A stretch of 32,893 nt of DNA from Flavobacteriales bacterium (lineage in GTDB: Bacteria; Bacteroidota; Bacteroidia; Flavobacteriales_F; PHOS-HE28): positions 1 to 32,893 of the forward strand of contig JANNYL010000451.1 in NCBI GenBank assembly GCA_031410075.1, written 5' to 3'. A program made the translations under genes and the position numbers. Position 1 is the first letter of the stretch. Each line of letters begins with the position of its first letter. The notes beneath the pieces were generated by a model. That model saw nothing but the letters and a program-made list of their open reading frames with translations, made no database searches and had not been told where the DNA came from. Of the stretch, positions 1 to 32,893 are shown one piece after another.

Positions 1-511
1 ATCGTGGTGGACCGGCGGGTGCGATAGAGACCCTGCCGGTACCCTCATCGTACACGCGCCACTTGCTCATGGGTTTCGCATACAGGTTCAACGTAACAGC
101 ACGCTCCGGCCCGCGGTTGGTGAAGCGGTGAATAGCGTTACCGTTCGTAAGCGAATCATCGGTACCCGGATGCAGATGGAGTTCACGAGAACGCTTGATG
201 CCCTCAGGGACTTTGGTGTACCGCTCCTCCACCACTTCGCCGATCACAGGATGGATCCACGCCGTTTGACTATCATAGTCATGAATACTTGTGCCCTGGC
301 CTGGTTCATAGCAGATCACCAGCAACTCGAACTCGTTGTTCCGATGGATGCATGTGCGCGTGTAGTGCCGACCGTTCCAGCGGAAGTAGGGTTCAAGGTC
401 CCGCGTTGGCACTGCATATCGCGCAAGGATGCCCGCAAAGCCAGCGGTATTCGGATGCCGGTGAAGTTCCTGCACCAGCTCGCGGATGGTATTGATGGGA
501 GCGGATAGCAT
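1..511 (-). CDS. Cysteine dioxygenase-like cupin protein (runs off the window edge; atypical ligands)
   Basis: Not in the ORF track because it has no stop inside the window. Manual translation from ATG 511 is open for 170 codons: MLSAPINTIRELVQEL...HYTRTCIHRNNEFELLVICYEPGQGTSIHDYDSQTAW...AIHRFTNRGPERAVTLNLYAKP... It follows the CDO pattern YTR / S-IHDH / (L)HR / SLHLY with substitutions. Confidence 0.8.
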   Translation of the reverse strand, partial: MLSAPINTIRELVQELHRHPNTAGFAGILARYAVPTRDLEPYFRWNGRHYTRTCIHRNNEFELLVICYEPGQGTSIHDYDSQTAWIHPVIGEVVEERYTKVPEGIKRSRELHLHPGTDDSLTNGNAIHRFTNRGPERAVTLNLYAKPMSKWRVYDEGTGRVSIAPAGPPR

Positions 512-539
512 AGTGGAAACACACACCGATCGTGCTTGG

Positions 540-635
540 CAAACGTATCGGGGTGATCAAGCTCTTTTCCTGACGTTCGTCAGTTCTGCGAAGGACATTG
601 ATCAGGGTTTTCGTTCACTAACCATAAGACCTTTG
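540..635. promoter_or_regulatory. Divergent promoter pair (CDO-like gene / HMA-usp) with two Crp/Fnr-like boxes
   Basis: Minus-strand -7 element TACGTTTG (540-547). Boxes TGAC-GTTC-GTCA (571-582) and GGAC-ATTG-ATCA (593-604). Plus-strand GACCTTTG (628-635). Each box is 23 bp from its -7 element. Confidence 0.7.
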
Positions 636-653
636 GGTCAAATCTGATACACC

Positions 654-929
654 ATGTCCGAGTTGATCTTCCATGTTGACAATTTGAAATGCGAAGGCTG
701 CGCAACCAGTATTCGTAACCGTTTGGCAGAGTTGCCCGGTGTGAGTGGTGTGTTCGTGGATCCGGAAGCCGGCACAGTGAACCTCTCCAATGATGGCGCT
801 TCGTCGCGTGTGGAGATCGCGAGCGCGTTGCTATCGTTGGGCTATCCGGAACATGGAACAGGCGGAATTATCGAGAAGGCGAAGTCGTACGTGAGTTGTG
901 CGGTTGGCCGGATACACGGGGAGGATTGA
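654..929 (+). CDS. Heavy-metal-associated (HMA, CopZ-like) domain protein
   Basis: NLKCEGCA (CxxC) metal loop in a ~70-aa ferredoxin-like fold, plus a C-terminal KAKSYVSCAVG tail. Confidence 0.9.
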   Translation: MSELIFHVDNLKCEGCATSIRNRLAELPGVSGVFVDPEAGTVNLSNDGASSRVEIASALLSLGYPEHGTGGIIEKAKSYVSCAVGRIHGED

Positions 930-1000
930 TCAACGGTTCAGAGGAGGTCACGAACGCAACAACAGATTCACCCACAGCTTAGCACAGTTCACTTGTTCCC

Positions 1001-1810
1001 ATGGCGAATATCCTTATCCCCACAGATTTCAGCGACAATTCGATGCACGCAGCGGAGTATGCTGTGAAGCTCTTCGGTGCGAAAGGCAACTCGTTCGTTC
1101 TCTTGCACACATACATCGATGTGAGTGTGGCAGACCCGGTAATGCCGAGCATGGCGCGCGAAATGATGGTGGTATCGGAAGAAGGTCTGCAGGATTTCAC
1201 AACGAGGCTGAACTCACGCACAGGCGTGGAAGGTGTGAAGCAAGAGGTCCGTTATGGATTTTTGGAATCCGTGGTGAACGAGATCGCCGCAAGTGCGGGA
1301 TGCCAACTTGTTGTGATGGGGAAGCGCGGTAAAGGCGGTTCAGCGTTCTTCGGAAGCAATACGACCAGGTTGATCAACCGCAGCCACGTTCCAGTACTGG
1401 CTGTTCCAGAAACGGCGGCATTGAAAAAGGTGGAACGGATCCTGTTGGCCGATGATCACGATGACATTCTGCCTTCCCAACTGACCATACTGAAACAGAT
1501 AGCACTAGCGAACAATGCAGAAATATTGGTGGCTCATGTAGAGATCGAGGTTGCTGCCACGGCTTCCCATTGGAGTGATGGGGTTTATAAGCTAGCGCTT
1601 GAAGGAACCAAGCACAGTTTTCAGAACGCGCATGGCGAAGATGTGATCAACGGACTGGACAGGATCGCTCGGCACCAGAAGGTGGACATGGTCGCTGTAC
1701 TGCACCGCCACATCGGGTTGATCGGTCGTTTGTTCCACCCGAGCACGGCGAAAGAACTCTCTCGCAGCATCGATCTTCCGTTGCTCGTGATGGAATACAC
1801 GGACAAGTAA
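1001..1810 (+). CDS. Universal stress protein (tandem Usp domains)
   Basis: ILIPTDFSDNS N-terminus, LVVMGKRG...FFGSNT...VPVLAVP, and a second degenerate Usp domain. Confidence 0.93.
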   Translation: MANILIPTDFSDNSMHAAEYAVKLFGAKGNSFVLLHTYIDVSVADPVMPSMAREMMVVSEEGLQDFTTRLNSRTGVEGVKQEVRYGFLESVVNEIAASAGCQLVVMGKRGKGGSAFFGSNTTRLINRSHVPVLAVPETAALKKVERILLADDHDDILPSQLTILKQIALANNAEILVAHVEIEVAATASHWSDGVYKLALEGTKHSFQNAHGEDVINGLDRIARHQKVDMVAVLHRHIGLIGRLFHPSTAKELSRSIDLPLLVMEYTDK

Positions 1811-1815
1811 AGTAC

Positions 1816-2199
1816 TCAGGCAATAGTTCCAGCTAGTGCGATGATGTGTCCGTCATCGTCGGCGTAGTAGGCCACCCGATGCCCCCAGTCCCGATCGGAT
1901 AGCGCGTTCACCAATTGCGCACCAGCACGAGTTGCACGCGCACAAGCAGCTGGCAGATCCTCCACAAGCAAATAGATCTCGCAACGCGGAACTCCGTTGG
2001 CTGCTGATGGATGTGGCATAGGCCCACAGATGATCCGCGCAATGCCAGCCTCAGGCATCAGTCCCAGTTTGCATCCGCCCGGCAAGGTGAATTCGGTCAT
2101 GCCGAGCACGTCCAATGACGGTACCTGGCCCAACAGCTCAGTATACAAACGCGCGCTCCGCGACTGGTCAGCGACGTACAGGATGAATTCGATCGACAT
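1816..2199 (-). CDS. VOC/glyoxalase family protein
   Basis: ILYVADQ..S..LY start and RDWGHRVAYYADDDGHII end are typical VOC motifs. Confidence 0.88.
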   Translation of the reverse strand: MSIEFILYVADQSRSARLYTELLGQVPSLDVLGMTEFTLPGGCKLGLMPEAGIARIICGPMPHPSAANGVPRCEIYLLVEDLPAACARATRAGAQLVNALSDRDWGHRVAYYADDDGHIIALAGTIA

Positions 2200-2237
2200 T
2201 CCGGAAAGGTATCCGACCCATCAACCACAATGCACGA

Positions 2238-2633
2238 TCACATCCGCTTGGTCAACCACTGCGTGAACTCGTGCTTGAGTTCGCGGTAGAGCTTTTCGAA
2301 CGTGGCCATCTCTTCCCGGTGTTCGGTGTGGTCAGCGAACAGGCGATGGTCCACGGCGATCGGGTGCTCGCGCACTTCCTTCTCCAATTGGTTCTCGTGC
2401 TGCTTCAACTCGTGCCGAAGTTCATCGATCACTTCGCGTTGCCGGATGTATTGGTTCTGGAAGTGCTCCAGTTCCGCCATCACATCGGTTCCGGTGTTCC
2501 GCTGTGCGATCTCTTCCATCCGATGTTCCAGGATGGTGATCTCTTCCTTGTAAAAGGACAACGAGTTCAACCACAGTTTGTGGTCGTTGTGCAGATCAGC
2601 GATGTGCACATGTTTTTGTGTTGCGGTGTTCAT
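2238..2633 (-). CDS. Hypothetical His/Glu-rich helical protein
   Basis: 131-aa ORF with coding-like codon usage, co-oriented after the cco operon; amphipathic helices. Confidence 0.8.
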   Translation of the reverse strand: MNTATQKHVHIADLHNDHKLWLNSLSFYKEEITILEHRMEEIAQRNTGTDVMAELEHFQNQYIRQREVIDELRHELKQHENQLEKEVREHPIAVDHRLFADHTEHREEMATFEKLYRELKHEFTQWLTKRM

Positions 2634-2669
2634 GGTTGGTCGGTTTCAGTTCGGTTCAGAAGTTGTTGT

Positions 2670-3374
2670 TCAAGGGCACACGGTGGCTTGTGCGGGTACC
2701 GTATCTGGTGGAGGGCTCACCATCGGGATCCCCAGTTCCAAGCCACGCAAGATCATCAATATTCCTAATGCCGATACCACCACTGGAGACATCCTGCGCA
2801 GCAAAGTACGACCGCCACCACCGATCAAGTGACCACTCATTCTGAGAGCGATCAAGGCTGGCCATGTACCGAGCCCGAACAGGGCCATGAACAAAGCACC
2901 TTGTGAAACAGCGCCCATCGCCGTGGCACCCACAGCGGCCGCATACACCATACCGCAAGGAAGCAGGCCGTTCAGAAGACCCGTTGCGAACAGCGCTTCC
3001 GGTTCGGTGCGTTTCAAGTTGCGACCCAACACGCCACGGAAACGAGCGATCATCAGTGATAGATGACCTGTCGGGCTCCAACGTTCCAATAGGCCCGGCA
3101 CCAACACAGAGAGAAGGATCAACGCACCGGCAAGGATCGAAACTGTTTGCTGGAGTCCGACGAGTTGCAAGCCTTTTCCGAACGCACCGAAGGCTGCACC
3201 CAAAAGCGTGTAGGTCGCCAGCCGGCCGCTGTTCAGGAGAAGCGTGCTGGTAAATCGGGATCGCCATCCCGTTCCAGGAGAAGGCACCGCCAATGCGATC
3301 GGCCCACACATCCCCAAGCAATGGCCGCTGCTAGCAAAACCAAGTACCAATGCCGCAGGGATCCACGCCGTCAT
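2670..3374 (-). CDS. Sulfite exporter TauE/SafE (DsbD_2) family membrane protein, cbb3 biogenesis-associated
   Basis: HCLGMCGP and NGLLPCGMVY motifs. Start moved to ATG 3374, which overlaps the fixH stop (ATGA). Confidence 0.9.
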   Translation of the reverse strand: MTAWIPAALVLGFASSGHCLGMCGPIALAVPSPGTGWRSRFTSTLLLNSGRLATYTLLGAAFGAFGKGLQLVGLQQTVSILAGALILLSVLVPGLLERWSPTGHLSLMIARFRGVLGRNLKRTEPEALFATGLLNGLLPCGMVYAAAVGATAMGAVSQGALFMALFGLGTWPALIALRMSGHLIGGGGRTLLRRMSPVVVSALGILMILRGLELGIPMVSPPPDTVPAQATVCP

Positions 3375-3814
3375 CGCACAAAGATCCGTTTTTCGGTCAG
3401 CCTTTCTTCGCCGTCCATCTTCCAATCCAGCCGCATGCGGTACACGCCTTTGATCAAGTCGTGTGTTGCCAAAGCGAACAGACCAGCGCTATCAGCAGAT
3501 ACATCTACAGTGAGATCACCGAGTTCCGTGGAAGGTCGCATCAAGTGCAGCGTACCGGTGATCGGTGCTCTGCTCTTCCTGGTAGGGAATTGGAGTGACA
3601 GGCTGCCGGCGCCTTCCGTAACGACCACCTCCTCCCCGGAGCGCAGCGCGTTGCTCAATTTGTCGATATCGGCCTGGTACGCCAGTTCCTCCTTGTAGTA
3701 GTCTTCCGCAACCAGTGGGGAAGGGTTGTTCAAGGCGCGCATGGCGAACCAGCCCATCATCACCACAAAGGCGATCAGCACAGCAGCGAGCCCGGTTCCC
3801 CAGTTCAGTTTCAT
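3371..3814 (-). CDS. fixH: FixH/CcoH cbb3 oxidase assembly protein
   Basis: MKLNWGTG N-terminal TM segment, LVAEDYYKEELAYQ motif, position directly after ccoG. Confidence 0.88.
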   Translation of the reverse strand: MKLNWGTGLAAVLIAFVVMMGWFAMRALNNPSPLVAEDYYKEELAYQADIDKLSNALRSGEEVVVTEGAGSLSLQFPTRKSRAPITGTLHLMRPSTELGDLTVDVSADSAGLFALATHDLIKGVYRMRLDWKMDGEERLTEKRIFVR

Positions 3815-5238
3815 GATGCCTTGGTAATGGGTCCTACGAACGAAGTACGCACTTGATCGATCAATTTATCCCCGCTGAAGATACCCACATTCAATTCGGT
3901 GGTATAGCCATGCACGTCGGCCTTGTCGAGGATGATGAAAAGCTCTCCTTCGATCAGCTCCGCTTTACCCAATTCGCGTGCAGCCCCTACCAAAGTCACC
4001 TCACCCTTGCTGCCGATCAATTCGAAACGGATCGGCATTTCGCGCGAGGTCTTGTTCACCACTTTGTACGCGTAAATGTTGCTGATGCGGCCATCATCCC
4101 GCCTTTGGAACAAGGTGCCAGGGGTGCGCAGCACGGTGGTTTCCACATCGCTACGCGTAAGGATCAAGAGCAACAGGATGCCCACCAAAGCAGTAAGTAC
4201 AACGCTGTAGCCTTTCATGCGCGGGGTGTATCTCCACGGTTTCTTGTCGGCGATCTCGCGCTCACTGGCGAAACGGATAAGTCCGGTGGGAAGGCCAACG
4301 CCGGTCATCATGTGGTCACAGGCGTCTATGCATGCGGTGCAGTTCACGCATTCCAGCTGGGTGCCGTTCCGGATGTCGATGCCCGTAGGGCACACATGCA
4401 CACAGGCCTTGCAGTCGATGCAGTCACCCTTGCCCACGGCAGCCCGATCCTCGTTCTTCTTGAACAGACCACGCGATTCGCCGCGCATGTGGTCGTACGC
4501 GATCACGGTGCTGTGCCGATCGAGCAGCACGCCTTGTAAGCGGCCATATGGGCAGATCGTGGTGCATACCTGTTCTCGCAAGAATGCGAACACCCCATAG
4601 AACACGCCACTGAAACCAAGGACCGCCACAAAGCCGCTCCAATGCGTATTGGGCGAAACGGTGATGATATCGATCAGCCGGTCCGTTCCGATCAAGTAGG
4701 CGAGGAAGGTATTTCCGATCACGAAGGCCACACCGAAGAAAAGGACGTGTTTCAACGTCTTCTTCCAGATCCGTTCACCGGACCAAGGTCCCTTGTTGAG
4801 CGCTTGTTGTTGCTTCCAGTCCCCTTCCACCCAGTACTCGATGCGACGGTACACCAGTTCCATAAAAATGGTTTGCGGGCAGGCCCAGCCGCAGAACAAT
4901 CGCCCAAAGGCCACAGTGAATAGCGCAACGAAAACAATGAACGTGATGAAGCCGATAACGAAGAGATGGATGTCCTGTGGCCAGAACGTACGACCCAGGA
5001 TAACGAACCGACGGTCGATCACATCCAACTGCAACAACGGCTCGCCTGCAATGCGGATCCAAGGACCCAGCATAAGCATGACTAAGAGCGTATATCCGAA
5101 CAGCTTGCGCCAGTTCCAGAATTTCCCTGAGACTTTCTTCGGATAGATCCAAACGCGCTTCCCATGCTTGTCCACCGTTGCGATGGAGTCACGGAATTGC
5201 TCGTCCCGCTTGGTGATCGCTGGTGGCTTGGGGATCAC
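3811..5238 (-). CDS. ccoG: Cytochrome c oxidase accessory protein CcoG (4Fe-4S membrane protein)
   Basis: GRLFCGWACPQT, CPYGRLQ, CIDCKACVHVCPTGIDIR..QLECVNCTACIDAC; GTG start overlaps the ccoP stop. Confidence 0.95.
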   Translation of the reverse strand: MIPKPPAITKRDEQFRDSIATVDKHGKRVWIYPKKVSGKFWNWRKLFGYTLLVMLMLGPWIRIAGEPLLQLDVIDRRFVILGRTFWPQDIHLFVIGFITFIVFVALFTVAFGRLFCGWACPQTIFMELVYRRIEYWVEGDWKQQQALNKGPWSGERIWKKTLKHVLFFGVAFVIGNTFLAYLIGTDRLIDIITVSPNTHWSGFVAVLGFSGVFYGVFAFLREQVCTTICPYGRLQGVLLDRHSTVIAYDHMRGESRGLFKKNEDRAAVGKGDCIDCKACVHVCPTGIDIRNGTQLECVNCTACIDACDHMMTGVGLPTGLIRFASEREIADKKPWRYTPRMKGYSVVLTALVGILLLLILTRSDVETTVLRTPGTLFQRRDDGRISNIYAYKVVNKTSREMPIRFELIGSKGEVTLVGAARELGKAELIEGELFIILDKADVHGYTTELNVGIFSGDKLIDQVRTSFVGPITKAS

Positions 5239-6383
5239 GGTGCTATGGCAGCGAGCTTGGTACTGTCGCTCTTCACCGCTGTTGTATCAGTAGGTAGAAC
5301 TTCCTCTTTCCAAAGGTCACCCTCGGGTGCTTTGGCGTTCGGTGGGTTGCTTCCCTGAAGGCTGAGGATGTAGCTGGCGAGGTGCTGTATCTCGATCGGT
5401 TTCAGTTGCGTTTTCCAACTGATCATGCCCTTTTCCGGAACGCCGTAGGCGATCGTGCGGAACACGTTCTTGATGCCGCCGCCATGTTTCCAATACGCGT
5501 CGGTGAGGTTAGGGCCAAGACCTTCCTTGCCCTCCAAGCCTGTTCCATGGCAAGCAACACAATACTCCTGGAATTCCCGGTTGCCTGCGGCGATGGAACC
5601 CGCGTCGGTCAACAACGTCACATTATCCTCGTTCACCAGGTTCTTGAACTGCGCTTGATACGCGGCGACATCCGCCTTGGCTTGGGCCATCTCCTGTTTG
5701 TATTCGACATCTTGATCGGGCCAGATGTTGAACACATAATGGTTCGCCATGAAGACGATGCTCCAGAGGATCGTACCGTAGAACAACCACAGCCACCAAG
5801 GCGGCAGTACGTTGTCCAGTTCGCGGATGCCGTCGTAGTTGTGGTCCAACAAAATGTCCGTCTCGCGCTCAACGGGCACACGGTTGGTCAACTTTCTCCA
5901 AACGCGATCTTCCCATGGTTCAACGGCCGGGTCGAAGACCACCACGGGTTCCGGCTTGTTCAGGATCGTTTTGGTGAGGAAGCGCAACAGGTTCATCTGT
6001 GCCACCATCACCACGGCGAGAAAAACGTTCGTTACCACCAGCCACCAGAACAGCGTGGTGGTGGTGAAGTGTTCACCGTTCGCGGACATCGCATTGGCGT
6101 GAACGGCTATGCTGGTCAGCAAGACCATCATGCCGGTGCGCTTGCGTGCTTCCGTCCAGAATTTCCCTGGTGACCCAAGCGTGCGCATGATGCTGCTCAT
6201 GGACATTATCACGATCACTTGGAACACGGCCAAGCCAATGAGCGCAACGTTCACACTCATCGAACCAATTCCTTCTGCGGCTTGGGTGGCCGCGGGCGCC
6301 GTGCCCTGGGCGTTCACCATGACATGCGCCAATAAAACGGCAACTGCCGACCCTGTGATGCGGTGTAGCGTATGGCGCTTCAT
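5235..6383 (-). CDS. ccoP: cbb3-type cytochrome c oxidase subunit III (CcoP), single heme, long N-terminal extension
   Basis: DHNYDGIRELDNVLPPWW motif, one CVACH, GPNLTD, KGMISWK. Confidence 0.93.
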   Translation of the reverse strand: MKRHTLHRITGSAVAVLLAHVMVNAQGTAPAATQAAEGIGSMSVNVALIGLAVFQVIVIMSMSSIMRTLGSPGKFWTEARKRTGMMVLLTSIAVHANAMSANGEHFTTTTLFWWLVVTNVFLAVVMVAQMNLLRFLTKTILNKPEPVVVFDPAVEPWEDRVWRKLTNRVPVERETDILLDHNYDGIRELDNVLPPWWLWLFYGTILWSIVFMANHYVFNIWPDQDVEYKQEMAQAKADVAAYQAQFKNLVNEDNVTLLTDAGSIAAGNREFQEYCVACHGTGLEGKEGLGPNLTDAYWKHGGGIKNVFRTIAYGVPEKGMISWKTQLKPIEIQHLASYILSLQGSNPPNAKAPEGDLWKEEVLPTDTTAVKSDSTKLAAIAP

Positions 6384-6568
6384 AGCTCTTCGTTTCCAGG
6401 TGTGTCGTTCAAAGGCGTTCGGGCCATCTGGTCCAAGTGGCGGTGATCAACGGTAAAGACCCACACGAGCACACCGATGAAGAAGGAGAACAGCAGCACG
6501 AAACCGAGTGTGGGCCAAATGGCCAAGTTGTCGATACCGGTGATGGAGTGTGAGATGAACCACAGCAT
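6380..6568 (-). CDS. ccoQ: cbb3 oxidase small subunit CcoQ
   Basis: 62 aa, one TM helix, ends with MARTPL; lies between ccoNO and ccoP. Confidence 0.85.
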   Translation of the reverse strand: MLWFISHSITGIDNLAIWPTLGFVLLFSFFIGVLVWVFTVDHRHLDQMARTPLNDTPGNEEL

Positions 6569-6576
6569 CGTTCAGG

Positions 6577-8751
6577 TTATTTGGTGGCGGCCGCTGGTGC
6601 GGCTTTGGGTTTGATGTCAGTACCTAGCCGTTGCAGATAGGCGATCATCGCGATGATCTCTTTCTCTTTTTCGATCTCGATGCCGCCTACCTTCAGATCG
6701 TCCGCGATGCCTTGTGCTTGTGCGCTCAGGTTGGCGCTTGCCTGCTGCTCGAAGCCTTCGGGATACGGAACGCCGAGGGTGCGCATGGCCGCGATCTTCA
6801 TCGGTGTGCTGCCCGTATCGATCCATTGTTCGTAGAGGTGGGCATACGGAGGCATGATGCTGCCCTTTACGAATTCACCGGGATTGATCATGTGGTAGAA
6901 ATGCCAACTGTTCTGGTACTTGCCACCTACCCGCAACAGATCCGGCCCTGTGCGTTTGCTACCCCATTGGAACGGATGGTCGTACACGAATTCACCCGCC
7001 TTGCTGTATTCGCCATAGCGTTCGGTCTCGCTGCGGAAGGGGCGCACCATCTGCGAGTGGCAGGTGTAGCAGCCTTCGCGCACATAGATGTCCCGGCCTT
7101 GCAGTTCGAGCGGTGTGTAGGGATGCACGCTCTTGATCGTGGGCACGTTGCTCTGCAACAGGAAAGTCGGCACCAGTTCCACGATACCCCCAATACCCAC
7201 CACCACCAAACTGAACACCAGCATCTGGATGGGTCGGCGTTCGATCCATCGGTGCCAATGAGCACCAACGTGTTCCGGTTCCTTCTCCATCGGCATGGCT
7301 TCAGCATCTTCGTTCGCGATCAGCTTGCCGGCAGCAACGGTCTTCCATACGTTGTACACCATCACGAACACGCCGACGAGGTAGAGCGTACCACCCAAGC
7401 TTCGCAGCCAATAGGCGTATTTGATCTGGATCACGGTATCCAGGAAGTTGGCGTAGGCCAAGTATCCGTCCGGTGTGAACTGCTTCCACATCAGGCTCTG
7501 CGTGAACCCAGCGAAGTACAAGGGGATAGTGTAGAAGATGATGCCGAGCGTGCCGATCCAGAAGTGGAAATTCATCAACCCGCGTGAATGCATCTGCTTG
7601 CCGAACAGGCGCGGGATCAGCCAGTAGATCATACCGAACGTGAGGAAGCCGTTCCAGCCGAGCGCGCCCACATGCACGTGCGCGATCGTCCAGTCGGTGA
7701 AGTGGCTGATGCTGTTGAAGAACTTGGTGCTCAACAACGGGCCTTCCAGCGTGGCCATGCCATAGCACGTGATCGCCACCACATAGAATTTCAGCACCGC
7801 ATCTTCCCGCACGCGGTCCCACGCGCCTCGCAACGTGAGCAACCCGTTGAGCATGCCACCCCAACTGGGTGCGATGAGCATGATGCTGAACACCGTACCC
7901 AGGTTCTGCGCCCAGTCGGGCAATGAGCTGTAGAGCAAGTGGTGCGGACCCGCCCAGATGTAGAGGAAGATGAGCGCCCAGAAGTGGATGATGCTGAGCC
8001 GATAGCTGTACACGGGCCGGTTCGCGGCCTTCGGCAGGAAGTAGTACATCACGCCCAAGTACGGCGTGGTCAGGAAGAACGCCACCGCGTTGTGTCCGTA
8101 CCACCATTGCACCAAGGCATCCTGCACGCCAGCGTAATAACTATAGCTCTTGAAGAGGCTTACCGGCAGCTCCACACTGTTCACGATATGCAGCATGGCT
8201 ACTGTTACCCATGTAGCGATGTAGAACCAGATGGCCACGTACAAATGCCGCTCGCGCCGCTTGATGATGGTGCCCATCAGGTTGATCCCGAACACCACCC
8301 ACGCCAGCGTAATGGCGATATCCTGGGGCCATTCCAGTTCCGCGTACTCCTTGCCGGTGGTAATGCCCAATGGCAGGGTGATCGCCGCGCTCACAATGAT
8401 CATCTGCCAGCTCCAGAAGTGCAAATTGCTGAGCCAATCTTTGAACATGCGCGTCTTCAGCAACCGTTGCGCGCTGTAGTACACACCCGCGAACATGCCG
8501 TTGCCCACGAAGGCGAAAATGACCGCATTGGTATGCAACGGACGAAGCCTGCCGAAGGTGAACCACTGCTGCTCGCTCAACCAGATAAGGGGGCGCACCA
8601 GCCAGTAATACCATACATCGGGACTGGTGCCTTGCACCACCATTTCCAACGCGATGATCAAACCCACCAACATGCCCACCGCACCCCAGAGCACGGTCGC
8701 GAAGAGGAAATTCTTCACGATGCGGTTGTCGTACTGGAAACGTTCCATCAT
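6577..8751 (-). CDS. ccoNO: Fused cbb3 oxidase subunits I/II (CcoN-CcoO)
   Basis: RLRPLHTN, QWWYGHNAV, WAGPHHL, AHVHVGALGW (CcoN), then EGCYTCHSQ...WGSKRTGPDL (CcoO). Likely start ATG 8751 or 8748 (MMERFQYDN); the track's 8874 start overlaps ccoS. Confidence 0.96.
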   Translation of the reverse strand: MMERFQYDNRIVKNFLFATVLWGAVGMLVGLIIALEMVVQGTSPDVWYYWLVRPLIWLSEQQWFTFGRLRPLHTNAVIFAFVGNGMFAGVYYSAQRLLKTRMFKDWLSNLHFWSWQMIIVSAAITLPLGITTGKEYAELEWPQDIAITLAWVVFGINLMGTIIKRRERHLYVAIWFYIATWVTVAMLHIVNSVELPVSLFKSYSYYAGVQDALVQWWYGHNAVAFFLTTPYLGVMYYFLPKAANRPVYSYRLSIIHFWALIFLYIWAGPHHLLYSSLPDWAQNLGTVFSIMLIAPSWGGMLNGLLTLRGAWDRVREDAVLKFYVVAITCYGMATLEGPLLSTKFFNSISHFTDWTIAHVHVGALGWNGFLTFGMIYWLIPRLFGKQMHSRGLMNFHFWIGTLGIIFYTIPLYFAGFTQSLMWKQFTPDGYLAYANFLDTVIQIKYAYWLRSLGGTLYLVGVFVMVYNVWKTVAAGKLIANEDAEAMPMEKEPEHVGAHWHRWIERRPIQMLVFSLVVVGIGGIVELVPTFLLQSNVPTIKSVHPYTPLELQGRDIYVREGCYTCHSQMVRPFRSETERYGEYSKAGEFVYDHPFQWGSKRTGPDLLRVGGKYQNSWHFYHMINPGEFVKGSIMPPYAHLYEQWIDTGSTPMKIAAMRTLGVPYPEGFEQQASANLSAQAQGIADDLKVGGIEIEKEKEIIAMIAYLQRLGTDIKPKAAPAAATK

Positions 8752-8755
8752 GGCC

Positions 8756-8914
8756 TCACGTGGTTGGTGGCTGTATGCTATCGTCTGAAAAAAGGCGGAC
8801 GGCGGGGGATCGGTCATCCTCGTATTGCCCACTGCGTATGGCCCACACAAAGGCCACCAGGAAAATGCCCGCAACGAACGTGCTGGCTGTGATCAATAGA
8901 AAGATGACGCTCAT
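8756..8914 (-). CDS. ccoS: cbb3 oxidase maturation protein CcoS
   Basis: MSVIFLLI...FVWAIRSGQYED..PAVRLF; ATG at 8914. Confidence 0.92.
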   Translation of the reverse strand: MSVIFLLITASTFVAGIFLVAFVWAIRSGQYEDDRSPAVRLFSDDSIQPPTT

Positions 8915-8934
8915 CAGGTCCGGGGCTTGCGCTG

Positions 8935-8999
8935 CGAAACTGCCGAGCGGCCGGGGCATGAAGCCTGAGGTTGGTCATGCAGAAAGATGACTTTTGTCA
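8935..8999 (-). promoter_or_regulatory. cco operon promoter with tandem Crp/Fnr-like boxes
   Basis: -7-like CAGTTTCG (reverse complement of 8935-8942). Box TGAG-GTTG-GTCA at 8966-8977 (23 bp away) and TGAC-TTTT-GTCA at 8988-8999 (22 bp further). Confidence 0.7.
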
Positions 9000-9120
9000 G
9001 GTTTGTCCAGTTGTACATCCGCGAACACTGGTTCCATCCCTACTTGACCAATGCTTGATCGTTCGCTGATGCTTCACTACTTCCGAACGGCAATAGTTTC
9101 GCACCCACAAACCCACCACT

Positions 9121-9555
9121 GTGTTTTCCAAAGCCTGCGAGTACGCTATCCGAGCAATGATCTGCTTGGCAGCGTGTTCCGAAAAAGGCGAACGGCTCAC
9201 GCTGACCGAGATCGCATCGAAGACCGATTCGCCCCAGGCATTCACGGCCAAAGTGCTTCAGCAGTTGTCGAAAGCGGGGCTCATCGATTCCATGAAGGGG
9301 CCGAACGGCGGCTTCTCGTTGCCAACGGCCAAAGCACTAAAGGTGAAACTGAGCCACGTGGTAAAGGCCATTGATGGTGATGCCATTTATACCGGCTGCG
9401 GATTGGGGTTGAAGGAGTGTTCCGATAAGCGGCCTTGCCCGTTGCACGATCATTTCCTGCAGGTGCGCAAAGATCTTCGGCGCATGTTGGAGGGCACGAG
9501 TATCGAGGAGTTGAGCCTCGGCCTGAAAGAGGGATCCACCTTCATGCAACGCTGA
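9121..9555 (+). CDS. Rrf2 family transcriptional regulator (putative Fe-S, NsrR/IscR-like)
   Basis: MFSKACEYAIRA, KGPNGGF wing, C-x6-C-x5-C-PLH (CGLGLKECSDKRPCPLH). GTG start; TAGTTTCG -7 element at 9094-9101. Confidence 0.93.
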   Translation: MFSKACEYAIRAMICLAACSEKGERLTLTEIASKTDSPQAFTAKVLQQLSKAGLIDSMKGPNGGFSLPTAKALKVKLSHVVKAIDGDAIYTGCGLGLKECSDKRPCPLHDHFLQVRKDLRRMLEGTSIEELSLGLKEGSTFMQR

Positions 9556-9588
9556 GTTTCACGGGACCTGCTTCGAGGGCTTCAACAA

Positions 9589-9614
9589 CGAAAGCGCCCT
9601 TGCGGACGCCTTCG
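9589..9614 (-). terminator. Probable terminator hairpin between the convergent rrf2 and fasciclin genes
   Basis: Minus-strand RNA GAAGGCGUCC-GCAA-GGGCGCUUUC: 10-bp stem with 2 G-U pairs and a GNRA loop, followed by GUUGUU (weak U-tract). Confidence 0.55.
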
Positions 9615-9665
9615 CTGACTTTCACCATGCTCCGATCAAGTTGGAGCCAATGGTGTTCCGGTTGA

Positions 9666-10253
9666 TCACTGTGCGGGCGCTGGAGGCAGGAGCACTTTAT
9701 CGATCACGCACACCAGACCATTGCTTGCGGGCACTACGGCCACGATGTTCGCGTCATTAATCATCACTTTGCCGTCCTTCACGGTGAACTTCACATTGTC
9801 GCCGTTCACCATGCCTAACGGTTGCCCGTTCTGCATCATCTCCGGTTTGAACACGCCCACAGCCACATGGTATTGCAGGATGTTCTGCAAGTCGGCTTTC
9901 TTCTCGGGCTTCAACAGGCCGTCCACAGTTCCAGCAGGAAGTGCTGCGAAGGCCGCATTCGTAGGTGCGAAGACGGTGAAGGGACCCGCGTTGGACAAGG
10001 CATCCACCAACTCAGCAGCAGTTACCGCAGCTACCAACGTGGTATGGTCCGGCGAACCAACGGCTACACCCACCACGTTCTTCTGCGACAGATCATCCTT
10101 TACGGTGGATTGCCCGCCACCCGGTGCGTTCGCCGCAGCAGGAGCTGGTGAAGCTTCACCGCTCGGAGCGGCTCCGCCACCCCCACAAGAGATCAAGAAT
10201 GCGGTCGCGAACAAAGGCGCGAACCAGTAAAAAGATCGACCGAAAGTTTTCAT
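9666..10253 (-). CDS. Fasciclin (FAS1) domain lipoprotein
   Basis: Lipobox FLISC, GPFTVFAPTNAAF, ILQYHV, NGLVCVIDKVLLP; start ATG 10253. Confidence 0.93.
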   Translation of the reverse strand: MKTFGRSFYWFAPLFATAFLISCGGGGAAPSGEASPAPAAANAPGGGQSTVKDDLSQKNVVGVAVGSPDHTTLVAAVTAAELVDALSNAGPFTVFAPTNAAFAALPAGTVDGLLKPEKKADLQNILQYHVAVGVFKPEMMQNGQPLGMVNGDNVKFTVKDGKVMINDANIVAVVPASNGLVCVIDKVLLPPAPAQ

Positions 10254-10275
10254 GTGTTCTTGTTTGTTCGTTCTG

Positions 10276-10322
10276 CGGACAATATTGTCCGTTAATAACC
10301 GCATCGAACATGATGATCGTCA
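10276..10322 (-). promoter_or_regulatory. Fasciclin promoter: perfect 16-bp palindrome over the -7 position, plus a Crp/Fnr-like box
   Basis: CGGACAATATTGTCCG (10276-10291) and TGAT-GATC-GTCA (10311-10322). Confidence 0.7.
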
Positions 10323-10367
10323 GTTGCGCGCTTTCTTATGGTTCATTTTTCGGCACCTGCCGATGGA

Positions 10368-11135
10368 TCAGAGGTCCTTTCGATCGAAAGCGCGCAAAGA
10401 CCACCACGCTGGAACGATCACCCAAAGCATCAACGCACCCGCAGCCATCATGATCCCGCCAACGCTGCCGAGGTATTGTTTGTACACCGCTCCGCTGTAC
10501 CCCATCATGGCGGCCAGATCCACTTTCAACATCACCATGATGCGCGCCAGATCGATGGGGTTAAGGGCCGCGATGGGAACTACGAACGGTTCGATCGGCC
10601 TGTCGCCGAAGGCCAGCATTGCCCACAAGAGGAGCGCGTCGTATACGATCACCATCACTGCCCAAACAGCGAGACCAAAACCCACCGCACGGGCTTTATC
10701 ACGATTCTTCATGGCGATGAGCGCACCGATGGAAACGAAGCTCAGTGTGAGCATCGCGGCGCAGAGCATCAACACGCCACCGATGTCGAACGGGGCGAAC
10801 ACCGCGATCGGTAGGTACATGCCCACGACCAACGCCACGAGCATCGCGATGCCCAATGCCAGGAGCTGACCCAGGAGAATGGAACGGCGACGGAGCGGCT
10901 GAACGGCGAGCAGTTCGGTGAAGTCGGACAGGTTGTGGAAGTACGTAACGGTGAACACCACGGCGATCAGCGGCACCAAGGCGAGCACCACTTGTTCCAG
11001 TGCGAGCAGGCCTTTGATGGCATCACCTTCCAGCACGAAAAGCCCCCACGAGATGGCCAGCAATAGCAGCGTATACACCAGCATGAAGCGGTTGCGCGCC
11101 AGATCGATCAACGTGTATTTGCACACCTTCCACAT
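10368..11135 (-). CDS. nosY: NosY ABC transporter permease
   Basis: Multi-TM protein with ELLAVQP, NPIDLAR and FDRKDL. ATG 11135 overlaps the nosF TAA (TAATG). Confidence 0.9.
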   Translation of the reverse strand: MWKVCKYTLIDLARNRFMLVYTLLLLAISWGLFVLEGDAIKGLLALEQVVLALVPLIAVVFTVTYFHNLSDFTELLAVQPLRRRSILLGQLLALGIAMLVALVVGMYLPIAVFAPFDIGGVLMLCAAMLTLSFVSIGALIAMKNRDKARAVGFGLAVWAVMVIVYDALLLWAMLAFGDRPIEPFVVPIAALNPIDLARIMVMLKVDLAAMMGYSGAVYKQYLGSVGGIMMAAGALMLWVIVPAWWSLRAFDRKDL

Positions 11136-11857
11136 TACGCGACCGGTGTTCGAAGCAACGTCGCGATGCCTTGTGAAAGTCGATCCGTGCCCGTGGACCC
11201 GAGTATCTCGGAAGGGGGAAGGATGAAGCGCAACTGACCTTCGCTGAGGTAGGCCACACGATCGGCAACGTGTCCCACCTCGTCCATGAGGTGGGAGGTG
11301 ATCAGCACAGTGCATCCCCGTTCGCGGGCGCTGCGTACCTCGGCGATCAAGCGCGCTGACGATCCCGGGTCGAGGCCTGCAGTGGGTTCATCCAACACGA
11401 GCACTTGCGGCTTTGTGCGGAACGCGAGCACCGCGCTCACCTTTTGTCGTGTGCCACCGGAGAGCGCACCCATGCGTTTATCGAGTTGGGTATCGAGGCC
11501 GAGTTCATGCACCAAGGTGTCGTCGAGCTGGTCATCAGAAAGCCCCCGGACATCACGCATCATATCCAGCAGATCACAGATCCGCAACTGCTCGGGATAC
11601 CTTGCCACTTGTGCCATATAGCCGATGCGCTCGCGACTTGCCGGATCGCCGCCTGCGCGCATGCCGAGCACATCGATGTGCCCGCGTGTAGCGCGCACCA
11701 AGCCCAGCAGGATCTTTATCAGCGTGCTTTTCCCCGAACCGTTGGGGCCGATCACCGCAACGGTTTCGCCAGCGTGGAACGAAGCGTTCACACCTTGCAA
11801 TGCCCACAGCTTCCCGTAGCGCTTGGCAAGGTCATGAATGGCTATCGTCTCCATCAT
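11135..11857 (-). CDS. nosF: NosF ABC transporter ATP-binding protein
   Basis: Walker A GPNGSGKS, LSGG signature, LDEP; located between nosD and nosY. Confidence 0.92.
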   Translation of the reverse strand: MMETIAIHDLAKRYGKLWALQGVNASFHAGETVAVIGPNGSGKSTLIKILLGLVRATRGHIDVLGMRAGGDPASRERIGYMAQVARYPEQLRICDLLDMMRDVRGLSDDQLDDTLVHELGLDTQLDKRMGALSGGTRQKVSAVLAFRTKPQVLVLDEPTAGLDPGSSARLIAEVRSARERGCTVLITSHLMDEVGHVADRVAYLSEGQLRFILPPSEILGSTGTDRLSQGIATLLRTPVA

Positions 11858-13091
11858 TAGGTTGGTGCATCAGGGGATGTTCGTCCACCAACGATACGGA
11901 TGAAACCGATGGCAACAAGCGCTCAACAACATCGAGCAATTGCACCAACAAGCTGCGAGACAGGATCACTGCGTACGGCGTGCGTTCCAACAGGGATGCG
12001 AACAAACTCAATGGCCGGTGAGGGACATCACCGGTGCCATTGCGGTCCAGGTCATATCCGCGATAGCGGTCCCAGTAGTTGCCGTCCACGGTGTTCGCGG
12101 CCATGTCGCCGTTGGTGGTCACATCGAAGGTGTTGCCCGTGAAGCTGTTCCCTTGGAACGTGGTGCTCATGGTGTTCGCGAACATACGCAAGGCCCAGCC
12201 GTTGCTGATGAACGTGTTATCAGTGGCCACCACCCGATTGCATCCGTCCATGAAGAGGCCCGAGGTGTTATCTCGGAATTCGTTCCGCTCCATCGTGACA
12301 TCGTTGATCTCTTTCAGTAACAGTCCATATGCGCTCGCTCCGCGGTTGCGCAGGAAACGGTTGTCGCTCATCTCCACATCGTGGCTGAACATCACGGCCA
12401 CGCCCGCACCGTTATCGCGGAACTCATTGTGCGTGTAGTGATCGTGATGGCTGAACATGAAATGCAGCCCGTAACGCGCGTTGTCTTCACTGGTGTTCCC
12501 GTCCGCGCGGCTGTCCTGCACGAACTCGAAATAGATGCCATCACGGTGACCTGAAACATGGTTGTTGCGCACCGTATCGCGCGAGCACTTCCACAGATGG
12601 ATACCGTTGGCCTTGCGATCCTCCTCCTCATCGATACGGCCGAACACTTCATTCCCCTCGATCAGTGAACTGGTCACACCCGCGAGATGGATGCCGAAGA
12701 AACAATCGATCACGCGCACGTTGCGCACAACGAGGAATTGGCATTCATCCGCACGGATACCCGCATTATCGTTCATATTGCTCACCTGTGTTCCGCGTAC
12801 TTCGATCCCTTCGATCGTTACATGCGATGCGCTTACGATGATCACATCTCCCGCGCCTTCTCCATCGATCAATGGGCGGTCGATCCCGGACAGAACGATC
12901 GATCTATCGAGGTGGATCACACCTTCGCGGTAGGTCCCTGCGTGCACGTGCACCGTGTCGCCTGCTCCGGCGGCCGCAATGGCATCGCGCAGCGGATGAG
13001 CGTTCTGCGCTGGCCGCACCTCCCACGTTCGGGCTTGGGTGACTTGCCACATGCCGGCAACAACGAACAACGTGGTCGCGAGCCGTAGCAT
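11832..13091 (-). CDS. nosD: NosD nitrous oxide reductase maturation protein
   Basis: Beta-helix repeats, HRDGIYFEF, RYGLHFMFS, GNYWDRY.GYDLDRNG.GD. Confidence 0.95.
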   Translation of the reverse strand: MLRLATTLFVVAGMWQVTQARTWEVRPAQNAHPLRDAIAAAGAGDTVHVHAGTYREGVIHLDRSIVLSGIDRPLIDGEGAGDVIIVSASHVTIEGIEVRGTQVSNMNDNAGIRADECQFLVVRNVRVIDCFFGIHLAGVTSSLIEGNEVFGRIDEEEDRKANGIHLWKCSRDTVRNNHVSGHRDGIYFEFVQDSRADGNTSEDNARYGLHFMFSHHDHYTHNEFRDNGAGVAVMFSHDVEMSDNRFLRNRGASAYGLLLKEINDVTMERNEFRDNTSGLFMDGCNRVVATDNTFISNGWALRMFANTMSTTFQGNSFTGNTFDVTTNGDMAANTVDGNYWDRYRGYDLDRNGTGDVPHRPLSLFASLLERTPYAVILSRSLLVQLLDVVERLLPSVSSVSLVDEHPLMHQPNDGDDSHS

Positions 13092-13092
13092 C

Positions 13093-13530
13093 TCAGTTCT
13101 TCGCGAGCAACCTTTTCACACCTTCCCAATCCAGGAGTTCTCCGTTGTGCAAGATGGCTGCTGCGTCACGATCGGCTATGGTTGCGAAGGCTGCGCAATT
13201 CCCACCCATAGGGCTGCGAAGGTCTGCCGCGTGTAAGTAGCTGGCTTTGGTGGCGTCGATCAGAACGCCAGGATGCGCGTGGTCCGCCACGAAATAAGTG
13301 GCCACGTCGTTTTCCGCCCCAGCGCCGCCGTATACGAAATGCACCATGCACTCTACAGCATCGAATGTGTACTGCCGGCCCTTGGTTGTGACAATAACTG
13401 CACCGTACTGCTGGTCCATCACATTCATACGGCAATGGGAACATTCGGCCTTGCCCCAGTCGATGTTCGGTTGGCTCACCCCGCACGCTGCGAGAAGTGT
13501 GAGCATGGACAGGATGATCGCCTTCATCAT
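13093..13530 (-). CDS. nosL: NosL copper chaperone lipoprotein
   Basis: Lipobox LAAC, CSHCRM, FDAVECM, SPMG. ATG 13530 overlaps the upstream TGA. Confidence 0.92.
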   Translation of the reverse strand: MMKAIILSMLTLLAACGVSQPNIDWGKAECSHCRMNVMDQQYGAVIVTTKGRQYTFDAVECMVHFVYGGAGAENDVATYFVADHAHPGVLIDATKASYLHAADLRSPMGGNCAAFATIADRDAAAILHNGELLDWEGVKRLLAKN

Positions 13531-14222
13531 GGGTTCGCAACTTTCAATTTCTTCTTCGCTCTGTGATGTACCCAATGGTCGTGCAGGTAGACAAGGACCG
13601 CTACTGCGATCACCCCGAAAAGTACCCAGCCACCTTGATCCGGCGTTGACCACGCATCGAAGTTGAGTAGTTTCTTGTGCCCCAACAAGGGTGGTTGATA
13701 GGCCATGCCTTCCACTTGTATCGCCGCATGCGGATCCAGGTTGTGGCCGTATTTGTAGCCCCACGCGTACATATCCCACATTGCCCAGATCACAAATGCG
13801 AACAGCGCGAACAACCAACTGAACAACGCGCTCCGTTTACCGATGATGGCAGCGATCAGTCCCCAGGTGATCAGCAGATAGAACGCGTACCGCATGATCG
13901 CGAATTCCGGGAACATGTTGTCTTCAATGGTGGCCATGCCGATGTAATGGTTCAGCCCGTTTATCTTCTGGATGTCGCCAGCGAAGTGGTCGTGACTGAT
14001 GGTGATCACCAAGCCTTCCGGGTATTGGGGGGCTTTGAGATCGATCCGCCAAATGGGCACTGTGAGCAAGGTGCCAAGGGCCAAAGCCGCCAAGGCCATA
14101 AGCACCCGGGCAAAAGGATGCAAGCCGCGCTTATGATCCCAATTCGCATATTCCATATCGACACCGGGCGGGTCCGTAGATACGGACCCGCCCGGTGTTT
14201 CGATGATCGTTTCTGTCGTCAT
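13527..14222 (-). CDS. nosB: NosB-like membrane protein of clade II nos clusters
   Basis: WRIDLKAPQYPEGL, INGLNHYIGM, YGHNLDP.A, YQPPLLG; directly after nosZ. Confidence 0.8.
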   Translation of the reverse strand: MTTETIIETPGGSVSTDPPGVDMEYANWDHKRGLHPFARVLMALAALALGTLLTVPIWRIDLKAPQYPEGLVITISHDHFAGDIQKINGLNHYIGMATIEDNMFPEFAIMRYAFYLLITWGLIAAIIGKRSALFSWLFALFAFVIWAMWDMYAWGYKYGHNLDPHAAIQVEGMAYQPPLLGHKKLLNFDAWSTPDQGGWVLFGVIAVAVLVYLHDHWVHHRAKKKLKVANP

Positions 14223-14229
14223 ACCTTGG

Positions 14230-16227
14230 TTATGAACCTGCGTCGTAGGACTTGGTAATGCCCTTCAGTTCCACCTTGCTGTTCGCTGGTGACACACGGA
14301 TGTAGCCTTGCATTTCCTGGTGCAGCGCGCTGCAGAAGTCCGTGCAGTACATCGGTGTAACGCCCACTTGCTCAGGGACCCATTTCAGCGTTTGGGTTTC
14401 ACCAGGCATGATGAGCAACTCTGAGGTCGCAGCGCCTTTGATCGCGAAGCCGTGCGGCACATCCCAGTCCTGTTCCAGGTTCGTTACGTGGAAGTACACC
14501 TCATCCCCGATCTTGATGCCTTCGATATTGTCCGGTGTGAAGTGCGAACGGATGCAGGTCATGTACACATGCACTTTGTTGCCTTCGCGAACCACCTTGG
14601 ACTCCTTTTCACCCTTGGTGACATAAGGATGCTGGTTGTCTTCGATCTTGAAGAACTTTACTTCGCGCGGTCTCACCAGATCGGCTGGGATCGCTTGGGC
14701 GTAGTGCGGTTCGCCAATGGTGGGGAAGTCCAGCAGCAGTTCCATCTTCGGTCCATCGATGCTGAAGAGTTGTGCGCTCTGCGCCAATTCCGGGCCGGTA
14801 GGTAGATAGCGGTCCTTGGTGATCTTGTTGTAGGCGATCACGTATTTGCCCCAGGGTTTCTTGCTGTCACCGCCAGGCACGCACAGGTGGCCGATGGAGT
14901 AGTAGGTAGGCACGCGGTCCACAGGCTCCAATGTTTCCAACGACCATTTCACGATCTCGCTGCTCACGAAGAAACTCGTATAGGCGAAACCGTTCGCATC
15001 GAATTCCGTGTGCAAGGGTCCTAGACCGGGCTTCTTCACTTCGCCTTTGATCACGCTTGCATACTTCAATACAGGAATGCCCATAAAGTCACCTTCCACA
15101 TCGTTCTTGGCGATGGCCTCCTGGATCTTGCTGAACTGGAATACAGGGATCAACGCGGCGAGTTTGCCGCTGCCTACGATGTATTGTCCGGTGGGATCAA
15201 CATCGCAACCGTGCGGTGATTTCGGGCAAGGCATGAAGTAGATCAGGTCCTTCAGTTCGCGTGGGTCCAGTTGCAACACTTCGTTGCGCACTTCACTGAT
15301 GCCGGTATGCTTCGCATCGTCATACCAGTTCATGTAGTGTTTGCCAGGCACCATGCGGCCTTTGCCGGCTTTGGCATATTCCTCGGCCTTCTTCCAGTTC
15401 AAAGCCATCACGAAATCCTTGTCCTTCTGGCTCGCGTTCACTTCCAACAGACTGTACGCTTGCTCGCTGTTGTAGCAACTGAAGAAGAACCAACCTTCGC
15501 TGGGGCCTTTGCCCGCGTGCGACAAGTCGAAGTTCACGCCGGGTGTGATCACTTGGAAGGCGATGTCCAACTTCCCTGTTACAGGATCCGGATGGATGAA
15601 AGACACCGTGCCTTTGAAATTCTCGCGATAGCTGTCAATGGGAACGTCGCGTTGTTCGTCTGTTCCCATCGGTATGCTGAAACGTGTACCGGCCACCACA
15701 TATTCACTGTTACCGGTGGTGAACGGTGAACTGTGGTTACCCGCACTGTTCGGGATCTCGATGATGCTCTTCGTGCGGAACGTCCCAAGGTCGATCAAGG
15801 CGATGCGCGGTGTGTTGTTGCCGTTGATGAAGCACCATTTGCCATCGGGCACGCCATCCGTCTGGGAAAGTTCGGGATGGTGCGAATCGTCCCATGGGAT
15901 GAAGCCATGGGTGGTCATCAACATGGGCTTGGTCTCTTCGGAGAATCCCCAACCGCTCTCTGGGTTCACAGAGAACACGGGGATGTTGCGCAACATGCGA
16001 CCACTCGGAAGACCGTACACGGACAGTTGCCCGCTGAAGCCTCCGCTCAGGAAGTTGTAGAATTCGTCGTACGCGCCCGGTTTCACATAGGCCTTGTTCG
16101 CGGCATCGCCGGTAACGGCGCTTTGTACGTTGGTGCCGGGCCTGCAGCCGGGCAGGGTGTTCACCAGCATGAAGAGACCAGCTGCAGCCCCCAAGGTGCC
16201 GCCGGTTATGATGATCGATCGTTTCAT
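14230..16227 (-). CDS. nosZ: Clade II (Sec/lipoprotein-type) nitrous-oxide reductase
   Basis: SGGFSGQ start of the mature domain; CuZ histidines in DSHH, GNH, PHG, GPLH, EPH; CuA motif HGF...CTDFCSALHQEM. No twin-arginine motif; TLPGC lipobox-like signal; no fused C-terminal cytochrome. Confidence 0.97.
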   Translation of the reverse strand: MKRSIIITGGTLGAAAGLFMLVNTLPGCRPGTNVQSAVTGDAANKAYVKPGAYDEFYNFLSGGFSGQLSVYGLPSGRMLRNIPVFSVNPESGWGFSEETKPMLMTTHGFIPWDDSHHPELSQTDGVPDGKWCFINGNNTPRIALIDLGTFRTKSIIEIPNSAGNHSSPFTTGNSEYVVAGTRFSIPMGTDEQRDVPIDSYRENFKGTVSFIHPDPVTGKLDIAFQVITPGVNFDLSHAGKGPSEGWFFFSCYNSEQAYSLLEVNASQKDKDFVMALNWKKAEEYAKAGKGRMVPGKHYMNWYDDAKHTGISEVRNEVLQLDPRELKDLIYFMPCPKSPHGCDVDPTGQYIVGSGKLAALIPVFQFSKIQEAIAKNDVEGDFMGIPVLKYASVIKGEVKKPGLGPLHTEFDANGFAYTSFFVSSEIVKWSLETLEPVDRVPTYYSIGHLCVPGGDSKKPWGKYVIAYNKITKDRYLPTGPELAQSAQLFSIDGPKMELLLDFPTIGEPHYAQAIPADLVRPREVKFFKIEDNQHPYVTKGEKESKVVREGNKVHVYMTCIRSHFTPDNIEGIKIGDEVYFHVTNLEQDWDVPHGFAIKGAATSELLIMPGETQTLKWVPEQVGVTPMYCTDFCSALHQEMQGYIRVSPANSKVELKGITKSYDAGS

Positions 16228-16252
16228 GGTTTGTTCGGTTCGTGGTTATTGT

Positions 16253-16726
16253 TCAAAGGGTGCGCATGAATTCCACAACATTGCGCGCATCCTCATTGGT
16301 AAGGTTCTGGTTGGGCATGCGCACCAAGCATTGTTCCAGCATCTTCTGCGCTTCCGCATCGGTGCTCAACATCGCTTCCGTGTTCACGATCATATTCATC
16401 ACCCATTCGGGTTTACGGCGCGTCAACATGCCTTTCCATCCGGGTCCCACAACGCGGTTCTCGCCCATGCTGTGGCAGGCCTGGCACTTCACGTCGTACA
16501 GGCTCTTGCCTTTTTCCACCATCGCTTTGTCCACTTCACCGAGGGTGATATCCGCTTCACTGATCATCGGCACCTGGGATGTCGTATTCGCTGGTTCCAT
16601 TCCTCCGCCACTCGGAACTTTGTATTTATCCGCTGTAGTGGGTTCGCCGCTTCCCCCGCAAGCTCCCAGTGTGAGGAGCGCGATAGCCAACCCTATCAGG
16701 CTGGCGTTTCCGGTGTGTGTTCGCAT
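16253..16726 (-). CDS. Monoheme c-type cytochrome lipoprotein (probable NosZ electron donor)
   Basis: Lipobox LGAC, CQACH, VGP, distal MPNQ; start ATG 16726. Confidence 0.9.
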   Translation of the reverse strand: MRTHTGNASLIGLAIALLTLGACGGSGEPTTADKYKVPSGGGMEPANTTSQVPMISEADITLGEVDKAMVEKGKSLYDVKCQACHSMGENRVVGPGWKGMLTRRKPEWVMNMIVNTEAMLSTDAEAQKMLEQCLVRMPNQNLTNEDARNVVEFMRTL

Positions 16727-16809
16727 GGTCGATGGTGTTTGGTTCTGGTCGGTGGTGTCTTCGAAAGTGGTCCTTCGATGATGATCGGAATGATCGATCT
16801 TCGAGGACG

Positions 16810-16855
16810 TGACAAATATCATCGGACGGTTTTGTCCGAATACTGACGTTTGTCA
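16810..16855. promoter_or_regulatory. Overlapping divergent promoters for the nos operon and the NnrS-like gene
   Basis: Boxes TGAC-AAAT-ATCA (16810-16821) and TGAC-GTTT-GTCA (16844-16855) flank TCGGAC-N6-GTCCGA (16822-16839). -7-like GATATTTG (minus, 16813-16820) and GACGTTTG (plus, 16845-16852). Confidence 0.72.
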
Positions 16856-16881
16856 TCTCGACACATGAACTTCAAGACCCG

Positions 16882-18147
16882 ATGATATCCGAACACCCGG
16901 CGACCGACGGTACTGCACGAAATGGCCTTCGGCCTTGGTTCTTCGTCGCCTTGATGAACCTGTGCATCGCTGCTATCATAGGTTGCGTGCTTCGCAGCAT
17001 CTACATAGTCGAGATCCCACATGTCAACTTCAAGCCGCTGCTACACGCGCATTCGCACGTGGCCATGCTGGGGTGGATCTTCATGGCGCTCATGGTCTTC
17101 CTGCTGGAGGATGCCGATAGTGCGGACAAGCGCAAAGGCCACCGCTTACTGTTGTTGATCGTTCAGGTGGCGGTAGTTGGCATGTTGGTGAGTTTCCCAG
17201 TGCAGTCCTATGGTCCGGTGTCCATCGCCTTCACCACGTTACACATGCTGATCTCCTATGTGTTGGCGGTGTTCGCATGGAAGGGTACCCAGCATTGGGT
17301 GCCGAGTGGTAGTCGCCGGTTGGTGCGCATCGCGATCTGGATGATGGTGCTTTCCACCTTGGGTGTTTGGGCCATGGGCCCCTTGCTTGCGAGCGGACTC
17401 TTCGGCACCGAGTGGTATTACTGGAGCATCCAGTTCTTTCTGCACTTCCAGTTCAATGGCTGGTTCTGGTTCGCTGCCCTCGCGTTGTGGAGCCGTTGGG
17501 CCGAAACACATGGTGCGGATGAACCGCTGGATCCCTTCACCATCCGACTGTGGTTGGTTTCCGCGGTGCTCACGTTCGCGCTTGCCATTGCCTGGAGCGA
17601 ACGGCACTGGTACATCGTCGCCATTAACTCGATAGGCGTGTTGCTCCAACTATGGGCAGGTTGGCGCACTGCGAATTCCATTCGGCGTATGCAGGTGAAG
17701 TTGCACGACAAGGCCCCATTGTGGGCGTGGCGTTGCGTTACCTACGCGCTGATCGGCATGGGGCTGAAGGTACTGATGCAGGCCGCGGTATCCGTGCCGC
17801 AAATGGCGGACATGGCGCTCACCATCCGCAACTACGTGATCGGCTTCATCCATCTCAACATGCTTGGCGCCATCAGCATGATGCTATTCGCCATGGCCCT
17901 CGTGCGCGGCTGGTTCGTTTCCACCGACCGGCTCGTGCGCATCGGTTTGTCGCTCTTCACATCCGGCGTGTTGCTCAGCGAGGCCGCCCTCTTCTTGCAA
18001 GGCACGTTTTTCTGGATCGGTTGGGGCATGATCCCCGGTTACTACTGGATACAGTTCCTCACCTCGGTGCCGATACCCTTGGGGGTTATCGCGTTGCTGG
18101 TACACCTGGCAATAAAGCCCCCCGCAAGTGCTCGCGTAAGTGAATAG
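16882..18147 (+). CDS. Polytopic membrane protein, NnrS-like / heme-copper oxidase subunit I-like fold
   Basis: About 12 hydrophobic segments; His motifs HAHSHVAMLGW, LHFQFNGW and IHLNMLG. Family assignment is inferred. Confidence 0.65.
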   Translation: MISEHPATDGTARNGLRPWFFVALMNLCIAAIIGCVLRSIYIVEIPHVNFKPLLHAHSHVAMLGWIFMALMVFLLEDADSADKRKGHRLLLLIVQVAVVGMLVSFPVQSYGPVSIAFTTLHMLISYVLAVFAWKGTQHWVPSGSRRLVRIAIWMMVLSTLGVWAMGPLLASGLFGTEWYYWSIQFFLHFQFNGWFWFAALALWSRWAETHGADEPLDPFTIRLWLVSAVLTFALAIAWSERHWYIVAINSIGVLLQLWAGWRTANSIRRMQVKLHDKAPLWAWRCVTYALIGMGLKVLMQAAVSVPQMADMALTIRNYVIGFIHLNMLGAISMMLFAMALVRGWFVSTDRLVRIGLSLFTSGVLLSEAALFLQGTFFWIGWGMIPGYYWIQFLTSVPIPLGVIALLVHLAIKPPASARVSE

Positions 18148-18157
18148 GCCCGCGCTT

Positions 18158-18245
18158 GCGTGTCGCGAGTGCGCTCTTGCAACTCTGCCAATAAACTTTC
18201 ACACCGTGTTCGAGCGCAGGTTTGCGCACTCGCGACACGCGGGCG
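18158..18245. repeat. REP-like inverted repeat (17-bp perfect arms)
   Basis: GCGTGTCGCGAGTGCGC (18158-18174) is the exact reverse complement of GCGCACTCGCGACACGC (18224-18240). 18207-18245 recurs at 20617-20655. Confidence 0.8.
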
Positions 18246-18440
18246 ATCGCTGGGGATCTCTTGCACTGGAACGAAGTTGATCGGTGGAGAAGACGACGTC
18301 TTCAACAGCAGTTGTCGTGGATACCTTCGCACAACCTGTCCCGTTCGCGATTTGGCACAAGAGACCCCGCCCTGTTTGCCAGAGGTATTGGTTGGGCGGG
18401 AACTCTTGCGCCAGAGGGGGGCAAGCAAAATCATGTTGCA

Positions 18441-19370
18441 ATGAAAGCACAGAACAGATTTGGAGGTGTGGTGCTGCTATGCCTAACCGCAAATGCAAGT
18501 ATGGCCCAATGCTTTCCGGATTCTTCCGCCTCATGGTGTTTCCTCAGCGCGGCCAATTCTGAAGCTGTGCATACCCACATGGTTATGGGTCCGGAGCCGG
18601 ATACCGTCATCCTTGGTCAAACTTATCAGCGCATTGAAGAGTTCAACGATCACTTGGACTTTGATATATGGCAGTTCGTTAAGCGATATTACGTTCGGTC
18701 GGATACCACGGGAAAAGGCTATGTTATGCTACTTGACTCGATGCAGGAATACTTGGTGGCCGATGTGAGTGCCTTGACCGGTGATACGGTGCACGATGTC
18801 TTGACTGCTAATAGTTGGGGTTTCGATCAAACCTATTGGCTCAAGCCCGTAATCGTGGATTCGGTCGTTGTGTTCGAGAACAACGGAGTTTCTGTTACGC
18901 GTCAATTTGTTCATGCTATTCAATGGGAACCGAGCTACCCTACCAGTTATGAGATCTTTTGGCAGGCAGGCATGGGCAATAGCTATGGTCCGGTTCTGAT
19001 TCAGGCAGTAGTTGGTAGTTTCGAAGTGCTTCAGTGTTTGAGAGTGCAGGATACCTATGTCTACGCAGCACTATTTGGGTATCCCGGCCTGCCCGGTATC
19101 CCGTGCGATTGTCCTTTAGAAGGCCCTTTGGGTGTTGAAGAGCTGCATACTGCTGAGCGTGTTATGGCAAGCCCCAACCCCTCTGCCGGTGTTTTCAAAT
19201 TCACCGGCCCTACCCCCACGGCAATACACATCCTCGATACCCAAGGCCGCACACTTTTTACCACTACCAAAACCGAAGTTGATCTGAGCGCTTACCCGGT
19301 GGGGTGCTACCGTGCGGTGGTGGTTTCGGAGAGTGGTAGGAGTAGTTTGCCGCTGGTGGTTGTGCGGTAA
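18441..19370 (+). CDS. T9SS type A sorting domain-containing secreted protein (paralogue 1)
   Basis: Signal peptide ending SMA-Q from ATG 18441; DTVILG..Y and YYVRSD..GKGY core; CTD SPNPSAG..F...ILDTQGR..G.Y..VVVR. Confidence 0.88.
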   Translation: MKAQNRFGGVVLLCLTANASMAQCFPDSSASWCFLSAANSEAVHTHMVMGPEPDTVILGQTYQRIEEFNDHLDFDIWQFVKRYYVRSDTTGKGYVMLLDSMQEYLVADVSALTGDTVHDVLTANSWGFDQTYWLKPVIVDSVVVFENNGVSVTRQFVHAIQWEPSYPTSYEIFWQAGMGNSYGPVLIQAVVGSFEVLQCLRVQDTYVYAALFGYPGLPGIPCDCPLEGPLGVEELHTAERVMASPNPSAGVFKFTGPTPTAIHILDTQGRTLFTTTKTEVDLSAYPVGCYRAVVVSESGRSSLPLVVVR

Positions 19371-19398
19371 GGGTGTGCTAAAGCGGCAAGGTGTTTTC
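19173..19398 (+). repeat. Direct repeat copy 1 (T9SS CTD coding region plus ~28 nt past the stop)
   Basis: Matches 20387-20612. Hand alignment of 19221-19370 against 20435-20584 gives 16 mismatches in 150 nt. Confidence 0.9.
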
Positions 19399-19430
19399 CT
19401 TGGGGTTACTATCAGAAATGAAGAACGCAG

Positions 19431-19700
19431 TTGTATTCGAGAACAGCTTGCCCAGATACCTTCGTTCGTCTGCGAGTTTTTCCAAACCCCGCGAGCGGTT
19501 CGTTCAATGTACATGCGAATTTTCTTACGCAGCAAGGGTCAGCAACGATCCGGCTTTACGGTCCCACGGGCAATCTGGCAATGTCCACTTCAATGCAAGG
19601 ACAAGAGCAGCGCTTCGTCACAAACAATCTTCGCGGCCTGTACATGGTGGTGGTTGAAGGCAACGGTAAACAACTAACGCACAAACTTGTTTTGCAATGA
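19431..19700 (+). pseudogene. Orphan T9SS CTD fragment (3' stump of a larger secreted protein gene)
   Basis: LRVFPNPASGSF...IRLYGPTG...GLYMVVV...KLVLQ* is a complete CTD with no signal peptide or cargo. Its TGA overlaps the next ATG. Confidence 0.75.
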
Positions 19701-20584
19701 GACATGCAAAGACCATCGGATGTCTCGCAATGCTCCAGTGCTTACTTGCGGTACCAAGCATGGCGCAATTCTATCCCGAAGCCCAAGCTTGTTGGGATGG
19801 TGTAGATGATGATGGCGGTCCGCCGGATTATCAAGTCGGCTTCCGAATGGGGCTGACACCGGATACCCTCATCAATGGCACGGCGTACAAGAAGATCGAC
19901 GAATACCGGCACTCTGAGTTCACGAGGTCTTATTTCGTCCGCTCCGATCCAAGTGGCAAGGGTTACGCCTACTTGCCAGACTCTGCGGCTGAATTTCTGA
20001 CTGGCGATATAACGGCACAGGCAGGGGATACGGTGTATGACGTTTTGTGGAGCTTGACAAGTGCAAATGATATTTTCTATAGCCTACAGAATACCGTAGT
20101 TGATTCTGTTGTAGTGCTTACAAATGCGGGGGTAACCGTTACCCGGCACTACGTCAACAACAATGGTTCATTGGGCTTCTATCGTTTCTGGCAGGCTGGA
20201 ATGGGTGCCTCCTACGGTCCGATGCTTGAGGCAACTGGAAATGCATGGGGTTGCTCTGTCGGAGACACAGCGATGTTCGGTTGTTTAGCAGATGGCCTTC
20301 TTCCTGGTCCCATAGGCGAATGCACATGCTCAGTTCCAGGAAATGGGATCAATGACCACATTCGGCCACAAGAAATTCAGGTGCTTCCCAACCCCTCCAC
20401 CGGCCTCTTCCAATTCACCGGCATTTTCCCCACCGCAATACACATACTCGATACCCAAGGCCGCACACTTTTTACCACCAACAAACCAGAAGTAGACCTA
20501 AGCGCCTACCCAGTTGGGTGCTACCGGGCGGTGGTGGTTTCGGAGAGTGGTAAGAGCAGCTTGCCGCTTGTGGTTGTGCGGTAA
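19697..20584 (+). CDS. T9SS type A sorting domain-containing secreted protein (paralogue 2)
   Basis: Signal peptide ending SMA-Q; PDTLINGTAY, YFVRSDPSGKGY, FWQAGMG.SYGP shared with paralogue 1; CTD LPNPSTG. Confidence 0.88.
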   Translation: MRHAKTIGCLAMLQCLLAVPSMAQFYPEAQACWDGVDDDGGPPDYQVGFRMGLTPDTLINGTAYKKIDEYRHSEFTRSYFVRSDPSGKGYAYLPDSAAEFLTGDITAQAGDTVYDVLWSLTSANDIFYSLQNTVVDSVVVLTNAGVTVTRHYVNNNGSLGFYRFWQAGMGASYGPMLEATGNAWGCSVGDTAMFGCLADGLLPGPIGECTCSVPGNGINDHIRPQEIQVLPNPSTGLFQFTGIFPTAIHILDTQGRTLFTTNKPEVDLSAYPVGCYRAVVVSESGKSSLPLVVVR

Positions 20585-20612
20585 GGTGTGCTAAAGCGGC
20601 AATGTGTTTTCT
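20387..20612 (+). repeat. Direct repeat copy 2 (T9SS CTD coding region plus 3' tail)
   Basis: See 19173-19398; the last 51 aa are 48/51 identical. Confidence 0.9.
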
Positions 20613-20616
20613 TCCA

Positions 20617-20655
20617 TGTTCGAGCGCAGATTTGAGCACTCTCGACCCGCGAGCG
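20617..20655 (+). repeat. Second direct copy of the REP-like arm
   Basis: TGTTCGAGCGCAGATTTGAGCACTCTCGACCCGCGAGCG versus 18207-18245: 34/39 identical. Confidence 0.8.
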
Positions 20656-20729
20656 TGATCGCGGCAGCTCGTCTCTGGCGGGCTATTCTACCGCTTCATC
20701 CATCCCGTTGATCGTTTCAGAGTATCGGG

Positions 20730-20772
20730 TGACGAAGGTCACCAAAGAGGTGGCTCATATGCACCACCTTCG
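20730..20772 (+). promoter_or_regulatory. Crp/Fnr-like box and -7 element
   Basis: TGAC-GAAG-GTCA (20730-20741), 23-bp gap, CACCTTCG (20765-20772). Confidence 0.65.
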
Positions 20773-20777
20773 ACGGT

Positions 20778-21959
20778 GTGAAAGGTCGCGGTATCATTCT
20801 TCGTGTGCTGTTTTCGGCGGTCTCCGGTATGTTCTGCTTTGCGCTTGTGCTTGGTCAGAACTTGGTACCGAACGGAGGCTTCGAGACCTTCAGTTCATTG
20901 CCCACCGGTTATGCCCAATTGTGCAAGGCCACGGGCTGGACCTCTGCGAGCAATGCGTGTACGATCGCACCCGGTTGCGGGCATCCCGACTACATGCACA
21001 CAGCGGGTGGCGCAGGCGTGCAAGCACCGAACACCACCTTTGGCACCACTATGCCGCACATCGGTAATGCGCTGATCGGCTTCACTCCATGGTATTTGGT
21101 GGGAGTCACCAACTTCCGCGAGTACCCGCGCATTACGCTCTCGTCCCCCTTTGTGCCGGGCCAATCGTATACCGTCTCATTCTGGACCACGAACGGCACC
21201 AACCCCTATTCCGGCTGGGGCATCAATAACCTGGGCGTTGCCTTCACCATAGCACCACTGAGCCAAAGCTGCGGTGCTCCGCTCACCGGGGTGATCCCGC
21301 AGATCGAGATCACTACCGTTGTCTTCAGTTCCACCTGGCAGCTGCACTCGTTCACCTTCACGCCTACGCAGCCGTTCCAGTACATGACCATTGGCAACTT
21401 CCACAATGATGCCGGCACCACTGCCGCGCAGATGTCGCCTACCGGCGGAATGGGAGCGTACTATTTTTTGGATGATGTGTCCGTGTCGCTCACCGTTCCG
21501 TTGCCGATCGTGCTGCTCGCGTTCGATGCGGTATGTGATGGAAGTTCGGTACGCGTGCAATGGAGTACGGCCTCGGAATCGAACAACGCCTATTTCACAG
21601 TGGAACGAAGTGCTGATGCCGAGAATTGGTTGCCCATCGGCACAGTTTCCGGTGCAGGCAATTCGCAACAACCAATACAGTACGAGTTCCAGGATGCCGA
21701 AGCCCTGACCGGTCCCGGTTACTATCGATTGAAACAGACGGACTACGACGGTGCATACGACTATTCTCCGGTGGTGAGCGCGACCGCATGCCGCGACAAA
21801 GAGGTACTGCAACGATGGATGGTTGATGCCAGCGGACGGATCTGCAGCACGTGGCCCGTTGCGGCTGGATCGATGGGCACGGGCATCTATCTCGTTCGCA
21901 CGGAGTACACCGATGGCTCGGTAGCGACCGCCAAGGTTGCAGTGCTACAACCCTATTGA
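20778..21959 (+). CDS. Secreted Bacteroidota protein with a QNLVPNGGFE beta-sandwich domain, a PLPI-type Ig-like domain and a shortened T9SS CTD
   Basis: Signal peptide VLG-Q; PLPIVLLAFDA...WSTASESNN..F.VERS..YYRLKQTDYDG; GIYLV..K.AV tail; GTG start. Confidence 0.82.
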   Translation: MKGRGIILRVLFSAVSGMFCFALVLGQNLVPNGGFETFSSLPTGYAQLCKATGWTSASNACTIAPGCGHPDYMHTAGGAGVQAPNTTFGTTMPHIGNALIGFTPWYLVGVTNFREYPRITLSSPFVPGQSYTVSFWTTNGTNPYSGWGINNLGVAFTIAPLSQSCGAPLTGVIPQIEITTVVFSSTWQLHSFTFTPTQPFQYMTIGNFHNDAGTTAAQMSPTGGMGAYYFLDDVSVSLTVPLPIVLLAFDAVCDGSSVRVQWSTASESNNAYFTVERSADAENWLPIGTVSGAGNSQQPIQYEFQDAEALTGPGYYRLKQTDYDGAYDYSPVVSATACRDKEVLQRWMVDASGRICSTWPVAAGSMGTGIYLVRTEYTDGSVATAKVAVLQPY

Positions 21960-22095
21960 GCAGATAGCCCGAAGGGGGCCTGATGTCTTTCTACTGGTTG
22001 ATCAATTAGTTGAAGACCGGACTTGTTGTTCGCTTCACTTCGGCCGACCGGACCGACCCGTTTCCTGTAAACAGAACAATGGGCCGGGCTGCAGC

Positions 22096-22416
22096 TCAGA
22101 CCACTGGTATTCGATAGCCGTTCAACTTCCGGTTCACGGCATTCCGCATGGCGCGGTTTCCACCATGCGCGTTAACCACATGCACACTGCCATTGAATTC
22201 GATGCGCACGTTCACGATCAGATCGCCATCCACCGGCATTTCTGTTCCCAATAACGGCTTCACGCATTGTTTGAGCTGGCGCCCAAGTCGTCGCTCGAGT
22301 GCTTGCGTGATCTCGGAGGATGAACTGTCCAATACGAGCGCTTCGGCTTCAGCATCTACACCGAAGGCCGAAATGGACGCAAAGACAAGAACAAGGCGGG
22401 CTAGCACGGTGCGCAT
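22096..22416 (-). CDS. Hypothetical exported protein (possibly TonB C-terminal-like)
   Basis: Signal peptide from ATG 22416; G.LIVNVRIEFNGSVHVV resembles TonB-CTD beta strands. Confidence 0.6.
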   Translation of the reverse strand: MRTVLARLVLVFASISAFGVDAEAEALVLDSSSSEITQALERRLGRQLKQCVKPLLGTEMPVDGDLIVNVRIEFNGSVHVVNAHGGNRAMRNAVNRKLNGYRIPVV

Positions 22417-22509
22417 GGCTCTATGGAATATGTTGGTCAAAGCTCTCCTCACAAAAGCTCGCGTCTACACTCTTGACAGCATTTATGAGCTTTTACCAAC
22501 CACAGGTTA

Positions 22510-22552
22510 TGATGACCGTCAGTCGACGATCCGGGATCCGTGGATAGTTTGC
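22510..22552 (+). promoter_or_regulatory. Crp/Fnr-like box and -7 element of the multicopper oxidase gene
   Basis: TGAT-GACC-GTCA (22510-22521), 23-bp gap, TAGTTTGC (22545-22552). Confidence 0.65.
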
Positions 22553-22573
22553 GGCCTCGCAGACCAAAAACCG

Positions 22574-24238
22574 ATGAAACTGACCTCCCTGTTCGTTGCT
22601 TCCTTGTGCTCACTTGCCGCAACAGCCCAGTTCAACAACCCGCTGGCCATACCACCTGCGCTGGACCAGGACACCTTCGATCTGGTGGTGGATGAACATG
22701 TGCACCAGTTCTATCCGGGGATCAACACGAACACGTTCGGCGCCAGCGCGGAGTATCTCGGCCCCACACTCATTTTCCACACGGGGGACAGTGCGCGCAT
22801 ACGCGTTCACAACGAGCTTGGAGAAATGACGAACATGCACTGGCACGGGCTGCATGTGCCCGCCGAATTCGATGGTGGCCCACCTCGCGAAGTGATGCCC
22901 GGCGAAACATGGGATGTGCATTACAAGGTGATGAATCCGGCCGGCACATACTGGTACCACCCGCATCCGCATGAAATGACCGCTGAGCAGGCCAACAAAG
23001 GAATTGCCGGTTTCATCATCGTACGCGATGCCGAAGAAGCGGCGCTCGAGTTGCCCCGCACTTACGGCGTGGATGATTTCCCGATCGTTGTCCAGGATCG
23101 CCGATTCTTGACCAACGGGAACTTCGCCTTCGCGCCGCTGGGCGATTCGATGTTGGTGAACGGAACGCCACGTCCTTACCTGCAATGCCCTGCACAAATT
23201 GTGCGACTGCGATTGCTGAACGGCTCGAACGCGCGGATCTATGAACTGGGCTTCGAGAACGATCAAGCATTCACCGTGATCGCCGGTGACGGCGGTTTGT
23301 TGAACGCGCCTGTTAGCCAGAACCGCATTCGGCTCAGCAACGGTGAACGTGATGAGATCCTCTTGGACCTCACCGGCATGGAAGGGGACAGCTTGATGCT
23401 GATGAGTTACGGTTCCGAATTGCCGACCACCGTTCCGGGTGGCTTGAATATCCTGTGGGAAGGCAGTGCACTGAACGCCATTGACTTCCCGGTGTTGCGT
23501 ATCCGGATCGGCGCACCCACGGCAGGTGCGATCACCAGTATTCCGGCAACCCTCGGTACCGCGACACCCTATGATGAAGCTTTGGCGACCAACACACGCA
23601 CCAAGGTTCTATCGGGAACCGGAATGATCGGCTTTGCGTCGTTCTACATCAACGGGCACAGTTTCGAAATGAACGTGATCAACGATACCATTCAGTTGGG
23701 CGCGATGGAAGTGTGGACCATCGTGAACAGTTCGAACATGGCCCATCCGTTCCATATACACGGTGGATCGTTCTATGTCTTGGATCGGGATGGTACAGCG
23801 CCTCCACTTTGGGAGCAAGGCGCCAAGGATGTTGTACTGATGGACGTTGGGGATACCGTGCGTGTGATCATGCGCTTCGATGATTACACCACGGATGGAT
23901 GGCCGTTCATGTACCACTGCCACAACCTGTTCCATGAGGACAATATGATGATGGCGCAATACATCATTGTGGATCCCAACGTGGCGGTGTCCGCTACGAA
24001 GCCGCTGTCGGAGCTGCGGGTGTTCCCTTCCCCAACCCGTTCAACCATTACCTATACAGCACCCTTTGTTGCAACCGAATTGCTGCTGATGGACCGCTTG
24101 GGTCGCATCGTACTTCGCCAAGCAGGTCTTGGAAGCAACACAGGACTCGTCGATATGACTTCGTTGACTTCCGGCGCCTACCTGTTGGTCGTTCGCTCGG
24201 ATGAACATGAAGTGAGAACGGCTGTCGTTCGCGAATAA
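22574..24238 (+). CDS. Three-domain multicopper oxidase (CueO/laccase-like) with a T9SS CTD
   Basis: Start ATG 22574 with signal peptide ATA-Q. Cu motifs HWHG, WYHPH, HPFHIHG, HCHNLFHEDNMMM. CTD VFPSPT...DRLGR...SGAYLL. Confidence 0.93.
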   Translation: MKLTSLFVASLCSLAATAQFNNPLAIPPALDQDTFDLVVDEHVHQFYPGINTNTFGASAEYLGPTLIFHTGDSARIRVHNELGEMTNMHWHGLHVPAEFDGGPPREVMPGETWDVHYKVMNPAGTYWYHPHPHEMTAEQANKGIAGFIIVRDAEEAALELPRTYGVDDFPIVVQDRRFLTNGNFAFAPLGDSMLVNGTPRPYLQCPAQIVRLRLLNGSNARIYELGFENDQAFTVIAGDGGLLNAPVSQNRIRLSNGERDEILLDLTGMEGDSLMLMSYGSELPTTVPGGLNILWEGSALNAIDFPVLRIRIGAPTAGAITSIPATLGTATPYDEALATNTRTKVLSGTGMIGFASFYINGHSFEMNVINDTIQLGAMEVWTIVNSSNMAHPFHIHGGSFYVLDRDGTAPPLWEQGAKDVVLMDVGDTVRVIMRFDDYTTDGWPFMYHCHNLFHEDNMMMAQYIIVDPNVAVSATKPLSELRVFPSPTRSTITYTAPFVATELLLMDRLGRIVLRQAGLGSNTGLVDMTSLTSGAYLLVVRSDEHEVRTAVVRE

Positions 24239-24253
24239 CCTGTTGCGATATCC

Positions 24254-24296
24254 TGATATTGATCATGTTCGCACGGTCGTGGTTCAAGAACTTTGC
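24254..24296 (+). promoter_or_regulatory. Crp/Fnr-like box and -7 element
   Basis: TGAT-ATTG-ATCA (24254-24265), 23-bp gap, AACTTTGC (24289-24296). Confidence 0.65.
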
Positions 24297-24320
24297 TCTT
24301 GTTCCAAACACGTCGATCAA

Positions 24321-24725
24321 ATGACCACGACTTACCAGGATCTCTACAGCAGCCTCGGCTTCTTGTTCTACAGCATTGCCGATAGTGATGGCAGGGTGAG
24401 TCCCGCCGAGGCGGATAAGCTGAAGGCGGTCATCAAAGAGCAATGGCTACCCTTGGAGAACAGCCGCGATGAACTCGGAACCGATTCGGGTCATTACATC
24501 GATATCAGTTTCGACTTCGCCAGGGATGAAGGCATGAAACCAGAGCAGGCGTTCGATCGCTTCGTCGAGGAATTCAAGGCTGATCCGGAACGGTTCGATG
24601 CCTCCATGCGACGGATGATCTTCGATACCGCTGCCGCGATCGCCAGCTCTTCGGGAGGCAACAGCAAATCGGAGCTTACTCGCTTGGTACAACTTGAACA
24701 GTTGTTCAAGAAGGGTGGCACATGA
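24321..24725 (+). CDS. TerB-like protein
   Basis: LFYSIADSDGRVSPAE..KL motif of TerB-like folds; ATG 24321. Confidence 0.72.
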   Translation: MTTTYQDLYSSLGFLFYSIADSDGRVSPAEADKLKAVIKEQWLPLENSRDELGTDSGHYIDISFDFARDEGMKPEQAFDRFVEEFKADPERFDASMRRMIFDTAAAIASSSGGNSKSELTRLVQLEQLFKKGGT

Positions 24726-24889
24726 TCATCGCCTGCTTCCATGGTCGATGCCTTCTTCCCGGAATGGTCCGGCGGGCCGCATGGAGATCTCATTCGGAGA
24801 TAGGTGCATAGTTTCACTCGTAGCAAGATGCTGGGGGCTGATTTTCGTTCGAACGAGTTGCCTCCCATCGAAGTTCATCAGCGCCAAGG

Positions 24890-25954
24890 ATGAACAAAAC
24901 ACGCGACCGTTTCCTGATCGCTCTTGCAGTGATCGCGTTGCTCTATATCGGCAAGGCTGTATTCATCCCTTTGTGTTACAGCTTGCTACTTGCCATAGTG
25001 CTTTATCCCATGGTCTCGCGGTTGGAGAAAAGGGGCCTCAACAGCGCGTTGTCCATCACCGCCGCATTATTGGTCGTCATCGTTCTTTTCTCCGGGATCG
25101 TGGTTCTGCTCATGTGGCAATTGCATGCGTTCCTGAACCAATTGCCCGCGTTGCGCGAAGGCTCCTCCGGAATAGTCACCCATTTGGTTGACCGGATACA
25201 ACAGACTATCGACGGGATCCCACGGAACGGTGCGGCACGCTGGGAGGCGTTGCTGGCAGTGCTCCCGAAAGGCTTGGGCGGATTCTTCCTGAAAGCCATG
25301 GATTCTGTTTTCGGGATGGTCTTCAACCTGTTCCTGATCCCGATCCTGACCGCGCTTTTGCTGTATGACCGTCGGCGCTATGTTCTTGTATTGTCCGAAT
25401 TCGCGGGCTCCTCGCTCAGGCCGTTGTTGCCGGATATACTTCACCGCAGCGTTCACAATTTTGCTGCGTTCGTCTTTGGCACGGCGAAGGTGTACCTCAT
25501 CGTTGGCGTGTTGAACAGCCTTGGCTTGGCCCTCCTGGGTGTGGACAATGCGATACTGTTCGGGATGCTTTCCGCTCTGATGACCATCATTCCGTACGTC
25601 GGCATCATGATCAGTTCCTTGCTGCCGATGTCGTTGGTGTGGATAGCAACGGGGAATGCGTGGTATCCCCTCGGTGTCGTGGCGGTTTACGCGGTAGTGC
25701 AATACCTGGAAGCGAACCTGATCTTTCCGAAGGTGGTAGGGCACCAATTGCATGTGAATACAATGGCATCCATCGTGATCGTGCTGGCCGGTGCATTACT
25801 CTGGGGAGTATCTGCCATGATCCTGTTGCTGCCCTTCATGGCGATCCTGAAGATCGTCAGTTCGGATGTTCCGTCCATGCGCGGGATCGATCTGCTGTTA
25901 GGTGATGAGGATCCTGATCCTCCAGGATCATCAGTGCCGGGTTCGCCCAGGTGA
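24890..25954 (+). CDS. AI-2E family transporter
   Basis: Multi-TM; IIPYVG, VQYLEANLIFPKVVG, LWGVSAMILLLP motifs. Confidence 0.9.
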   Translation: MNKTRDRFLIALAVIALLYIGKAVFIPLCYSLLLAIVLYPMVSRLEKRGLNSALSITAALLVVIVLFSGIVVLLMWQLHAFLNQLPALREGSSGIVTHLVDRIQQTIDGIPRNGAARWEALLAVLPKGLGGFFLKAMDSVFGMVFNLFLIPILTALLLYDRRRYVLVLSEFAGSSLRPLLPDILHRSVHNFAAFVFGTAKVYLIVGVLNSLGLALLGVDNAILFGMLSALMTIIPYVGIMISSLLPMSLVWIATGNAWYPLGVVAVYAVVQYLEANLIFPKVVGHQLHVNTMASIVIVLAGALLWGVSAMILLLPFMAILKIVSSDVPSMRGIDLLLGDEDPDPPGSSVPGSPR

Positions 25955-26037
25955 GGTTACGTTTTCCGCGGAGATCGACCCCACGATAACCAAGGTGATG
26001 GCGACCTTTCACTGGCGTCAAGTTGCAGCCCCAATGC

Positions 26038-26080
26038 TGACGATCGACAGTTTTGCGGCGATGCGGTGCAGGTAGCTTCA
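26038..26080 (+). promoter_or_regulatory. ppsA promoter (Crp/Fnr-like box with one mismatch; probably leaderless)
   Basis: TGAC-GATC-GACA (26038-26049), 23-bp gap, TAGCTTCA (26073-26080), ATG at 26085. Confidence 0.55.
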
Positions 26081-26084
26081 TGGT

Positions 26085-28481
26085 ATGGAACCGAACATCA
26101 AATGGCTGCGCGATGTGCGCAACACGGACGTCACATCCGTTGGCGGTAAAAACGCATCGCTCGGTGAGCTGATCGCCATACTCGGCAGCGAGGGGATCGA
26201 AGTGCCTGTGGGCTTCGCGATCACCGCACAAGCGTACTGGGCCTTTCTGGACTCCAACGGGATCAGGAAGCCCATCGAAGCGTGCATGGCGCGAATGGAC
26301 CGGAAGGACTTGAGCAACTTGAAAGCGGTTGCTGACGATTCGCGGGCGTTGATCCTTGCGGCCCAATGGCCGGTGGACCTAGAGCAGGAGATCCGGGCAG
26401 CATATCGCGTGTTGGCAAACACGGGCATCGCCTCGGTTGCCATGCGCAGCAGCGCCACCGCCGAGGACCTGCCCACGGCGAGTTTCGCCGGGCGCCATGA
26501 GTCGTTCTTGAACATCCAGAGCGAGGAGGCGCTGCTCGAAGCGTGCAAGCGCTGCTATGCGTCACTCTTCAGCGAGCGCGCCATCAAGTACCGGCAGGAC
26601 ATGGGCTTCCCGGACATGAAGGTGGCGCTGTCCATCGGTGTGCAACACATGGTCCGTTCGGACACCGGTGGTGCTGGCGTGATCTTCACCTTGGAACCTG
26701 AGAGCGGTTTCCGCAACGTGGTGCATATCGCGGCCAATTGGGGCCTGGGCGAGAACGTGGTGCAAGGCGCGGTGGAACCGGACGAGTACCAGGTCTTCAA
26801 ACCCACACTCCGCGAAGGCAAGCGCGCCATACTGCAACGTCGCCTCGGCGCGAAGCAGAAGACGATGGTGCTGGCCCCTGCGGGCAACGAACAGCCGGGT
26901 TCCACCACGCTGAATCTGGACACGCCCCAGGAGCAACGCGGCCGCTTCGTTCTGAGCGATGCGGAAGTGGAACAACTCGCGCGTTGGGCAGTGATCATCG
27001 AAGACCACTACCGCATGCCCATGGACATCGAGTGGGCCAAGGATGGCGAGACCGGTCGCTTGTTCATCGTGCAGGCGCGGCCCGAAACGGTACACTCGGC
27101 CAGGGATCCCTTCCAGTTGAAGGAATACGAGTTGAAGAGCAAGGGCACCGTGCTGGTGACAGGCAGTGCCGTGGGAAGCAAGATCGCGGCAGGTCGTGTT
27201 CGCAAGTTGGATTCACCGGCGCAAGCGGATCAACTGCTCGATGGCGAAGTGCTCGTCACCGACATCACGAACCCGGACTGGGATCCCGTGCTAAAGCGCG
27301 CCTCGGCGATCGTCACCAACAAGGGCGGCCGCACCAGCCATGCGGCGATCGTGGCGCGGGAGATGGGCACCGTGGCCGTTGTGGGCGCATTGAACGCGAC
27401 CGAGGTGCTGAAGGATGGACAACTAGTCACAGTTTCCTGCGCGGAAGGCCGGACGGGAAGGATCTATGACGGCCAACTCGATTGGACGGAGAAGCGGATC
27501 GATCTGAAATCCGTGCAACGGCCACGTACCGATGCGATGCTCATTCTCGCGGATCCGGAGAAGGCTTTCCGGTATTCATTCTACCCGAACCGTGGGGTGG
27601 GCCTGATGCGTCTGGAATTCGTGATCAACAACACCATCCGCGTGCACCCCATGGCGCTGGTGAAATTCGATGAGCTGACCGATGCCAAGGCGAAAGCGGA
27701 GATCGAACTGTTGACGAAGCACCACCCCGACAAACGCCGCTACTTCATTGAACACTTGGCTGAAGCTGTGGCCACCATCGCGGCGGCCTTCCACCCGCAC
27801 GACGTGATCGTGCGCATGAGCGACTTCAAGACCAATGAGTACGCGAGCCTGCTCGGGGGCAAGCAGTTCGAACCGGAGGAGGAGAACCCGATGATCGGTT
27901 TCCGTGGTGCATCGCGCTACTACAACGAACGCTACCGCGAGGGCTTCCGCCTAGAGTGTGCCGCCATGAAGATGGTGCGCGAGGAGATGGGCCTCACCAA
28001 TGTGAAGCTGATGATCCCCTTCTGCCGCACGGTGGGCGAGGCCAAGCGCGTGGTGGAATTGATGGCGGAGTTCGGCCTGAAGCGCGGGGAGAACGGCCTG
28101 CAACTGTACATGATGACCGAGATCCCGAGCAACGTGATCCGCGCTAAAGACTTCGCGAAGTACTTCGATGGCTTCAGCATCGGTAGCAATGACCTGACGC
28201 AATTGACGCTCGGCATCGATCGCGACTCGGCGATCATCAGCGACCTGTTCAGCGAGAGCGATGCTGCCGTGATCGACATGATCACCTCCGTGATCGCTTC
28301 CGCCCACGCCACGGGCACACGTATCGGTCTCTGCGGCCAGGCGCCGAGCGACGACCCCGCCTTCGCGAAGTTCCTCGTGGATCAGGGGATCGATAGCATC
28401 TCCTTCAACCCCGATGCGTTGATCAACGGGATCAACAACATCCGCGAAGCCGAGCGTACCCTAAAACTGGCCACCAACTGA
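26085..28481 (+). CDS. ppsA: Phosphoenolpyruvate synthase (pyruvate, water dikinase)
   Basis: VGGKNASLGE, RSSATAEDLP.ASFAG, DIEWAKDG, GGRTSHAAIVARE (phospho-His), GFSIGSNDLTQL, CGQAPSD. Confidence 0.96.
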   Translation: MEPNIKWLRDVRNTDVTSVGGKNASLGELIAILGSEGIEVPVGFAITAQAYWAFLDSNGIRKPIEACMARMDRKDLSNLKAVADDSRALILAAQWPVDLEQEIRAAYRVLANTGIASVAMRSSATAEDLPTASFAGRHESFLNIQSEEALLEACKRCYASLFSERAIKYRQDMGFPDMKVALSIGVQHMVRSDTGGAGVIFTLEPESGFRNVVHIAANWGLGENVVQGAVEPDEYQVFKPTLREGKRAILQRRLGAKQKTMVLAPAGNEQPGSTTLNLDTPQEQRGRFVLSDAEVEQLARWAVIIEDHYRMPMDIEWAKDGETGRLFIVQARPETVHSARDPFQLKEYELKSKGTVLVTGSAVGSKIAAGRVRKLDSPAQADQLLDGEVLVTDITNPDWDPVLKRASAIVTNKGGRTSHAAIVAREMGTVAVVGALNATEVLKDGQLVTVSCAEGRTGRIYDGQLDWTEKRIDLKSVQRPRTDAMLILADPEKAFRYSFYPNRGVGLMRLEFVINNTIRVHPMALVKFDELTDAKAKAEIELLTKHHPDKRRYFIEHLAEAVATIAAAFHPHDVIVRMSDFKTNEYASLLGGKQFEPEEENPMIGFRGASRYYNERYREGFRLECAAMKMVREEMGLTNVKLMIPFCRTVGEAKRVVELMAEFGLKRGENGLQLYMMTEIPSNVIRAKDFAKYFDGFSIGSNDLTQLTLGIDRDSAIISDLFSESDAAVIDMITSVIASAHATGTRIGLCGQAPSDDPAFAKFLVDQGIDSISFNPDALINGINNIREAERTLKLATN

Positions 28482-28496
28482 TCAACGCGAACCGCC

Positions 28497-28706
28497 ATGA
28501 ACAACCTGAACCACAGCCCGGGCATCTTGCTCGCACAAGGCCCCGGCGATCCCAAGCAGCCTGACTTCCCGAGGCCAGAGCAGCCTACGACCGTGCCGCA
28601 CGTGCCCACCATCCAGCCGGTACCCGGCAGTCCGATCCCCAAGCCGCATGATCCACCGACCGGTCCGCCACGTGAGCCGCCCACGCGGCCGCAACCCGGT
28701 TCCTGA
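28497..28706 (+). CDS. Small proline-rich hypothetical protein
   Basis: ATG 15 nt after the ppsA stop; fills the gap before the next ORF; PxxP-rich low-complexity sequence. Confidence 0.5.
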   Translation: MNNLNHSPGILLAQGPGDPKQPDFPRPEQPTTVPHVPTIQPVPGSPIPKPHDPPTGPPREPPTRPQPGS

Positions 28707-28727
28707 ACCGCCAGCCTCGATCGACCC

Positions 28728-28886
28728 ATGTCCCGATCATATTTCCCGGATCGTGCCGAGGCAGGGCAGTTGCTCGCGAAGGAGTTGGAGCGTTGCCGTG
28801 GTACCGATGCGATAGTACTCGCGATCCCTCGCGGAGGTGTGACCGTTGGGCATGCCCTCGCGAAGGAACTGGGCCTTGAACTCTTC
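28728..28886 (+). pseudogene. Truncated phosphoribosyltransferase-family gene (N-terminal ~53 aa only)
   Basis: FPDRAEAGQLLA...IVLAIPRGGV.VG..LAKEL is the classic N-terminus of this family. Similarity then ends, and no PRPP-binding VDDG motif follows before the ATPase. The end coordinate is approximate. Confidence 0.75.
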
Positions 28887-29044
28887 TCGCGCGGCGGCGG
28901 CAGCAATTTGGAAAGGCCGCGCAACCGGTGGGTCGCGGAAGAACTTCATCGGGCATTTGGTTCTGGTCACCATCCACGAGGATCAGGTCGAGGACCTGCG
29001 CTTCTTCATCGCCCTATACCTTTCGTTCCGTCCGATCCATCCCA

Positions 29045-31552
29045 TTGCTGAACAACCCTTTCCCCTTCACCGGCCTAAGCGATACAGAGGTCCTGGGATC
29101 GCGCACTGCGCACGGCAGCAACGCCATGGAAGCCCGCGAGCGCAGCGGTTTCTGGAAAGCCCTCTTCACGGCGCTTACGGAACCGATGTTCCTGCTTCTG
29201 GTCGCCGCCGCCACGATCTATTTCATCCTTGGTGACACGCATGAAGCATTCTTCATGCTCGGTGCGATCGTGCTTGTGAGCGCGATCTCGTTGTACCAGG
29301 ACCAACGAAGCCGACGGGCGCTGGAAGCCTTGGCGCAATACAGCCAAGCACTCACGAAGGCCATCCGCAACAATGCATTGGTGGAACTGCCAACCGAGGA
29401 ACTGGTTGTGGGCGACCTCGTGGTGGTGTCCGAGGGTGAGCTGATCGCGGCCGATGGTCTGGTGGTGCACGCGAACGACTTTTCGGTGAACGAATCGATC
29501 CTTACTGGTGAGGCCTTCGCGGTCAGCAAGGACCTCAACGGAGGCAAGGGAAGCCGGGTCTTCCGCGGAACACAGGCTGTGGGCGGGCTCGCGGTGATGC
29601 GCGTTACTCAGGTGGGAGCAGCCACGGAGCTCGGGCGTATAGGCACATCGCTCGCCGCGATCACTGAAAGCCGCTCACCACTGGAGTTGCAGATCTCGCG
29701 CTTCGTCCGCAACATGGCCATCATCGGCCTGCTGTTCTTCCTGGTCGTGTGGGGGCTGAATTATCGCTCTTCCGGCAACTTGCTGGAGAGCCTGCTGAAA
29801 GGACTCACGCTGGCCATGAGCATTCTTCCAGAGGAGATCCCCGTGGCCTTCACCACTTTCATGGCCCTGGGCGCGTGGCGGCTGATGAAGCTGGGCATCC
29901 TGGTGAAGCAAGCGAAGACCGTGGAAACGCTCGGCTCGGCCACCGTGATCTGCACGGACAAGACAGGCACCATCACCGAGAACCGAATGGAACTGGTGGC
30001 GATCCATCTACGCGATAAAACCACCGCGCTCGCACTCCCGAACTGGTCAGGACCCGATGCATTGCACTTGATCACAACGGCCATGTGGGCCAGCGAGCCC
30101 GTCCCCTTCGACCCCATGGAGATCGCCTTGCATGAAGTATACGGCCGGTTAACCGCCATTGACGAAAGACCGCGGTTCAAGATGGTGCATGAGTACCCGT
30201 TGAGCGGCCAGCCGCCGATGATGACACACGTGTTCGACGATGGCAGCGGTCGCCGGATCATCGCCGCGAAGGGCGCGCCCGAAGCGATCCTTGCCTGTTC
30301 ACATTTGGCCCAGGCTGAGCGCGATAAGTTACTGGCACAGGTGGAAACGTTGGCCGCGAAAGGATTTCGCGTGCTGGCCGTTGGCGAAACGACATTGATC
30401 GGCAATGCGTATCCCGTCACACAACAGGAGTTGCCCTTCACCTACCTCGGTCTTGTGGCCTTCCGCGATCCGCCCAAGGCGAACATCGCCGAAGTATTCC
30501 GTGGATTCCGCGAGGCGGGCATCCGTGTGAACATCATCACCGGGGATATCGCGATGACCACACGTGCCATTGCAAAGGAGGTGGGATTCAAGGAGGAAGG
30601 TCGAGCACTCAGTGGTGAAGAAGTATTGCGGATGAGCGACATGGAACTGGACGAAGCATTGCGCACGAGCAACCTCTTCACCCGCATGTTCCCTGAAGCC
30701 AAGCTGCGCGTGGTGAACGCGCTGAAGGCGCAAGGCCATGTGGTGGCGATGACCGGAGATGGCGTGAACGACGGGCCTGCGCTGAAGGCCGCGCACATCG
30801 GCATCGCCATGGGCAAGCGTGGAAGCGAACTGGCGAAGGAGGCCGCAGCCCTGATCTTGTTGGATGATGACCTGGGTCGGATGGTCGACGCCGTGGCCAT
30901 GGGCCGTAAGATCTACGGCAACCTGAAGAAGGCGATCCAATACATCATCAGTATCCACATCCCTATCATCCTCACGGTGGCGTTGCCGTTGTTGTTGGGA
31001 TGGCTGTACCCGAACATCTTCACGCCGGTCCATGTGATCTTCCTGGAGTTGCTGATGGGTCCCACATGCAGCATCGCTTACGAGAACGAACCGTTGGAGG
31101 CGGGCAGCATGCAACGTGCGCCGCGCCGCATGGACCTCACGTTCCTGTCCTGGGCCGAATTGCGCACAAGCGTTGCCCAGGGCCTCATGATCACGGCAGG
31201 CACCTTGTTCTGTTACCAATATGGTGTACGGACAGCGCTCGGCGAAGACCTTACCCGAACCATGGTATTCACCTCCCTGGTCGTGGCGAACATCGCGCTA
31301 ACGCTGGTGAACCGGTCGTTCCATCATTCCATCGTGAGCACATTGCGCTATCGCAATCCCCTGTTGCGTGGCATTGTGCTGGGCACCTTGGGACTGCTCC
31401 TGGTGCTCTTGTACGCACCGGTGCCGCGCGACTTCTTCCATCTGGCCACACCATCACTTCCGCTGCTGGCGATATCGACCAGTGCAGGTCTTGTGTCGGT
31501 GCTGTGGTACGAAGGGGTGAAGTGGTGGGCGCGCCGCTCGACGGCTGAATAA
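29045..31552 (+). CDS. Cation-translocating P-type ATPase (P2A/Ca-type-like)
   Basis: TGE, PEEIP, DKTGT, KGAPE, DPP, TGD, GDGVNDGPAL. Start uncertain; in-frame TTG 29045 is preferred over 28928. Confidence 0.93.
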   Translation: MLNNPFPFTGLSDTEVLGSRTAHGSNAMEARERSGFWKALFTALTEPMFLLLVAAATIYFILGDTHEAFFMLGAIVLVSAISLYQDQRSRRALEALAQYSQALTKAIRNNALVELPTEELVVGDLVVVSEGELIAADGLVVHANDFSVNESILTGEAFAVSKDLNGGKGSRVFRGTQAVGGLAVMRVTQVGAATELGRIGTSLAAITESRSPLELQISRFVRNMAIIGLLFFLVVWGLNYRSSGNLLESLLKGLTLAMSILPEEIPVAFTTFMALGAWRLMKLGILVKQAKTVETLGSATVICTDKTGTITENRMELVAIHLRDKTTALALPNWSGPDALHLITTAMWASEPVPFDPMEIALHEVYGRLTAIDERPRFKMVHEYPLSGQPPMMTHVFDDGSGRRIIAAKGAPEAILACSHLAQAERDKLLAQVETLAAKGFRVLAVGETTLIGNAYPVTQQELPFTYLGLVAFRDPPKANIAEVFRGFREAGIRVNIITGDIAMTTRAIAKEVGFKEEGRALSGEEVLRMSDMELDEALRTSNLFTRMFPEAKLRVVNALKAQGHVVAMTGDGVNDGPALKAAHIGIAMGKRGSELAKEAAALILLDDDLGRMVDAVAMGRKIYGNLKKAIQYIISIHIPIILTVALPLLLGWLYPNIFTPVHVIFLELLMGPTCSIAYENEPLEAGSMQRAPRRMDLTFLSWAELRTSVAQGLMITAGTLFCYQYGVRTALGEDLTRTMVFTSLVVANIALTLVNRSFHHSIVSTLRYRNPLLRGIVLGTLGLLLVLLYAPVPRDFFHLATPSLPLLAISTSAGLVSVLWYEGVKWWARRSTAE

Positions 31553-31556
31553 GCGG

Positions 31557-32126
31557 TCAGGCTTTTCGACGCACCACTTCCACAGGGATCTTGCTGAGCT
31601 TGGAGTAGAGCCGACTGCGTCCCCGCAAGGGCCACCAATCGTACAGGTACAATTGCATCGGCCGCCACATGGCCACCCAACCCGCAATTGTCAGGCTCTC
31701 TCGCAGGATCTTGAACAGCGTGCCTTCGCGGTCAGCCAGGAAATAGCTGCTCGTGATGAGACAGGTCGCTAGGAATGCCAGGCCGATGATGAGGCTTGTT
31801 CGGGCATGTTTCATCAGCTGCCGGAATTCCATATTGATCAACTGCCCACGGTACGCGAAGTAGTGGTGCACGGCTTCGCGGATCGTGGCGGTCGGATCCT
31901 CTGCGGGCCATTCGATCAAATGAACGTGCAAGGTGACCGGCGTGGCCAGCGGGTACTCGCGCATCCAACTCACGATGAACTCCTCCGCATCGTGGTCCAG
32001 ATCCTTTTCATGGAACGGTGCCGGATCCATGGAATTGAACAGGGCGGCCACATTGCGCAGTTCCAACTCAACCCGCTGTTTATGCAAGTGACGGCCTGAA
32101 CCTTCCTTGAGCCGTTGTGCGGTCAT
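31557..32126 (-). CDS. Conserved hypothetical membrane protein
   Basis: LFNSMDPAPFHEKDLD..AEEFI, two C-terminal TM segments, GWVAMWRP..LYDWWP; likely ATG 32126. Confidence 0.8.
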   Translation of the reverse strand: MTAQRLKEGSGRHLHKQRVELELRNVAALFNSMDPAPFHEKDLDHDAEEFIVSWMREYPLATPVTLHVHLIEWPAEDPTATIREAVHHYFAYRGQLINMEFRQLMKHARTSLIIGLAFLATCLITSSYFLADREGTLFKILRESLTIAGWVAMWRPMQLYLYDWWPLRGRSRLYSKLSKIPVEVVRRKA

Positions 32127-32211
32127 ATGGTGCAAAGATCGCTCTCCCTCGTGGTGTTCGTTCCTCGAGGATCTCCTTTTCGAAGCCTATCGAGCAACAG
32201 AATGTCATCAT

Positions 32212-32276
32212 TGAGAAAGATCAGGTACTTTCTTGACATGGATCAGCGATGTGGTTTTGCGGTTGGATTTGTTTCG
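32212..32276 (+). promoter_or_regulatory. hsp20 promoter with tandem Crp/Fnr-like boxes
   Basis: TGAG-AAAG-ATCA (32212-32223) and TGAC-ATGG-ATCA (32234-32245), 22 bp apart; TTGTTTCG (32269-32276) after a 23-bp gap. Confidence 0.68.
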
Positions 32277-32302
32277 CACCACAGTTCAAAAAAACAACAA
32301 CC

Positions 32303-32773
32303 ATGACAACCCTGCTTGCACGTACACCTGTACTGCCATCATTCAATGATGATGACAGCTTTGGTTTCCCGAGTATGTTTTTGGATGCTGATCCATGGAA
32401 CTTCTCCGACCGAATGTTCAAGGCGCCATTCGTCCGTACTGGTGGATCGCCTGCGGTGAACATCAAGGACAACACCAAGTCCTTCGAGTTGGAACTTGCC
32501 GTCCCCGGCTACAAGAAAGAGGATATGAAGGTGAACGTAGAGAACGGCGTTCTGACCATCTCCTCTGAAATGAAGAAGGAAAACGAAGAGGAAAAGAAAG
32601 GCTTCACCCGGCGCGAATTCAGCTACAGCTCATTCAAGCGTTCGTTCCAATTGCCCGAGAACGTTGATGGCGACAGTGTGAAGGCCAATTTCGTTGACGG
32701 GGTATTGAAACTCACCCTGCCCAAGATGCATGCCTTGCCCGAGAAAAAGGGCAAGGAAGTCCGGATCAGCTGA
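32303..32773 (+). CDS. Hsp20/alpha-crystallin small heat shock protein
   Basis: PAVNIKD...ELAVPG.KKED..V.VENGVLTIS...RREFSYSSFKRSFQLP...A.FVDGVL.L.LPK; ATG 32303 after an A-rich leader. Confidence 0.95.
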   Translation: MTTLLARTPVLPSFNDDDSFGFPSMFLDADPWNFSDRMFKAPFVRTGGSPAVNIKDNTKSFELELAVPGYKKEDMKVNVENGVLTISSEMKKENEEEKKGFTRREFSYSSFKRSFQLPENVDGDSVKANFVDGVLKLTLPKMHALPEKKGKEVRIS

Positions 32774-32778
32774 GAAAG

Positions 32779-32794
32779 GAGCGGGGGACCGCTC
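32779..32794 (+). terminator. Short hairpin after hsp20
   Basis: GAGCGG-GGGA-CCGCTC with a GNRA loop but no U-tract; may stabilise the RNA rather than terminate it. Confidence 0.35.
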
Positions 32795-32893
32795 GCCTTG
32801 GAACGAGGATCCATGACGACCGGTGAGGAGCGATCCGATCTGGATGCTCAGGAGACCGATGTTCACTTCAAGGATCGAAATACCCCGAGCCCT

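Follow-up and report, generated by a model that had tools for sequence, protein, structure and literature searches.

Conserved Crp/Fnr-type boxes at a fixed distance from weak -7 elements and a predicted low-oxygen regulon in a Flavobacteriales bacterium

Genes and boxes of the window

The window, a stretch of 32,893 nucleotides from a Flavobacteriales bacterium (GCA_031410075.1 JANNYL010000451.1:1-32893), comes from a genome whose box-bearing genes include those of the cbb3 oxidase and ccoS/G/H, together with nos, hsp20 and genes for a CcoI-type ATPase, c-type cytochromes and Usp proteins. A sequence-only reading had described eleven promoters here, each with the palindrome TGAY-N4-RTCA (the box) 23 nt upstream of a -7 octamer. 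All eleven box starts, octamers and 23-nt gaps lie where that reading had put them (Table 1), but only eight of the boxes match the palindrome exactly (571, 10311, 16810, 16844, 20730, 22510, 24254 and 32234), the other three (593, 8966 and 26038) departing from it by one mismatch. Two exact boxes had been missed: 8988, the distal partner of 8966, and 8905, which runs across the start codon of ccoS and seems to be coding-driven.

CcoS scores 47.8 bits against TIGR00847 (cut-off 28.35), and the true starts of the fasciclin lipoprotein and multicopper oxidase genes are the ATG at 10253 and position 22574 (MKLTSLF...), respectively. Two earlier labels are not supported by the searches: the 'NnrS-like' protein (16882-18147) has no match in Pfam or NCBIfam, and TerB matches the 'TerB-like' protein only with an E value of 0.0078, below its cut-off. 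Neither database matches 20778-21959, 31557-32135 or 2238-2633, and 18222-19370 and 19697-20584 give only a sub-threshold match to Por_Secre_tail in them. Outside the window, box-bearing genes encode a CcoI-type ATPase, two Usp proteins, rhodaneses, a Haem_bd protein, a cytochrome c and a peroxiredoxin. The box-bearing genes are the classic FNR/FixK set.

Table 1. Boxes, -7 elements and a further palindrome in the window (gap, nucleotides between box and octamer; a dot marks features without a single strand)
Feature	Position	Strand	Sequence	Context
-7 element, CDO-like promoter	540..547	-	TACGTTTG	gap 23 to box 571
Exact box	571..582	.	TGACGTTCGTCA	divergent CDO-like / HMA intergenic region
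One-mismatch box	593..604	+	GGACATTGATCA	22 bp from box 571
Octamer	628-635	+	GACCTTTG	ahead of HMA ATG at 654
-7 element, cco promoter	8935..8942	-	CAGTTTCG	ccoS ATG 8914-8912, ccoNO ATG 8751
Proximal one-mismatch box	8966..8977	-	TGACCAACCTCA	about -41.5
Distal exact box, ccoS-ccoNO promoter	8988..8999	-	TGACAAAAGTCA	centre about -63.5
Exact box, fasciclin lipoprotein gene	10311..10322	-		octamer CAATATTG at 10280-10287
Two exact boxes 34 bp apart	16810..16855	.		overlapping divergent promoters
-7 element, cyt c-nosZ	16813-16820	-	GATATTTG	driven by box 16844, gap 23
Second palindrome	16823..16838	.	CGGACGGTTTTGTCCG	spacer of nos promoters
-7 element, 421-aa membrane protein	16845-16852		GACGTTTG	driven by box 16810, gap 23
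Exact box	20730..20741	+	TGACGAAGGTCA	octamer CACCTTCG at 20765-20772; ahead of 393-aa secreted protein
Exact box, multicopper oxidase	22510..22521	+		octamer TAGTTTGC at 22545-22552
Exact box	24254..24265	+		octamer AACTTTGC at 24289-24296; 134-aa protein starts 24321
One-mismatch box, ppsA	26038..26049	+	TGACGATCGACA	octamer TAGCTTCA at 26073-26080; ATG 26085
Tandem pair, hsp20	32212..32245	+	TGAGAAAGATCA; TGACATGGATCA	distal one-mismatch (32212); proximal exact (32234)
Octamer, hsp20	32269-32276	+	TTGTTTCG	ATG 32303

Enrichment and spacing of the box

The window holds 14 exact boxes, compared with a mean of 2.95 in 100 shuffles (sd 1.78, max 9), and thus 14 of the 328 in the genome in 0.75% of its bases. 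An unbiased genome-wide histogram of 651 oriented hits, covering gaps 0-59 and scoring octamers with at least 5/6 matches to TAnnTTTG, gave 18 such octamers at gap 23, where every other gap gave 0-6 (mostly 0-3), and the pattern ....TT[CT]G occurred 27 times at gap 23 compared with a mean of 6.2 (max 11) elsewhere. A column profile drawn without any preset pattern from 196 oriented flanks of 99 intergenic boxes peaked at offsets 24 (A), 27-28 (T) and 30 (G), which corresponds to nAnnTTnG at gap 23 and agrees with the earlier observation of A at position 2 and TT at positions 5-6 of the octamers. Gene calls were crude (longest ORFs, 92% coverage), and the intergenic counts are therefore underestimates. 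Because of the box enrichment, the gap-23 octamer peak, the ....TT[CT]G count and the pattern-free column profile, chance is excluded as the origin of motif and spacing.

That the boxes serve as repressor operators, or arose from composition or chance and regulate nothing, is very improbable. A repressor does not need to sit at a constant 23 nt ahead of the -7, although at 16810 and 16844 each box overlaps a -7 element, a position typical of repressors; chance predicts the share of window boxes in coding DNA (5/14: 4665, 7422, 8905, 13997 and 25578), but it does not fit the single-nucleotide spacing peak, the missing -33 element, the enrichment or the conservation across families with diverged spacers. 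We infer that the box activates rather than represses.

Boxes with one mismatch, taken together, have no peak at gap 23, either genome-wide or in intergenic DNA, and for that reason were not used to enlarge the regulon; it is hence on comparative evidence only that the degenerate boxes 593, 8966 and 26038 stand.

Promoter geometry

In Flavobacterium psychrophilum, sigma-A promoters are described as a -33 TTTG followed by a -7 TAnnTTTG, with a TAnnTTGY variant, the -7 box occupying -12..-5 (PMC9723704, in excerpt). The octamers at gap 23 follow TAnnTTTG loosely (A second, TT at positions 5-6, G at 8) and make weak -7 elements (nAnnTT[T/C]G); the TAnnTTGY variant of the same study (PMC9723704) fits 22545-22552 and 24289-24296. 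Start codons come mostly 5-40 nt past the octamer; at ppsA the ATG follows after 4 nt, so that its mRNA would be nearly leaderless. A -7 element at -12..-5 together with a 23-nt gap centres the box at about -41.5 relative to transcription start sites (TSSs) that are themselves inferred from another genus: the housekeeping TAnnTTTG signal is weak in the upstream regions of this genome (32 forward versus 19 reverse in 897 regions), and the -12..-5 placement is borrowed for this reason.

No -33 TTTG follows the box (column profile, 16 aligned promoters), the outer T/A of TTGAT-like sites is not conserved, and position 4 is C as often as T. The 23-nt gap, the lack of the -33 TTTG and the FNR/FixK-like gene set all support the class II activator reading that had been proposed earlier, and a Crp/Fnr-type class II regulon is very probable. 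TGAY-N4-RTCA is the predicted site of a dimeric transcription activator of this family, which at about -41.5, 23 nt upstream of a weak -7, would take the place of the -33 element; RNA polymerase would need the activator because the box sits where that element would be.

Tandem boxes 22 bp apart form a second layer that the sequence-only reading had missed, and two of the degenerate boxes that it took for lone sites are halves of such pairs. We place the pairs at -41.5 and -63.5, so that several promoters would have their second box 22 bp further upstream of the first. Within this genome (G000), the combination of an exact and a one-mismatch box 22 bp apart occurs 4 times, compared with about 1-4 at other distances, a count that is not significant by itself, and the tandem claim accordingly leans on the relatives and on the 80 regulator loci described below.

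RNA contigs from the metatranscriptome runs X1 and X2, which contain only 0.07 and 0.05 of the sampled words, come from relatives mostly 90-95% alike; they may include DNA, carry no starts, strands or levels, and are uninformative where they leave a stretch uncovered. As weak indications, such contigs begin at 656/658 near HMA, one ends at 8922, the predicted cco TSS lying near 8930, and contigs from two studies end at 10260 near the fasciclin gene. Another spans 16650-16855, past the predicted nos TSS.

Conservation of the promoters in relatives

Upstream of ccoNO, a box at the distal position is present in 26 of 27 loci, the exception being L053, in which only 160 nt upstream of ccoNO are covered. 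A partner with 0-1 mismatch lies 22 bp from it in 21 of the 26; in the rest, the partner is exact but at 23 bp in three loci, has 2 mismatches in one and is missing in one (L073). The tandem layout upstream of ccoS is kept in 24/26 loci, 10 other families included, and the box geometry of hsp20 and ppsA likewise recurs in other families. For hsp20, an exact box lies at most 170 nt upstream in 10 of 28 loci, which are the ten best matches (45-65% identity) and include three exact tandem pairs (G012, G033 and G032); no box was found upstream of the remaining 18 (40-51% identity). An identical box with a TAG[CT]TTCA octamer and a different spacer precedes ppsA in G020, G016 and G003:C35, G017 has a half-site and the octamer only, and in G033 an exact box is accompanied by a one-mismatch partner 22 bp off.

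At the left edge, the CDO-like orthologue is preceded by an exact box and a TAnnnTTG-type octamer at gap 23 in all eight island relatives. Box 571 is proximal for the CDO-like gene; seen from HMA it would be the proximal box, with octamer 606-613, or else the distal one at -63.5. G001, the only relative in which HMA has an orthologue, carries one exact box there, in a geometry that fits octamer 606-613 instead of 628-635. Both islands that hold the multicopper oxidase have an exact box at gap 23 ahead of it, and no orthologue of the 393-aa secreted protein was found in the relatives' islands examined. The fasciclin box is present in 8/8 genus relatives (in one with 1 mismatch), with the -7 at gap 45, not 23, in four of them. 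The fasciclin octamer CAATATTG doubles as the centre of another palindrome.

Divergent nos promoters

The two exact boxes between cyt c-nosZ and the membrane protein gene are arranged such that each -7 sits within the opposite box. This paired form recurs in nine relative loci from eight genomes (L017, L019, L023, L025, L032, L036, L041, L044 and the near-pair L018), six of which have both octamers, and on the nos side 15 of 17 aligned relatives have a box whose TTTG-type -7 lies at gap 22-23. Simple simultaneous activation of both promoters cannot work because each box covers the opposite -7.

The spacer between the boxes contains a second palindrome, CGGAY-N6-GTCCG (GGGAT in G017), which is kept in 11/18 aligned genus sequences with a varying centre and occurs again at 10276-10291 and C472:982; it is probably the operator of another regulator. 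The Rrf2 regulator encoded in the window (9121-9555) was considered as the binder of the boxes and dropped, because both the kind of box and its class II geometry suggest Crp/Fnr, and because Rrf2 was found in only 1/11 island pieces from 10 relatives.

A candidate hybrid regulator beside the window

As the sequence-only reading had stated, no Crp/Fnr-type regulator is encoded in the window. The strongest candidate is encoded immediately outside its left edge, on the neighbouring contig, where a REC-Crp gene (C534:16300-17361) ends ~1.2 kb and starts ~2.3 kb past window position 1. Its 353-aa product (the hybrid) combines Response_reg, cNMP_binding and HTH_Crp_2 domains and follows a PAS-HisKA-HATPase kinase. 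The gene appears to belong to an operon driven by box 571, in which the promoter at 540..547 probably drives the CDO-like gene, the FixL-like kinase, REC-Crp and TauE; this operon is probably continuous across the contigs, judging from L228, in which the window start and the C534 end lie ~190 nt apart.

Full-length orthologues of the hybrid occur in 23/24 genus genomes and in 10/16 other families, and in 13 genomes (G003, G015, G024, G008, G001, G018, G011, G004, G014, G009, G027, G036 and G030) the gene lies 7-25 kb from ccoNO or nosZ on the same contig. The gene's stop codon is directly followed by a tandem pair ahead of a CcoI-type ATPase in G027, and by boxes in G033 and G030 (Usp) and in G034. 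Across 80 orthologue loci, mostly from Bacteroidota and including related genomes that are not independent, we counted 189 exact boxes versus 35 (max 47) in shuffles, with at least one in 72 loci; TTTG peaked at gap 23 (25) and gap 45 (28), and pairs of exact boxes peaked at 22 bp (10 pairs). This linkage of hybrid and box is guilt by association.

The recognition helix of the hybrid, TATESLIR (ExxIR), is common to stand-alone homologues beside cco or nos in relatives, five of which (G030-G033 and G035) have an FNR-like N-terminal Cys motif of the CxxC type. No other member of the hybrid's clade was found in G000, and G032 and G035 have boxes without the hybrid.

The sequence-only reading had spoken of one activator, yet four small (~190-aa) Crp paralogues with ExxSR exist in addition, and it is conceivable, if unlikely, that one or several of these mainly bind the boxes, the hybrid controlling something else or a subset, in overlapping regulons with one box type like those of FNR/ANR, DNR and NnrR in proteobacteria. 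The canonical DNA-recognition helix of FNR is ExxSR, which all four (C622, C720, C136 and C603) carry, and an exact box follows the stop codon of C603, C720 and C136 within 25 nt, so that a regulator adjoining a box is not unique to the hybrid. The C603 and C720 boxes have a gap-23 octamer ahead of the next gene (SRPBCC and DinB-family, respectively), and the C136 box is followed by a SnoaL-family gene at which no gap-23 -7 was found. The outer boxes of these sites (TGATCCAG[GA]TCA) are unlike those of the hypoxia set (TGAC[GA]nnCGTCA). Within the 1.5-kb flanks of the relatives' nos, cco and hsp20 loci examined, phmmer detected no homologue of the Crp paralogues of G000, small or hybrid, and no Crp-like ORF was seen there; the hybrid, by contrast, clusters with cco and nos in 13 genomes and has boxes around it in 72/80 loci, and the hybrid-less, box-bearing G032 and G035 contain a stand-alone homologue that belongs to the hybrid's clade and not evidently to the small paralogues. 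We lean towards the REC-Crp hybrid under the FixL-like kinase as the regulator.

The best solved matches of the kinase PAS are the FixL haem-PAS (E 5e-15), a multi-sensor histidine kinase (7.4e-11) and then DosP/EcDOS. A His is aligned in the RSRH/SKRH column and is presumably the haem ligand, and FixL Arg220 corresponds to Leu in this kinase, so that its haem and O2 chemistry may differ from that of FixL. The FixL model of NCBIfam gives the kinase (PAS+HisKA+HATPase_c) 101 bits, with a cut-off of 850. The FixK and Fnr models of NCBIfam are matched at sub-threshold scores only, at 80.5 of 300 and 83.9 of 228 bits, respectively. NO and CO can also be ligands of haem-PAS domains, and a signal of NO/N2O or of general redox/energy state, with DNR/NnrR-like logic, would suit the nos cluster and the Rrf2-family regulator in the island as well as the second conserved palindrome in the nos promoter. 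Such a signal is nonetheless decidedly unlikely in place of O2: most targets are oxygen-type, cco boxes occur in G025, G028, G032, G033, G034 and G035, all without a nosZ match, and the PAS best resembles the O2 sensors FixL and, after one multi-sensor kinase, DosP.

A low-oxygen model and its relation to known systems

Taken as a whole, a box bound by a Crp/Fnr activator, a low-oxygen regulon and the hybrid regulator with its FixL-like kinase make an explanation that we regard as likely. Low O2 would act through the kinase on the hybrid, which once phosphorylated would bind the box and turn on transcription of its targets, namely the cbb3 oxidase and its assembly, N2O reductase, c-type cytochromes, Usp, hsp20, a second ppsA, and copper and secreted proteins; by way of box 571 the chain would include the hybrid's own operon. 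A wider version, to which we give slightly less than an even chance, makes the fusion regulator and its FixL-like haem-PAS kinase, co-transcribed with a cysteine-dioxygenase-like cupin, the self-activating master low-oxygen activator across much of Bacteroidota, acting at -7-only sigma-A promoters from boxes at -41.5 and -63.5, with a second regulator on CGGAY-N6-GTCCG; the nos promoters could then only fire alternately, because each activator site is the opposite promoter's -7.

E. coli FNR binds TTGAT-N4-ATCAA, centred at -41.5 in class II promoters. The system described here shares with it the TGAT/ATCA half-sites, the 4-bp spacer, the predicted centre at about -41.5, the replaced upstream element and, as predicted, an anaerobic/micro-oxic respiratory regulon; unlike in E. 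coli, the outer T/A is not kept and the promoter has a Bacteroidota -7 box instead of a sigma-70 -10, and the candidate regulator has no Fe-S Cys cluster, an N-terminal receiver and ExxIR in place of ExxSR. In the rhizobial FixL-FixJ-FixK system, a haem-PAS kinase works through FixJ (REC and a LuxR-type HTH), which activates fixK, and FixK targets fixNOQP and fixGHIS. Common to both are a haem-PAS-type kinase (here by sequence match), a two-component step, a Crp/Fnr-type binder with a TGA-N6-TCA-like box, and cbb3 oxidase genes, fixGHIS-type assembly genes and nos as targets, whereas receiver and Crp output are joined in one polypeptide here, with no FixJ-type LuxR HTH and no separate fixK step. 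The candidate would thus merge both FixLJ-FixK steps in one protein. Porphyromonas HcpR is a studied regulator of the Crp/Fnr family. The Bacteroides MalR/BT4338-type protein is a carbon regulator of that family (PMC8510549, in excerpt); both share superfamily and phylum with the candidate and differ from it in signals, motifs and targets. Rhizobial FixK2 is reported to activate nosRZDYFLX (PMC5582078). Compared with the sigma-A promoters of F. psychrophilum (PMC9723704, in excerpt), the TAnnTTTG-type octamer and the short leaders are alike, but the -7 is weak and the activator box holds the -33 position.

Control of respiration and N2O reduction by O2 is well described in proteobacteria; we found little for Bacteroidota, a group to which clade II nosZ carriers like the present genomes belong, and full-text literature searches (subscription journals outside their scope) returned no published account of the regulon or the hybrid regulator. 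The single-base box geometry allows low-oxygen genes to be predicted directly in Bacteroidota genomes and, if the model is true, would be a clear example of activation of the class II type at the unusual sigma-A promoter of Bacteroidota. The hybrid regulator is present in the cultured genera Hymenobacter, Spirosoma, Pedobacter and Pseudoflavitalea, which makes the model testable at the bench.

A palindromic box at a fixed distance from the -7 element

The sequence-only reading of the window, contig C451 of a 4.41-Mb Flavobacteriales genome (747 contigs, 55.6% G+C), proposed a regulon of eleven promoters, each with a TGAY-N4-RTCA palindrome (the box) 23 nt upstream of an octameric -7 element, under one Crp/Fnr-type activator encoded elsewhere. 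Enrichment of the box, a spacing peak and conservation in relatives argue that this window-wide pattern is real and the proposal largely right. On re-reading the sequence, all eleven boxes, octamers and 23-nt gaps were found where it had placed them, the palindrome being exact at eight sites and one base off at three. The window holds 14 exact boxes, versus 2.95 +/- 1.78 in shuffled DNA, and the genome 328. Five boxes in the window lie in coding DNA, about the number expected by chance; one of these, the exact box 8905-8916, overlaps the ccoS start codon (TG ATG AGC GTC A) and would most simply be a by-product of the coding sequence, since it recurs in relatives that share the same first codons.

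Genes of the window, with the models that identify them
Feature	Position	Strand	Assignment
CDO-like cupin	2-526	-	Pfam PF05995, E 2.6e-12, cysteine-dioxygenase family
HMA protein, Usp protein, glyoxalase			Pfam
cbb3 oxidase set: DsbD_2, FixH, FixG, ccoP, ccoQ, fused ccoNO	2670-8751	-	Pfam
ccoS (52 aa)	8756-8914		TIGR00847
Rrf2-family regulator	9121-9555	divergent from ccoS	Pfam
Fasciclin protein			Pfam
nosYFDL, family-less gene, nosZ with c-type cytochrome ahead of it	10368-16726	-	Pfam
Several secreted or membrane proteins			no family
Multicopper oxidase (MCO) with T9SS tail			Pfam
AI-2E transporter, ppsA, P-type ATPase, hsp20			Pfam

Because some octamers had admittedly been sought at the expected distance, we retested the spacing without that bias. 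Among 651 oriented genome hits, matches of at least 5/6 to TAnnTTTG numbered 18 at a gap of 23 nt versus 0-6 (mostly 0-3) at every other gap from 0 to 59, and ....TT[CT]G occurred 27 times at gap 23 versus a mean of 6.2 at other gaps; the peak on which the proposal had been staked is present genome-wide. A pattern-free column profile, with the octamer counted from gap 23, peaks at A (position 2), TT (5-6) and G (8), reproducing the described bias toward A and TT. One-mismatch boxes as a class showed no peak at gap 23. According to PMC9723704, the flavobacterial sigma-A -7 box lies at -12 to -5, with TAnnTTGY as a described variant; with the transcription start borrowed from this source, the 23-nt gap would place the box at -47 to -36, centred at -41.5, the class II position that had been claimed. 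The aligned box promoters have no -33 TTTG.

The octamers mostly precede the start codon by 5-40 nt, and the re-read starts of three genes with signal peptides lie at 22574 (MCO), 10253 (fasciclin) and 16726 (cytochrome c). Metatranscriptome contigs of relatives end at 8922, 10260 and 656/658, 8-18 nt inside the predicted transcripts, an agreement that is a weak hint at most; another, 16650-16855, extends beyond a predicted start. Tandem boxes with a 22-bp offset are present at 571/593, 8966/8988 and 32212/32234. Their number is not significant within this genome alone; at 80 loci around orthologues of the candidate regulator, pairs of exact boxes peak at 22 bp (10 pairs, at most 3 at other distances), and a second TTTG peak appears at gap 45, that is 23 + 22 (28 matches, compared with 25 for gap 23 and about 2-3 for the remaining gaps). 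We read the whole as a predicted FNR/FixK-type class II regulon on Bacteroidota promoters, with tandem boxes.

Conservation and content of the predicted regulon

Ahead of the cytochrome c-nosZ pair, a box and a TTTG-type -7 element at gap 22-23 are kept in 15 of 17 aligned genus relatives. Ahead of ccoS the order is distal exact box, 10-11 nt, proximal box, 23 nt, -7 element and ccoS ATG; in a set of 26 cco loci that takes in 10 other families of the class, 21 have the proximal box 22 bp from the distal one with no more than one mismatch, and a further 3 have an exact one 23 bp away. The box at 8966 reported ahead of ccoS is this conserved proximal one; the exact distal box at 8988 had been overlooked. 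In relatives' regions orthologous to window genes (islands), an exact box at gap 23 precedes the CDO-like gene in 8 of 8 and the MCO gene in 2 of 2; the fasciclin gene is likewise preceded by a box in 8 of 8, at a spacing of 45 nt in four. For hsp20, boxes precede the 10 best-matching relative loci (45-65% identity) and none was found at the remaining 18 (40-51%). For the sites at 20730 and 24254, predicted from the window sequence, no orthologues were found in the fetched islands.

ppsA is present twice in the genome, as paralogues with 52% identity. The island copy (26085-28481) has a box; the other, at C432:7227-9395, resembles a 50-52%-identical copy common to most genus relatives, and no gap-23 promoter was seen upstream of that copy at the 7 loci examined. 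Orthologues of the island copy in G020, G016 and G003:C35 share a one-mismatch box and a TAG[CT]TTCA octamer across a diverged spacer, and ppsA of G033 has a tandem pair.

Elsewhere in the genome, boxes precede genes for a CcoI-type ATPase, two Usp proteins, a rhodanese, an MBL-rhodanese, a Haem_bd protein, a dihaem-type cytochrome c, a 1-Cys peroxiredoxin, a DUF1508 protein and a large T9SS Kelch protein. An exact box stands 23 nt from the octamer at some 20-25 promoters, and the content is an FNR/FixK-like low-oxygen set.

In the fasciclin promoter of one subclade (G014, G004, G009 and G011; loci L209-L214 and L207-L208), a TGAYAAGAATCA-type box (TGACAACAATCA in G009) stands at gap 45 and the proximal position holds a TGC-N6-GCA-like element, e.g. 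TGCGAAGGAGCA, to which another Crp paralogue may bind. On G003:C35 (L044, L083, L176, L197) the nearest relative has island genes a second time, in partly degraded form, with nosZ and ppsA matches each split in two and ccoNO and hsp20 matches holding 4-8 in-frame stops; either another strain, a duplication or a mis-assembly accounts for this.

Divergent nos promoters

At 16810-16855, the octamers GACGTTTG and GATATTTG each lie inside the opposite promoter's activator box, around a dyad axis at 16832/16833, so that simple simultaneous service of both promoters is impossible. Relatives show the paired boxes at 9 loci in 8 genomes, the two octamers being kept together in 6. The spacer between them contains CGGAC-N6-GTCCG (16823-16838), which persists with a varying centre in 11 of 18 genus sequences in the form CGGAY-N6-GTCCG (in G017, GGGAT); the palindrome also encloses the fasciclin 'octamer' (10276-10291) and occurs once more at C472:982-997. 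A second regulator linked to nos probably uses it as an operator. The Rrf2-family protein scores under the IscR, NsrR and RirA equivalog cut-offs; among fetched islands an orthologue was found in G008 only, adjoining the nos-linked membrane protein.

A receiver-fused Crp protein as candidate regulator

The genome encodes 11 cNMP-domain proteins. One, a 353-aa hybrid of Response_reg, cNMP_binding and HTH_Crp_2 domains on contig C534, is encoded downstream of a PAS-HisKA-HATPase kinase and near a Usp gene with its own box, and is the probable regulator. Around 80 orthologues, mostly from Bacteroidota with a few record titles naming other phyla, we counted 189 boxes versus 35 in shuffles (5-fold), with at least one box at 72 loci. 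Full-length orthologues occur in 23 of 24 genus genomes and 10 of 16 other families, in 13 genomes map within 7-25 kb of the cco or nos genes, and in four other families are followed directly 3' of the stop codon by a box or tandem pair ahead of a CcoI-type ATPase or Usp gene. Relatives encode, next to cco or nos, stand-alone homologues with the hybrid's recognition helix, ExxIR; in five of these homologues the N-terminus carries an FNR-like Cys motif. Two box-bearing genomes, G032 and G035, encode the stand-alone form only. No further member of the hybrid's clade was found in the genome.

The activator placed outside the window has a candidate in this hybrid. Four small Crp paralogues carry a canonical ExxSR helix and three adjoin an exact box at most 25 nt after their own stop codon (C603:8261, C720:679, C136:2749), ahead of SRPBCC, DinB-family and SnoaL-family genes, respectively, so that several family members, and not one activator, may share the box type. 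We found no description of the regulon or the hybrid in full-text literature; PMC8510549 reports that its Flavobacteriales, Ignavibacteria and Saprospiraceae MAGs gave no evidence that CRP/FNR controls denitrification, and PMC3590769 only lists Bacteroidetes among the phyla.

The fetched locus L228, 98.6% identical to the window start, sets the end of C534 (18395) and window position 1 about 190 nt apart. With the contigs as neighbours, box 571, the CDO-like gene, the PAS-HisKA-HATPase kinase (FixL-like), the hybrid and TauE form one gene row, which suggests autoregulation of the hybrid through box 571. For the PAS domain of this kinase, the top matches are FixL haem domains (E 5e-15), followed by a multi-sensor histidine kinase and then DosP/EcDOS. 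The CDO-like cupin would be the first gene of this putative regulator operon, with predicted box control in 8/8 relatives, and, as an O2-consuming enzyme encoded beside a putative O2-sensing kinase, may take part in the sensing circuit.

Follow-up and report, generated by a model that had tools for sequence, protein, structure and literature searches.

Two T9SS cargo genes behind remnants of a larger cargo gene point to the probable decay of a three-gene surface-protein operon in uncultured Flavobacteriales

Two paralogous genes stand in tandem on the forward strand of the window, the whole 32,893-nt stretch of DNA from a Flavobacteriales bacterium that was analysed. Both belong to a family of about 300 aa, here called Z, which has undergone expansion in a single genus of uncultured Flavobacteriales and whose N-domain was matched in 85 of 132 genomes. 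As a first-pass annotation of this DNA had noted, the two genes begin in the same context: TTGCAATGA is present at 18436-18444 and again at 19692-19700, and the ATGs at 18441 and 19697 overlap the TGA stops (18442-18444 and 19698-19700) of plus-strand frames that lie upstream. The genes, the upstream frames and the repeats around them are as follows.

18150..18253, + strand: dispersed repeat 'module A', with hairpin arms at 18153-18174 and 18224-18245 (inverted repeat I1)
18289..18423, + strand: dispersed repeat 'module B', about 135 nt, ending exactly where the Y relic starts
18424..18444, + strand: relic of the 3' end of a lost gene Y, about 7 codons (SKIMLQ*), its stop overlapping the ATG of paralogue 1
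18441..19370, + strand: paralogue 1 (Z, 309 aa); a predicted signal peptide and an N-terminal Gln precede an N-domain of about 215 aa, all beta, after which the type A sorting domain follows from about 19173
19173..19398, + strand: conversion tract, homogenised with 20387-20611; it takes in the paralogue 1 sorting domain, the stop and the next 27 nt
19422..19700, + strand: stump with a Y-type sorting domain, an open 92-codon frame with a TTG at 19431 and homology over 19467-19697
19697..20584, + strand: paralogue 2 (Z, 295 aa), with the same architecture as paralogue 1
20585..20611, + strand: second copy of the 27-nt post-stop repeat (D2)
20614..20662, + strand: partial copy (right half) of module A (D3, 86% over 42 nt; 84% over 49 nt)

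The Z proteins look like real T9SS cargo. Both paralogues score below the cut-offs of the sorting-domain profiles, with 16.8 bits each against TIGR04183 (cut-off 23) and 18.5 and 17.3 bits against the Pfam sorting domain (cut-off 27). The model of paralogue 1 is confident (pLDDT 86.8), and its residues 240-308 align with 8glk_D at a Z-score of 10.2 and an rmsd of 1.7 over 69 aligned residues, followed by 8glj_D (Z-score 9.8) and the mirolase sorting domain (9.6); as modelled, this C-terminus is a 7-stranded Ig-like sandwich like those of solved cargo sorting domains. The N-terminus of Z is hydrophobic, and all 46 sequences in the alignment have Gln23; a Gln after the signal peptide is, in the available part of PMC5837995, the Bacteroidetes Q-rule. 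With its hydrophobic leader and sorting-domain fold, Z thus appears to be built for export. The N-domain is modelled as soluble, an antiparallel sheet wrapped as an open barrel. Its best fold match is weak (4fvs_A, Z-score 7.0, rmsd 4.6, 151 aligned), as is that to LmcA (7n3v, Z-score 6.5), and Foldseek gave no row at E 0.001 or better, the weak top rows being LolB, LolA-like and ependymin-related. These best weak matches are of the LolA/LolB/LppX-like open beta-barrel kind, and their scores, in the range for a common arrangement, speak to the fold only and permit no inference of ligand or function. No relative of the N-domain was found in Pfam, in NCBIfam or, by sequence, among solved structures, and in the ESM Atlas Z matched only unnamed Bacteroidota clusters (best 0.93). 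Scans for promoters (3 against 2.3 expected) and terminators (3 against 3.2 expected) were at chance level, and the Bacteroidetes -7 motif, TAnnTTTG, has 0 occurrences in the whole window.

The frame in front of paralogue 2 ends in a whole orphan sorting domain, as had been proposed at first reading. This stump, whose stop overlaps the paralogue 2 ATG, scores 38.5 bits against TIGR04183 (cut-off 23), covering profile positions 1-72 of 72, and 35.4 bits against Pfam Por_Secre_tail (PF18962; cut-off 27). The search for its full-length parent points to a Y-type gene, with an E of 2e-23 against the Y-type sorting-domain profile and 3e-4 against the Z-type profile. When the Y of genome G107 was searched against the window's own genome, the stump was the best match (E 5e-18), and it is 61% identical to the sorting domain of the Y of G079. 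Its preservation equals that of working Y sorting domains, which would fit recent loss or continued constraint; in comparisons with seven Y-type sorting domains dS was saturated, at 1 or above, or could not be computed, and every kind of pair gave an omega of 0.1-0.3.

The frame in front of paralogue 1 (18160-18444) has no family match among Pfam and NCBIfam profiles, and within it only 18424-18444 is unique sequence. Two dispersed repeats make up 18150-18423, and at least six other contigs of the same genome carry copies of them. Module A, with copies at 88-92% identity on C691, C362 (two), C438 and C432, fills the site where relatives have the upstream operon genes, and repeats of its type bracket the two-gene array on the left and the right; the junction of post-stop repeat, TT and module A recurs in a run from another study. 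Module B has copies on C691 (89%), C598 (85%) and C634 (three, 71-82%). An Rfam search of 17900-20900 at E up to 1 found no family, module B included. As a structured RNA, module B was tried and rejected (40 predicted pairs, 0 compensatory among 4 copies), and a coding role was rejected because the copies differ by indels of about 16-23 nt. The remaining 21 nt share 14 of 21 bases with 19680-19700 (also repeat pair D5), and in G107 a 1,092-aa Y, which precedes the sister gene of paralogue 1, ends in NKIMIQ* with the same ATGA overlap. Judged by these likenesses, 18424-18444 is a real Y relic and not a chance match, so that the weak, terminus-like trace of a sorting domain suspected before paralogue 1 has held up.

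In relatives, the mapped loci indicate that Z is normally the last gene of an operon, X-Y-Z, with its start usually in an ATGA overlap with the Y stop. This order was mapped with custom profiles in L042-L049, L051, L068, L079 and others. X is an SprB-repeat protein of 450-545 aa with a C-terminal coiled coil; all five X proteins tested match Pfam SprB at 59-71 bits (cut-off 28), and the ESM Atlas places X in SprB clusters. Y, at 1,025-1,130 aa, combines a BNR/sortilin-like beta-propeller with a 3-coathanger stack and ends in a type A sorting domain. The five Y proteins tested all match GCX_COOH at 45-59 bits (cut-off 26), only the type A profile was matched by the Y sorting domain, and the BNR glycosylhydrolase and sortilin signals are weak. 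The first-pass annotation had expected a large enzyme or effector upstream; Y is not recognisable as a protease, lipase or toxin, and searches of Pfam and NCBIfam turned up no toxin domain in it. Y may nonetheless be an enzyme, since it has many invariant His, Asp and Glu residues and a weak BNR glycosylhydrolase likeness. Positions 731-1005 are its most conserved part, with a mean identity of 50% against 41% for 1-730, whereas the mean for the Z N-domain is 33%. Distances of Y and Z correlate (r 0.73-0.77, with shared ancestry not corrected for). To our knowledge, T9SS cargo genes are usually treated singly. X-Y-Z is a conserved three-gene T9SS cargo operon, and outside the sorting domain two of the three proteins it encodes fall into no named family.

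The gene directly upstream was classified for 45 Z genes, a tally that is not a random sample because the loci were chosen as best matches to the window paralogues. Y-derived coding sequence stands directly upstream of 29 of the 45. A full-length Y with its sorting domain is found before 14, a bounded Y 3' stump before 9, a Y-type sorting domain at a contig end before 3, and a Z gene that itself carries a Y-type sorting domain before another 3 (L052, and L079 twice). Few-codon Y relics precede 4 Z genes and another Z precedes 2; 8 have no Y-derived sequence upstream (6 none, 1 another T9SS protein, 1 X), and 2 lie at locus or contig edges. No Y-type sorting domain is detectable in front of 14, namely the 4 behind relics, the 2 behind Z and the 8 with nothing Y-derived. 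The start of Z overlaps by 4 nt, as ATGA, in 22 of 45, and by 1 nt in 2 more. Tabulation of the upstream gene thus turned up the large T9SS protein that had been anticipated, and the proposal that Z is the second gene of a coupled T9SS pair survives in part: the large Y and the ATGA overlap speak for it, but the unit has a third gene, X.

Stumps have formed repeatedly. Their 5' breakpoints lie at Y positions 729, 739, 788, 880, 894, 898, 904 or 942, or leave the sorting domain only, and they differ between genomes. The stump label requires at least 6 changes on the tree, by which measure stump-plus-Z modules arose at least 6 times. The two paralogues of the window themselves group with genes of intact operons. 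The closest relative of paralogue 1 is a G107 gene (68% over the N-domain), and paralogue 1 is sister, at 100/99, to Z genes behind a full Y in G107 and G079; paralogue 2 belongs to a clade of 7 genes (support 100/99), and a full Y immediately precedes 3 of these. The 4-nt overlap leaves a readable scar by which gene loss can be followed through the genus, and with Y-plus-Z, stump-plus-Z and Z-only states side by side, the X-Y-Z loci form a natural series for asking whether Z works alone.

In the window's own genome, a search of six-frame ORFs of at least 50 aa found no Y body, and the stump was the best Y-type sorting domain; the assembly is in 747 contigs, and the absence of Y is absence from this assembly. 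Because the genome has no Y, only partners remain, as had been supposed. Several good genomes (G000, G017, G027 and G094) likewise have Z but no full Y, and in G004, which is closed, there is just a Y paralogue with the tail in common; Z is therefore not strictly dependent on Y. Taken together, these observations favour, with a probability of roughly 0.7, the reading that X-Y-Z, an uncharacterised operon of three genes for surface proteins, is conserved and has decayed time and again to partner-only copies.

On this reading Z is normally the last gene of X-Y-Z, with an ATG that usually overlaps the Y stop. The 4-nt overlap probably couples translation of Z to that of Y by termination-reinitiation, and because of this coupling the two proteins would be made together; in the available parts of PMC6728339 and PMC10666635, overlapping gene pairs are translationally coupled and often encode subunits of heteromeric complexes. 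Both proteins would be exported via T9SS and most likely act together on the cell surface, and the likeliest role of Z would be that of a co-produced surface partner of Y. In the window genome X and Y have been lost, leaving about seven Y codons butted against two dispersed repeats before paralogue 1 and a whole Y-type sorting domain, as an open 92-codon frame, before paralogue 2. Because of the overlap, deletions or duplications that keep a working Z start must keep the Y end. A possible further reason for stumps is that an upstream frame ending in ATGA may still help ribosomes to start on Z. Bacteroidota largely lack Shine-Dalgarno-led initiation, and the system lends itself as a natural experiment on whether translation initiation in this phylum requires a frame upstream.

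It is hardly credible that the order of paralogue 1, stump and paralogue 2 is a chimeric join. The genome is fragmented and repeats flank the array, both of which would invite such an artefact, but other samples supply a contig of 1,244 nt that covers 19233-20476 and sequence that bridges 18169-18513, in each case with no difference, and a 408-nt piece from another study spans 19210-19617 (28 differences). The order relic-Z-stump-Z recurs moreover in G027, and a metagenome contig of independent origin, 99.5% identical to it, shows this order too. Between the loci L084 and L067, which are 99.5% identical, the stump and second Z have no differences. A somewhat less remote alternative, though still rather unlikely, concerns where the stump came from: it may be the former Y-type sorting domain of paralogue 1, cut off when paralogue 2 donated a conversion tract, made up of its sorting domain, stop and about 30 nt, that was inserted between this old domain and the N-domain. 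Z N-domains that run into a Y-type sorting domain whose stop forms an ATGA with the start of the next Z do exist, as in G004 and G071 and in 3 of the 45 genes; the stump frame opens 24 nt after the end of the conversion tract at 19398, and the stump's sorting domain groups with those before paralogue-1-like genes. Homologous conversion, however, would replace and not insert, and the 17 codons before the stump's sorting domain have no detectable homology to linkers of either kind. The stump between two Z genes in G027 still has part of the Y body attached (positions 942-973) and can for this reason only come from Y. The conversion tract itself, which would be a later step than the loss of Y, homogenised the sorting domains of both paralogues and the 27 nt after the stop (repeats D1, 87% over 200 nt, and D2, 96% over 27 nt). 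The sorting domains are 86% identical and the N-domains 39%; across Z, sorting-domain distances are uncorrelated with those of the same protein's N-domain (r 0.05), and the metagenome proteins P0022 and P0028 join a near-identical sorting domain to divergent N-domains. Such a mosaic, together with the arrays that adjoin a Y locus in G016:C8, would suit stump-plus-Z modules serving as silent or semi-silent cassettes that swap their variable N-domain into an expressed X-Y-Z, with the conserved Y end as upstream arm and the Z sorting domain and post-stop repeat as downstream arm. This seems improbable: no expressed Y locus that could act as recipient is present in the window genome, both paralogues are intact with their own start and predicted signal peptide, the stump breakpoints are irregular, and gene conversion between tandem paralogues accounts for the mosaic without selected switching.

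The arrangement calls to mind contact-dependent systems. Orphan cdiI/rhsI-type immunity genes often keep a 3' fragment of their cognate toxin gene, and orphan cdiA-CT/cdiI and rhs-CT/rhsI modules, reportedly described by Poole and colleagues in 2011, are said to have small partners behind the 3' fragment of a large gene. As far as the available part of PMC3150448 goes, the likeness extends to partner arrays with each partner behind such a fragment, to independent recurrence in related genomes and to partners retained where the large gene is gone; here, a fragment precedes Z as 9 bounded stumps and 4 few-codon relics among the 45 genes. The differences are that the piece retained here is the conserved export signal and tail of Y and not a polymorphic toxin tip, that no toxin domain was found (Pfam, NCBIfam), and that the partner is itself a predicted secreted cargo in a T9SS and not a T5SS or T6SS setting. 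On the analogy, Y would be a harmful secreted enzyme and Z its surface-displayed blocker, with orphan Z protecting against the Y of neighbours, a possibility we consider slight. Consistent with it are the intact small partners behind fragments of a large gene, the retention of Z where Y is lost, an N-domain of Z that diverges faster than Y, and the invariant residues and glycosylhydrolase likeness of Y noted above. Yet the C-terminal body of Y is its most conserved part, so that no variable toxin tip follows a conserved body; Z, with a hydrophobic leader, a predicted signal peptide and a sorting-domain fold, is unlike known, non-secreted immunity proteins; and X has no place in the model. The more specific version, a propeller enzyme secreted by T9SS against neighbour cells or surface polymers, with displayed Z proteins as specific blockers, is likewise doubtful. 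Were the blocker reading true, stump-plus-Z arrays would be the T9SS counterpart of orphan immunity islands and the first orphan-immunity-like system tied to T9SS, and their homology arms (the Y end on one side, the Z sorting domain and post-stop repeat on the other) would let lineages collect or exchange partners after losing the weapon. The first-pass annotation had offered an effector/inhibitor or a paired-adhesin system; the former fares poorly against the conserved Y tail, the lack of a toxin domain in Pfam and NCBIfam and the predicted export of Z, and the evidence is better matched by paired surface proteins decaying to partner-only copies.

Other known arrangements resemble parts of this one. 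In the available part of PMC12618676, a type B cargo gene is followed by a cognate gene of about 300 aa for a PorP/SprF-like shuttle, and orphans exist, the word there meaning unlinked genes and not gene stumps. Y and Z, in contrast, are both type A, and Z, modelled as a soluble open beta-sheet domain with a sorting domain, matches no PorP/SprF family of Pfam or NCBIfam up to an E of 0.1. Overlapping unidirectional gene pairs share the ATGA stop/start overlap of co-directed genes, going by the portions of PMC6728339 and PMC10666635 at hand; the present case, in which coupling is probable, differs in that the overlap outlasts the upstream partner, of which time and again only a stump is left. 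Recombination among T9SS proteins that share conserved C-terminal parts has a parallel in the domain rearrangement and allelic exchange of surface proteins of Porphyromonas gingivalis, which are different proteins in a different organism, and the available part of PMC5266723 contains no description of stump-plus-partner modules. A limited keyword search of the literature likewise found no description of such modules, which is not proof of absence.

A metagenome scan with paralogue 2 as query led to a single locus, run X5 contains a relative from wastewater, and a close strain encodes a 92%-identical protein, P0001.

The array consists of two tandem genes of one family of small T9SS cargo genes, here termed Z, preceded by remnants of other frames and by dispersed repeats:

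18441-19370, + strand: paralogue 1, 309 aa, in tandem with paralogue 2
19697-20584, + strand: paralogue 2, 295 aa, in tandem with paralogue 1
19422-19700, + strand: stump before paralogue 2, an open frame of 92 codons
18424-18444, + strand: relic before paralogue 1, the last 21 nt, reading SKIMLQ*; the sole non-repeat part of 18150-18444
within 18150-18423: module A, a hairpin element of roughly 100 nt
within 18150-18423: module B, about 135 nt

Both genes start in the same context, TTGCAATGA (18436-18444 and 19692-19700), and therefore each ATG overlaps the TGA of an upstream frame, as noted in the first-pass annotation. The sorting-domain stump reported there before paralogue 2 is likewise confirmed. 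The stump holds an entire T9SS type A sorting domain, covering the full TIGR04183 profile at 38.5 bits (cut-off 23) and scoring 35.4 bits (cut-off 27) against the Pfam profile, with neither signal peptide nor body ahead of it. The frame before paralogue 1 (18160-18444) matched no Pfam or NCBIfam family, and its relic has 14 of 21 bases in common with the end of the stump.

In relatives, Z belongs to a conserved, undescribed cargo operon:

X, 450-545 aa: two SprB repeats, ending in a coiled coil
Y, 1,025-1,130 aa: propeller-like, with a 3-coathanger stack domain and a type A sorting domain at the end
Z: the third gene, after X and Y

All five X proteins tested carry the SprB repeats (59-71 bits), and none of three tested matched NCBIfam. 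The 3-coathanger stack domain was found in five of five Y proteins (45-59 bits), while the propeller signals (BNR, sortilin, glycosylhydrolase-like) are weak. Many polar residues are invariant in the Y alignment A3, including H465, D467, E469, D470, H486 and H530 (numbering of genome G107), and could belong to a metal or active site. A second family of roughly 1,030-1,055 aa, found in G004, G008, G045, G052, G065 and G116, has only the tail of Y in common (profile positions about 805-1067) and a different N-terminal part; in G008 (locus L070) Z-like genes lie on either side of it.

Z itself is predicted to be exported, since its structure model contains a sorting-domain fold (Z-score 10.2 to 8glk_D) and its sequence has an invariant Gln behind a hydrophobic leader. 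This Gln, seen in the family alignment, fits the Q-rule for Bacteroidetes secreted proteins (PMC5837995). The model (pLDDT 86.8 for the whole protein; 85.4 and pTM 0.84 for the N-domain alone) shows the N-domain as an open barrel formed by an antiparallel sheet. Its best structural matches are weak (4fvs_A, Z-score 7.0; LmcA, 6.5), and Foldseek returned zero rows at E 0.001 or better, the top non-significant rows being LolB, LolA-like and ependymin-like proteins. Z has no sequence relative among solved structures, and the ESM Atlas gave unnamed clusters only. With paralogue 1 as query (E 1e-5 or better), the family was found in 53 of 132 genomes of the same family-level group, nearly all from one genus; the N-domain profile was positive in 85 of the 132, and 9 of 400 other genomes in the phylum sample carry Z. 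Public records, from metagenome genomes of Flavobacteriales, name the proteins only 'hypothetical protein' or 'T9SS type A sorting domain-containing protein'.

Forty-two loci around the best matches were fetched and mapped with profiles made from the fetched proteins, with classes corrected by eye. As best matches, they describe the near family and are no random sample.

Upstream context of the 45 Z genes with an intact N-terminal match
Full Y as the adjoining gene: 14 (11 whole, 1 with a frameshift, 2 cut off by the contig end)
Y-type sorting domain at contig end: 3 (no finer class possible)
Bounded 3' Y stump: 9 (L020, L054, L056 twice, L057, L066, L067, L075 (fused), paralogue 2)
Z gene with a Y-type sorting domain at its own end: 3
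Relic of a few codons, ATGA retained: 4 (L053, L067, L073, paralogue 1)
A further Z, bearing a sorting domain of its own: 2
No related sequence: 6
Another T9SS protein, 101 nt before Z: 1
X: 1
Z at locus or contig edge: 2

The expectation that a large T9SS protein would precede homologues was thus borne out, with a full Y at 14 of the 45 and the ATGA overlap at 22. Both paralogues descend from Y-coupled ancestors, because in an IQ-TREE tree of 43 Z N-domains (L071 and L075, truncated or fused, were omitted) they are placed among Y-coupled Z genes, and because the Y of G107 terminates in NKIMIQ*, similar to the relic. Paralogue 1 groups as sister (100/99) with Z of G107 and of G079, both of which have ATGA starts behind a Y that is full or cut by the contig end; paralogue 2 belongs to a clade of seven genes (100/99), three of them preceded by a full Y. 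The stump scores much better with the Y-type sorting-domain profile than with the Z-type one (2e-23 vs 3e-4), so its parent was either a Y gene or a Z gene with an acquired Y-type domain, as in G004 and G071. Its identity to seven Y-type sorting domains is 45-61%, highest for the Y of G079.

Y is absent from the assembly of the window's own genome (747 contigs; marker completeness given as 100%), and the claim is made for the assembly because of that contig number. The Y of G107 matched nothing but the stump (E 5e-18) and some weak, unrelated sequences, a Y-body profile run against all six-frame ORFs of at least 50 aa found just a distant paralogue on contig C514, and the Y alignment matched nothing at E 1e-30 or better. 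On C384 (175-5114) this genome retains an X-like gene of 623 aa (E 1e-114 to the X profile). Behind it lie an unrelated protein of 872 aa, whose end resembles a sorting domain, and a third ORF that overlaps; the set may represent a variant operon. The joins 18169-18513 and 19233-20476 are bridged with zero differences by contigs from other samples of one study, and 19210-19617 by a run from another study with 28 differences.

Taken together, the array reads as the decayed end of an X-Y-Z operon, with two intact partner genes, a full sorting-domain stump, a 7-codon relic, a conversion tract and repeats at both edges. Such decay recurs: supported branches force at least six changes of the stump label on the tree, G017, G027, G094, G077 and G125 are among the genomes where Z is left with nothing but 3' pieces of Y, and the closed genome G004 carries no more than a paralogue with the tail of Y in common. 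The window's order of relic, Z, stump and Z is repeated in G027 and in a metagenome contig 99.5% identical to it. Stump 5' ends are irregular (Y positions 729, 739, 788, 880, 894, 898, 904, 942, or inside the sorting domain). The simplest cause would be the overlap itself, as a deletion or duplication that spares the start of Z also spares the end of Y. The stump's open frame may also be kept by selection; against Y-type sorting domains its dS is saturated, and the one close pair of loci has zero differences in this region. L056 (G016:C8:345500-362000) is a large decayed array, with X and Y broken into many frames and, downstream, at least four Y-type stumps interspersed among Z genes that are whole, fused or broken. 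In L057 (G081:C42), a 222-aa frame (2056-2721) combines the Plug domain of a TonB-dependent receptor (Pfam, 39 bits) with the final 29 residues of a Y-type sorting domain, in ATGA overlap with Z, and appears to be a recombination scar with an unrelated gene.

The paralogues had been proposed to be orphan partners in a toxin/immunity- or effector/inhibitor-like system. A specific relation between Y and Z is favoured by the correlation of their distances (r 0.73-0.77, not adjusted for common ancestry) and by the survival of Z beyond Y in several genomes. A classical pair of toxin tip and immunity protein has these observations against it: across nine Y proteins, conservation is highest (50%) at 731-1005, before the sorting domain, compared with 41% in the N-part and 28% in the sorting domain, and the N-domain of Z stands at 33%; no toxin family in Pfam or NCBIfam matched Y; and Z is itself predicted to be exported. 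The toxin/immunity mechanism is thus not upheld. It is instead likely that Y and Z are co-produced by translational coupling and then act jointly at the surface, as suggested by the overlap and by general findings on overlapping gene pairs (PMC6728339, PMC10666635).

The paralogues are 51% identical in protein overall, very unequally distributed: the N-terminal domains agree at 39% and the sorting domains at 86%. Their final 200 nt are 87% identical in DNA and the 27 nt right behind each stop 96%, and 19173-19398 and 20387-20611 are read as a gene-conversion tract. The metagenome proteins P0022 and P0028 have sorting domains almost identical to those of the paralogues and N-domains merely 46-47% identical to paralogue 1, a mosaic which points to spread of this sorting domain between paralogues through conversion. 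The DNA at 18150-18423 is composed of the non-coding modules A and B, which occur jointly or singly on at least seven contigs of the genome, with copies on C691, C598, C362 (two), C438, C634 (three) and C432; the three module B copies on C634 are spaced about 800 nt apart. Module A copies bracket the two-gene array (18150-18423 side and 20614-20662). The modules had no Rfam match, and a comparison of four copies showed no compensatory pairs; they may represent a MITE-like element or a leader.

Directly after the array, a 393-aa ORF (20778-21959, +) has no Pfam family, a weak choice-of-anchor C match and a C-terminal 100 aa that is sorting-domain-like by eye. It is followed at 22148-24238 (+) by a CueO-like multicopper oxidase (NF008205, 354 bits, below cut-off; three Pfam Cu-oxidase domains) with a weak C-terminal T9SS sorting domain, whose product would be an exported laccase-like enzyme. 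This gene adjoins a nitrous-oxide-reductase-like cluster (ORF 14230-16227, identified by eye).
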